Shown here piece by piece: positions 1 through 64,000 of a DNA stretch of 64,000 nt; positions within the stretch are counted from its first letter, which is position 1; each line of letters begins with the position of its first letter. The notes beneath the pieces were generated by a model. That model was not told the origin of the DNA, did not search any database, and worked only from the letters and a program-made list of their open reading frames with translations. The position numbers and the translations under genes were made by a program. This DNA comes from Eledone cirrhosa. Taxonomy: Eukaryota. The DNA lies in assembly GCA_964016885.1 (NCBI GenBank), contig OZ024742.1, positions 317,316,001 through 317,380,000 on the forward strand, in the 5' to 3' direction.

Positions 1-14850: not shown

Positions 14851-15458
14851 TGGTGGCTGCCAACTCGTTTTCGAGTACGGCCACTACTTTATATCCATGT
14901 AGGAGAACCCCTACCGATGCGCTGAACGAGTGTGACTTTTTAGTCCAGCCAGCGACTTGAAAACTCCGGCACAAACACTACACTTGTGACAATTATTGAC
15001 ACAGTGTACATGGTACCATGTGACGACAAGTGCAGAGAGATCTCCAGATACAAAGCAATGCCTGTGCCGTGAAGCTTTTATAGTGAGCAAAGGCACTGCA
15101 CAAAGCCAGTCCCACTCTCTTAACCAAGATGATATTTACCAAAAAGAAGAACAAGTCAACATCATTGGATACCATCAGGGTTGCAGGTGTTATATCAGAG
15201 TTTTCCTTCTCCTAGAATTCTGCCTTGACAAAGGCTAAGGGGTCATCTCTCCCGGTGATTTTAGATGGCCATTGACTCTTAATAGCTCCTCTGCCCTTTG
15301 ACATGTTTTGTTTTTAGTCCTGCAGGATGTCCAAAGTCACCCTCCTCACCAAGAAACCTTGGTGGGGTTGCCAGTTTAGTCGCCAACGACCCGACCATGA
15401 GACAGGTTGTACTGGGATACATGTTACCAGTAGCATCAAGTGGTGACCTGACATAACG
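14851..15458 (-). mobile_element. Non-autonomous bipartite RTE-derived retroposon, copy 1 (longest)
   Basis: Near-identical to 41424-42007 and 55091-55518. The 5' part aligns with the RTE 5'UTR at ~40930-41160. The 3' part encodes [23 protein letters not shown], like the RTE C-terminal finger. (TGTA)n tail. Confidence 0.88.
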
Positions 15459-15522
15459 TACATACATACATACATACATACATACATACATACATACATA
15501 CATACATACATACATACATACA

Positions 15523-15585
15523 TGATGATGGCTGCCCCCTCGTTATCGAGTATGGCCATTGCAGGAGACAATATATATATTGCAG
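15523..15585 (-). mobile_element. Orphan 3' terminus of the RTE family
   Basis: TGATGGCTGCCCCCTCGTTATCGAGTATGGCCATTGCA is identical to the RTE end at 53318-53354 and is preceded on the + strand by (TACA)n. Confidence 0.85.
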
Positions 15586-15598
15586 TTATTATTATTGC

Positions 15599-15650
<52 letters not shown>

Positions 15651-16553
15651 TGCATTTATCTTCCTTTATGTTTATACGAGTTATCACCAAGTCACAACCA
15701 GTGACCTCAAGAGACATCAAGGTCCGCCATGTTCAAGAAAGAACACACATATTCACACATGCATCCTTAGTGTTTAGACTTGTGATGTACTTATATTGAC
15801 AGGATCTTCCTTAGTATATGGGCAGTGCCCATTAGTACTATCTTTTGTATTTCTCCTATACGCGGGTTTCCTGGGATTTGCGATAAGTAGTCGTTAGACC
15901 CCTTAGGTATCATTCCCAGAGCGCCTACAACCACTGGTATTGTTTTAGTTCTCAATTTCCACATTTTTCCAATTTCTATCTCCAGGTCCTTATACTTGCT
16001 CAATTTTTCAAATGTTTTTATAGATACATTCTTGTCTATTGGAACAGACATATCAATTAGCAGGCATACCCTCCTTTGAAAGTCCTTCAATATTATATCA
16101 GGTCTATTTGCATCTATTTTTCGGTCTGTTTGGATGCTAAAGTTCCACAAGATTGAGATGTGATCTTTTTCAAGTATGGGAGGTGGTTGATGCTCCCACC
16201 AATTCCTTTGATGGGGCAGGTCAAAATGCTTACACATTATCCAATGTATGTATTGTGCAGCTCTGTCATGCCTGTTTAGGTATTCGGTTGGAGCTATAGG
16301 ACTGCACATTGAAATTATATGGTCAATGGTCTCTGGTTGTTTTTTGCATACACGGCATAATGGGCTGCACCCATTTTTTATTATGTTGGCTTGGTAATTT
16401 TTTGTTGGCAGACACTGATCTTGTGCCGATATAATCAGTCCTTCAGTCTCCGATTTCAGTCCAGAGGATGCCAACCACTGATGGGTTAAAGTTTTGTCAA
16501 CATCAGGATTGTTAGCTCGCTCTGGGTATTTTCCATACAGAGGCTTTTCTTGC

Positions 16554-16557
<4 letters not shown>
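15651..16557 (-). mobile_element. R4/Dong-like RLE retrotransposon family B, 5'-truncated copy B1
   Basis: ORF 15791..16474 has CCHC (CRVC...HIISMC), RHD and the RPD...IDMSVP...K RLE motifs; (TTA)n on both sides. Confidence 0.92.
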
Positions 16558-16617
<60 letters not shown>

Positions 16618-16826
16618 GGCGACCTACGTAGGAAATCGTATTATCGTGAGCTCCGCAAAGGTTTGTTATTTTCGTTTGTTTAAAAATTGCCATTTATAGA
16701 AAATTTTATTGTAAACTGTTTATAAGCACACATACATTGTTTTCCGAAAAGGACACCCAAAAAGATTGGGGTCTTGTGCCCAAAATTTTAACTTTTATTA
16801 TTATCCAAAAATTTCTTTGAAAAAAA

Positions 16827-18817
16827 ATGGCTAATTCCCCTCTGCACGAAGCAGCTGAAAGCCTTCCTCACAAATTAACACCTCACACCGACACCACCAT
16901 TGTAAATGTTACTACGTTTGCCAACACAAAAAAAAATATAAGCAGTAGCAATATTTTAAATTTGTCTCAGGCAGACATTCATTTCCCGCCATTACCAATG
17001 ACTGCAGGTGTTAAACCCTCCACCACCACCACCACCGCGACAACCACCACCACCACCACCACCGCGACAACAGAAACAAAAGAAGAAAAAAATAAATTAA
17101 CTCGTGACGTCGAAATGAAATCAAGCAAAATGGACTCTTCCCCACCAAAGACGACTGACGTCACCACCACCACAACTGAAAATAAAATTAATATTAACGA
17201 TAGCAACAACAACAACAATGACATTATAAAACCGACCCTCAGTTTCGCCATCGTAGCAAAACAATTCGAAGCGTTCACGGTAACTCAAGAAGATTTAGAA
17301 AATGCCAAACAAATGGTAAAGAAAGATGGGTACAGGGTCAGCCTCACCCCCCCCCCCCCACCTAATAAAATGGAGCATCGGCGCCTGTGCACCGTGTCGT
17401 ATAGAACAATAAATGTAAAATCGCGCCGAGTGGAACGGGCATCCGAGTCCCAAATCCAAAAAGCTTTGGGACATGTGTGGGCAAGAAAAACCCACATCAG
17501 ACGTGGGCAAAAGTATGGAACCGTGGATGTGTTCTTTGAAACACCAGAGGAGGCTAGAGAACACTCCATGGCCCCATTAAAAAGTGACGACTTCACACTC
17601 GTCCCAAGCTATTGTGGCCAGAGACTCGTAAAGATCAGGGTGACCCACGTTCCACCGGCCATCGAAATTCCCTGGCTAATAGCGGCTGTCATCGCCGGCA
17701 TCGAGGCCAACACGAAATTAATAACAATAGCAAAAGAAAAGCAGGAAAACTGGTCCGGATCTGGGATGGAGCTCCTGATCCAAGCGGACCAAAAAAGCAT
17801 TGAGGAGATCCCAGAGGTAATAGACCTCACTGACGGCAGCCACCTCACGGTAATTGTCGAGGGCAGAAGACCTAGGTGTGTCGTTTGTGGTGAAGGAACC
17901 CACCTAAGGGCTTTCTGCCCTCAGACTAAAAGGTTGAGGCCACCTCTCCTACCCACCCCAGTGACACAACCATCAACACCACCAGTAGCAGAGATGCCAG
18001 CAACAACTGTAGCAGCAACAACAGAAGCAACTATAACAGCAACAACCCCAGCAACAGTAGCAAAACCAACACCACTACCACCACCAGCAAAACCAACACC
18101 ACCACCACCCAACGCTTCAGAACTAGCACCAGCGCCTACACCATCCACCACACCACAACCAAAACTAACGGCTGTGGAGGATTTTCCACTCCCCGGCCTA
18201 TCACAACTGGAGACAGATTGTGACGACGAGGAGTGGGAAACGATATCCGGAAAAAAAAAAGAAACCAAAAAAGAAAAAATTCTCTTCCTTCCCCCTCCAA
18301 AAACAAAATACAGAGGGAAACAAATAAACTAAGAAACAAAAAAGTTAGGACAGATATGCCACCATCCACACCAGCATCACCAACCCCATCAACCCAAACA
18401 CCAACACCATCACCATCATTAACTCCAACACCACCATCACCTACACCACAAAAGTCACCAAAATTCGAAACAGAAACAAACCCACAACAAACGCAAACAA
18501 AACAAAACAACCAAAACGATACACACTACACAGCATTAAATTTGAACAACAAGCAATTATTACACTACATCCAACACAACACCAGCATCACAGAAAAAGA
18601 CTACACAACAACCCCAAAATTCACACCACCTCCACACATACAAATCACTCGCATCACACAGAAAACGTACATGACACTAAAACAAAAATTCCCCAAAGAC
18701 ATCGGAGACTTCCGACAAGCACTCTCCAGGAGGATTTATAAGGACATCCTTCCTGAGGAGGCCACAAGCAGTGAAAAGGATGGAAAAGCCGTCCTTCCCC
18801 TACGAGAAGTAAGGTAA
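16827..18817 (+). pseudogene. Tx1-like ORF1 (gag-like, CCHC zinc knuckle), frameshifted near the A-run at ~18255
   Basis: CVVCGEGTHLRAFC knuckle; Thr/Pro-rich flanks; continues in ORF 18233..18817; homologous to ORF1 at 31560-33279. Confidence 0.85.
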
Positions 18818-18851
18818 GTGGTCTTTCCCATCTTTTCCACTCCTTTTCAAC

Positions 18852-21800
18852 ATGACCTCACTCAGAATAGGCAGCATAAATGCGTGTGGCTTGGGGTCGT
18901 CATGGAAGCAGGGCCACCTGCTCAACGACCTCAGGTCACTAAACATAGATGTAGTGGCCATCAGCGAGACCAGAATCTCCGAAGCACAGGCTTTCGCACC
19001 GATCTTCGGCGGCTACGGTGTGTACGCATCTCCCAGCCGTCCGGGATCGGGGGGAGGAGTTGCTGTGCTTTTTAGGAGAGGTTTGGATCTTGCCATACGG
19101 GCCATCTTCCTGGACCCAGAAGGTAAGTTGGTGGTGCTGGACGTGACCAGCGGAGACGGGCAAGCTTTCAGGTTAGTGGCCGTCTATGCCCCGACAGGAG
19201 CAGGGCGGCCTGATTTCTTCCGGCGTCTGGAGACCTTTTTTGGAACGTCCCGCTCTTTAGTGTTAGTGGGCGACTGGAACGGGATCTTAGATGCACGCTG
19301 GGATTGTGTGGGATTAGTGGATAGGGAAGGAGGGTGCAAGAGTCTCACCAACCTGCTCAGACGTTTTGAACTGTCTGACAGGTACCGAATGGATTTCCCG
19401 AATGTACCAATGTGGACTTGGACAAATCGCATAGGGTCATCCAGATCATATCTAGATAGAGTATTTTGTAGGGAAATAGATAGGTCTAGCATAGGCTGTC
19501 CACAATTCAAGATAGTCAGCTACACGGACCACAAATTCGTGATCTGTGTGCTTGACTTAGATAGGCTTCATAGACGAGGACCCGGCTACTGGAAGCTAAA
19601 CGCGTCCTTACCAGCGCGCAAGGCCTACAGAGACCGGATTAGCGAACTAGTTAAGCGGGCGTTGACGGGGGCCATCGTCAACAACAAGTGGTGGTTTGCT
19701 CTGAAAAGAGCAATTAGAATAGAGTCCATTAGGTTTAGTAAGACTTTAGCAATAGAGAAAAATAGAGCAGAGGGAGAACTAGTTAGAAAATTAGATGAGG
19801 CGCTTAGCAAAGGCATCGCGACCGACGTACTTGCGGCGAAATTGGCCCTTGACCAATTCTTCAATGCAAAGCACGAAGGCTGCGTTGTCAGAGCTAGGGT
19901 GCGTGCTCTCAGACACGAGGGGACGAAAGCCGTTTAATGGGCCCGAGTGGCGGAGGCGCGTCGTGGCAACAAAGCCACGATCCGGTCTTTGGTGGACCAC
20001 GACGGGCGCATGCTACTCGATCCCGGGCAAATGTGTGAAGCTTTTCAGCGACACTTCGCTCAACTGTTCGGGGGCAGTGGCGGGCCGGATTGAGGGATGG
20101 ACTTTAGTGTCTACCTCGACGGACTGCCGCGGCTCTCGGCCACTGAGGCGGAGTGTTGCGAAAAGCCGATAACAACCGCTGAAGTACGGATGCAATGACT
20201 AGTTGCACAAGGGGTAAATCGCCTGGTTTGGATGGTCTGCCCTATGAACTTTACGTACAAATGCCAAACTTGTTCGGAGGCCTCTTGGCGGACGTCTACT
20301 GCAACTGGCAACAGAACGGGAGAATTCCCAGCTCTGTGAGCCGAGGAGCGGTGGCACTGCTGAGAAAGGATCCGAACAAGGGGGATAACATAGATAATTT
20401 TAGGCCCATAACTCTGCTAAACACAGAGTTCAAGATTTTGGACAAGGTGCTAGCAAAGAGGTTGGCGCTTGTCGTTGGTGGTCTGGTGGGAGAGGCACAG
20501 ACATGCGCCATTCCCGACAGATCCATCCACGACAACCTCCACCTCATGCGATACATCGTAGAGAGGGTAGCTGGAGAACCTGGCACGGGTGGGTCTTTGA
20601 TCAATTTAGATCAGTCGAAAGCCTTCGATAGGGTCGACCATCGTTACCTAGCGGCAGTCCTGAGGGCGGCTGGCTTTGGGCCCGTCTTCAGAGGCTGGAT
20701 CGCTGCCATGCACAATGACATCTGCTCTGTAGTGAGAGTGAACGGTCACCTTTCGGAACCGTTCAACATCATGCGCTCGGTCCGCCAAGGATGTCCTCTC
20801 TCGTCCCTATTGTACGTATTGACTCTCGAGCCATTACTGCACAAACTGGAGACGTTGAGGGGGGTCCCGCGCGAACTAGGATGCGGAAGATCCGTGTCAG
20901 CTATGCCGACGATGTCACCGTAGTGGTGTCGAACGCCAAACACATCGAGGCGATCGGCACTACACTAAGAGAATACGAAGCGGTGACAGGAGCAATGATC
21001 AACCAGGAAAAGTCAGTGGGCCTGCAGCTCAGCACCTGGAGAGGCAGGTCCATGCCGTCCAACAGCGTCGTCGGGCGCTGGACGGACGGACCGGTTAAAT
21101 TGCTAGGGGTCTGTTTCGGTCCAGACCTCCAGACGGACAAAAACTGGGACGAGGTGACGAGCAGGGTGGCTTCTCTCACCCAGAAATGGGCCGAGAGGAA
21201 GCTATCCCTGAAAGGTCGAGCGGAGGTGGCGAATGCGTACATCGCATCCGTCATCTACTACCGCCTGACCGTCGTACCTTGTCCTAAGCCCCGCCTGACT
21301 GCGCTGGAGCGTTTGCTCTTTCGCTTCTTGTGGAAGGGACGCGCTCCGATGGTCAGGCGGTCCATCTGCTGTCAACACCCGCTACGTGGAGGGCTGGGCA
21401 TGCCGTGGCTGATGATGCGCAGACACGCGCTCAGGCTACGACATCTCCACCTCTTCCTCGACGGTGATCAGGTGTAGTCGTCGTTTGCAAGACACGTTTT
21501 TACCCAGCTCGTCTCCTTGACGGAGCTGCAGTCCTGGGTCAAGCGAAGACCGAGAGGGAGCGCTTGGAGACTGGAATGTCTTCAGGCGCTCACAGCCCTC
21601 GACCAATCGGGCAATGTGATCGGTGGAAACTCCACCTTGGCGTTCTATAGGGGATTAGTGGAGGGGAAGAGCGACGACGTACTTGGAGAAACACTAGGCG
21701 TCGACGAAAATCAACTAGCCAATCTCTTCGAAAGGACTTTCGGGCCAGGGCCTATGGACAACTTCCAGAAATCCCTGGCCTGGCAGTGCTACCGAGGAGC

Positions 21801-22270
21801 TTTGCCAGTTCGGGATAAACTCTACAGGCATGGAGGTGCCGTCAAACCGGGCATGTCCGAGATGCGCGCAGGGCGACGAAACCGTCCTGCACGCACTCGT
21901 CCAGTGTCCGAGCATTGCTGACTTGTGGGTTTATGTCGAACACCTGCTGTCACGTGTAGGACGGATCCAGCTATCAGTTGAGTCCATCGTGAGGATTGCC
22001 CCGCCCCCTTCCTTTAGCCTGGAAGGGCAGGCAGTTTTTATCTGTCTGGTGGCCATGGCGAAAGAGATAGTATGGTGGACACGTTTGAAAGGGCTGAAGA
22101 CGAGCACTTACCTCTTCGGTGATGCCCTGATTAACTTTTTCAAATTTCATTTGAAAAGGAAAATCAGGGTAGAGAGGGAAGTGCTCTCTTCCCAGCATTT
22201 TGTTGAAAGATGGGTGAGAGAAGCAAGTATGGCCCGAATGAATGGGCCTTCTCTGAGTATGTGTCTGTAA
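18852..22270 (+). pseudogene. Tx1-like ORF2: APE endonuclease, reverse transcriptase, C-terminal CCHC; several stops and frameshifts
   Basis: GSINACG, ISET, VYAP, GDWN, LDRVF, YTDH (APE); KSPGLDG, FRPITLLN, KAFD, RQGCPLS, YADD (RT); CPRC...HALVQC. Confidence 0.93.
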
Positions 22271-22512
22271 ATTAAAGGTGGAAAACTGGGAGAGGGCACT
22301 TGCCCTGGTGGTCAGGGCCACTGTGGTCTTTTAATGGGCTTTCTCCACAAATGTCCCTTGGAAGTCTCCCCCCTATTGGGGAATTTTTCTTTGTTATTTT
22401 ATTTCAACCTCTGTTTTTTTACACGCAGAAATGCCCATTTGTACCGTCCTGTATTGTCCTGTACTGTCCTTAATGTCTACTTTATGTGAACCCTTGTGGT
22501 TAATAAAGAAAA

Positions 22513-22552
<40 letters not shown>

Positions 22553-25500
22553 GTTCTTTGAGTCTCAGTCATTGATGTTAGTTAACTGGAAAGTTTGTTG
22601 AAATGAATATCAAGCCACTACCTGCAGCCTCAGATATTCAGGACGTATCGGAGGGTTCTTGCTGTTCCCAACAAGCATGCCTTTTGAAGCGTTCCAAAAA
22701 GCGTGGCTGGGCCAATTTTCTTTAACCATCCCTGGAAACTTTTTGAGATAGTACCTAGTGTGCCTATGACAATCGGGACCACTTTGACTTCATGGCAGTT
22801 CCAAATCCTTTTTACCTCCCACTTTAAGTCCTGGTGTCGGTTAATTTTCTCCCTCTCCTTCTCTTGCACTCTCGTGTCAAATGGGCAGGCCACATCCACA
22901 ATCAGGCACGATCTTTTTTCTTTGTCCAAAACCACCAGGTCAGGTCTATTGTGTTCCAATTTTATGTACGTCTGTATCCTAAAATCCCACAGCACCTTCA
23001 CCTGATCGTTTTGTATCACCGACTCTGGCTTATGCTCAAACCACTTCTCAGAATGTGGTAAATTGTTTACCTCACCCTGCCCATCACATCATGTCTCCAG
23101 CCCATATAGTGAGTCTGGGCTAGATGTTTACACTCGGATACAATGTGACCCACAGTCTCATCTCTCTCTCCACAGATTCTGCACAGTGGGCTAGCCTCCT
23201 CCTTGTAAATATGGTGTTTCAACCACTTCGTTTTGAGGGCCTGCTCTTGCGCAGCCATTAACATTCCTTCTGTATCCTTTTTAAGGTCTCCTCTTTTCAA
23301 CCAGTTCCATGTCTGTGGATCTCTGAATTCAGTTTCTCAAAGAAGGTACTATGAAGGGATTTTTCAGTCACGTATTTGTGTAGGTTGTTTTTCTCCATCT
23401 GAACACAGTCCTCTATGCTGATAAGACCTCTTCCACCTTCAGATCTCCTTAAGTAGAGTCTATCGACATCACTCCTCTTGTGGAACATGTTGTAGATAGT
23501 CAATAGCTTCCTAGTCTTCCTATCCATTTCTTTTTGTTCAGCAACATTCCATCTCAGAATTCCCGCACTGTACCTAATAATAGACACAGCTCGGGAATTT
23601 ACTGCACTTATGGCATTCCTACTGTTCAGATGTGACTTTAATACGCTCCTTACTCTCCGAATGTATTCAGTTCTTATCAATTCCTTCATTTTTTTGTTCT
23701 TGATCTCATCAGCCTCCAAAACACCCAAATACTCGTATCCTTCTTCAGAGTCAATTTCCTTTATCATCTCACCTGTTGGTATCTGGATTCCGTTACTTCT
23801 GCTCAACCTACCCCTCCTCATCACAATGACTCCACACTTACTAATACCAAACTGCATACATATATCACTGCTGAAAATACGGACAGTGTCAACAAGCACA
23901 TCCAACTCCTTCTCACTCTTCCCGAAGAGCTTAAGATCATCCATGAAGAGGAGGTGATTGATGGTAAGCTCTCCCTTTCCCAACTTGTATCCTGCTCTCA
24001 CTTTTCGAAGTATAATGGCCAGGGGCATCAGGGCAAGGACAAACAACAGAGTGTACAGACTATCTCCCTAGAAGATACCTCTCTTGATCTTCACTCCTCC
24101 CAAGGAATCTCCAGCTGATATTAACTCTGTTTTCCAGGACTTCATACTTTTGCCCAACAACTGTCTGATGTTATCTGCCACGTTGAAGATCTCTAGGCTT
24201 TTGGTGATCTAAGAATGAGGCACCATGTCAAATGCCTTTCTGTAGTCTATCCATCCCATGGCAAGACCAGTGTGTCTCCTCTTCCAATTCCTCATTACCA
24301 TCTTATCAATAAGTAACTGGTCCTTTGTACCACGGGACTTCTTTCGGCATCCTTTCTGTTCGTCCGGTAACAAGTTGTTTGTGTAGAGGTGATGGTAGAT
24401 TTCCTCAGACATAATGCTTGTCAACAGTTTCCACATTACGCACAGACATGTGATAGGTCTATAGTTGGTAACATCATTAACCTTGATTCGGTCTTTCATT
24501 ACCAGAACTGTAGTACCTTTTGTCAACCACTCTGGTACCTCACCTGACATCAAGCAGTCATTGAACATGGTTGTCAGTTTCAGGTGGAGGGATGTTATAT
24601 TTTTAATCTAATACCCCTGCACACCATCTGGGCCTGGTGATTTCCAGTTGGTTAGTTTTTTGGCCTGCCCCTTAAGAGTTTCAACTGTGATACTCAAATC
24701 AGTTTGTTGGTGTGCCTGTTCACTAATCTCCTTTTGTACTGTCTCAATCCAAACTGTCTGGTCAATATGTTTAACATCCTGCTCCCATATTCCTCTCCAG
24801 AAGGTCTTAGTTTGTTCCGCCTCAGGGATCAAGTCGTTGCCTCTTTCTTTCCCTTCAGGCTGTCCAAACAGCATCTTCTGGTTGTTGTCAAACATGCGGT
24901 TCTGTCTATACTGACTGACTCTGCTCTCGTATCGCCTAATTTTTGCACTCTTTGCTACAATGCGTTGCTTCAGTTCCTCTATGATAATATTTAGCTTTTA
25001 CCTCCTAGTTTTGTACTTTATCTCCAGTCTATTTTTAGTGTCTATGTTTTTTAGTATCCCATTCAGTAGGGACTCAAGCTTTCCAATGTCATTTCTCATT
25101 TCCCTGATTCGAGCATTCAGTCGTTTCTTCCACCAAGGCTCTGATCTTTTTTGTTTGTTGTTTCCTCTCGCTTTTATGCCAAGTAATTTCCTCACCACAT
25201 TTGCTGGTGCTTTGAGGATATTGTTGCACTGGTGAAGGCTCCTCGCCTCAAGGTATGGGATGACTTTGTTTACCTTAGCTGTTGTTTCTTTTAACTTTTT
25301 CCTGTCTACAAATCTTAGGTTCATAGGTTTCCCACTATCATTGTTCAATTCATCTACCACTAAGTTTAGGATATCAACCAAATCTTGTCCTAGCCCGTCA
25401 GCATTCATCTCCTCAATGGCCGTATCTTTGTTCCAGGTATTATTTATTTCAGCATTCAGATCATTGTCTGCTTCGGATGGTTCCTCCGTTCTCTCAACCT

Positions 25501-26786
25501 CTTCACCTTCATTTCCCACTGGCTCGTTTGCCTGGCATACTCCACTCTCCATTTCCAACCTAATCTCTCTGCTCAGTTCCTCCAGTTCCAGCTCGCTTAT
25601 CCACACATTAGTTCTTATTACCCGAGCCTACCCGGCCAATTTTTGTTCATCTAATTTAAATAGACCAATCTCGTTCCAGATGTTATGCATCCGTTTCCTA
25701 TAGCCTTTCTCCTTGGGGTTACTCTTCAGGTAACATTGCATAACAGTTCTATTCAATTCTTTCGTCCAGTTGGTTCTGGTCCCTTTCCTTCTTCTTCTAC
25801 CTCCGACACCAGCAGTATTTGGTTGACAGCCAGGTCCCTGCTGCTGAGCCAGGGAGCACCTGCTGGGTGAGAGTCTGTCACATGACATTCCAGTCTCCAC
25901 TTCACCGTTATTCGAACTGTTTAGGTTCGACATTTAAACACTCTTATCGAGGATTGGTGAATGTATGGTTGCATAACCACCGGTGATTTTTTTGTGTGGC
26001 ACTATCACGCTGTAGACGAACATAAATAAACAAACAAACAAATAGGTAAAAAAAACAACCAAAAAGAATAAGCATAAGTTTCATTGTAATGTAATGTTTG
26101 AATGTTTGACTTAGTTTTTCTTTTCCCTTCTCTGTCTGTCTGTTTGTTTTTCTTTTCATTTTTCTTTCCTTTACGTTTTTCGTTGTTGCTGTGCTGCTTT
26201 GATTTTGATTTTTGTTTTTTTGATTTTTTTGACAGGGTCATCAAATCAGTCTATTTATATCTTTTGATACCTTCCTCTTTTAGTGGGAACACTACGATGC
26301 ATGTCTTAGCAGGAGGCAGTGGGGAGAATAGCGGCAGTAGTGATAATGAGGCAGTGGTTGTGGTGGTGGCGGTGCTGTGCTAGTAGTACTTAGCAGGAGG
26401 GAGTGGGAGAGAATAGCGGCGGTAGCGATAATGAGGCAGTGGTGGTGGTGATCTGATCGTAGTACTGTAGTGATGGTGTTGAAGTTGAAGTAGAAATAGA
26501 AGTTGAGGTAACTTGACTAGAGCTTTTGGCTGTTCACATTTAGCTATTTAGCCATTTTGCCATTTTCCTCTTTTTCGACTATAACATTTCTGATCCAAAA
26601 TTAAATATTAAATATTGGGGCCCTATGCCGTAAAGTGATGCGTTATGGCTTGCTGAGCATTAAAACTGTAATCTTATTGTTCATTTGTAATAAGAATTAT
26701 TCTATCACAGTTGTTTTAAAGAAGTAAAAATCAAAAACTTACGGGAGCGATTCCATAACGATATATATCCACCATGTGCGTTTTCT
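22553..26786 (-). mobile_element. R4/Dong-like family A, apparently full-length copy A1 (frameshifts and internal deletions)
   Basis: ORF pieces from 25933 to 22630 are colinear with the 1038-aa ORF at 59422..62538; FMDD RT, CCHC and RPD RLE motifs; ~850-bp 5'UTR; (TTA)n on both sides. Confidence 0.92.
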
Positions 26787-26803
26787 TTATTATTATTATT
26801 ATT

Positions 26804-29800
26804 TGCATTTATCTTGCTTTATGTTTATACGAGTTATCACCAAGTCACAACCAGTGACCTCAAGAGACAACAAGGTCCGCCATGTTCAAGAAAGAACATA
26901 CATATTCACACATGCATCCTTAGTGTTTAGACTTGTGATGTACTTATATTGACAGGATCTTCCTTAGTATATGGGCAGTTCCCATTAGTACTATCTTTTG
27001 TATTTCTCCTATACGCGGGTTTCCTGGGATTTGCGATAAGTAGTCGTTAGACCCCTTAGGTATCATTCCCAGAGCGCCTACAACCACTGGTATTGTTTTA
27101 GTTCTCAATTTCCACATTTTTCCAATTTCTATCTCCAGGTCCTTATACTTGCTCAATTTTTCAAATGTTTTTATAGATACATTCTTGTCTATTGGAACAG
27201 ACATATCAATTAGCAGGCATACCCTCTTTTTAAAGTCCTTCAATATTATATCAGGTCTATTTGCATCTATTTTTCGGTCTGTTTGGATGCTAAAGTTCCA
27301 CAAGATTGAGATGTGATCTTTTTCAAGTATGGGAGGTGGTTGATGCTCCCACCAATTCTTTTGATGGAGCAGGTCAAAATGCTTACACATTATCCAATGT
27401 ATGTATTGTGCAGCTCTGTCATGCCTGTTTAGGTATTCGGTTGGAGCTATAGGACTGCACATTGAAATTATATGATCAATGGTCTCTGGTTGCTTTTTAC
27501 ATACACGGCATAATGGGCTGCATCCATTTTTTATTATGTTGGCTTGGTAATTTTTTGTTGGCAGACACTGATCTTGTGCTGATATAATCAGTCCTTCAGT
27601 CTCCGATTTCAGTCCAGAGGATGCCAACCACTGATGGGTTAAAGTTTTGTCAACATCAGGATTGTTAGCTCTTTCTGGGTATTTTCCATACAGAGGCTTT
27701 TCTTGCCATTTCTTAGCCAGTTTCTGTAGCAGTTCTTTCTTTGCAGTTAATTTTACCTGCTTTGCTTTTTCTGTGTTTTCCATTTCAGCAGTAAATGGGA
27801 CTTCTGAAATGTGTAGTCCATTACTGTATCTTTGTGCATCTTTTGTAATGGAATATGATCTTTTGGTGCTTTCGTGTTTCAAAACGAGTTTGATCATCCA
27901 ATCATGTGATTCCCTTAGATATGTGGATAATCCAATTGTTGCAGTTTTCAACGCAATGTCTAACTGGATTAACCCACGTCCTCCTTCTTTCCTAGGGAGA
28001 TATATTCTATCTATGTCTGCCTTAGGGTGATGCATTCTGTGCATGGTTAAGAATTTTCGGATTTTTGTATCGAGCCTACGGATCTCTGTGCTTGACCAGT
28101 TGATGACATTGTAACTGTAGGTTACTACTGGTATGGCAAGCGTGTTTATGGCATCGATCCTATTCCTTGCATTCAATTCCGTTCTTAAGATTGCTCTGAC
28201 TCTGCGGTAACATTCCTTCCTTATCCTTTCCCTCATTGTCGAGTGCTTGATTCCGTCTCCTTCACAAACACCTAGATATTTGTAAGTTTGTTCTTGATCA
28301 AGCTCTCTTATCACGTTCCCCCGATCAAGATTAATGTCTGAACTCTTCAGCAGCTTTCCTCTGGTGAACGTTGCTTTGGCGCATTTATCCAGTCCAAACT
28401 CCATTTTAATGTCATCACTGAACTGCTTCACAGTGGATAATAGCCCTTGCAATTGTTCATCATTTTTTGCAAATAGTTTCAGGTCATCCATGTAGAACAG
28501 GTGATTAATGGTTTTGTCATAGACTCTATATCCATGTTTTGTTTCATTGAGCATTTTACTTAATGGTATAAGTGCGATGCAGAATAAAAGCGGTGATAAA
28601 GAGTCACCCTGAAAAATTCCACAATTAATGTTAACTTCTCCAGCTTCCAGTGATTTTGTTTCACTATTCAAAAGGAGTGTCGTTCTCCATGTCCTCATAC
28701 TGAATGACAAAAACCTCCTGACAACGGGGGATATTTTGAAAATCTCTAAACATTTTTCAATGCGTGTGGCAAACTATCAAATGCTTTTTTATAATCTATC
28801 CAAGCAATCGATAGATTTTTGTGTCTATTATGACAATCTTCCAGTATCATTTTGTTAACCAGAAGCTGATCCTTACAGCCATATGAGCCTCGTTTACACC
28901 CTTTCTGCTCAATGGGAAATAGGTCATTTGTTATCAGGTGGTCATATGTGTATTCAGTTAGGACTGATGTTAAAATTTTATACATTGTGGTCAAGCAGGT
29001 TATCGGTCTGTAATTTGTGGGATTGTTTGTCTCATCATTCTTCGGTAGCAGGAATGTAATGCCGTTAACTAGCCATGATGGTATCTTTTCTGGCTCCTTA
29101 ACTATTTCATTGTAAAGTTGGGCTAACAGCTCATGAGACTCTGTGAAGGCATTTATCCAAAAGTTTTGTATTTTGTCTTTTCCTGGGGATTTCCATTTGC
29201 TGGCTTTTCTTAGAGCCAAGCGCAGCTTTTCAACTGTTATATTTTCCCATGTTTGTTCCTCAAGGTGAGCTGACTCTTTCATTTGTCTGTCTATCCATGG
29301 GGCATGTATGTTATGAACTTTTTCTTCGGCCCAGATCTTTTCCCAGAATTCTTGCACTTCCTCCTTGGGTGGTATTGATTTAGCAGTTATTGTTGACTTA
29401 CCAATTTTTCTGTAGAAGTTTCTTTGGTTGTTTTTGAACATATTATTGTCCTTATAGAATCTAGATCGTTTTTCAAAGCGCCTTATACGAGTAGCTTTGG
29501 CCGACACTTTTTGCTTGATTGTTTCTATCATCATGTCTATGTCACATGTTGATCTTATACTGTACTTTTTTTTTCAATTTTCTAAGTTTAGTTTGTTTAA
29601 CATGTTCACCTACTTTATAGTTTGTTAAAATTTCTATATCAGATCGGAGAAGGTTTATTTGGCGATTGATGTTATCTTGCCAAGTAGATTTCTTGTGGGA
29701 ATTCCTTTGTTTTTTTATCTTCACTCCACATAAGTGAGTGGTGAGTTTAGCCGATGCATAATAGAGATGATTTAAGTCAGTAATGTTTAGTTTGTTTGTG

Positions 29801-30521
29801 ATGATAATGTTTTTGAGAATTATGTTAGTCTTGTGTATTATCTTTTGGTTCTGTTTGGAGTTCTGGATCTTAGGGTGGGTGTCTCGTTCCCCCATGTCAG
29901 ATTCTTTCATTTTCATCCATTCGATCATAATTTCATCCTTCAAGTTGGCAAGTTCATTCTCATTCATTTCTTTATCATTTACGATCTCATTGTTTTCATT
30001 TTCAGTTTCATCATGAGCATGCACTCCCTCCACTTTTTCGCTCCTTTCTTTAATTTGTTCTGTTGCCAGTGATTCCGCCCTAACTCTGGGATTCGAAGTG
30101 TTACAGTTTACCTCGTTTTCACTGACACATGCTTCATTTTCCCTTCGCTGACTTTGTGCTACTAGCTTGATCTGATCAATTTCTATATCAGTTAGTAACT
30201 TTTTTCTTACAATATTTCTTCGTATATTGGCTAGTTTGTTACTGTCAATATAGCCTCTGTTTTCGGGATGTTTCTTTTTCCAGTTGATATATGTTTGTTC
30301 TGTATTCGATGTATTTGATGGGTAGTACATGGCAGTGTAGAAAGCCTCAAGGACTTCTTTATTATCTTCCCTTGACCATTTTTCTCTCTTTTTCTTTGGA
30401 TTTCTTGGTGGTGAGCATGGAGGGCCAACAGTAGGAGTATTCCGGTTATGGGAGGTCTCCAGCTCCGAAGTGATGGGAAGGTTTGAACCATTAGCTGATT
30501 TTTCGACCCCAGTCTGGTTCC
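26804..30521 (-). mobile_element. R4/Dong-like family B, near full-length copy B2 (frameshifted, 5'UTR missing)
   Basis: ORFs 29542..30330, 28746..29534 and 26944..28710 carry WKSPGKD, YRPITCL, GIFQGDSLS, YMDD, CCHC and RLE motifs; flanked by (TTA)n. Confidence 0.93.
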
Positions 30522-30526
30522 TTATT

Positions 30527-30567
<41 letters not shown>

Positions 30568-30570
30568 AGT

Positions 30571-31285
30571 TGCATTTATCTTGCTTTATGTTCATACGAG
30601 TTATCACCAAGTCACAACCAGTGACCTCAAGAGACAACAAGGTCCGCCATGTTCAAGAAAGAACATACATACTCACACATGCATCTTTAGTGTTTAGACT
30701 TGTGATGTACTTATATTGACAGAATCTTCCTTAGTATATAGGCAGTTCCCATTAGTACTATCTTTTGTATTTCTCCTATACGCGGGTTTCCTGGGATTTG
30801 CGATAAGTAATCATTAGACCCCTTAGGTATCATTCCTAGAGCGCCTACAACCACTGGTATTGTTTTAGTTCTCAATTTCCACATTTTTCCAATTTCTATC
30901 TCCAGGTCCTTATACTTACTCAATTTTTCAAATGTTTTTATAGATACATTCTTGTCTATTGGAACGGACATATCAATTAGCAGGCATACCCTCTTTTTAA
31001 AGTCCTTTAATATTATATCAGGTCTATTTGCATCTATTTTTCGGTCTGTTTGGATGCTAAAGTTCCACAAGATTGAGATGTGATCTTTTTCAAGTATGGG
31101 AGGTGGTTGATGCTCCCACCAATTCTTTTGATGGGGCAGGTCAAAATGCTTACACATTATCCAATGTATGTATTGTGCAGCTCTGTCATGCCTGTTTAGG
31201 TATTCGGTTGGAGCTATAGGACTGCACATTGAAATTATATGGTCAATGGTCTCTGGTTGCTTTTTACATACACGGCATAATCGGC

Positions 31286-31286
<1 letters not shown>
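30571..31286 (-). mobile_element. Family B, 5'-truncated copy B3
   Basis: ORF 30711..31229 is near-identical to the C-terminus of B1 and B2; same 3'UTR; (TTA)n on both sides. Confidence 0.92.
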
Positions 31287-31340
<54 letters not shown>

Positions 31341-33279
31341 GTATGCTATGGTTGACGGAGGTTCGGCTCTGTAAGGTATCGTAAATTTTGAACGCTATAA
31401 CAATTGTAAATTGTTTAAAACTGTAACCAACTTGTAGACAAAAACACCCTCCTCCTCGTGAGAGGGGTCTTTCTGCCCCTTATTTGGCCCTTTGGGGTTA
31501 AATAACTGCTTATTGGGGTTTTGTAACCAATATTTATTTTAAACAAAAAAAAAAAAAACATGGCTACGAAAAAGAAATTTCATAGGTCACTCCCACTCAT
31601 TCCGTCTTCTTCTTCCTCAATCATCACTACAGCAGAGAGAAGATTGTCTCTCTCCCGCCCTTCTTTAAATGTCTCTCTCTCTCTCCCTTCTCTTTCGCAA
31701 GCGACGAAAGAAAAGAAAAGTCTCGTGCAAAGCGTGCAAGGTTTCTCCACGACGAGGACGACAGCGACGAAACAGGTGTGCGGGAAATACGAAAACCCAG
31801 TTCATTCGTCTGACCTCAGGAATAATAGCAGCAGCCGTAATAACAACAGCAACAGTGACAATGAAAACAACAGTAGCAGCCGCAACAGCATCACCAGCAG
31901 CATAAACAACAACAGCATTAGCAGCAGCAACACCAACAACAACCACAGCAACAGCGGCGGAGGCAGTAGTCGTAGTACCTGCAGCAACAACAAAAGTAAC
32001 AGCAGCTCTGACGACAACAACAACAACAGCAGCAAAGAAAAATCAATCTCATTTGCAGGTATTGCGAAAGACTTGGAAACAATCCTCATAACAAATGAGG
32101 AATTAGAGGAAGCGAAGAAGATGGTGACAAAGAATGGACACCGGGCAATCTGCAAGGCAGCGGAAACATTTTTCGAAACCCAACAGCACTGTACGGTCAC
32201 GTACCGTACAGTAAGTACAAAATCCCGTAGGGTGGAAAGAGCCACAGAGGCGCAAATACAAAAAGCCTTGGGGTCTGTGTGGCAGCGGAAAACGCACATC
32301 ACCCGAGGCAAAAAATATGCCACCGTAGACGTACTTTTTGCCACACCCCAGGAGGCAAAAGCCCAATCCGTAGTGACCCTAAGGAGCGAGAAATGGTGTT
32401 GGTGACCTCCTACTGCGGGCAAAAAAAAAAAAAAAAATTGTGAGGGTCAAACTGACCCACGTCCCCCCCCCCCCCGGAATGGCCCCTTCTTGGCTGGCTG
32501 CGTCTGTCCTCGTCGGAATCGAGGACAAAACAACTGTACTGCAAGTACAGAAAAAAGTAAGAGAAGATTGGGTTGGCACCTCCATTGAGATGCTAATCCA
32601 AACCAACCAGGAGTGCATCGAAGCTATCCCGGATGTGATAGACTTCGATAACGGCACTCAACTGCCCATAAGTGTTGAGGGAACACGCCCGAAATGCTTT
32701 CGCTGTGGATCGAAGACTCACCTCAGGGCCTTCTGCAACGAGAAGATCCTGAGAAAGGGAGAAAACCCCCCTCCTTCCGAAACCGGCTCCACGGCTACCA
32801 GCAACAGGACAAGCGGCAACCAGGAACGATAGGTCCGTGGCACCCATACCCACGCCACAGAAATCAAAAACAGCAGCAGCAGTGGAAATATTAACAACAA
32901 CAACAGCAATACCAAATGCAGCTGTAACAGAGACTCCAGTGCAAACATCACCAACAACAAGTGAAAGAGTGGAGCTGGTACCCCTCCCCGACCTCACAGA
33001 ATCAGACATGGAGTGTGAGGTGGGAGAGGGATGGCAAAAGGTCGTAAGAAGGCACAAACGCAGAAGCAGCGCATCGTCGCCTTTGAAAAGGGAGGAAAGA
33101 AATGAGAAAAGGGTAAAGTCTACTGCAAAGAGACCCACAGCAGCAACACCACCAACACCATCACCACCCACACTAGCACCACGATCACCACCGGCGACAA
33201 CCCCACCGCCAACAACACCTTCAACACCACCACCACAAGCACCAACATCGCAAACACAACAACAAAACACACACACACC
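31341..33279 (+). mobile_element. Tx1-like element copy 2 (diverged subfamily), 5'UTR and ORF1 only, 3' half deleted
   Basis: ORF1 pieces share KSRRVERA-E-QIQKALG-VW-RKTHI with copy 1 and carry a CFRCGSKTHLRAFC knuckle; begins directly after (TTA)n. Confidence 0.88.
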
Positions 33280-35284
33280 CAGTTCCTCCAGTTCCAGCTC
33301 GCTTATCCACCCATTAGTTCTTATTACCCGAGCCTGCCCGGCCAATTTTTGTTCATCTAATTTAAATAGACCAATCTCGTTCCAGATGTTATGCATCCGT
33401 CTCCTATAGCCCCTCTCCTTGGGGTTACTTTTCAGGTAACATTGCATAACAGTTCTATTCAATTGTTTCGTCCAGTTGGTTCTGGTCCCTTTCCTTCTTC
33501 TTCTTCCTCCGACACCAGCAGTATTTGGTTGACAGCCAGGCCCCTGCTGCTGAGCCAGGGAGCACCTGTTGGGTGAGAGTCTGTCACATGACGTTCTAGT
33601 CTCCATTTCACCGTTATTCGAACTGTTTAGGTTCGACATTTAAACACTCTTATCGAGGATTGGCGAATGTATGGTTACATAACCACCTGTGGATTCACCG
33701 TCTCCTGTGGTTGCGTCGCTCCACGTGGCTCTTGTGTGGCATTATCACGCTGTAGACGAACACAAATAAAGAAACAAACAGGCAGAAAAAACCCCAAAAA
33801 TGAATAATCATAAGTTTCATTATAATGTAGTGTTCGAATGTCTGACTTAGTTTTTCCCTTCCCTTCTCTGTCCGTCCGTTTGTTTCTCTCTTCATTCTTA
33901 TTTTCTTTACGTTTTTTTTTTTTTTGTCTGCTTTTTTTTTGTTATTGTTGCTGTGCTGCTTTGATTTTGATTTTTGTTTTTCCTTTTGAGTCTATCTATA
34001 TATTTTGAAGCCTTCCTCTTTTTTAGTAGGAATTCTACAATGTGGTGGCGTTGCTGTGCTATCAGCAGGAGGTAATGGGAGAGAATAGCGGCGGTAGCGA
34101 TACTGAGGCAGTGGTGGTGGTGATGTGATCATATTACTGTAGTGATGGTGTTGTAGTTGGGGTATAAATTTGAGTCGATTTGACCAGAGTTTCATCGTGG
34201 TAGTGGTGGTGTTACTGGTGGTGAAATAGTAATCTGTAGTCTTTTAGTAGTGGTGGTGATGTGATCGTATTACTGTAGTGATGGTGTTGTAGTTGGGGTA
34301 TAAATTTGAGTCGATTTGACCAGAGTTTTCATCGTGGTAGTGGTGGTGTTATTGGTGGTGAAATAATAATAATCTGTAGTCGTTTAGTAGTGGTGGTGAT
34401 GTGGTCGTATTACTGTAGTGATGGTGTTGTAGTTGGGGTATAAGTTTGAGTCGATTCGACCAGAGTTTTCATCGTGGCAGTGGTGGTGGTATTGGTGGTG
34501 AAATAATAATCTGTAGTCGTTTAGTCATTTTGCCATTTTCGACTCCAACATTCCTGATCCAAAATTAAATATTAATCTTGTTTATCAATATTGTCTAGTG
34601 ATATCGCCGTCCTCCTCTTTCGTAAGTTAACAGAAGGTAGTGAGGGGTAGAGGTGGTTGCAATGAAGGAGTGGTGGCGGCGGTGATGGGATAGTGGTAGT
34701 AATGATGGATGGGCGGCGGCGGTGGTGACTGTAGTGATGGCGTTGTCGTTACTGATGTCCGTTCGGTGAATCTATGGGGCTAGTCGCGTACATGTGTTGA
34801 CATAAATTCCCTTAATGTTGGAATTAAACATTTTGTTAAAACTTGGGACAATAATAATAGTAATTATTATTATCATTATTATGTTGAGATTGGTTGTGGT
34901 GGTGGTGAAATTGCCGTTATCTGGCTGTTGTGTTTAGTGTACACAAAGGGGTGATGGGGTAGGTGGTGTATCTAGTTTCTGGTGTTGGTGAAATTGCTGT
35001 TGTTTGGCTGTTCTATATAGTGTAGACAGAGGTGGGGGGGGGTTCTTCTTCTTCCATTTATAGCCATTTTCTTTTTTGAATATACAATGTACAATACAAA
35101 GTTGGATATTTGAGCCTTATAACAATATATTTTGGGTCCGAATTTTTTGGGGGCTCAAGCCGGATGCTTTACGTAACATGTGTACTAAGAATTGTTATTT
35201 CACAAATGATTTGAATATGTTAAAAAATCAAAACTTACGGGAGCGATTTCTCGACCTTCTATCCACCATGTGTGTCTTCTTCCC
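33280..35284 (-). mobile_element. Family A copy A2: long 5'UTR plus the first ~120 codons, 3' part deleted
   Basis: MSNLNSSNNGEMETRTSCDRLSP...ELELEEL starts at 33639; the 5' leader shares CACATGGTGGATA...AATCGCTCCCGTAAGTTTT with A1; (TTA)n at its 5' end. Confidence 0.88.
34113..34525. repeat. Three tandem ~136-140-bp repeats inside the A2 5'UTR
   Basis: GTAGTTGGGGTATAA recurs at ~34153, 34289 and 34429. Confidence 0.85.
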
Positions 35285-35328
<44 letters not shown>

Positions 35329-35340
35329 GTTATTGTTATT

Positions 35341-36822
35341 CCTTGAATCTCAGTCATTGATGTTGGTTAACTGGAAAGTCCGTTGGATTGAATATCAAGT
35401 CACTACCTGCAGCCTCAGATATTCAGGACGTATCGGAGGGTTCTTGCTGTTCCAAGCAAGCATGCCTTTTGAAGCGTTCCAAAAAGCGTGAAGGGGCCGA
35501 TTTTCTTTAACCATCCCTGGAAACCTTTGGAGATAGTCCCCAGTGCGCCTATGACAATCGGGATCACTTTGACTTCATGGCAGTTCCAAATTCTTTTCAC
35601 CTCCCACTTTAGGTCCTGGTATCGGTTAATTTTCTCCCTCTCCTTTTCTTGCACTCTCGTGTCGAACGGGCAGGCCACATCCACAATCAGGCACGATCTT
35701 TTTTCTTTGTCCACAATCACCAGGTCAGGTCTATTGTGTTCCAGTTTTTTGTCCGTCTGTATCCTAAAATCCCACAGCACCTTCACCTGACTGTTCTCCA
35801 TCACCGCCTCTGGCCTATGCTCATACCATTTCTCAGAATGTGGTAGATTGTTTACTTTGCACAGGTGCCAGTGGATCACCCTGCCCATCACATCGTGTCT
35901 CCAGCCCTTATAGTGGGTCTGGGCTAGGTGTTTACACTCGGACACAATGTGAGCCACAGTCTCCTCTCTCTCTCCACAGATCCTGCACAGTGGGCTAGCC
36001 TCCTCCTTGTAGATATGGTGCTTCAACCACTTCGTTTTGAGGGCCTGCTCCTGCGCAGCCATTAGCATTCCTTCTGTAGCCTTTTTGAGGTCTCCTCTTC
36101 TCAACCAGTTCCATGTCTGTGGATCTCTAAATTCAGTTTTCTCAAAGAAGGTACTATGAAGGGATTTTCCCTTAAGGCTGCTCTTCCTCCTTGATGTTAT
36201 TTCCTCCTTGGACATCCCCTGGCCTACTGTCCCCTCCTTCAGTACAGTTCTGAGCATTGGCTCCTTACTATAGGTCACGTATTTGTATAGGTTGTTTTTC
36301 TCCATCTGAACACAGTCCTCTATGCTGATAAGACCTCTTCCACCCTCAGATCTCCTTAGGTAGAGTCTATCGACATCACTCCTCTTGTGGAACATGTTGT
36401 AGATAGTCAATAGTTTCCTAGTCTTCCTATCCATTTCTTTTTGTTCAGCAACATTCCATCTCAGAATTCCCGCACTGTACCTAATAATAGACACAGCTCG
36501 GGAATTTACTGCACTTATGGCATTTCTGCTGTTCAGATGTGACTTCAATACGCTCCTTACTCTCCGAATGTATTCAGTTCTTAACAATTCCTTCATTTTT
36601 TTGTTCTTTATGCCATCAGCCTCCAGAACGCCCAAATACTTGTATCCTTCTTCAGAGTCAATTTCCTTTATCATCTCACCTGTTGGTATCTGGATCCCGT
36701 TACTTCTGCTCAACCTACCCCTCTTCATCACAATGACTCCACATTTACCAATACCAAACTGCATACATATATCACTGCTGAAGATACGGACAGTGTCAAC
36801 AAGCACATCCAACTCCTTCTCA
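35341..36822 (-). mobile_element. Family A, 5'-truncated copy A3 (uninterrupted 3' ORF)
   Basis: ORF 35415..~36822 covers the RT C-terminus, CCHC and RLE; (TTA)n on both sides. Confidence 0.93.
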
Positions 36823-36861
<39 letters not shown>

Positions 36862-36867
36862 GTTATT

Positions 36868-37384
36868 ACTCTTTGAGTCTCAGTCATTGATATTAGTTAA
36901 CTGGAAAGTTTGTTGAGATGAATATCAAGCCACTACCTGCAGCCTCAGATATTCAGGACGTATCGGAGGGTTCTTGCTGTTCCCAGCAAGCATGCCTTTT
37001 GAAGCGTTCCAAAAAGCGTGAAAGGGCCAATTTTCTTTAACCATCCCTGGAAACTTTTTGAGATAGTCCCTAGTGCGCCTATGACAATCGGGACCACTTT
37101 GACTTCATGGCAGTTCCAAATCCTTTTTACCTCCCACTTTAAGTCCTGGTATCGGTTAATTTTCTCCCTCTCCTTCTCTTGCACCCTCGTGTCGAATGGG
37201 CAGGCCACATCTACAATCAGGCACGATCTTTTTTCTTTGTCCAAAACCACCAGGTCAGGTCTATTGTGTTCCAGTTTCTTGTCTGTCTGTATCCTAAAAT
37301 CCCACAGCACCTTCACCTGATCGTTTTCTATCACCGCCTCTGGCTTATGCTCATACCACTTCTCAGAATGTGGTAAATTGTTTA
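36868..37384 (-). mobile_element. Family A, 5'-truncated copy A4, fused directly to the RTE
   Basis: RLE domain and 3'UTR; the 5' junction GGTAAATTGTTTA/TTTAGCCCAGCC shares TTTA with the RTE. Confidence 0.9.
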
Positions 37385-40300
37385 GCCCAGCCAATGATCT
37401 AAAATGTCTTGCACAGAGTTGGCAACCAAAACATTCACTGGGAATAGCCGGCTGTGGTTGGAGTTCATGTACTTTTGCATGTCGTTTGAGCCCTCCTGCT
37501 GATTTACATTCTCTACCATATGCTTGGCAAGCATGATGAGTAGCATCTCCAACAGCAGCCTAGTAGTCAACCACTGGTCTTACTTTATGACTGCGAAGAT
37601 GACTTTCGAGTCCAGCTTTGCTTAGATAGAGTCTCGCACAGACGCTGCATGTCAGCACCATAGGAGGACCTTCGCCGTCTGTAAATGCAACAGCAATGCC
37701 CTCCCTCATATCCCGTTTTACTTTCTCGTATGCGATTCGAGACGCCTCAAAGGCAACTTTTCCCTCATATACAGACGTTCTCCATTTATTACGATCAGCA
37801 GCAACATTTTCCCATGTATCAGCAGAGAAATTAGCGTCTTTCAAAGAGGCTTTCAAGGAATCCTTATACTTCTCTTTTGGTTTATGTGGAGTTCGTTTTC
37901 CTTTAACTAGCTCTCCATAATGAGTTGTTTTGGTATTCTAGAATTCTTAATCCTGGCAAGGTGACCACTCCTGGCAGGTGAGTCTTTGCTTAAGCACAAG
38001 AACTTCTATACTGTCACACAGAGAGCTTTCTAAAATCTCGACATCACTGATGTGGTCCCTCCAGTGAACACTATGGATCCGTCTGCGACACATCTGATGG
38101 ATACGCTCCAATTGCTTAAGGTGGTGTCGATATGTGACCCAGGTCTCGCAGGCATTAAGAAGAGAAGAGAGCATACATGCCTTGTACACCTTTACCTTTG
38201 TCTTCTTGCATATGTCTCGCCGACCCTTGAGTCGCCTTTCTAGCTTTCCGAAAGCATCACTTGCTTTCCTACTCCTGGATGGGATTTCAGTATCAAGGTT
38301 GCTATATCGATTGACAGTGCTTCCCAGGTAGACAAACTGATCAACCACTCCAAGTCGTTTACCATACACATAGATATTTGGTTCACTGTACTGCTTACCA
38401 GGGGCAGGTTTGGTACATGACGACGGTTTTCTTGAGACTGACAGTTAATCGTAGGACAGTGCAAGCATCAGAAAATGCATTCAAATGTGCTGCATATCAC
38501 TCTGTGTGCGCTACAAGATCGCAATCATCTGCATACATGAGGTCTCTTATGATTGATGTAAATACTTTTGTTTTTGCAGCAAAGCGCCTGATGTCAAATA
38601 TGCTGCTTGAGGTTCGATATCGGATGTAAACACCATGCTCACAATTCCTGAATGCAATATAGAAAACCATTGCAAAGTATATGGCAAACAGGTTCGGTGC
38701 TGGAATACCCCCCTGTTTCACTCCATCTTTTACTGAGATTGGCTCCGACATGTTACCTGCGACATTAACCCAAGCCTTCATGTCGTCATGGAAAGACCTA
38801 ACTAAAGCAAGGAACTTATCAGGGCAACCAAATTTCTGGAGAACCTTCCATAATGCATTTCTGTTAACAGTATCGAAAGCTTTTGTCAGATCGACAAAAA
38901 CCTGATACAGATCCAAACCTTGTTCCATGCACTTCTCCTGGAGCTGTCTAGCTGAGAAGATCATATCAGTAGTGCTGCGTCCAACACGAAAACCAGATTG
39001 ACTTTCAGGAAGAACACAATCTGCAATGTGTGTCAGCAGACGGTCCAGAAGAACCCTACATAAAACTTTCCCTACGACAGAAAGCAATGATATACCTCTG
39101 TAGTTCCCACAACCATTCCTGTTACTCTTTCCCTTGTACAAGACCACCATTACTGAATCTCTCCAGTCCTCAGGTACGGATTCATTAACCCATATCCTGC
39201 CAAACAAAGAGTGAAGATATTGCAGAAATCTCTCACCGTCATATTGTAGGAGCTCTGCATGTATGCCATCCATACCTGGAGACTTTCCACTGTTCAGCTT
39301 CTGCGAGAGCTACTTTCACAGAACTTTCTGGAATGAGATTGAGGAAATCTTCATTGATGATAGACGGCTGATTCAAAAGTTCATGAATCTCGCCACCTTC
39401 GTAGAGTTCCTTGTGAGTCACGAATAAGTTCTTTGCCATCCTTGCTGCGAAGCGGTGTCACCAGAGAAGTAGACGGACCATAAACTTCACGCAAGAGACT
39501 GTACAACAGCTTTGTCTTATTGGAATCTGACGCAGTTTGTATCTCATCAGCCTTCTCACTCCACCACTGATCCTTCATCTGAGAAAGACTCCACCTAACA
39601 CGTGATATCACATCCTTGAGTTCCTTATGCAACATATTCTTCTCCTGTGGTTTTGCCGTCAAGTAGCGTGACAGAGCACGCCTCTTATCAGCCAACAAGT
39701 CTTCTATATGTTCATCATTCTCATTAAACCAGTCTTATGTTTTCTCTGCACCAATCCCAGAACACACCTGCCTACATTGTAAACCGACTTTTTAAGGGTC
39801 GGCCAATCCTCACCAAGACCTGCAACCTACATCTTTTCTCGCAATGTCCTCTTCACAATTTTATCCCGAAGATGAGCAGTATTCCATCTTCTGGGCAGGG
39901 TAACACCGGGAGCCCGGATTTTACGTTTAGTGATTAGTTTCCCTTTTGCGCGTACCAGGCAGTACTCAGCTCCACGAAGATAACAAACACACTGCACATC
40001 CCGTCTGTCACGCATCCTTAACAAGGGCGTAGTCCAAAAGATGCCATTCCTTAGATGCAGGATGCATCCATGTACTCTTAAATTTGTTCTTTTGTTGGAA
40101 CATGGTGTTGGTAACACACAGATCCAGCTCCTCACACATCTGCAGCAGGAGCATACCATTGTTGTTACGCTTTCCCACCCCATGCCTTCCGATTACATTC
40201 CATGTGTTAAAATACGTACCCACTCTAGCATTAAAGTCACCAAGCACGATGACTTTGTCTGCCTGAGGGATATTTCTTAAAACCTCTTTCAAGGCATGGT

Positions 40301-41170
40301 AAAAGGACATTTTTTCTTCATCCACAGAATTCATAGTTGGAGCATACACACTCACCAGGGTCGCATATCTTTCTTTGTCCAGCGGAATTCTCATGGACAT
40401 AAGAGGCTCACTAATCCCTACTGGGAATTCTTCTAATTTATCCACAAGAAGTATTAACAGCAAATGCTACCCCAGCCTCTCTTCTGGTTCCTTCATCTCT
40501 TCCTTGCCAGAAGAATGTATATTCTCCACAAAATACTGTAAGATGACCATCTCCAGCTAACCTCATCTCAGATAAAGCTACGATGTCAACCTCGTAACGT
40601 CGAAGCTACTTTGCAACAAGAGCGGCTCTTCGTTCAGGACGTTCCAAGGAATCCCTGTAAAGCAGCGTCCGTACGTTCCAGCAGCCAAGACTAAATGCCT
40701 TGTTTGGCTCTATTACAGTGGCACGGTGACGAGCAGGCGCAGGCTATGATAACCTGGGGCCCCTGCCCTTATTGCCAATTATCTCTTTTGTTCCAGAACC
40801 CTTATTGCCAAATATCTCTTTTATATTGTTTTGGAACATCATTGAATTTGGAATAAAACAGTAATAATAATAGAAACAATAATAATAATAATAACAATAC
40901 ACTATTAATAATTATCAATTAATGCTCTCGTGCAATGCCTATGCGTGAAGAATATTTTTAAAGTGAGGAAAGACTGTGCACTGAGCCAATCCCACTTTCT
41001 GAGTGACAGTAGCTATAACCCGAAAAGAAGAAAAGATCAACATCATCGGTAACTACTGAGCCGCAGATTTTATGTCGGAGTTAATCCAGTTTCCTGAGAT
41101 GCCTTTTCCTAGAAGAATGCCCTGATAAGGGTTAGGGGTCCTTCACTCCCAGTGGTTTAACTGCGCGATC
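37381..41170 (-). mobile_element. RTE/BovB-like LINE copy 1 (5'UTR, APE, RT, C2H2 fingers), decayed, 3' end missing
   Basis: GCWNVRTL at ~40680, VYAPT, LGDFNARVG, YRGISLLS, DLTKAFD, YADD; colinear with 53800-55049. Confidence 0.92.
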
Positions 41171-41423
41171 GGGTATCCAGCCCGACTATTTCTATGTCCC
41201 CCGCGCATAAAAAAACTCACTTATTGACACTCATACGTACGACATACACACACGCACACACACACACATATACGCGCGCACACACCAACACTCATGCATA
41301 CAAACAAACACACACACGCTACTCACTTACACACACAAACATATATATATATATATATACATACATACATACATATACATACATACATACATATACATAC
41401 ATACATACATATACATACATACA

Positions 41424-42007
41424 TGGTGGCTGCCAACTCGTTTTCGAGTACGGCCACTACTTTATATCCATGTAGGAGAACCCCTACCGATGCGCTGAAC
41501 GAGTGTGACTTTTTAGTCCAGCCAGCGACTTGAAAACTCTGGTACAAACACTACACTTGTGACAATTATTGACACATAGTGCTTTGCCTTTGGTACCATG
41601 TGACGACAAGTGCAGAGAGATCTCCAGATATAAAGCAATGCCTGTGCCGTGAAGCTTTTATAGTGAGCAAAGGCACTGCACAAAGCCAGTCCCACTCTCT
41701 TAACCAAGATGATATTTACCAAAAAGAAGAACAAGTCAACATCATTGGATACCATCAGAGTTGCAGGTGTTATATCAGAGTTTTCCTTCTCCTAGAATTC
41801 TGCCTTGACAAAGGCTAAGGGGTCATCTCTCCCAGTGATTTTGGATGGCCATTGACTCTTAAGAGCTCCTTTGCCCTTTGACAGGTTTTGTTTTTAGTCC
41901 TGCAGGATGTCCAAAGTCACCCTCCTCACCAAGAAACCTTGCCAGTTTAGTCGCCAACGACCCGACCATGAGACAGGTTGTACTGGGATACATGTTACCA
42001 GTAGCAC
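41424..42007 (-). mobile_element. Non-autonomous bipartite RTE derivative, copy 2
   Basis: Near-identical to 14851-15436 (9-bp deletion at ~41940); (TACA)n on both sides. Confidence 0.88.
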
Positions 42008-42102
42008 CATACATACATACATACATACATACATACATACATACATACATACATACATACATACATACATACATACATACATACATACATACATACATAC
42101 AT

Positions 42103-45100
42103 AATGGCGACCGTTGTGGTCAGTGTCCGATAATCGGACGCGTGTAATTACGGCTTACATGAAGGCAACATACCATATATTGGAAAAAGTTGAGCTACAT
42201 TACGCGGTAAGATTACATACAATAATTCTACATAAGTATTTGAACTGAAAGTGTGTTGTAAAACACCTATTTATATGAACGATACATACACTTATGATAT
42301 ATGAACGATACATACACTTTAACATATAAATGCAACGTTGTTAAATTACATTTATAAAGAAATATACAAGTAACGTTTTCGATTCAGAAACAAAAACATA
42401 AGTGTTTGAACTGTGAATATGTTGTAGAATGATTTATATGAATGATACATAAACTTTAACATATAAATACAGCGTTGTTATATTACATTCATAAAGAAAT
42501 ATAGTAAGTAACGGTTCTTTTTGTTCTCGATTCAAACAATTCAAGAACAACGTTTAAAACACAGTTGTAGAATTAAAAACTAACTGAAAAAAAATATTAC
42601 CCAATCTGTGAATAACTTTAAATTTGATTCTGACAGAACTTTGTCGAAACTTTTAAAGAAGATCATCGACTATTTTGAAAAATAAATACGAAATATCAGT
42701 GAATAGACGAACTCAACATGGCAAAAAGTACAAGTCTCCTTCGACCAAATCGCAACTACAACCGTTGTATACAGTGGAGCTACGAGCTTAACAAAGAATT
42801 ATATGAAGCATACAAACAATTTGAACCCCAAAAGTTCGGTTTTATGCAAAGGCTAAAAACTTTATGGAACTCCAAACACCCAGAATTAGACTTTTCTCCA
42901 AAGCATTTAAATGAACAGGCAAAATGTATCATTTGATGTAAATTGATACATCTAACGGAATTGAGTGATACTACAAATACAGCCCTTGTAGACCACCACC
43001 CCACCTCCACTGACAGACAAAGAGAATGGCCAGCTAAATCTAACAGTGAACAGCTCACCAACAATTTTGCTGAAATCCATCCCACTTCCACTGAAGAACA
43101 GCGAGAAAGGTCAGCTAACTCGAGTAGTAATTGTCACCACATCAACAACGAGGCTGAAATTCATGACTCTACTGAACAAACAGAACACCAAAAACTTGTG
43201 GACACCTTACAAGTGATATGGAACGATATGTTTCAAGAGATACACAGCCTTAATGTGAGCGACAGACCATACAACATCAGAATCAGTAAAGAACCCACTA
43301 AATTGGAATTGGAAGCGGTGAACGAAATAGCTGGCAATTATCTGAAGGCTATACGATCTAAAGGTGTAGAAACGACATTTGAAACGCTTAATATTTTGTT
43401 ATATGTTTCAGCTGTCACATTGCTATCATATAACACACATCTAAAACCATACAATCAAGATACAAACAGAAAGCCTGAACCAGCGAGGATGCGAAATTTA
43501 AAAACCAAAATTTTGTCCCTGAGACGAAGTATCTCACACATCGCAGTCGTTATGAAATGCAACATAGAGAGCAACTTCACACGACACCAGAAAGACCTAA
43601 AAAAAAAAGTTAGAGAGACGATTTGGAGATACAAAATTTAAAACTTTGAACTCCAAATTACACCAGTTGAAACAACAACTCACAGCTACAACAGAAAGAC
43701 TAAAATATAAGTCAACAGCACATAAACGACAAGTGTTAAATAGATTGTTTGCCAGGGATCCTAAATCAGTTTATCGCAGCTTCGGTGACAAAAGCTCAAT
43801 CCTGTAAATGACACCCCTTCAAAAGAATAGGTTGAGAGCTACTGGAGATCTGTATGGGAAACAGATGACGGATTCAACAGACAAACTAATTGGCTAAAAG
43901 AACTGGAACAGGACTACTGCCAACATGTCCAGACAAAACAATATGACATAGAGGAGTCAATACTGGAAACAGCTCTACAGAAAATGTCGAATAGGAAATC
44001 GCCAGGCCCAGACCTCATTACAGGATACTGGTTGAAGAGTTTCACTTTCTATCGGCAAGATCTCATACGGCTGTTTACAGAAACCATTAAAGGCACACAA
44101 GAACTGCCCAGATGGTTATCAACTGCCACTACTCTCCTCATTCCCAAAAATAGTCAAACCACCCTTGCTAAGAATTACCGCCCAATAGCCTGCCAAAACA
44201 TCATGTATAAATTATATACTGGGTGCCTTAACCTGTTCTTACAGGATCACTGTACTACCAACAACATCATAACACCTGAGCAAGCTGGTGGAAAGAGGGA
44301 GGTGTGGGGTTGAGTAGATCACCTACTAACTAATAAAATGATTCAGGAAAAAACAACAAAGAATCGCAGAAACATGACTGTGGTGTGGCTGGACTATCAA
44401 AAAACATTTGATAGTGTACCTCATGGGTGGATTATTAAGGCTTTACAGTTAGCCAAAGTCCCACAACCATTGGTAGCTGCTGTTGAACGCCTGACAAAGA
44501 ACTGGTACACCAATTTGATCCTTAGAGGTGAGAAGTATCAAGTTAAGACTGATAAGATACATTACCAGAAGGGCATCTTTCAGGGTGATAGCTTGTCAGT
44601 GCTACTCTTCGTTCTCTCACTAAATCCACTATCTTACCTACTCAGGAAACAAGGTGGACAAAGAAGTGGGTCCAGAAGTATCTCCCATCTTTTCTTTGTT
44701 GATTACCTGAAGTTGTATGGGCCAAATATTAATGACATCAAGAAACAATTGGACCTCATTACACAATTTTCAACCGACATCAAAATGAAATTTGGTGAGT
44801 CCAAGTGTGCATATTTGGCAGTAAGACGTGGAAGAGCTGTGCCCTCCTCTAAAAATCTAGAGATGAACGGCCTGACAATACAACCTCTACAGTCAGGTGA
44901 CAACTACAGATATCTTGGACAGGATGAGAATGTCAGATATGATGGACCCATAAATAAGGAGAGAACCAGAACTGAATACCTCTGAAGAGAAAAGAAAATA
45001 TGGTCATCAGAACTGTCAGCGTACAACAAATACATTGCCCACAATACTTATGCTGTGCGAATTCTAACGCCAACATTTGGCCTGCTGAACTGGTCATTGC

Positions 45101-46286
45101 AAGAACTAAGTGAGATGGATGTTAGAACTCGCAAACTTCTCAGTGTTACTGGGAACTTTAACATCAATGGTGATGTGGATAGGCTATACTTCTCACGCAA
45201 GGAAGGTGGCCGGCTCTAAAATCAATATTAACAACATATGAGACCCGGATAGTAACACTGAAGCAACACCTTCAACAGAGGAAAAAGGTTGGCAACCATC
45301 TTGCCAAGGTTTATGAGCATGAAAAAAAATATCATTAGAATAGCGACTGATCTGGAGGAGAGATATGGAATAAAGCCTGATATAAATCTCTCACCCAGAG
45401 AAATCGGAAGATCCTATTCAAATTGACCAATTTACAGAAAACGTTGTGCATGGATACTTGAGACGTAAAACACAGACCATAGAGGGGATAAACCACTCAA
45501 AAAGCCTGGCATGGAGTTCCGACAAGTTTATGACATCACACCTTGAGGAATATCTCTAGGCAATACAGGAACAAGAACTCCCTACCAAATATCTGCTGCA
45601 CAAAAGAGGAGGGCCAGCAGCTGAAAATAAATGTAGGCTATGTAAAACAAAGATCGAGGATGTAAGCCACATTGTTGCCAGCTGCGAAAGAATGTCATCT
45701 CGCTACTACCTCCCCATGAGACACGATGGGATAGCTAGAACCATCTGGAACGCACTTCGGAAAACAAAATTAACAACAAACGAGGAAGAATATATTGAGA
45801 CAGATGGCACTAAGGAATACTGGTGGAATCTGAAAATAAAAACCGCCACCAAATTAAAGCACAACCGGCCTGATATTGTTGTTTGGGACCACACATTGAA
45901 AACGTGTTCTGTTGTGGGGATCAGATGCCCACTTGATGTAAACGTTGTCAGAAAAATACAGGAGAAGGAGGACATCTACGGATCATTGATGAGGAGTTTA
46001 CAAATCCAGTATCCAAGATACACCTTTAGCTTCATACCCATCATTATTGGAGCTACGGGTTATATACCAACCCGTTTGGACCAAAGTATGACTCAACTTG
46101 GATTTGCGGGCAAAAAGCGCAGCTCCCTAATTCATAGTCTATAATGGCTGCGATAGCTGGCACCTTCAAAATTTGCAAAACATTCTTGCGAATCAAGGGA
46201 TGATAATTTCTTTTCTTTTACAACCTTGCCACCAGGTAGGTGGCTGGTCAAAAAAGAATATACTCGAAATTAAGAGAAAGAGATAA
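42103..46286 (+). mobile_element. R4/Dong-like RLE family C, apparently full-length copy C1, decayed, in (TACA)n
   Basis: ORF pieces from 42718 to ~46203 carry KSPGPD, YRPIAC, GIFQGDSLS, FVD(Y)LK, RHD and HNRPD; (TACA)n at 42009-42102 and 46287-46348. Confidence 0.9.
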
Positions 46287-46577
46287 CATACATACATACA
46301 TACATACATACATACATACATACATACATACATACATACATACATACATTTTCTAATACAAAATATTCTTTCTGATCTGTTGTATCATTAGGGAGACTTG
46401 TCATTCTGTTTGTAAGTGACATTTCCGATGTTGAGAGAATATTCTAATAAATTCAAAGTAACTGTACATTCGTTCATATAAATATCTACATATAAGAAAT
46501 GACTACATAGATACAAACACGACAGATAAACTGAGACACGTAGACACATAGAAAATTAGATAAAAGAAATAAACATT

Positions 46578-46601
46578 TATATATATATATATATATATAC
46601 G

Positions 46602-46693
<92 letters not shown>

Positions 46694-46695
46694 CG

Positions 46696-46737
<42 letters not shown>

Positions 46738-46760
46738 TATACGTACACATATACACATAT
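46578..46760. repeat. (TA)n/(TG)n microsatellite
   Basis: Read directly. Confidence 0.95.
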
Positions 46761-47825
46761 AATATACACCAACTTAGAGACTTAACCTTCCAGGCATAAA
46801 CACATGCATCATTTATCAATATATATGCATACATATGTTGCAAGTCAAGACAAGCAGTCTCTTTCCAGAATTTCTGCTTTCGACTTAATCGGTTCATTGT
46901 ACGTTGGCATATTACCTGAGGGAAACTTGTCAGACTGTCGGTAAGCGACACTTATCATTTTGAAGAATATTGGAATAAGTATATATCTTTCTTTTGTGTT
47001 TCTGTGTTTGCTTGTAGGTATTTATAAAGATAAGCTGTTTTCCACCATTCTAGGTTAGATATCTACAGCCGGCAACATACTCACAAGCAATATGAAGTAA
47101 TCTACATCGGTGACTTATACATTAGCTTATGCCAGCGTAAACAAACGTAGTTCAGTGAATCACAAATACCAAACGACCACAAAACTAATGATAAATATTA
47201 AGAATGTTTATATAAGCATGACAAAGTATGGTATACATATATGTATGTGTGGACTCGTATCTCCTGATCGAGTTGTACAAGCGCTATCGTGGGGCGCCTT
47301 CTTGAACAATTTAATCCCGATGGACCCATCACTCTCCAGGTCTGAACACAGCCGATTCCTTCTAGAGAAGGAGAGAGAGTGAATTCTAGAGAGGACTTCT
47401 AGAGAGTGAGCTCTGGAGAGGAAGAGTCGACCTCAGTATTAGATTAGAACTTTATCAGAGCGCAGGGAACATTCTATTTGACATCCTAACGCTTCGCCAA
47501 TTTGCCTCCTGTTAATATACATGACTTGTATTAATATAAATTCCTTATATTGTCTTGTTGTGAGATGTAATTGATTTTACCCTTCCCAGAACTAGATTGT
47601 TATTTATTTCATCGATCACAGAGAATTAAAGACCTTCTGGTTTCCACATTTTTTAACTTAGACCCTAAAGTCGAGTGAGTAAATATGACAAGGTATTTTG
47701 TCTGATACTCTACCGATTCCCCTATCATGAATACGATATAATAAATTAAACTAAACGAAAAGATCACTCGTTTTTAATTACAATTGTTGTAAAAGAGTGT
47801 TTTCTACAATATTATTTTAATGAAT

Positions 47826-48037
47826 GCGGTGGATTGTCAGTATCGGTTAAGGGCGGTGGATTGGCAGTATCGGTAGAGGGTCGGACGCCATGCTTTGACG
47901 CATTGAGTTACGGCCCTTGCCATTCTGAGTTCAAATCCCGCTGAGCTTAACTTTGGCTTTCATCCTTACGGGGTCGATAAAATAAAGTACCAGTAATACA
48001 CTAGGTAATGAATGGCCTTGTGCCAAAAGTAGAAACA
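47826..48037 (+). mobile_element. tRNA-like SINE with a duplicated head and a 13-bp target-site duplication
   Basis: A-box-like TGGCAGTATCGG and B-box GAGTTCAAATCC; body near-identical to 58820-58940; ATTATTTTAATGA at 47811-47823 and 48038-48050. Confidence 0.8.
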
Positions 48038-49479
48038 ATTATTTTAATGATAAAATCTCATATGTTCAGCTTCTAAGATCGTTGCATGAATGTATTTTTT
48101 TAGTCACAGTGCAGCACCTAATCGTTGTCAAACTAAACTGCTTATTCTTTTAACAGTGGTGGTTTTGTAATGCCTAGACAAACAGCATCAAGTAAACAAT
48201 AAAGTTGACACATATGTTGGTGACAGTCAGCTCATAGATTGTTACCATTGTTGAACTTAACCTTAATAAAACTGGAAGATTTACAATTACATAATACGTT
48301 TTGCCTCAATACTTGATTTATAAATCTAACTTCTAATTTTTGACTTAACAAATGATGTTATGCTAGGGTGTTATTCTCTCTGTTTATTTCTAAAAATATG
48401 GTAGTGACATTTTTTTGTGTTAATCTCATGAATCTCATTATTATTCTCACTTAACTCGTAAAGTCTCATTTTGAAATCGTTATTCTCATTTTGGATCGAC
48501 ATGGCCTCTCTTTGATATATGTCCTCACTTAGAATTTCTCACTGTTGTTGTATCTATATTTTATATATTCAGCAGCACCAAAGTCGAATCAAAGATACTT
48601 TTCGCTTTGAAGAGTTGAATTATTTTAGGACTGAATCAAGAGAATTTCCTACTGTAAGGAATTGTTTCTTTAGCCTTGTGTCAACTAATCAATCATACCT
48701 CTAATCGAAGCCTTCTATCCATGGCAATCACACCCTATTTTCATACAGCATACACATTACTCAACTTACCTAAAGTTGTATCACTCCCATATAATTACTG
48801 TGATTAGAAGAGAGATCGTCATTCGTAAGAACGAGCACCGCGGAATGGACGGCTCTTTCAACGCATTTCTCTCACCAGCCAACGAAGAAACCCATTTGGC
48901 ATTCCCTCCTTTCAAACCATGAATCGACAACATAGATAGGAAATTTGAATGATAATTTCTAGTAAGTTGGTTCAAACATGTATCAGCGTATTCATATGTA
49001 TTCTTTCTCATAGTTAAAGCAACCATGATTACTGTACTATCTGAGATTTCGTGTTTTCAACATGTTATAGTTGATGACTTCTCTAGTATTGCGGTTTAGA
49101 AATGTATTAAGTATATTTATGTTTGATGTGGGTGTATTTTGAGTAATAAAAAGAGTGAAGACATAGAACATAATGTTTATGTTGCCGTTGGTGATGTTGG
49201 TGGCAGGTTGTAGGGATTGTTACTTAATTCAAAAAGGAACAAATAGAAAGTGGTTAATGTTATTTTCGGAAGTCACTAACACATCAATACAGAAATAAAG
49301 AAAAAAATATCAGCGGATTTTATTATCATGTTTACTTTTTGTTGATGTTAATAATATTGATCGTGTTTTGATGGTTTCGTTTTATTTATATTTATTATTG
49401 CGTCCTTTAGAAGTAGATGAAAACAGAAATAGATCACATAAGTTCACAACAATATATAACTGTCTATATATTTTTCTCC

Positions 49480-49617
49480 TTTCTCTCTCTCTCTCTATAT
49501 ATATATATAGGCTTATACATATGTATATATTTATATATATATATATATATATGCTTACATATATATATAAGCAAGGAAAAGCGGACGTAAAATGATTGTT
49601 GATGAATGATGATGATG

Positions 49618-49665
<48 letters not shown>

Positions 49666-49951
49666 TACTATTTTATATATATAAGAGAAACGGCGAGTAA
49701 GATAAAATATGGGACACGAGAAGGATAAAGAGTTAGAGACTTGTGGGAAATAAGTAATACTTTTTTAATAAAGCAAAGGAGGCTCTGTATATAATAATGT
49801 AGATTTATTTCATGAATATATAGATTGAATTTATACACAGACACACGCACACATACATGCATATACAGACACACGCACACATGCACACATACATGCATAC
49901 AAATATACATACATATATAGTTATATAAATAACTATAACTGTATTTATATA

Positions 49952-50049
<98 letters not shown>

Positions 50050-50109
50050 TATATATACATATATATATATATGCATACATATATATATATATATATATAT
50101 ACATATATA

Positions 50110-50195
<86 letters not shown>

Positions 50196-50400
50196 ATAGT
50201 AGTATGGAAATTTGTTTCGGACAAAGCACTTTAGCAGAAAAGCCAATAACAACCAATAGAAAAAGAGTGACATGGTGAAATCTATTGCAGTAAAACAAAT
50301 CACACACGCATACTCACGCGCGCACGCGACATACACACACACACACACACGCACACACACACACATAAACACACACACACACACACAAATATATATATAT
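49480..50400. repeat. Compound (TA)n/(TATG)n/(TAG)n/(CA)n microsatellites
   Basis: Read directly. Confidence 0.9.
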
Positions 50401-51580
50401 AAAACATGAAAGAAGAGAAATGAGAGTGGGGACGTAACTCCCATATGGAAAAAGTCTTTCCTTAGAACATAGCTGAGAATAACATTGAAATTTAGTCTGT
50501 TTACTACATACTCATATATTATCAGTATAATGTCAATATATATCAATACACCCATTTACATAAACACACGATGAACATTTATCCTATAAAATAGATAAAA
50601 AATACTTGTAAATCTTCAACTATATGTCATCAGATCGAAGAGGTGTATTTTGAACCTGTGAGAAAACTAGAATTCTTCAGGGGGTAAAAATCATCGCTCA
50701 AAGTGTGAGATATTCAGGAACGGTTTACATTTCGAAAGGTATTTACGCTCTTCTTGGAATCACCAACAAACAGACCTACTACCTGTACGGGTTAATGAAC
50801 AAAGCTCACCAAAGGCATAGATAAGAAGCTATGGAATGTAGAACAGCATGTAAAATATATGTAATATGCTTTAACCATATGTCGGCACGCCTCTTCCAAT
50901 TACAATTAGTTCTTAAAGCTTCTGCGTTATTCGAAAATCATGTTCATGAACCTAATATAAAAGGGGCTATTTCCTCTATGTGAAAGGAATAACATCGGAT
51001 TTTTTGGAGTTTGAGAAATCGTAGGAAAGCAATGACGGATATGATTTAGAGGTTTTCCTCTTATGTTCGGTGATACTCTTTCATGTAGAACAATAGGTTA
51101 AAAATTAAAAGATTTTTTTTTTTTTTCTAAAATACTTCCAAGCGCGTATTTTCAATATCGCGTAAGATGTAGACTGGCTGTATGCAAAAGTCAAACAGAA
51201 ATAACAAAACAAATGGCACAGTGCAATGAAGGAATATATTATTAGTTTTACGTTTGATATAGTAGGCTGATCTTTCATCAGAAAATAGAATGAGAAATCA
51301 AAGAATAAATAGAACGATAGAGGAGAGTGGGCAGTTTCCTCATAGGAAAAACATTAGATATTAAAACTTGTGCTAAATATGTTTACTCCATATACTTGAG
51401 TGGGCGTGCATCTCGACATGTACACACATCTCACTCTCACATTCACATAAAGCAGAGGTGGTGCCTCATTATGTTCATTCAAGCTGCTACAACTTGCAGC
51501 AATATTTGCTTCAAATCACGACTTCCATTCTTAAATGTTTAACACTCAGGATCCAAACTGGATATATCTATATCCCAGTG

Positions 51581-51746
51581 CATACATACATACACACATA
51601 CATACATACATACATACATACATACAGATGGACATGCGTACATACATACATACATACATACAGACGGACATACATACATACATACATACATACATACATA
51701 CATACATACATACATACATACATACATACATACATACATACATACA
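51581..51746. repeat. (TACA)n tract
   Basis: Read directly; abuts the family D element. Confidence 0.95.
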
Positions 51747-53283
51747 TTAACTGTTTCACCGATATTTGATGAGGACTACTACAGATACCTGGGGATAGAT
51801 GAGAACATATCCTATAATGGTATCTGTAATAAAGAACGCGTAAACAGGGAATACTACACCCGATTAAGAAAGATATGGTCATCGGAACTCTCTGCGCAAA
51901 ACAAAACAGTGACTAACAATGTGTTTGCTGTGCCTCTTCTAACACCAACGTTTGGAATACTCAATTGGACGATAGACGAAATCCGAGCAGTTGATATTGG
52001 AACTCGAAAAATACTGAACAACACCGGAAACTTCCACATCAACAGTGATATAGACCGCCTTTACTTGAAACGTAAGCAGGGAGGCAGAGGCCTAACATCA
52101 GTCCAGACAACATTTGAATGTCGCATCATATCTCTCCGACAACATCTACGAACCTCGAAGCGTAGGAGCCCGTTTCTCGAGCAAGTCTATCTGCATGAAA
52201 CAGATAAGATCATGAGAGTTGGGAAGGAACTCCTTGAGAGATATTCCCTGTGTGATAATCAAAAGCTCACACCCAGGGATGTCGCTCAGCAGTATCGCAG
52301 TAAATCCATGGATGAAAAACTGCATGCCTATCAGCAAAAAATCATGCATGGATATGTTGCCAGGAAGCTCAGAGTGAGAGTAATATAGATAAGGAAAGTA
52401 CAACCGCTATATTGGCTCCCACTTTGAAGGATACGCTTTTGCAATCCAAGAACAGGAGATTAGCACGAAATACCTGATTCACAAAAGAGATAGGGATGCA
52501 GGCAAAACACCTAAATGTGATAACAAGTGCAGACTCTGCAGAACTAACATCGAGGATATCACCCATGTCATCAGCAACTGCCCAAAGATGTCATCGCGGT
52601 ACTATCTACCTATGAGGCATGATGTAGTGGCCAAAACACTGTACAATGCAGTTCGTAAAAAAGATAGCCCCGATAATAAACACATTGAAAGCTACAACAA
52701 TGTGGAAGACATCCATGTACATAATATGAAAGAGTACTGGTGGAATGTTCCAGTAAAAACCCCAATAAAATGCAGGCATAACAGACCAGATATTATATGG
52801 GACAGGGAGAAGAAAACATGAACAGTAGTGGAAATTAGCTGCCCAGCAGATACCAATATAATATCAGATTACACCTTCAGATTTATGCCTGTGATTATTG
52901 GGGCACTGGGATATGTTATTAACTGCCTCAATACAAATCTTGAGAAGCTAGGCTTCACAGGAACAGAAAAAACACAACTAGTTTGGAAACTACAAGTACA
53001 ATCCATTAATGGAACAGTAAAAATATATAAAACATTCCAAATATTTTGCATCTAATAACTGCATATACACATGTACATATACTAAGCATATACACATGCA
53101 CACATACAACTCAAAACATACACATCCACACATACAATAACATCCATATCTACACATGCATGCATATATACATATATACCTAGTTGATGTTGTGTAAATT
53201 CCAATGAGAGAGTCTTGTGTCTATGTTAGAAACCGACTCTCTCTCTATTGGTAAAACTTTGGGAAATTATAAAACCAGAAGAA
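51747..53283 (+). mobile_element. R4/Dong-like RLE family D (related to C), 5'-truncated and decayed
   Basis: ORFs 51909..52388 (DIDRLYLKRKQGGRGL) and 52588..52821 (MSSRYYLPMRHD...HNRPD); 3'UTR differs from C; (TACA)n on both sides. Confidence 0.87.
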
Positions 53284-53317
53284 CATACATACATACATAC
53301 ATACATACATACATACA

Positions 53318-53386
53318 TGATGGCTGCCCCCTCGTTATCGAGTATGGCCATTGCACAATAAAAAAAAAAAAATAAATAAAAAAAAA

Positions 53387-53437
<51 letters not shown>

Positions 53438-53469
53438 GAAAAAAAAAAAAAAAAAAAAAAAGGGAAAAG

Positions 53470-53506
<37 letters not shown>

Positions 53507-53628
53507 TATTCATATATATATACATACACATATATATACACACACACATACATACACATACATACATATATACACACACACATACATACACATACACTCA
53601 CACATATATACACACATACATTAATAAC

Positions 53629-53674
<46 letters not shown>

Positions 53675-53759
53675 GCAATAATATTAATAACGACAACAAC
53701 AACAATAATATACATATTCATATATATATACACACACACGCACGCACATAAGCATATCC

Positions 53760-53791
<32 letters not shown>

Positions 53792-55049
53792 GATAGCAAC
53801 TAACAGTGCTGCGATCGAATGTGGCTTTTTAGCCCAGCCAATGATCTAAAATGTCTTGCACAGAGTCGGCAACCAAAACATTTACTGGGAATAGTCGGCT
53901 GTGGTTGGAGTTCGTGTACTTTTGCATGTCGCTTGAGTCCTCCTGCTGATTTACATTCTCTACCACATGTTTGGCAAGCATGATGAGTAGCATCTCCAAC
54001 AGCAGCCTGGTAGTCAACCACTGGTCTTACTTTATGACTGCGAAGATGACTTTCGAGTCCAGCTTTGCTTAGGCAGAGTCTCGCACAGACGCTGCATGTC
54101 AGAAACATAGGAGGACCCTCGCCGTCTGGAAGTGCAACAGCAATACCCTTCCTCACGTTCCGCTTTACTTTCTCGTGTGCGATTCGAGATGCCTCAAAGG
54201 CAACTTTTCCCTCATATACAGTCTTTCTCCATTTATTACGATCAGCAGCAATATTTTCCCATGTATCAGCAGAGATGTTAGCGTCTTTCAGAGAGGCCTT
54301 CAAGGAATCCTTATACCTCTTTTTTGGTTTATGTGGCGGTCGTTTTCCTTTAACCAACTCTCCATAGAAGAGTTGTTTTGGTATTCTAGAATCCTTCATC
54401 CTGGCAAGGTGACCACTCCAACGGAGTCGCTGCTTAAGCACAAGAGCTTCTATACTGTCACACATAGAGCTTTCCAAAATCTCGACATCACTGATGTGGT
54501 CCCTCCAGCGAACGCCATGTATCCGTCTGAGACACATCTGATGGAAACGCTCCAATTGCCTAAGGTGGCGTCGATATGTGACCCAGGTCTCGCAGGCATA
54601 AAGAAGACAAGAGAGTACACATGCCCTGTACACCCTTACCTTTGTCCTCCTGCATATGTCTCGCCGACCCCAGAGTCGCCTTTCTAGCTTTCCGAAAGCA
54701 TCACTTGCTTTCCTAATCCTAAGTGAGATTTCACTGTCAAGGTTGCCGTATCGATTGACAGTGCTTCCCAGGTAGACAAACTGATCAACCACTCCAAGTC
54801 GTTTGCCATACACATAGATGTTTGGTTCAGTGTACTGCCTACCAGGTGCAGGTTGGTACATGACGACGGTTTTCTTGAGACTGACAGTCAAACCCAGGGC
54901 AGTGCAAGCGTCAGAAAATACATTCAAAATGTGCTGCATATCACTCTCTGTGTGCGCTACAAGATCGCAATCATCTGCATACAAGAGGTCTCTTATGACT
55001 GATGTAAATACCTTTGTCTTCGCAGCAAAGCGCCTGATGTTAAATATGC
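53318..55049 (-). mobile_element. RTE/BovB-like LINE copy 2, 5'-truncated, open 3' ORF with three C2H2 fingers, microsatellite-filled 3'UTR
   Basis: ORF 53800..~55049 has YADD, FVYLGS, LRWSGHLARM and three CxxC...H...H fingers; terminal hairpin at 53318-53354; (TACA)n on both sides. Confidence 0.92.
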
Positions 55050-55090
55050 ATACATACATACATACATACATACATACATACATACATACA

Positions 55091-55518
55091 TGGTGGCTGC
55101 CAACTCGTTTTCGAGTACGGCCACTACTTTATATCCATGTAGGAGAACCCCTACCGATGCGCTGAACTAGTGTGACTTTTTAGTCCAGCCAGTAACTTGA
55201 AAACTCTGGTACAAACACTACACTTGTGACAATTGTTGACACATAGTGCTGGGCCCATGGTACCATGTGACGACAAGTGCAGAGAGATCTCCAGATATAA
55301 AGCAATGCCTGTGCCGTGAAGCTTTTATAGTGAGCAAAGGTACAGCACAAAGCCAGTCCCACTCTCTTAACCAAGATGATATTTACCAAAAAGAAGAACA
55401 AGTCAACATCATTGGATACCATCAGGGTTGCAGGTGTTATATCAGAGTTTTCCTTCTCCTAGAATTCTGCCTTGACAAAGGCTAAGGGGTCATCTCTTTC
55501 GGTGGTTTGGATGGCCAT
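55091..55518 (-). mobile_element. Non-autonomous bipartite RTE derivative, copy 3 (5'-truncated)
   Basis: Matches 14851-15272; (TACA)n on both sides. Confidence 0.88.
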
Positions 55519-55561
55519 ACATACATACATACATACATACATACATACATACATACATACA

Positions 55562-55594
<33 letters not shown>

Positions 55595-55595
<1 letters not shown>

Positions 55596-56916
55596 GAGTA
55601 AAGAAAATATGGTCATCAGAACTGTCAGCGTACAACAAATTCATTGCCTACAATATTTATGCTGTGCCAATTCTAACGCCAACATTTGGCCTGCTGAACT
55701 GGTCATTGCAAGAACTAAGTGAGATGGATGTTAGAACTCGCAAACTTCTCAGTGTTATTGGGAACTTTAACATCAATGGTGATGTGGATAGGCTATACTT
55801 CTCACGCAAGGAAGGTGGTCGGGGTTTAAAATCCATATTAACAACATATGAGACCCGGATAGTAGCACTGAAGCAACACCTTCATCAGAGGAAAAAGGTT
55901 GGCAACCATCTTGCCCAGGTTTATGAGCATGAAATAAAAATATCATTAGAATAGCGACTGATCTGGAGGAGAGATATGGAATAAAGCCTGATATAAATCT
56001 CTCACCCAGAGAAATCGGAAGCTCCTATTCAATGTTCAAACAAGATAAAAAAAATTAACCAATTTACAGAAAAAGTTGTGCATGGATACTTGAGACGTAA
56101 AACACAGTTCTTAGAGAGGATAAACCACTCAAAAGGCCTGGCATGGAGTTCCGACAAGTTTATGACATCACACCTTGAGGGATATCTCTAGGCAATACAG
56201 GAACAAGAACTCCCTACCAAATATCTGCTGCACAAAAGAGGAGGGCCAGCAGCTGACAATAAATGTAGGCTATGTAAAACAAAGATCGAGGATGTAAGCC
56301 ACATTGTTGCCAGCTGTGAAAGAATGTCATCTCGCTACTACCTCCCCATGAGACACGATGGGATAGCTAGAACCATCTGGAACGCACTTCGGAAAACAAA
56401 ATTAACAACAAACGAGGAAGAATATATTGAGACAGATGGCACTAAGGAATACTGGTGGAACCTGAAAATAAAAACTGCTACCAAATTAAGCACAACCGGC
56501 CTGATATTGTTGTTTGGGACCACACATTGAAAACGTGTTCTGTTGTGGAGATCAGCTACCCACTTGATGTAAACGTTGTCAGAAAAATACAGGAGAAGGA
56601 GGACATCTACGGACCATTGATGAGGAGTTTACAAATCCAGTATCCAAGATACACCTTTAGCTTCATACCCATCATTATTGGAGCTATGGGTTATATACCA
56701 ACCCGCTTGGACCAAAGTATGACTGAACTTGGATTTGCGGACAAAGAGCGCAGCTCCCTAATTCACAGTCTACAAATGGCTGCGATAGCTGGCACCTTCA
56801 AAATTTGCAAGACATTCTTGCGATTCAAGGGATGACAATTTCTTTTCTTTTACAACCTTGCCACAAGGAAGGTGGCCGGTCAAAAAAATATACTCGAAAT
56901 TAAGAGAAAGAGATAA
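55595..56916 (+). mobile_element. Family C, 5'-truncated copy C2
   Basis: Near-identical to 44986-46286; begins after (TACA)n and ends GAGATAACATACA. Confidence 0.9.
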
Positions 56917-57739
56917 CATACACACAGGCATACATAAATACAAAGAAATACATTTTGAACTTCAACAGAGAAAATCGTCACTAAATAGGCAAATTCGAAA
57001 ATCAACACCCTTTTAAAAGCAGACAACTACCAAGTTGTATAATTTCCTTTGACCTATTCAGCTTACCCATTACAAGGCCCTAGAGCTACCTCCCTACTTA
57101 CCACCATCCGCGTTGAGCTGGATAGCCGCAGGTGTGAGCCTCGCGAGATGGAATCGCTTTTCTCGCAGATCTCCATTATCATCCCCCGGATAAACGCATT
57201 CTCCACTCTGTCCGCCAGGGCCGTGGGGTGGTCAGCACGCGGGACCCAATTTTCTCATAATAGAGAGAGATGGAGAGGGCGAGAGAGATGGGGTGGGCGA
57301 GAGAGAAGGAGGCGATGACAGTGGGAATTCGGCTCATGTGTTTGAACCTGGTGTACAGCATCAGTTATCCGTAAGGAGGTAGTGATACATCTACTATTAT
57401 CTTGGATGCTAATCTGCATTACACCTTATTCTATCTAGAATCTAACATATATAGTATCAATACAGAATAATTGTCGAATAATACAAACCTGAAGCTTCTG
57501 TAGCCAACTCTGATATCAGGCGTCGTACCTCAATCTTTCAATTGTTATTCCATAACGAAATGTGCTTTAATGAAATTATTTACATTCGTTCCATACAGAT
57601 AATTCAATCTTCCTGTAGTAGCCTCATTCTCAGTTTTCTAGGTCTCATGCCGATCCAAGTAAATAATTATATAGTGAATGTTATTTCAAATCAAAACATC
57701 AAATCAATCTGACAGCATAAAGTTTTCTAGACGTTTTAA

Positions 57740-57742
57740 CGC

Positions 57743-57779
<37 letters not shown>

Positions 57780-57863
57780 TACATACGAGTGTGTGTGTAT
57801 ATATATATTGTATATATGTATATTATATACATATTTATATATATGCATAGCAAGCCACACCAG

Positions 57864-57944
<81 letters not shown>

Positions 57945-58051
57945 TGATGTGGCTTGCTATGCATATATATAAATATATATATAATATACATACATATATA
58001 TGTATGTATATTATATATATATTTATATATATGCATAGCAAGCCACATCAG

Positions 58052-58096
<45 letters not shown>

Positions 58097-58165
58097 AATA
58101 TATTATATACATATATATTTATATATATGTATAGCAAGCCACATCGGACACACACACACATACAC

Positions 58166-58196
<31 letters not shown>

Positions 58197-58210
58197 CATA
58201 TATATATAAA
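57740..58210. repeat. Microsatellite block with direct and inverted copies of a GCATAGCAAGCCACATCAGAC core
   Basis: Core at ~57845 (+), ~57942 (-), ~58033 (+) and ~58130 (+). Confidence 0.88.
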
Positions 58211-58819
58211 GAGAGACAGAATGGGTAGACATTGTGAGAGCAAGGGTGAGAGGAAAGAGAGGAAGAGAGAGAAAGAGTAGAGAATATATGATAGAAATAC
58301 AGAAAATTAATTAAAAGTAGGAGGAAGAGTTATAAAATGAGAATGGCGAGAAGGAAAAATAAATCTTGAAGTTAAGCTTTTGGAAGTAGGACTGTCGTTT
58401 CTGATAAAGGGATAAAAAACATTATTGAATAATAAAGATCCTATGATATCACTAAACTGAAGAAAATTTTATATTTTTATCGATTGATTCTTGTAGTTTT
58501 CTTTCATTATATTTCACGCCATTCCATCAATCGGAATATTTAGTTTTTTGATATTTTCCCTTTCATTACATATAATTTATCTTCTTTATTTTTTTTTCTC
58601 ATGCATAAATTATTACTTCAAAACAATTTTTTATTGAAAGTTTTTCCTACATGTATTTTTAGGGGGTGGGGGTTGTATTAGTTTCACTAATATTGTTCTC
58701 ATTAACCACCCAGTTCTGCGTTCTATTTTCATTGAAATCCAATTAATTTAATTTACACAATCAATGCGTTACGGAAATGCATGAAGGTCTTACATTCACT
58801 TATTATTATTATTATTATT

Positions 58820-58938
58820 TACGATCTGAGTTCAAATCCCGCCGTGGTTGACTTTGCCTTTCATCCCTACGGGGTCGATAAAATAAAGTACCAGTAATGC
58901 ACTGGGTAATTGCTGGCCTTGTGCCTAAAGTAGAAACA

Positions 58939-58940
<2 letters not shown>
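58820..58940 (+). mobile_element. 5'-truncated tRNA-like SINE embedded in (TTA)n
   Basis: B-box GAGTTCAAATCC; matches 47925-48037; (TTA)n on both sides. Confidence 0.82.
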
Positions 58941-58970
<30 letters not shown>

Positions 58971-58990
58971 ATATTATTATTGTTGTTATT

Positions 58991-61900
58991 TCTTGAATCT
59001 CAGTCATTGATGTTGGTTAACTGGAAAGTCCGTTGGAATGAATATCAAGCCACTACCTGCAGCCTCAGATATTCAGGACGTATCGGAGGGTTCTTGCTGT
59101 TCCAAGCAAGCATGCCTTTTGAAGCGTTCCAAAAAGCGTGAAGGGGCCGATTTTCTTTAACCATCCCTGGAAACTTTTGGAGATAGTCCCCAGTGCGCCT
59201 ATGACAATCGGGATAACTTTGACTTCATGGCAGTTCCAAATCCTTTTGACCTCCCACTTTAGGTCCTGGTATCGGTTAATTTTCTCCCTCTCCTTCTCTT
59301 GCACTCTCGTGTCGAACGGGCAGGCCACATCCACAATCAGACACGATCTTTTTTCTTTGTCCACAACCACCAGGTCAGGTCTATTGTGTTCCAGTTTTTT
59401 GTCTGTCTGTATCCTAAAATCTCACAGCACCTTCACCTGATTGTTCTCCATCACCGCCTCCGGCCTATGTTCATAACATTTCTCAGAATGTGGTAAATTG
59501 TTTACTTTGCACAGGTGCCAGTGGATCACCCTGCCCATCACATCGTGTCTCCAGCCCTTATAGTGGGTCTGGGCTAGGTGTTTACACTCGGACACAATGT
59601 GAGCCACAGTCTCCTCTCTCTCTCCACAGATCCTGCACAGTGGGCTAGCCTCCTCCTTGTAAATATGGTGCTTCAACCACTTCGTTTTGAGGGCCTGCTC
59701 CTGCGCAGCCATTATCATTCCTTCTGTAGCCTTTTTGAGGTCTCCTTTTCTCAACCAGTTCCATGTCTGTGGATCTCTAAATTCAGTTTTCTCAAAGAAG
59801 GTACTATGAAGGGATTTTCCCTTAAGGCTGCTCTTCCTCCTTGATGTTATTTCCTCCTTGGACATCCCCTGGCCTACTGTCCCCTCCTTCAGTACAGTTT
59901 TGAGCATTGGCTCCTTACTATAGGTCACGTATTTGTATAGGTTGTTTTTCTCCATCTGAACACAGTCCTCTATGCTGATAAGACCTCTTCCACCCTCAGA
60001 TCTCCTTAGGTAGAGTCTATCGACATCACTCCTCTTGTGGAACATGTTGTAGATAGTCAATAGCTTCCTAGTCTTCCTATCCATTTGTTTTTGTTCAGCA
60101 ACATTCCATCTCAGAATTCCCGCACTGTACCTAATTATAGACACAGCTCGGGAATTTACTGCGCTTATGGCATTTCTGCTGTTCAGATGTGACTTCAATA
60201 CGCTCCTTACTCTCCGAATGTATTCAGTTCTTAACAATTCCTTCATTTTTTTGTTCTTTATGCCATCAGCCTCCAGAACGCCCAAATACTTGTATCCTTC
60301 CTCAGAGTCAATTTCCTTTATCATCTCACCTGTTGGTATCTGGATCCCGCTACTTCTGCTCAACCTACCCCTCCTCATCACAATGACTCCACATTTAACA
60401 ATACCAAACTGCATACATATATCACTGCTGAAAATACGGACAGTGTCAACAAGCACATCCAACTCCTTCTCACTTTTCCCGAAGAGCTTAAGATCGTCCA
60501 TGAAGAGGAGGTGATTGATGGTAAGCTCTCCCCTTCCCAACTTGTATCCTGCTCTCACTTTTCGCAGCATAATGGTCAAGGGCATCAGGGCAAGGACAAA
60601 CAACAGAGGGGACAGGCTATCTCCCTGGAAGATACCTCTCTTGATCTTCACGCTTCCCAAGGATACTCCAGTTGATGTCAACTCTGTCTCCCAGGACCCC
60701 ATACTCCTGCCCAGCAGCTGTCTGATGTTATCTGCCACCCTGAAGATCTCCAGGCTTTTGGTGATCCAAGAATGAGGCACCATGTCAAATGCCTTTCTGT
60801 AGTCTATCCATCCCATGGCAAGATCAGTGTGTCTCCTCCTGCAGTTCCTCATTACCATCTTATCAATAAGTAACTGGTCCTTTGTACCACGTGACTTCTT
60901 TCGGCATCCTTTCTGTTCGTCCGGTAACAATTTGTTTGTGTGGAGGTGATGGTAGATTTCCTCAGACACAATGCTCGTCAACAGTTTCCACATTACGGGC
61001 AGACATGTGATAGGTCTATAGTTGGTAACATCATTACCCTTGATTCGGTCTTTCATTATCAGAACTGTGGTACCTTTTGTCAACCACTCTGGCACCTCAC
61101 CCGACACCAAGCAGTCATTGCACATGGCCGTCAGCTTCGGGTGGAGGGATGTTAAATGTTTAATCCAATACCCCTGCACACCATCTGGGCCTGGTGACTT
61201 CCAGTTGGTTAGTTTTTTGGCCTGGCCCTTAAGAGTTTCAACTGTGATACTCAAATCAGTTTGTTGTTGTGCCTGCTCACCGATCTCCCTCTGTACTGTC
61301 TCAATCCACCCTGCCTGGGCATTATGTCTAACATCCTGCTCCCATATTCCTCTCCAGAATGTTTTAGTTTGTTCCGCCCCAGGGATCAAGTCGTTGCCTC
61401 TTTCTTTCCCCTCAAGCTGTCCAAACAGCATCTTCTGGTTGTTGTCGAACATGCGGTTCTGTTTATACTGACTGACTCTGTTCTCGTATCGCCTGATTTT
61501 GGCACTCTTTGCTACAATGCCATGCTTCAATTCCTCTATGATAATATTTAGCTTTTTACTCCTAGTTTTGTATTTTATTTCCAGTCTATTTTTAGTGCCT
61601 ATGTTTTTTAGTGTCCCATTCAGTAGTGACTCAAGCTTTCCTATGTCATTTCTCATTTCCCCGATTTGCCCACTCAGTCGCTTCTTCCACCACGGCTCTG
61701 CTCTTTCTTGTCTGTTGTTTCCTCTCGCTTTTATACCAAGTAGTTTCCTCACCGTATTTGCTGTTGCTTTGAGGATATTGTTGCACTGGTGAAGACTCCT
61801 CGCCTCAAGGTATGGGATGACTTTGTTTACCTTAGCTGTTGTTTCTTTTAACTTTTTCCTGTCTACAAATCTTAGGTTCATAGGTCTCCCACTATCATTG

Positions 61901-62476
61901 TTCAATTCATCTACCACTAGATTTAGGATGTCAACCGAATCTTGTCCTAGCCCGTCAGCATTCATCTCCTCAGTGGCCGTATCTCTGTTCCAGGTATTAT
62001 TTATCTCAGTATTCAGATCATTGTCTGCTTCGGGTGGTTCCTCCGTTCTCAGGACCTCCTCACCTTCATTTCCCACCGGCTCGCTTGTCTGGCATACTAC
62101 ACCCGCCATCTCCAAGCCATTCTCTCTGCTCAGTTCCTCCAGTTCCAGCTCGCTTATCCACCCATTAGTTCTTATTACCCGAGCCTGCCCGGCCAATTTT
62201 TGTTCATCTAATTTAAATAAACCAATCTCGTTCCAGATGTTATGCATCCGTCTCCTGTAGCCCCTCTCCTTGGGGTTACTTTTCAGGTAGCATTGCATAA
62301 CAGTTCTATTCAATTCTTTCGTCCAGTTGGTTCTGGCCCCTTTCCTTCTTCTTCTTCCTCCAACATCAGCAGTATTTGGTTGACAGTCAGGTTCCTGCTG
62401 CTGAGCCAGGGGGCACCTGTTGGGTGAGAGTCTGTCACATGACGTTCTAGTCTCCATTTCACCGTTATTCGAACTG

Positions 62477-62480
<4 letters not shown>
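58991..62480 (-). mobile_element. Family A copy A5: nearly intact ORF (lacks ~4 N-terminal codons, one TGG>TGA stop at 59422)
   Basis: 1038-aa ORF with N-terminal domain, RT (FMDD) and CCHC; the RLE continues in the same frame to 59065; flanked by (TTA)n. Confidence 0.95.
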
Positions 62481-62509
<29 letters not shown>

Positions 62510-62520
62510 GTTATTGTTAT

Positions 62521-64000
62521 TCCTTGAATCTTAGTCATTGATGTTGGTTAACTGGAAAGTCCGTTGGATTGAATATCAAGCCACTACCTGCAGCCTCAGA
62601 TATTCAGGACGTATCGGAGGGTTCTTGCTGTTCCAAGCAAGCATGCCTTTTGAAGCGTTCCAAAAAGCGTGAAGGGGCCGATTTTCTTTAACCATCCCTG
62701 GAAACCTTTGGAGATAGTCCCCAGTGCGCCTATGACAATCGGGATCACTTTGACTTCATGGCAGTTCCAAATCCTTTTCATCTCCCACTTTAGGTCCTGG
62801 TATCGGTTAATTTTCTCCCTCTCCTTCTCTTGCACTCTCGTGTCGAACGGGCAGGCCACATCCACAATCAGGCACGATCTTTTTTCTTTGTCCACAACCA
62901 CCAGGTCAGGTCTATTGTGTTCCAGTTTTTTGTCCGTCTGTATCCTAAAATCCCACAGCACCTTCACCTGACTGTTCTCCATCACCGCCTCTGGCCTATG
63001 CTCATACCATTTCTCAGAATGTGGTAGATTGTTTACTTTGCACAGGTGCCAGTGGATCACCCTGCCCATCACATCGTGTCTCCAGCCCTTATAGTGGATA
63101 TGGGCTAGGTGTTTACACTCGGACACAATGTGAGCCACAGTCTCCTCTCTCTCTCCACAGATCCTGCACAGTGGGCTAGCCTCCTCCTTGTAGATATGGT
63201 GCTTCAACCACTTCGTTTTGAGGGCCTGCTCCTGCGCAGCCATTAGCATTCCTTCTGTAGCCTTTTTGAGGTCTCCTCTTCTCAACCAGTTCCATGTCTG
63301 TGGATCTCTAAATTCAGTTTTCTCAAAGAAGGTACTATGAAGGGATTTTCCCTTAAGGCTGCTCTTCCTCCTTGATGTTATTTCCTCCTTGGACATCCCC
63401 TGGCCTACTGTCCCCTCCTTCAGTACAGTTCTGAGCATTGGCTCCTTACTATAGGTCACGTATTTGTATAGGTTGTTTTTCTCCATCTGAACACAGTCCT
63501 CTATGCTGATAAGACCTCTTCCACCCTCAGATCTCCTTAGGTAGAGTCTATCGACATCACTCCTCTTGTGGAACATGTTGTAGATAGTCAATAGCTTCCT
63601 AGTCTTCCTATCCATTTGTTTTTGTTCAGCAACATTCCATCTCAGAATTCCCGCACTGTACCTAATAATAGACACAGCTCGGGAATTTACTGCGCTTATG
63701 GCATTTCTGCTGTTCAGATGTGACTTCAATACGCTCATTACTCTCCGAATGTATTCAGTTCTTAACAATTCCTTCATTTTTTTGTTCTTTATGCCATCAG
63801 CCTCCAGAACGCCCAAATACTTGTATCCTTCCTCAGAGTCAATTTCCTTTATCATCTCACCTGTTGGTATCTGGATCCCGTTACTTCTGCTCAACCTACC
63901 CCTCTTCATCACAATGACTCCACATTTACCAATACCAAACTGCATACATATATCACTGCTGAAAATACGGACAGTGTCAACAAGCACATCCAACTCCTTC
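62521..64000 (-). mobile_element. Family A copy A6, open ORF running off the right edge
   Basis: ORF 62596..63993 is near-identical to A3; (TAA)n tail at 62481-62520. Confidence 0.93.

What the first reader, a model, noticed from the sequence alone, without database searches (positions are those of the whole stretch)
14851..64000. Two microsatellite-targeting guilds of unrelated retrotransposons: (TAA)n and (TACA)n
Seen: about 20 insertions sit end-to-end, and the repeat at the junctions is family-specific. Families A and B, the Tx1 elements and the SINE meet at (TTA)n; families C and D, the RTE and its derivative meet at (TACA)n, with no clear crossover. 5'-truncated copies with different breakpoints also have the repeat on their 5' side, so it is a target and not only a tail. 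Known: Dong (R4 clade) targets TAA repeats, and some Tx1 elements (Kibi, Koshi) target microsatellites. Inference: three clades with two endonuclease types have converged on two shared repeats, and each insertion regenerates the landing pad, giving self-growing multi-family arrays.
Basis: partly seen in the sequence, partly recalled or inferred. Interest (0 to 1): 0.85.

Follow-up and report, generated by a model that had tools for sequence, protein, structure and literature searches.

The report
Jumping genes sharing two microsatellite targets
In this animal genome, several unrelated retrotransposon families sit in either (TAA)n or (TACA)n repeats and chain into long arrays; they likely target these repeats, and one family carries (TAA)n tracts that the others have inserted into.

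Summary
Confirmed genome-wide, with corrections.

5' junctions of dispersed copies:
- R4/Dong-type families A and B: (TAA)n in 18/21 and 17/20.
- Tx1: (TTA)n in 17/20, mostly full-length copies.
- R4-like families C and D: (TACA)n in 24/28 and 25/29.
- Background is 0.1-0.5%. Cross-overs: 0/61 and 0/111.

Corrections: the RTE and its derivative prefer TGTA/TA only loosely (14/25, 24/29). The SINE is no strict member; it mostly sits in unique sites with short ATTA-starting duplications.

Additions:
- C and D form a separate deep R4-like lineage. Relatives from other hosts end in (TACA)n or (TACT)n (6 of 10), never TAA.
- The RTE carries two (TTA)n tracts in its 3' UTR (28/29 copies). A or B sit inside them at four loci, so the target pre-exists and the guilds nest.
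- Restriction-like and APE elements face opposite ways in both guilds.

TAA targeting by Dong and microsatellite targeting by Tx1 and Waldo are published. My searches found no TACA/TACT-targeting R4 lineage and no multi-clade arrays; Repbase was not searchable. Net repeat gain per insertion is inferred. Verdict: new variant of a known kind.

The parts
14688..14851 (+). (TACA)n tract, 3' flank of the RTE derivative
14852..15455 (-). RTE-related non-autonomous element (about 600 bp), copy 1
15459..15523 (+). (TACA)16 junction tract
15524..15563 (-). 3'-terminal stub of an RTE; possibly the far end of the RTE at 37381-41242, split by the TAA array (inferred)
15586..15650 (+). (TTA)n tract that opens the TAA-guild array
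15650..16555 (-). Family A (R4/Dong type), 5'-truncated
16618..22513 (+). Tx1-like element, full length (ORF1; APE-RT-zinc finger ORF2, frameshifted here), (TTA)n on both sides
22553..26786 (-). Family B subfamily (about 90% identical to B), full length
26803..30522 (-). Family A, 5'-truncated; RT, CCHC finger and restriction-like endonuclease
30570..31286 (-). Family A, 5'-truncated
31341..33280 (+). 5' part of a second Tx1-like family; joined to the next piece without repeat
33280..35284 (-). 5' part of a B-variant element; its 5' UTR also matches that of A at about 80%
35341..36822 (-). Family B, 5'-truncated
36869..37384 (-). Family B subfamily, 3' piece; joined to the RTE without repeat
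37381..41242 (-). RTE element (APE-RT-C2H2), older subfamily; 3' UTR missing; imperfect TTA tract in its 5' UTR (40852-40912)
41425..42007 (-). RTE derivative, copy 2, TACA-type tracts on both sides
42103..46285 (+). Family C (TACA-targeting R4-like lineage), full length, (TACA)n on both sides
51748..53282 (+). Family D (same lineage as C, 54% amino-acid identity), 5'-truncated, (TACA)n on both sides
53319..55049 (-). RTE, young subfamily, 5'-truncated, with complete 3' UTR
53356..53790 (-). Composite microsatellite inside the RTE 3' UTR with two (TTA)n pads (53389-53430, 53631-53672)
55092..55516 (-). RTE derivative, 5'-truncated
55595..56913 (+). Family C, 5'-truncated, (TACA)n on the 5' side, short degenerate tail
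58820..58938 (+). SINE, 5'-truncated, in (TTA)n here but not a tract specialist genome-wide
58991..62477 (-). Family B, 5'-truncated, 1041-aa open frame
62522..64000 (-). Family B, full length (runs on to window position 67071); the array continues to at least 82000

Best explanation
Several unrelated non-LTR retrotransposon families sit in (TAA)n or (TACA)n tracts across this genome and likely insert there by endonuclease-directed targeting, so that repeated insertion would build multi-family arrays. SHOWN: A and B (R4/Dong type, restriction-like endonuclease) have (TAA)n on their sense strand at both ends. The Tx1 family (APE endonuclease) has the same tract in the opposite orientation. C and D (a separate R4-like lineage) have (TACA)n. 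The RTE (APE) and its derivative have (TGTA)n or (TA)n, again opposite in orientation and less strictly. After insertion both flanks keep repeat (median 23-47 nt downstream, 47-79 nt upstream). The RTE carries two (TTA)n pads in its 3' UTR and one imperfect tract in its 5' UTR, and A, B and Tx1 copies lie inside these. INFERRED: each endonuclease nicks its own repeat and primes reverse transcription there; the opposite orientations mean the two enzyme types make the first nick on opposite strands. A target duplication of roughly 10-20 nt plus the element's own tail adds a few units, and slippage lengthens them, so one pad becomes two. Free long (TAA)n tracts are scarce, so new copies mostly land beside old ones. 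The RTE, which enters abundant TA/TGTA tracts, exports fresh TAA pads and seeds TAA arrays inside TACA arrays. The SINE likely borrows a Tx1-type enzyme but accepts a short ATTA site.
For: 5' junction calls, window's own copy excluded where it was listed. Truncated copies: A 17/20 TAA (19 distinct breakpoints), B 14/17 (the 3 misses are alignment breaks inside the 5' UTR), C 23/26 TACA (20 breakpoints), D 21/25 (23 breakpoints). Tx1 17/20 TTA, of which 16 full length; 3 of 4 further clearly truncated Tx1 copies have TTA. Background 0.11-0.49% of 8000 positions. Cross-guild/61 and 0/111. Neighbours across the tract: of 137 A/B/Tx1 junctions, 89 abut A/B/Tx1, 10 a SINE, 4 the RTE UTR (1 false on inspection), 34 nothing known, 0 C/D/RTE body. 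Of 199 C/D/RTE/derivative junctions, 74 abut their own guild (3 look like low-complexity matches), 1 a SINE, 124 nothing known, 0 A/B/Tx1. Pre-existing target: two (TTA)5-20 pads in 28/29 RTE copies, filled by A at L006, L279, L284 and by B at L298; Tx1 in the 5' UTR tract at L429 and L442. In 400 kb at round-number coordinates, 10 of 12 (TAA)6+ tracts abut A/B/Tx1, against about 2% of random positions. Domains. Lineage split with target.
Against: Copies were the top-scoring (youngest) 30 per family, not a census. Only 7 truncated Tx1 copies were seen: 4 with TTA, 2 with just 8-9 nt, 1 without. The RTE has no repeat at 11 of 25 5' ends, though some of these are alignment breaks in its low-complexity 5' UTR. 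The SINE is not tract-specific. The 12 background TAA tracts come from only 5 regions, 6 of them from one array, and only one (TACA)5+ tract was sampled. Net gain is unclear: filled pads total about 15, 16-20 and 27 units against 5-20 for empty pads. No target duplication can be read inside a perfect repeat. Two window joints have no repeat.
Confidence: 0.85

Rival explanations
1. No pre-existing target: the repeat is made during insertion (tail from the element's RNA, 5' repeat by template jumping or slippage) and then expands.
For: Most long TAA tracts sampled lie at element ends (10/12). RTE tails are known to generate microsatellites (passages of PMC9115989 and PMC6007223). B has a family-coded tail start.
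Against: A, B and Tx1 lie inside pads that exist empty in 28/29 RTE copies. 5' tracts are as long as or longer than 3' tracts. Different families share the same tract between them. It may still hold in part for the RTE.
Confidence: 0.07
2. Pairing, not the endonuclease, sets the site: a sloppy nick is used only where the RNA's repeat tail can anneal to the target, or random insertions survive only in repeats.
For: A tail-dependent site choice is proposed for RTEs (PMC6007223 passages). The SINE, with a Tx1-like 3' end, takes short ATTA sites. This probably describes the RTE and SINE best.
Against: The target tracks the protein lineage across hosts. Survival bias cannot explain fixed strand orientation or 0/172 cross-overs. 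205 of 209 (TA)10+ tracts are unoccupied. This rival changes the recognition step, not the arrays.
Confidence: 0.15
3. The arrays are assembly artefacts: reads chained through shared microsatellites.
For: The public contigs laid on 22400-38000 were short and no listed piece spans the stretch.
Against: Single junctions show the pattern at more than 150 dispersed loci on many chromosomes. Copies within the array differ by 1-10% and keep a consistent orientation. The same lineages end in the same kind of repeat in independent metagenome assemblies.
Confidence: 0.03

Closest known systems
Dong (R4 clade; B. mori, A. gambiae, the snail B. glabrata, the ostracod D. stevensoni)
   Same: Single ORF with RT, CCHC finger and restriction-like endonuclease, no N-terminal zinc fingers. 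(TAA)n target, stated for most insects, molluscs and cnidarians (passages of PMC7998251 and PMC3812793). A and B fit.
   Different: C and D share the architecture but are about 30% identical to A/B, form their own clade, and use (TACA)n; relatives use (TACA)n or (TACT)n. The passages read do not describe arrays shared with other clades.
Kibi, Koshi and crocodilian Tx1 families (Tx1 clade)
   Same: APE elements inserting into microsatellites: TC, TTC, TTCC, TTTC (passages of PMC4494074).
   Different: The target here is (TTA)n, shared with Dong-type elements in the opposite orientation; it is not among the targets in the passages read.
Waldo and Mino (R1 clade per PMC3124438 passage for Mino; Waldo recalled)
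   Same: Waldo targets ACAY repeats, which include (TACA)n (PMC3812793 passage).
   Different: APE-type insect elements; here the same repeat is used by restriction-like elements and loosely by an RTE.
Octopus RTE with C2H2 finger and microsatellite 3' UTR (Petrosino et al. 2022, PMC9115989)
   Same: APE-RT-C2H2 protein; a microsatellite makes up most of the 3' UTR (passage).
   Different: The passages read report no target preference and no use of the UTR as a landing pad. The sequences were not compared.
TRAS and SART in (TTAGG)n; R1 and R2 in rDNA (recalled, no call)
   Same: Several families share one repeated target; TRAS and SART face opposite ways.
   Different: Fixed loci (telomeres, rDNA) rather than dispersed microsatellites that the elements themselves carry; TRAS and SART belong to one clade.
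Togen and some HERO families
   Same: Restriction-like elements with microsatellite targets such as (TG)n (PMC4640811 passages).
   Different: Placed near NeSL/HERO. No named sequence was available to compare with C/D.

Membership tests
R4/Dong clade (A, B) | Single ORF: RT, then CCHC finger, then restriction-like endonuclease (RHD, RPD, K..Y motifs; motif names recalled) | tested here: met
   Natural intact frames of 1216 and 1141 aa; motifs printed; Pfam RVT_1
R4/Dong clade (A, B) | No N-terminal zinc fingers, unlike R2 | tested here: met
   No C2H2 Pfam hit; R2 structures match only the RT onward, E about 1e-25
R4/Dong clade (A, B) | (TAA)n target | tested here: met
   18/21 and 17/20 5' junctions
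R4/Dong clade (A, B) | RT groups with a named Dong or R4 element | tested here: inconclusive
   Groups with a Pediculus protein, and Pediculus is in the R4/Dong alignment of PMC7998251. No sequence named Dong was available.
R4 clade (C, D) | Same architecture, N-terminal region homologous to Dong-type elements | tested here: met
   C aligns to A and B from residue 23-24 over about 1030 columns at 30%, E 1e-117 or better; C-terminal CCHC and endonuclease motifs
Dong sensu stricto (C, D) | (TAA)n target and grouping with TAA-flanked elements | tested here: not met
   0/57 TAA; separate clade, SH-aLRT 94 and 100 in quick trees
HERO / NeSL / Togen (C, D) | RT groups with named members | not testable with these tools
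   No named reference sequence returned or 54
Tx1 clade | ORF1 plus ORF2 with APE, RT and C-terminal zinc finger | tested here: met
Tx1 clade | RT groups with named Tx1 members rather than L1 | not tested
   The label rests on architecture and recalled resemblance
RTE clade | Single ORF with APE and RT, repeat tail; C2H2 fingers as in the octopus RTE | tested here: met
   passage
RTE clade | RT groups with named RTE members | not tested
   No named reference used
Target-specific element (criterion: more than 20% of flanks hold one sequence type, PMC4494074) | Flank fraction | tested here: met
   A, B, C, D, Tx1 85-86%; RTE 40% TGTA; derivative 62% TGTA. Criterion.
(TTA)n-tract specialist (SINE) | Most copies lie in TTA tracts | tested here: not met
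   3' TTA run of 10 nt or more in 6/29, of 18 nt or more in 2/29; exact 9-20 nt flanking duplications in 18/29, 13 starting ATTA
Endonuclease-determined targeting | The enzyme cleaves the repeat specifically | not testable with these tools
   Needs biochemistry

The most novel reading that the evidence does not exclude
C and D belong to an undescribed, old and widespread sister lineage of Dong that reads a tetranucleotide repeat (TACA or TACT). In this genome the retrotransposons form a self-feeding network: an RTE exports TAA landing pads inside its own transcript, restriction-like and APE elements fill each repeat from opposite strands, and array neighbours exchange parts (the 5' UTR of A is 70-80% identical to that of B while the proteins share 35%). 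Long TAA and TACA microsatellites in octopods would then be largely products of this network.
Probability: 0.4. Interest if true: 0.75.

Novelty: new variant of a known kind. Interest (0 to 1): 0.6.

Why it matters
A/B versus C/D is a natural pair: homologous restriction-like retrotransposons with a 3-base versus a 4-base repeat target. That makes the open question of what sets target choice in R4-clade elements (N-terminal Myb-like domain, endonuclease, or RNA tail) testable by domain swaps. The finding also explains how young LINEs cluster in a microsatellite-rich genome, shows one element acting as a carrier of another's target, and warns that TAA and TACA markers and LINE insertion calling in such genomes are confounded by shared flanks.

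Tried and rejected
Rfam and tRNA scans of the window: 0 hits, so the SINE's origin is untested.

First metagenome scan with C alone: nothing; the alignment-based scan worked.

Public contigs laid on 22400-38000: three runs of one sample, short pieces, repeats skipped; no verdict on array order.

All-versus-all extension to find 5' ends ran into the shared repeat and was replaced by alignment to one natural reference copy per family.

The careful tree did not finish. Both trees are quick trees with SH-aLRT only. The first has two very long outgroups; the second is midpoint-rooted and used 20 of the 80 metagenome loci, picked by score and terminal repeat.

The background sample stayed at 40 regions (400 kb).

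Rejected: SINE as a strict guild member; RTE as a strict targeter; the TAA tracts at 53389-53672 as junctions; the weak Pfam hits MBD and TcdB_toxin_midC (E about 0.007, below cut-off) as chance.

Left open: that 15524-15563 and 37381-41242 are one RTE split by the 21.8-kb TAA array. Strand and order fit, but the array faces opposite to the pads of the young subfamily.

Earlier findings of the scan: none returned. Literature searches listed no paper on a TACA/TACT-targeting R4 element, a TTA-targeting Tx1, or multi-clade microsatellite arrays.
Full report
SETTING. The window lies on a 379-Mb contig of a 3.0-Gb animal assembly. The only named close relative of family C is an Argonauta protein at 65% identity, and the element set (Dong-R4, L1-Tx1, RTE) matches published octopus repeat tables (passages of PMC13282606 and PMC8967140). 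I treat the host as an octopod by inference.

OBSERVATION. Annotation against natural copies gives 21 pieces in three runs, listed under parts. The TAA-type array 15586-37384 holds A, B and Tx1 copies. TACA-type stretches at 14688-15523, 41242-46349 and 51581-56913 hold C, D, the RTE and its derivative. A second TAA array starts at 58800 and continues at least 18 kb past the window end. Orientation is fixed: A and B have (TAA)n on their sense strand and Tx1 has (TTA)n; C and D have (TACA)n and the RTE group has (TGTA)n. Two joints lack repeat (33280 and 37381-37384).

WHAT THE ELEMENTS ARE. Natural open frames from other copies: A 1216 aa, B 1141 aa, C 1047 aa (C-terminus seen in another copy), D in pieces, RTE 1245 residues stop to stop, Tx1 ORF2 1152 residues. 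A-D have RT, a CCHC finger and restriction-like endonuclease motifs, with no N-terminal zinc finger. The RTE and Tx1 have an APE domain, and the RTE ends in C2H2 fingers. Identities: A/B 35%, C/D 54%, A or B to C or D 30-32%, all four to RTE or Tx1 22-25%.

GENOME-WIDE JUNCTION TEST. I took the 30 best loci per family, extended 80 of them upstream, dropped the window's own copy where listed, and called a repeat when a 20-nt window within 12 nt of the 5' end matched at 85% or more. Copies whose 5' end lay outside the fetched DNA were not scored: A 8, B 9, Tx1 10, C 1, RTE 5.
A: 18 TAA, 3 none (two of these have TAA within about 45 nt).
B: 17 TAA, 3 none (alignment breaks in the 5' UTR; the element continues).
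Tx1: 17 TTA, 3 none (two have 8-9 nt directly behind another Tx1 tail, one changes subfamily).
C: 24 TACA, 1 TGTA, 3 none. D: 25 TACA, 1 TA, 3 none.
Derivative: 18 TGTA, 6 TA, 5 none. RTE: 10 TGTA, 4 TA, 11 none.
Background over 8000 positions: TAA 0.16%, TTA 0.11%, TACA 0.49%, TGTA 0.44%, TA 6.1%. Truncated copies fall in 19, 15, 20 and 23 distinct 10-bp bins for A, B, C and D, so the 5' repeat is not part of the element. Tx1 is mostly full length; a second search of 30 loci gave 4 clearly truncated copies, 3 with TTA and 1 without. No cross-over occurred in 61 plus 111 junctions.

ARRAYS ARE GENERAL. Across the tract, 89 of 137 A/B/Tx1 junctions abut another A, B or Tx1 copy and none abuts C, D or an RTE body. 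74 of 199 C/D/RTE/derivative junctions abut their own group (three doubtful) and none abuts A, B or Tx1; 124 abut nothing in my library. In 40 regions of 10 kb at round-number coordinates, (TAA)6+ tracts number 12 in 5 regions and 10 abut A/B/Tx1, against about 2% of random positions. One (TACA)5+ tract was found, beside the derivative. 205 of 209 (TA)10+ tracts are free. This sample is small and clustered.

CORRECTIONS. The SINE mostly sits in unique DNA: exact 9-20 nt flanking repeats in 18 of 29 copies (13 begin ATTA; one is at an implausible distance), and a 3' TTA run of 10 nt or more in only 6 of 29. Its 3' end resembles that of Tx1 by eye, so it likely uses a Tx1-type enzyme with a short site. 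The RTE group prefers TGTA and TA tracts but is not strict.

THE PAD IS CARRIED AND PRE-EXISTS. All 30 RTE loci continue into the same composite microsatellite after the frame. 28 of the 29 with a visible end carry two (TTA)5-20 tracts. A lies inside such a pad at L006, L284 and L279 (the last from the background sample) and B at L298; Tx1 lies at the TTA tract of the RTE 5' UTR at L429 and L442. Since the empty state is known, these insertions went into an existing repeat. At L298 about 14 units remain upstream, as in empty pads, and B's own tail plus 2 units lie downstream. Totals at L279, L298 and L006 are about 15, 16-20 and 27 units against 5-20 for empty pads, which allows but does not prove net growth. 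PMC9115989 notes a microsatellite 3' UTR in an octopus RTE; the passages I saw say nothing about targets.

A SEPARATE LINEAGE. C has 555 homologues at E 1e-20 or better; most of the best 104 listed are 41-65% identical. In both quick trees C and D fall in their own clade apart from A and B. Of 80 metagenome loci, 10 score higher with C than with A or B. Six of these end in a tetranucleotide repeat, (TACA)n in 2 and (TACT)n in 4; the other four show no tract of 18 nt. None of the other 70 shows TACA or TACT, and about 27 hold a sense (AAT)n tract, not all checked as junctions. The six contigs come from three assemblies, so they stand for perhaps two hosts.

MECHANISM. Shown: the flanks, the orientation, the nesting in RTE pads, and the link between lineage and target. 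From established knowledge of non-LTR elements: target-primed reverse transcription at an endonuclease nick, with the endonuclease as main determinant (statement in PMC4494074); a Myb-like N-terminal domain is proposed for Dong (PMC7998251). Inferred: first nicks on opposite strands for the two enzyme types, duplication plus tail adding units, and scarcity of free pads steering copies into arrays. The best explanation and the tail-pairing rival can both hold, for different families.

COMPARISON AND NOVELTY. Published: Dong on TAA including a snail, Waldo on ACAY, Mino on AC, Kibi on TC, Koshi on TTC (PMC3812793); Togen on TG (PMC4640811); crocodilian Tx1 on TTCC and TTTC. Nine searches listed nothing on a TACA/TACT R4 lineage, a TTA Tx1, or such arrays. 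All ten papers were seen as passages only (also PMC3774820, PMC3124438 and PMC6007223). No supplements were read, Kojima and Fujiwara 2003 and 2004 were seen only as citations, and Repbase/Dfam could not be searched; any of these may already list such families. TRAS/SART and R1/R2 are recalled parallels.

VERDICT. Real and genome-wide; a new variant of known microsatellite targeting; interest 0.6.

Noticed in passing
L281, L452 and window 33280-35284: The longest A copies start with about 330 nt that are 70-80% identical to the 5' UTR of B, then an internal TAA tract and further on a SINE-like piece, although the A and B frames barely align as DNA (35% amino-acid identity). Possible 5' UTR capture between array neighbours.
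   Followed up: partly
L011, L116, L146, L173 and others: A second short RTE derivative made of the RTE 5' UTR fused to its last 40 nt, also in TACA tracts.
   Followed up: no
window 1-8201: Satellite of 59-bp units, 139 copies, 93% matches, running off the window start.
   Followed up: no
window 8320-10855: A 1.17-kb TGT-rich unit duplicated in tandem at about 90% identity, followed by TTC, TCA and GTG runs.
   Followed up: no
window 34110-34525: Three 140-bp tandem units inside the 5' UTR of the B-variant element.
   Followed up: no
L181-L200: 16 of 20 extended Tx1 copies are full length, and several keep a 1150-residue ORF2, unusual next to the heavily truncated R4-type families.
   Followed up: partly
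L349, L350 (metagenome contigs): Two A-like elements lie beside (AAAT)n, a possible further target variant within the TAA clade.
   Followed up: no
L302, L324: One C copy has (GACA)n on its 5' side; one RTE alignment ends at a (TTAGGG)n run.
   Followed up: no
L196 and L197: Two Tx1 copies 0.6 Mb apart share the same flanks, so they are one insertion in a duplicated segment; both were counted.
   Followed up: partly
L279:9152-9999: 3' end of a third Tx1-like family (78% identical to the window Tx1) that also ends in a TTA tract.
   Followed up: partly

Follow-up and report, generated by a model that had tools for sequence, protein, structure and literature searches.

The window, that is, the whole stretch of 64,000 nt from Eledone cirrhosa that was analysed (GCA_964016885.1, contig OZ024742.1, positions 317,316,001 to 317,380,000, forward strand), carries from position 14,851 onwards a succession of non-LTR retrotransposons and simple repeats. 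Twelve copies of elements with a restriction-like endonuclease (RLE) were recovered by self-BLAST, open reading frames and junctions, comprising three copies of A and six of B on the minus strand, and two copies of C and one of D on the plus strand. The A copies, namely A1 (15651-16554, 5'-truncated), A2 (26802-30530, the longest, with RT, zinc knuckle and RLE) and A3 (30567-31287, 5'-truncated), carry (TAA)n on their sense strand at both ends, as do B1 (22551-26786, with a long 5'UTR), B2 (35327-36823, 5'-truncated) and the long copy B4 (58967-62477). Bf (33280-35284) is the 5' part of a B copy with (TAA)n at its 5' end only; B3 (36860-37384) is a 3' part with (TAA)n at its 3' end, its 5' end being joined to the RTE-type element RTE1 by a TAAA microhomology; and B5 (62508-64000), with (TAA)n at its 3' end, continues past the window edge. 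C1 (42102-46288), a long element, and D (51747-53285, 5'-truncated) have (TACA)n on the sense strand at both ends, and C2 (55590-56917, 5'-truncated) has it at its 5' end and terminates in a decayed 3' tail.

A to D share the architecture of a single ORF in which the RT is followed by a CCHC knuckle and a C-terminal PD-(D/E)xK restriction-like endonuclease. Pfam returned RVT_1 and a weak zf-RVT, A2 could be aligned with R2Tg across the RT, the knuckle and the PD..D..K region (E 7e-14), and the RPD motif was found in seven of eight RLE read-throughs, C2 being frameshifted there. A CCHC regular expression matched none of the eight, though the motif is visible in other translations and alignments, including that of A2 with R2Tg. 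A Pfam match to TcdB_toxin_midC on a C1 fragment (E 0.007) lay below the cut-off and was discarded as noise. Amino-acid identity is 25-46% among A, B and C, and 37-46% between D and C. In a quick RT tree, whose 59 rows include no named Dong, R4, Hero or NeSL references and from which D was left out because it lacks the RT core, A, B and C formed three lineages with a base that was not resolved, and C1 was sister to an Argonauta hians protein. Architecture and known motifs suggest that A to D are R4/Dong-like. Members of the Dong/R4 clade (Dong of Bombyx, DongAg, DongBg, Rex6) likewise encode RT, zinc knuckle and C-terminal RLE in one ORF, and the R4/Dong N-terminus is described as a Myb/SANT-like domain without zinc fingers (PMC7998251). 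Insertion of Dong into (TAA)n, known from insects, molluscs and cnidarians (PMC7998251; PMC3812793), is matched by A and B, all nine copies of which touch (TAA)n, whereas C and D differ in lying in (TACA)n, which was found at five of their six ends. C and D work like Dong, but are not classed as Dong proper; our literature search found no (TACA)n target for Dong-like elements.

Two Tx1-like elements are located on the plus strand. Tx1a (16616-22514) is a near-complete element of Tx1/L1 type with (TTA)n at both ends, an ORF1 with RNA-binding and CCHC features, and a broken APE-RT-zf ORF2 in which Pfam recognised Exo_endo_phos, RVT_1 and zf-RVT; AATAAA lies 7 nt upstream of its 3' end, and there is no poly(A). 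Tx1b (31339-33279) is the 5' part, with ORF1 only, of a second Tx1-like family and has (TTA)n at its 5' end, its 3' half having been lost at a repeat-free junction with Bf. The two ORF1s reached 47-50% in tblastn, while their direct comparison by BLASTP gave nothing significant, and their atlas features scored 0.90-0.93 to CCHC / ZCCHC3-like RNA-binding clusters. The nearest structures to the APE in the PDB are L1-type endonucleases. The architecture appears to be that of the Tx1 clade, and Tx1, as opposed to L1, is a putative label taken from this architecture. Microsatellite targets are known in this clade, namely (TC)n for Kibi, (TTC)n for Koshi and (TTCC)n/(TTTC)n for crocodilian families (PMC4494074). 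Tx1a and Tx1b resemble these specialists as two-ORF APE elements in short pyrimidine-rich repeats, but differ in that their (TTA)n target is common with Dong-like elements and in that they are represented by two copies only, one of them 3'-deleted.

RTE-type elements and a non-autonomous derivative occupy the minus strand. RTE1 (37381-41200, 5' boundary approximate) has an APE-RT-C2H2 layout with a broken ORF, and its 3' end is missing at the B3 junction. RTE2 (53318-55050), a 5'-truncated copy with 91.7% identity to RTE1, is flanked by (TGTA)n on both sides, with a terminal piece that we assign to it by inference: its ORF ends near 53800 and is followed by a T/G-rich microsatellite island of ~440 nt and then by a 39-nt terminal hairpin. 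An orphan RTE-type 3' end (RTEend1, 15523-15585) contains 39 nt identical to 53317-53355. Best protein matches showed 47-60% identity. A single APE-RT ORF, a short tandem-repeat tail and a 3' stem-loop place these elements in the RTE clade, where the tail is presumed to belong to RTE2 and the 3' end is absent from RTE1. Der1 (14851-15458) consists of an RTE 5'UTR-like block, a C2H2-coding remnant and an RTE-type 3' end; with Der2 (41424-42009) and Der3 (55091-55517, 5'-truncated) it shares (TGTA)n on the sense strand at both ends. Compared with RTE1, the derivative, with its C2H2 remnant, reaches 71-74% over the 5'UTR and 85% over the last 33 nt. A CUCG-N4-CGAG hairpin is common to RTE and derivative 3' ends, and its energy was better than that of shuffles for the derivative alone (z -2.3), not for the two RTE ends. 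With a 5'UTR block and a 3' end in common with the autonomous RTE, Der1-3 would be RTE-dependent non-autonomous elements. TGTA is also present at the 5' ends of all three derivative copies, and therefore these copies enter existing tracts.

Much of this is familiar from RTE-clade LINEs, including the APE-RT(-C2H2) ORF, the repeat-rich 3'UTR, the short tandem tail, the correlation of tail and target, and a derivative with a common 5'UTR block and 3' end. RTE-2_OV of O. vulgaris, which has a C2H2 finger and a 3'UTR that is mostly microsatellite (PMC9115989), resembles RTE2 on its published description. In contrast to RTEs, which are described as not sequence-specific, all four copies with both native junctions (Der1-3 and RTE2) lie inside (TACA)n.

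A 5'-truncated tRNA-type SINE with a B-box-like motif (SINE1, 58818-58939, plus strand) is preceded by (TTA)6 and followed by (TTA)9. A second copy of the family (SINE2, 47826-48051, plus strand; 90% over 120 nt) lies outside any tract and ends in ATTATT only. The family presumably resembles the CORE-type SINE OR2. OR2 itself is listed as an octopus CORE SINE (PMC4758252). tRNA and Rfam scans of the window gave no matches, low-threshold Rfam matches at 40700-42800 being repeat artefacts, and no partner LINE for the SINE was found in the window.

Several of these elements share tracts. From 15586 to 36870, one tract with (TTA)n on the plus strand is split repeatedly by nine insertions, and from 51581 to 56917, D, RTE2, Der3 and C2 are parted by tracts with (TACA)n on the plus strand. 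Origin of the two A-Tx1-B trios by segmental duplication was rejected, because similarity between the Tx1 copies is confined to patches near 70% and that between the B 5'UTRs is 74-82%.

The strand of the repeat at each junction was tallied by hand from the junction sequences. The A-rich unit was found on the sense strand at 20 of the 23 in-window ends of the twelve R4/Dong-like RLE copies and the T-rich unit at none, every copy having the A-rich unit at one or both ends; the three remaining ends are the 3' end of Bf and the 5' end of B3, which are repeat-free fusion junctions, and the decayed 3' tail of C2. The original prediction that all twelve copies, A and B on the minus and C and D on the plus strand, have (TAA)n or (TACA)n on their sense strand is confirmed by this tally. 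Its counterpart, a T-rich repeat on the sense strand of every APE-side copy next to these repeats, stands for most but not all of them. TTA was observed at three of four Tx1-like ends (both ends of Tx1a and the 5' end of Tx1b) and at both ends of SINE1, and TGTA at six of six derivative ends and at the truncated 5' end of RTE2, whose 3' end also counts provided that the piece at 53317-53355 is part of this copy. No perfect tract, however, lies closer than 30 nt to RTE1 on either side, the 3' end of RTE1 being fused to B3 and its 5' end being separated from a TGTA tract by ~130 nt of decayed TG/TATG; SINE2 has no tract; and RTEend1, which was absent from the earlier count, has TGTA at its 3' end, yet (TAA)n on the sense strand at its 5' end. 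Within every family in the window the junction strand is constant, and the local strand pattern is real.

Counted per insertion, the uniformity of the RLE copies is beyond chance (0.5^11 = 5e-4). The twelve copies are not independent, because the three deep lineages A, B and C all belong to one RLE group, and a strand rule has some six lineages behind it instead of 20 copies. At the level of lineages the separation of RLE from APE is marginal, with p 0.031 if the six lineages are independent and 0.0625 if the habit of Dong on TAA counts as prior knowledge. Every lineage in the window with clean contacts does obey the rule, and in both repeats, so that a shared cause is possible, with p 0.03 at best.

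Target-primed reverse transcription starts from the nicked strand, which is the complement of the element's sense strand. Given this geometry and the junction strands, the T-rich strand served as primer for the RLE copies and the A-rich strand for the APE-type copies. The claim that RLE and APE nick these strands is right in its geometry, but the priming strand is not equal to nicking selectivity, because tail pairing can choose among nicks. Since insertion proceeds by target-primed reverse transcription, each family faces one way in an asymmetric repeat, and a fixed orientation per family is already expected. We consider it probable that the locus represents nested arrays of microsatellite-seeking non-LTR retrotransposons, in which the facing direction is set lineage by lineage and not by endonuclease class. 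Each insertion would split a tract and leave repeat on either side, whereby tracts would grow into single-polarity arrays. A and B would follow the known Dong habit with (TAA)n on the sense strand, and the C/D lineage, with the same polarity on (TACA)n, would have a shifted target, the direction of the shift being presumed. The (TTA)n on the sense strand of the Tx1-like elements most likely results from an APE that nicks the A-rich strand specifically, which agrees with the Tx1-clade targets as written, (TC)n, (TTC)n and (TTTC)n. The RNAs of RTE and derivative would end in their own hairpin and a (UGUA)n tail that can pair with no primer other than one with a (TACA)n end, and their polarity most likely arises from tail pairing after weakly specific nicks; the (TTA)n of the SINE would likewise be its own tail. 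For RTE and the SINE, tail-to-primer pairing accounts for the strand as well as nicking does, and the assignment of nick or tail pairing to each family is putative. In RTEs, tail and target are known to correlate, with either polarity occurring (PMC6007223), and RTE 3'UTRs carry repeats of their own (PMC2887409). The TGTA at the derivative 5' ends fits tail pairing, and equally a TACA-specific RTE nick.

The opposite polarity of RLE and APE elements in the window would then add up from the histories of a few lineages. TRAS and SART, which belong to the R1 clade, are a comparable case. On Bombyx telomeres these are likewise separate families that occupy opposite strands of one simple repeat in mixed arrays, and swaps of their endonucleases move specificity (PMC7265360). 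They differ in that both are APE elements with a telomeric target, whereas the partners here are RLE, Tx1-like and RTE elements in dispersed microsatellites.

In a RepeatMasker table of the O. vulgaris transcriptome, two RTE-like matches have (TATG)n/(ATGT)n and three Dong-R4 contigs have (TAA)n/(AAT)n on the sense strand, and these loci fit family-fixed polarity. In the same table, none of the 29 OR2 places covered, out of 286, had an adjacent same-contig TAA/TTA tract, and the 13 Tx1 places covered, out of 165, were short low-score matches. Among 120 RTE, 240 RLE and 150 Tx1-APE protein matches, there were neither same-family copies of the window elements nor informative cases of proteins reading into flanking repeats (YIHT, CMYV, poly-N/I/L/Y).

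The (TACA)n-targeting Dong-like lineages, the (TTA)n-inserting Tx1 and the TGTA-tailed RTEs that share tracts are possibly new. Taken alone, lineage-set polarity would have a modest and specific value, in that it names candidate new targets for R4/Dong-like (TACA), Tx1-like (TTA) and RTE (TGTA) elements. It also offers related RLE enzymes on TAA and TACA as a natural pair to study target-specificity shifts, and an explanation for microsatellite-built transposon hot spots in octopus genomes. A bolder reading, which we regard as doubtful, would have an octopod-wide convergence on two dispersed microsatellites divided by strand, with Dong-like RLE elements on the A-rich strand (one lineage having moved from TAA to TACA) and, on the T-rich strand, a TTA-specific Tx1 together with an RTE that has a TGTA tail and is in effect site-specific. 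RTE 3'UTRs would seed TAA tracts inside TACA tracts, the division would be kept by competition or antisense control, and the microsatellites would be structured multi-clade safe havens like silkworm telomeres.

It is unlikely that the strand split is a selected niche partition, in which APE families are favoured on the strand opposite abundant Dong-like elements, genome-wide in octopods and not as a biochemical law, through less nick competition or mutual antisense control. All three APE-side lineages do take the other strand from the RLE lineages, across two repeats, but this amounts to p 0.125, and a simpler lineage explanation is at hand for each polarity. The O. vulgaris contig comp33075_c6_seq2 repeats the layout of SINE on minus, Dong on plus and TAA, and recent activity of Dong-R4, RTE and L1-Tx1 is recorded for that species (PMC13282606 Table 1). 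The arrays had also been predicted to alternate in orientation, and they do not: neighbours that share a tract are opposite in seven of 14 pairs. Three of these seven (Tx1a/B1, D/RTE2 and SINE1/B4) converge, as antisense RNA from read-through would require, and four are divergent. Both counts argue against such a partition, as does the AATAAA just before the Tx1a end. A split that proved to be selected and present throughout the genome would give a rare example of retrotransposon classes dividing one dispersed target into niches, and nick specificity could be tested on it against RNA-tail priming.

The repeats next to APE-type copies might instead be nothing but their own tails or neighbours' tracts, with no targeting involved and with polarity as a by-product of T-rich 3' ends, which is decidedly improbable as a general account. 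The whole 3'UTR of RTE2 is T/G-rich on the sense strand, SINE2 lies outside tracts, all derivative 5' tracts are common with a neighbour, and RTE repeats are often tail-born (PMC2887409). Nevertheless, both Tx1 5' ends, the three derivative 5' ends and the truncated RTE2 5' end sit directly on tracts, where a tail is impossible, and C1 and C2 sit 5' of Der2 and Der3, not within tails. Tracts are moreover scarce in 10,320 bp taken as element-free, chosen by hand with the arrays excluded (0 bp of TAA/TTA of 4+ units and 32 bp of TACA/TGTA of 3+ units). Tails would account for the SINE, and are unlikely to do so for the other APE-side elements.

That endonuclease class dictates the strand, so that whichever microsatellite is shared would be nicked on its T-rich strand by RLE and on its A-rich strand by APE, as originally predicted, is highly improbable, because TRAS and SART, both APE, take opposite strands of (TTAGG)n (PMC7265360), and RTE-clade tails are either A-rich, as (CAA)n, (GTAA)n and (CTGAA)n, or T-rich, as (GTT)n, SINEs of one RTE carrying either type (PMC6007223 Table 2). 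The published counter-examples extend to human L1, an APE element that nicks the T-rich strand (PMC6007223), and to the RLE element EhLINE1, whose T-rich tail is described as pairing with the A-rich bottom strand (PMC1635306); within the window, RTEend1 is an exception and RTE1 is unscorable. In favour of such a rule, it is obeyed by all clean-contact lineages in the window on two repeats, the EhLINE1 endonuclease nicks within GCATT (PMC1635306), and the APE of TRAS1 nicks TTAGG at its T-A step (PMC7265360), which also occurs on TAA and TACA strands. The few O. vulgaris contigs outside the window agree, except comp33560_c6_seq1, where a weak Dong match has (ATT)n on its sense side. Against it, four of the five MELT rows for an O. 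bimaculoides RTE that have TACAT or TAATA in the TSD field show + polarity, which places the A-rich unit on the sense strand, in an RTE that may differ from the window family and with several rows of deletion type. The sense orientation of Waldo is presumably also A-rich. Waldo is an insect APE element from another clade, but it targets ACAY, the same tetranucleotide repeat as TACA (PMC3812793). As for EhLINE1, its nick within GCATT would fit an inherited R4-type RLE taste for ATT-containing strands, which was part of the original prediction.

Non-LTR retrotransposon copies make up most of the window from 14.7 kb to its end, with (TTA)n or (TACA)n tracts (plus strand) between neighbouring copies, and translation with Pfam searches revealed two endonuclease classes among them. 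The R4/Dong-like elements of the RLE class fall into families A (n=3), B (n=6), C (n=2) and D (n=1), with a reverse transcriptase (RT), then a zinc knuckle, then a C-terminal restriction-like endonuclease; copy A2 matches solved R2 proteins across the RT-knuckle-endonuclease span (E 7e-14). Identity among A-D is 25-46%, and in a quick tree A, B and C form three deep branches with an unresolved base, while the nearest named relative of copy C1 is an Argonauta hians protein (62%), its sister in the tree (SH-aLRT 99), which points to an octopod as the probable host. On the APE side, ORF1 of Tx1a shows RNA-binding as well as CCHC features and its APE-RT-zinc finger ORF2 is broken, and Tx1b is the ORF1-bearing part of an element from a second Tx1-like family (47-50% to Tx1a ORF1). 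RTE1 and RTE2 are APE-RT-C2H2 elements (91.7% mutual identity), and a derivative in three copies has in common with RTE1 a 5'UTR block (71-74%), besides a C2H2-coding remnant and an RTE-type 3' end. The clade labels (Dong, R4, Tx1, RTE) are those we take to apply from architecture and motifs, the trees being without named references of these clades. The C1 3'UTR (46200-46288) folds well beyond shuffles (z -3.9) and is a candidate RT-recognition structure. The long B 5'UTR (25985-26786, 33691-35284) varies between copies, at 74-82% in blocks, and that of the B fragment Bf holds a 140-bp unit three times (34110-34525).

According to the original prediction, RLE elements take the A-rich strand and APE elements the T-rich strand of the same repeat. 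The RLE half was borne out: junction print-outs place the A-rich unit, (TAA)n or (TACA)n, on the sense strand at one or both ends of all 12 RLE copies. In a hand tally from these print-outs, 20 of the 23 RLE ends inside the window were A-rich and none T-rich; of the three other ends, two are fusion junctions and the third is a decayed tail. For APE-type copies the proposal nearly held, the T-rich unit, (TTA)n or (TGTA)n, being on sense at both ends of Tx1a, one of two ends of Tx1b, 6/6 derivative ends, both ends of SINE1 (58818..58939, plus strand) and both ends of RTE2, provided that a 39-nt end at 53317-53355 belongs to RTE2. We infer that it does, because about 440 nt of T/G-rich repeats follow the RTE2 ORF and O. 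vulgaris RTE-2_OV is described as having a C2H2 finger and a 3'UTR that is mostly microsatellite (PMC9115989). Three cases do not fit. A perfect tract within 30 nt was sought at both ends of RTE1 and none was found, an RTE 3' end at 15523-15585, previously uncounted, has (TAA)n on sense at its 5' side, and the second SINE copy (47826..48051, plus strand) has no tract at its junctions.

Counted per insertion, the uniform RLE orientation (0.5^11 = 5e-4) is more than chance, but shows only that a family keeps its orientation. Target-primed reverse transcription predicts such family-fixed orientation in any asymmetric target. A claim about enzyme classes has to be counted by lineage, not by copy, with A, B and C on the RLE side and Tx1-like, RTE plus derivative, and SINE on the APE side; the split then gives p 0.031 with all six independent, and 0.0625 with Dong-on-TAA taken as known. 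The best reading, and in our judgement a probable one, is that polarity is fixed by lineage. Dong-like proteins would prime on the T-rich strand, and in C and D the target would have moved to TACA with sense polarity kept. Published Dong elements of insects, molluscs and cnidarians have (TAA)n as their target (PMC7998251; PMC3812793), their endonuclease being filed under APE in PMC3812793 and under RLE in PMC7998251 and PMC1635306. The Tx1-like elements end in AATAAA-GAAAACA without poly(A) and start with TTG on the tract, and would probably nick the TAA strand specifically. Similar words, GAAAACA and GAAACAA, precede (TTA)n at the Tx1a end (22500-22514) and the SINE end (58928-58939), and are too short for a claim of partnership.

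A strand partition selected in this host, which we consider unlikely, would accommodate the same split; the alternating arrays that had been expected did not materialize, only 7 of 14 tract-sharing neighbour pairs being opposite (4/7 divergent, 3/7 convergent). Across 14688-55595, every array TACA tract reads TACA on the plus strand and both TAA arrays read TTA, a uniformity partly explained if a single tract was split to give the two TACA arrays.

That the repeats at APE-type copies are tails only is improbable, even if repeats at RTEs are frequently tail-born (PMC2887409) and the TTA at the SINE is most simply its own tail. The 3' end of the RTE group is a hairpin followed by (UGUA)n, for which a (TACA)n primer would be the sole pairing partner. 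The 5' ends of this group also lie on tracts, in 4/4 copies with both junctions, which therefore indicates entry into existing tracts, whether via a nick or via tail pairing.

Precedents bear on a strand rule for whole enzyme classes, with which most junctions here would agree. TRAS and SART are both APE elements. They occupy opposite strands of (TTAGG)n, and their endonuclease domains are swappable (PMC7265360). RTE tails are given as (CAA)n, (GTAA)n, (CTGAA)n or (GTT)n, and in the elephant the SINEs of one RTE carry either tail type, for which the authors propose that the tail selects the cut or primes via pairing; the same source has human L1 nicking the T-rich strand (PMC6007223). The RLE element EhLINE1 nicks within GCATT, yet it is modelled with a T-rich tail on an A-rich bottom strand (PMC1635306). 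Given these precedents, the general RLE/APE rule is not supported, and we regard it as very improbable.

Loci outside the window are consistent with a polarity fixed by family and fall short of establishing a rule for enzyme classes. A protein read-through test for the orientation of copies elsewhere gave no informative case. The O. vulgaris transcriptome RepeatMasker table (PMC9115989 file 8) gives anecdotes from the matches listed: among 39 Dong-R4 rows listed, a TAA/TTA-type tract was in view on the same contig in four contigs, A-rich on sense in three (comp21622_c0_seq1, comp33075_c6_seq2, comp33099_c1_seq2) and T-rich in one, a weak match (comp33560_c6_seq1). Of the 26 RTE places listed, two shared a contig with the tetranucleotide, its T-rich form lying on sense in each (comp33295_c7_seq1, tract directly abutting, and comp31846_c0_seq1). 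For the O. bimaculoides RTE, whose family may differ from the window's, the MELT file has a null TSD field in most rows listed and TACAT or TAATA in five, with plus polarity in 4/5. Some other Dong-R4 matches lie on contigs that also carry (ATG)n/(TGA)n tracts, in both senses (comp32965_c6_seq1, comp28701_c1_seq1, comp31844_c1_seq1; PMC9115989 file 8), possibly a third target family. Recent activity of Dong-R4, RTE and L1-Tx1 is reported for O. vulgaris (PMC13282606).

In the literature searched, TACA-targeting R4/Dong elements and TTA-targeting Tx1 elements were not found, although Repbase, subscription papers or the Zenodo library may already list such families; nor were RLE and APE elements on opposite strands of one microsatellite. 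Among the reported targets of the Tx1 clade are (TC)n, (TTC)n, (TTCC)n and (TTTC)n (PMC4494074), and ACAY is the target of Waldo, an APE element (PMC3812793). The arrays here are a variant of known site-preferring retrotransposon arrays, and the earlier observation was largely right.

Within 15523-41330, the RTE1 body (41200 to 37381) is followed in order, and on the same strand, by the orphan RTE 3' end (15585 to 15523), and TGTA-type sequence flanks the pair on the outside; one RTE 3'UTR may therefore contain the entire 21.8 kb TAA array. Alternatively, the orphan end may be an independent truncated (or partly inverted) insertion, with a palindrome, CAATATATATATTG, at the junction, combined with a deletion at the junction of RTE1 and the B copy B3; the RTE2 island has TTA on sense and the array TAA on RTE1 sense, so that a single 3'UTR would need an inversion. 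The RTE1 zinc-finger region is fused to B3 in the same direction via TAAA microhomology (37381-37384). At 33279/33280, Tx1b and Bf are convergent and fused without repeat, the 3' halves of both being gone, probably through deletion between tail-to-tail neighbours.

Two free tracts, (TAG)n at 50110-50204 and (TGTA)8 at 49960-49991, hold no inserted element. Several old SINE-like remnants lie at 11790-13760, none in a TAA tract as judged by eye. Positions 1-8201 are a tandem satellite with a 59-bp unit, present in 139 copies at 93% matches and strongly G-skewed; next comes a 2.6 kb stretch of low-complexity GTG/TTG/TTC sequence that is internally duplicated near 9100-10900.

Follow-up and report, generated by a model that had tools for sequence, protein, structure and literature searches.

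CATA-flanked R4/Dong-group retrotransposons in Eledone cirrhosa: a probable deep sister lineage of TAA-specific Dong

Introduction

In the window, that is, the whole stretch of 64,000 nucleotides of Eledone cirrhosa DNA that was analysed (contig OZ024742.1), three retrotransposon copies of two R4/Dong-group families, C and D, begin at a four-letter repeat, and this raises the question of whether their lineage has a target of its own and how such a target would be read. Dong of Bombyx mori, DongAg, DongBg and the ostracod Dong are members of the R4 clade specific for TAA microsatellites, whereas R4 itself (Ascaris R4 and others) is specific for 28S rDNA. A Myb-like N-terminal domain of R4/Dong elements (PMC7998251) and an HDV-like ribozyme at their 5′ end (PMC3774820) were previously reported. 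Other LINEs also use simple repeats as a safe landing site, as C and D do: Mino (AC), Kibi (TC), Koshi (TTC), Togen (TG) and some HERO families; these belong to other clades, and in the passages of PMC3812793 and PMC4640811 drawn on here their targets are di- or trinucleotides, with no tetranucleotide among them. The Dong-R4 families of Octopus, likely the same annotation class as C and D, were described with respect to abundance and activity, and the passages used from these papers (PMC13282606, PMC9115989, PMC10294476) give neither a target sequence nor subclades.

Results

Anatomy of C1, D and C2

The annotation of the elements and their surroundings is provided in Table 1. The domain order in C and D is a single ORF with a Myb-like domain, reverse transcriptase (RT), CCHC knuckle and restriction-like endonuclease (RLE), an APE domain being absent, and no zinc fingers were found at their N-terminus. 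The assignment of both families to the R4/Dong group, made in an earlier sequence-only reading of this DNA, is supported. This organization, including the lack of N-terminal zinc fingers, is that of TAA Dong, and the domain order with one Myb-like domain is also that of R4. The nearest named protein was from Argonauta hians, with 61% identity across the RT region, cluster look-ups returned named proteins from Argonauta and Papilio only, and the nearest solved structures for the family A protein were R2 proteins. Pfam matched no family to the C1 N-terminus, while its matches to unrelated families on the C1 RLE stretch were weak, below the cut-off, and were taken as noise.

Table 1. Features of the window, in order of position.
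Feature	Position	Strand	Remarks
Family B Dong copy (control)	26801..30530	-	TAA both sides
SINE-like element upstream of C1	41425..42007	-	CATA arrays both sides
CATA array, (CATA)24, 5′ flank of C1	42008..42103	+	24 perfect units, 0 nt to C1
C1	42104..46285	+	Dead but full-length copy of an R4/Dong-group RLE non-LTR retrotransposon
C1 GGACG, DPE-like motif	42136..42140	+	Common to five relatives
C1 single ORF remnant	42718..46197	+	Read-through length 1160 aa; against P0002, 5 stops and 6 frameshifts
C1 N-terminal basic arm and Myb/SANT-like three-helix domain	42718..42933	+	Fold modelled on intact relative L002
C1 reverse transcriptase	44140..44895	+	RVT_1 E 5.7e-22
C1 CCHC zinc knuckle	45632..45685	+	
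C1 restriction-like endonuclease motif (PD...D...K)	45866..45979	+	
C1 3′-UTR stem-loop, conserved	46223..46248	+	37 nt before 3′ junction
(ACAT)16 array, 3′ flank of C1	46286..46349	+	
CATA array, 5′ flank of D	51581..51747	+	About 42 units, 90% pure, directly adjoins D
D	51748..53282	+	5′-truncated, from a second family; aa identity with C1 44%
D ORF remnant	51753-53046	+	
D stem-loop	53212-53237	+	
(ACAT)9 array	53283..53318	+	Tail-to-tail between D (+) and APE-type LINE (-)
APE-type LINE	53319..55048	-	5′-truncated, C-terminal C2H2 fingers; (TATG)n both ends on own strand
SINE-like element	55092..55515	-	Truncated, 3′ end in common with the LINE; a CATA array on either side
CATA array, 5′ flank of C2	55516..55595	+	18 perfect units and short TATA slip
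C2	55596..56915	+	5′-truncated copy of family C, 94.6% nt identity to C1; first base approximate
C2 stem-loop	56855-56880	+	
Family A Dong copy (control)	58991..62480	-	TAA both sides

Repeat junctions in the window

The proposal that C1, C2 and D begin right after a TACA/CATA repeat holds for all three 5′ junctions (3/3), and none of the three copies has a TAA flank. A TACA-phase run of at least 16 nt within 8 nt upstream was found at 1.08% of the plus-strand positions (10,900-64,000); at this background density three of three 5′ ends would fall at CATA by chance with a probability of about 1e-6, a value to be taken with the repeat unit having been picked post hoc. TA, CA, TG and TAA arrays were equally available and C and D use none of them. 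As had also been noticed, the 3′ ends are alike, all three reading ...AACATACA, with an array beyond them only in C1 and D. The 3′ flank of C2 consists of about two degenerate units followed by CA-rich sequence, so that the CATA specificity is not strict.

Families A and B, previously assigned to (TAA)n, behaved accordingly: 7 of their 8 5′ junctions in the window lie behind TAA and none behind CATA, the exception (37384) being located within another LINE. It must be noted that the window is crowded with simple repeats and nested insertions, and simple repeats also interrupt the 3′ part of the APE-type LINE. Several CATA arrays double as tails or flanks of this LINE and its SINE-like partner, for which they read (TATG)n on the minus strand; many CATA sites in Eledone cirrhosa are supplied by such opposite-strand tails.

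Read mapping indicated an abundant family with a strong 3′ bias, the depth of run X4 being about 34-fold greater at the 3′ end. Among the best 24 of 2,677 rows of loose ends, 13 were upstream and one of these 13 was CATA, an extra truncated copy starting at 45550 behind CATA (run X11, 445 reads, agreement 0.95); the other 12, judged by eye, look like mixed reads or like stretches of the element that span indels. The independent insertions behind the case are few: four in the C/D family group and six metagenomic contigs of two accession series.

Phylogeny

In a tree of 39 rows, C and D fell in a clade of 13 rows (support 100/100) whose sister is the TAA clade of 23 rows (100/100), and they are thus placed in a separate clade and not inside TAA Dong. 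The tree was rooted with three 28S-inserted loci (L067, L073, L081), whose site we take to be that of R4, and TAA-flanked loci stood in for named Dong; no row is a named Dong, R4 or Rex6 sequence, nor an R2 or NeSL outgroup. A 141-row tree and the flank count also took in what the 39 rows omit, namely short fragments, near-duplicates and those TAA-clade loci whose flanks are variant or unclear (L015 AAAT, L025 AT, L044 ATT, L054 AAG/ATG and L069 AAC, among others). CTTA-flanked families belong to the same deep clade as C and D, within which a CATA subclade including D had a support of only 94/93. Over the 33 labelled rows, the four flank states required three changes, the minimum possible.

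The sequence-only reading had also proposed a target switch within the R4 clade. The CATA preference stands, but the switch was not between close relatives, protein identity of C/D to A/B being about 27-28%. A clade uniting C, D, A and B was rejected (p-AU 1e-6), and with it the idea that C/D arose from A/B by a recent switch; the split of the lineages is deep.

Flanks of relatives in other samples

Among 81 fetched loci, with arrays of 16 nt or more counted, CATA or CTTA flanks were present in 6 of 10 C/D-clade loci against 0 of 65 other Dong-type loci, and TAA flanks in 0 of 10 against 33 of 65 (Fisher p 1e-6 for the contrast, the rows not being independent). All five clade loci with upstream DNA long enough for a 5′ end carried the array. 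The CATA preference extends beyond the window, since L002 and L003 are bordered by CATA at either end, while the four CTTA-flanked loci (L001, L004, L006, L008) come from one accession series, which also holds the TAA loci L018, L027, L052 and L059. Two flank types are found within one host in the window, as well as in one accession series, and TAA-clade loci of the same assemblies never use CATA or CTTA. The 3′ junctions in the clade show a single register, the element being followed by ACATAC or CTTAC; ORFs were intact in L001-L004. Given that relatives in other samples also lie in CATA or CTTA repeats, this branch likely aims at four-letter repeats. Neither the window nor any of the loci L001-L008 gave an rRNA match, and thus no 28S rDNA insertion was seen; the target of C and D, unlike that of R4, is a microsatellite and not rDNA. 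Viral contigs yielded no relatives, and prokaryote genome contigs yielded one 28S-inserted locus and nothing else.

N-terminal domain

The N-terminal peptides quoted earlier for A and C were both recovered, and the Myb-like domain suspected there is real according to structure prediction, in agreement with PMC7998251. The model has three helices with a core pLDDT of about 90, and Myb/SANT chains dominate the top rows of the structure matches, at middling Z values of 5-7. A Myb_Rap1 match was obtained at 0.86, an Atlas score below 0.9, the N-terminal sequence search gave three matches, and Foldseek on the model returned nothing at E 0.001. The basic arm before the domain and the helix-3 pattern are conserved and clade-specific. 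Helix 3 reads K[HL]LNE[QR]AK in the CATA rows (3/3) and K[KN][LQ]RD[QK]A in the CTTA rows (4/4), although N-terminal residues follow clade as much as target.

3′-UTR stem-loop and 5′ motif

The stem-loop was present in all seven copies with a visible 3′ junction, and its stem covaries, seven of its nine pairs being altered on both sides among five CATA rows. A short CTTAC run in the 3′ UTR of L004 was rejected as a junction, because it lacks a strong stem-loop in front of it and because this contig probably stops short of the true end. At the 5′ end, an A lies exactly 27 nt before the DPE-like GGAYG in the five relatives with a 5′ end (5/5), in or beside the target repeat; in C1 this base is G, off by one. 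Rfam scans showed no 5′ ribozyme in clade loci, TAA-type controls being equally without match, which leaves the scan without power on this point, and the mir-297 and snoRNA matches were the CATA repeat itself.

Discussion

In attention to the above results, it is probable that C and D represent a deep sister lineage of TAA Dong, sited in C(A/T)TA repeats and likely inserted by target-primed reverse transcription (TPRT), in which the Myb-like domain and arm have a predicted part in recognition of the repeat. Like TAA Dong, they lie in a microsatellite and are flanked by its units at both ends; unlike it, the clade has CATA or CTTA as target, about 28% protein identity to A/B, its own basic arm before the Myb domain and a DPE-like 5′ motif. 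By analogy with R2/R4 biology, the element protein would bind its own RNA at the 3′-UTR stem-loop as well as the four-letter repeat, the RLE would nick the TATG or TAAG strand, and the RNA would be copied from the nicked 3′ end, often stopping early.

Whether helix 3 and the basic arm, and not RNA-DNA pairing, hold most of the specificity is a matter of about even chances. The competing explanation, to which we give a clearly lower but real likelihood, is that pairing mainly sets the target: a read-through CAUA or CUUA end of the RNA would anneal to the nicked strand, with a relaxed endonuclease, the Myb differences being drift. At all visible 3′ junctions the element leads directly into the repeat, in a single register, the APE-type LINE, which is unrelated, and the SINE-like element paired with it, neither having Myb or RLE, carry this repeat at both ends on the opposite strand, and RNA homology arms retarget some R2 proteins according to the part of an R2-tools review used here (PMC13586686). 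However, the flank state is fixed over deep clades, a stability greater than would be expected of a freely inherited tail, the clade has its own conserved arm and helix-3 pattern, and the site taken by C2 offered only about two matching units.

With regard to the two repeats, our weaker suggestion is that CTTA is the older target in the clade and that the CATA families (C, D, L002 and L003) are a nested shift. It is possible, though we incline against it, that the whole clade has one degenerate C(A/T)TA specificity and that CATA or CTTA mirrors the repeat abundance of each host. All the CTTA rows coming from one accession series, a host effect would look the same as a difference between CTTA and CATA; moreover, CTTA and CATA units are mixed in the 5′ array of L006, and a short ACATACATA lies close to the 3′ end of L005, a locus outside the CATA subclade. 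Against this, the CATA rows form one subclade, at the modest support given above, and helix 3 differs between both groups.

The lineage and its target might already be recorded, for instance in Repbase entries or in a 2025 screen of site-specific retrotransposons, which we regard as somewhat doubtful. Dong-R4 elements are abundant and curated in Octopus vulgaris, with 51 consensus families (PMC13282606 supplement), and a screen by Fell et al. (2025) looked for new target preferences across 4,464 animal assemblies, as related in a passage of PMC13586686. Nevertheless, our search of the full-text literature found no R4 or Dong lineage targeting CATA, TACA or CTTA; the Dong target is given as TAA only in the part of PMC3812793 concerned, and as TAA for most insects, mollusks and cnidarians in PMC7998251. 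Therefore, what is likely new is the four-letter CATA/CTTA target of a Dong sister lineage, the Myb/SANT-like domain in R4/Dong being already published (PMC7998251).

An improbable further reading is that the repeat forms part of the promoter, the A in or beside it acting as +1 initiator 27 nt before GGAYG, in an old and widespread Dong sister lineage, as yet undescribed, whose Myb domain would have been retuned to C(A/T)TA and whose target would have shifted between CTTA and CATA; were it true, targeting would be needed for expression and not for safety alone. Finally, passive build-up in repeat-rich, tolerant regions, with the repeats as expanded tails or assembly joins, would fit a window full of simple repeats and nested insertions and short-read contigs that terminate in repeats, but it is largely refuted and very improbable, since the unrelated truncation points of C2, D and the copy at 45550 adjoin CATA exactly, other arrays as available hold no C or D, and A/B and the TAA-clade loci of the same assemblies are never in CATA or CTTA.

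RLE retrotransposons (R2 and its kin) are under engineering for RNA-only gene insertion, a design for which it has yet to be settled whether protein or RNA encodes their target. The clade and its sister offer a natural series in which one small predicted DNA-binding domain accompanies three related targets (TAA, CATA and CTTA), with intact ORFs in four loci, and the question is therefore directly testable by domain and tail swaps. In addition, two unrelated LINE types use opposite strands of one microsatellite, and the large, active "Dong-R4" class of cephalopods divides into lineages with different landing sites.

Insertion sites and structure of families C and D

The anatomy and flanks of C1 and C2 (copies of family C) and of D (a copy of a second family) are observed directly. 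A CATA array lies directly 5' of C1 and of D, and one with a short TATA slip precedes C2, in line with the sequence-only reading, which had given the unit as TACA; the common 3' ending that it had described (...AACATACA) was likewise found in all three copies. Downstream, the repeat runs for 16 units behind C1 and 9 behind D, with only about 2 degenerate units behind C2. Given that such an array directly precedes about 1.08% of plus-strand positions, three starts out of three are far above chance, even allowing for the unit having been picked afterwards. The truncation points of C2 and D are unrelated, so that the repeat in front of them cannot derive from the element's own 5' end. The TAA target ascribed to the Dong families A and B of the same window holds for 7 of their 8 5' junctions but not for the eighth, and none lies behind CATA. 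The A/B copies follow one another head to tail, each having inserted into another's TAA tail, and A1 (a family A copy) retains an open frame of 1041 codons.

The C1 ORF contains 5 stops and 6 frameshifts with respect to the relative protein P0002, together with a reverse transcriptase domain (RVT_1, E 5.7e-22), a CCHC knuckle and a restriction-like endonuclease (RLE) motif. D and C1 share 44% protein identity, against about 27-28% between either of them and A or B; the closest named protein was from Argonauta hians (61% identity).

Four public sequencing runs were mapped onto C1. The family was abundant with a steep 3' bias (10,897 in the first bin and 371,960 in the last for run X4), and 445 reads of run X11 begin at 45550 behind CATA repeats, which is one more independent truncation. 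Among the 24 loose ends listed out of 2,677, one of 13 upstream ones was CATA and the others looked by eye like mixed reads or like element sequence spanning indels; the mapping therefore yields an example and no CATA rate.

Coordinates of the elements, motifs and neighbouring sequences (window positions unless a relative locus is named)
Feature	Position	Strand	Remarks
C1	42104-46285	+	full-length RLE-type non-LTR retrotransposon
C1 single ORF remnant	42718-46197	+	1147/1149 residues of P0002 aligned
C1 5' UTR duplication	42298-42516		internal, 82 bp, 89% identity
C2	55596-56915	+	5'-truncated family C copy, 94.6% identical to C1
D	51748-53282	+	truncated copy, second family
Stem-loop, window copies	46223-46248; 53212-53237; 56855-56880		C1; D; C2
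Stem-loop, relatives	L001:4748-4774; L002:3949-3974; L003:4409-4434; L008:4582-4608		
GGAYG in C1	42136-42140		relatives: within first 150 nt of L001, L002, L003, L004, L006
APE-type LINE	53319-55048	-	C-terminal C2H2 fingers; longer copy 37381 to about 40800
SINE-like element	55092-55515; 41425-42007	-	same 3' end as the APE-type LINE
Further site of the LINE/SINE-like pair	14852-15458	-	
L1/Tx1-like element	16618-22490	+	two ORFs (APE, RT, zf-RVT)
A/B copies	58939-64000; 35285-37384; 22514-30566	-	
59-bp satellite	1-8201		about 139 copies, 93% matches
GTT-rich long tract	after the satellite, to about 10,880		

Flanks and phylogeny of the relatives

A profile built from 22 C-clade proteins gave 474 confirmed metagenomic stretches, of which 80 were taken and compared together with one further locus. 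Of these 81 loci, 10 were assigned to the C/D clade, 8 from the tree and 2 short ones from their best match; these 10 derive from only two accession series. A further 65 were other Dong-type loci and 6 were basal. CATA or CTTA arrays flanked 6 of the 10 C/D-clade loci versus none of the 65 other Dong-type loci, and TAA flanked none of the former versus 33 of the latter. Both L002 and L003 are intact full-length elements with CATA on either side; CTTA was found on both sides of L001, at the 5' end of L004 and L006 and at the 3' end of L008. Of the four clade loci that lack an array, two are internal fragments, and the other two lie on contigs that probably end before the element does. Within the TAA clade, variant flanks of L015, L016, L025, L044, L054 and L069 (AAAT, AT, ATT, AAG/ATG, AAC) hint at further target drift. 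A tRNA-like head occurs at the 5' end of Dong-type L016 (84-167; Rfam tRNA, 30.3 bits), and similar heads were seen by eye in L025, L032 and L036.

FastTree analyses of 202 and 141 rows placed C, D and all tetranucleotide loci in one clade (support 1.0). IQ-TREE with 39 chosen rows recovered, each at 100/100, the C/D clade (13 rows) and, as its sister, a TAA clade of 23 rows. The root was set on three 28S rDNA insertions that show a 14-nt duplication, and the tree relies on flank-labelled loci instead of named Dong, R4 or Rex6 sequences. The four flank states required 3 changes over 33 labelled rows, the minimum. A target switch within the R4 clade had been proposed; a grouping of C, D, A and B was rejected (p-AU 1e-6), and the sister-clade topology is silent on direction between TAA and the tetranucleotides. 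Inside the C/D clade the CATA rows form a nested group (94/93) and the CTTA rows branch off basally, with the caveats that the CTTA rows all come from one accession series, the L006 array mixes the two units and a short CATA run occurs in L005. The three root loci, L067, L073 and L081, are single-Myb RLE elements, and the 28S rDNA that they occupy is eukaryotic; the L081 contig is filed as a cyanobacterial MAG, yet its 28S is eukaryotic, so eukaryotic contamination is likely.

N-terminal domain and terminal motifs

The Myb-like N-terminal domain suspected from the sequence was borne out by modelling. The L002 N-terminus was predicted as three helices (22-34, 42-53 and 61-82; core pLDDT about 90), with Myb/SANT chains predominating among structural matches at middling Z scores (5-7) and Myb_Rap1 as top Atlas match (0.86); Foldseek with this model gave no match at E 0.001. 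Such a domain is already known in R4/Dong and was suggested as a targeting module (PMC7998251). By eye, a basic arm S-x-R-R-(P)-N-R-x-Y precedes the first Trp in all 27 clade N-termini reaching that far and was seen in none of 16 TAA-clade rows; in helix 3, the CATA rows (3/3) and the CTTA rows (4/4) have different patterns. Both features are new relative to the published domain, and they are leads because they follow the phylogeny as closely as they follow the target.

All 7 clade copies in which the 3' junction is visible have, 35-47 nt upstream of it, a stem-loop composed of 3 bp, a UU bulge, 6 bp, a 5-nt loop and a single pyrimidine bulge; it was found in 3 of 19 TAA loci (similar ones in L009, L018 and L026), and shuffled sequences produce it in 1-18% of cases. 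Of its 9 pairs, 7 changed on both sides across the five CATA rows, and none of 500 shuffles scored as high, a lenient control because the structure was derived from those rows. It is likely the RNA element bound by the element's protein.

At the other end, GGAYG occurs within 60 nt of the 5' junction in all 6 clade elements with a 5' end; the DPE consensus is RGWYV. The base 27 nt upstream is G in C1 and A in 5 of 5 relatives; in three of these (L001, L002 and L004) that A is part of the target repeat. This A-to-GGAYG distance equals the initiator-DPE spacing of jockey, Doc, I, F, SART1 and TRAS1 (DPE at about +28 to +32; PMC4748587). Clade 5' ends may carry a candidate initiator-DPE pattern, spotted after the fact.

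Neighbouring elements

On their own strand, the APE-type LINE and its SINE-like partner have (TATG)n at both ends, and they share the CATA arrays of C and D on the opposite one. D lies tail-to-tail with the LINE, and C1 and C2 each adjoin a SINE-like copy; the SINEs near these copies are presumably octopus-type. The pair likely seeds and lengthens the sites used by C and D, and is possibly a second microsatellite-targeting family. The L1/Tx1-like element begins right behind a repeat that reads (TTA)n on its own strand and TAA, the repeat used by A/B, on the other; its first bases, GGCGACC, match the C1 start.

Target specificity and status of the lineage

In the article text covered by a full-text literature search, with Repbase and Dfam outside its scope, we found no R4/Dong element targeting CATA, TACA or CTTA. 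Wherever the Dong target was named in the portions retrieved, it was TAA (PMC7998251, PMC13282606 and supplement, PMC4640811, PMC3812793, PMC9115989, PMC13586686, PMC3774820, PMC10294476, PMC4748587, PMC13708176, PMC5035012). An earlier cataloguing of the lineage or its target is less likely than not.

Target-primed reverse transcription at C(A/T)TA repeats is the most likely mechanism. In this scheme, whose chemistry is modelled on R2/R4 biology, the protein would grip its own RNA at the stem-loop, read the repeat, nick the TATG or TAAG strand and copy the RNA from that nick. Whether specificity lies in the Myb domain or in RNA-tail pairing is about evenly balanced. The TACA-linked R4-clade lineage first proposed is real, although it had been drawn narrower and younger than found here: C and D belong to a tetranucleotide-associated sister lineage of Dong.
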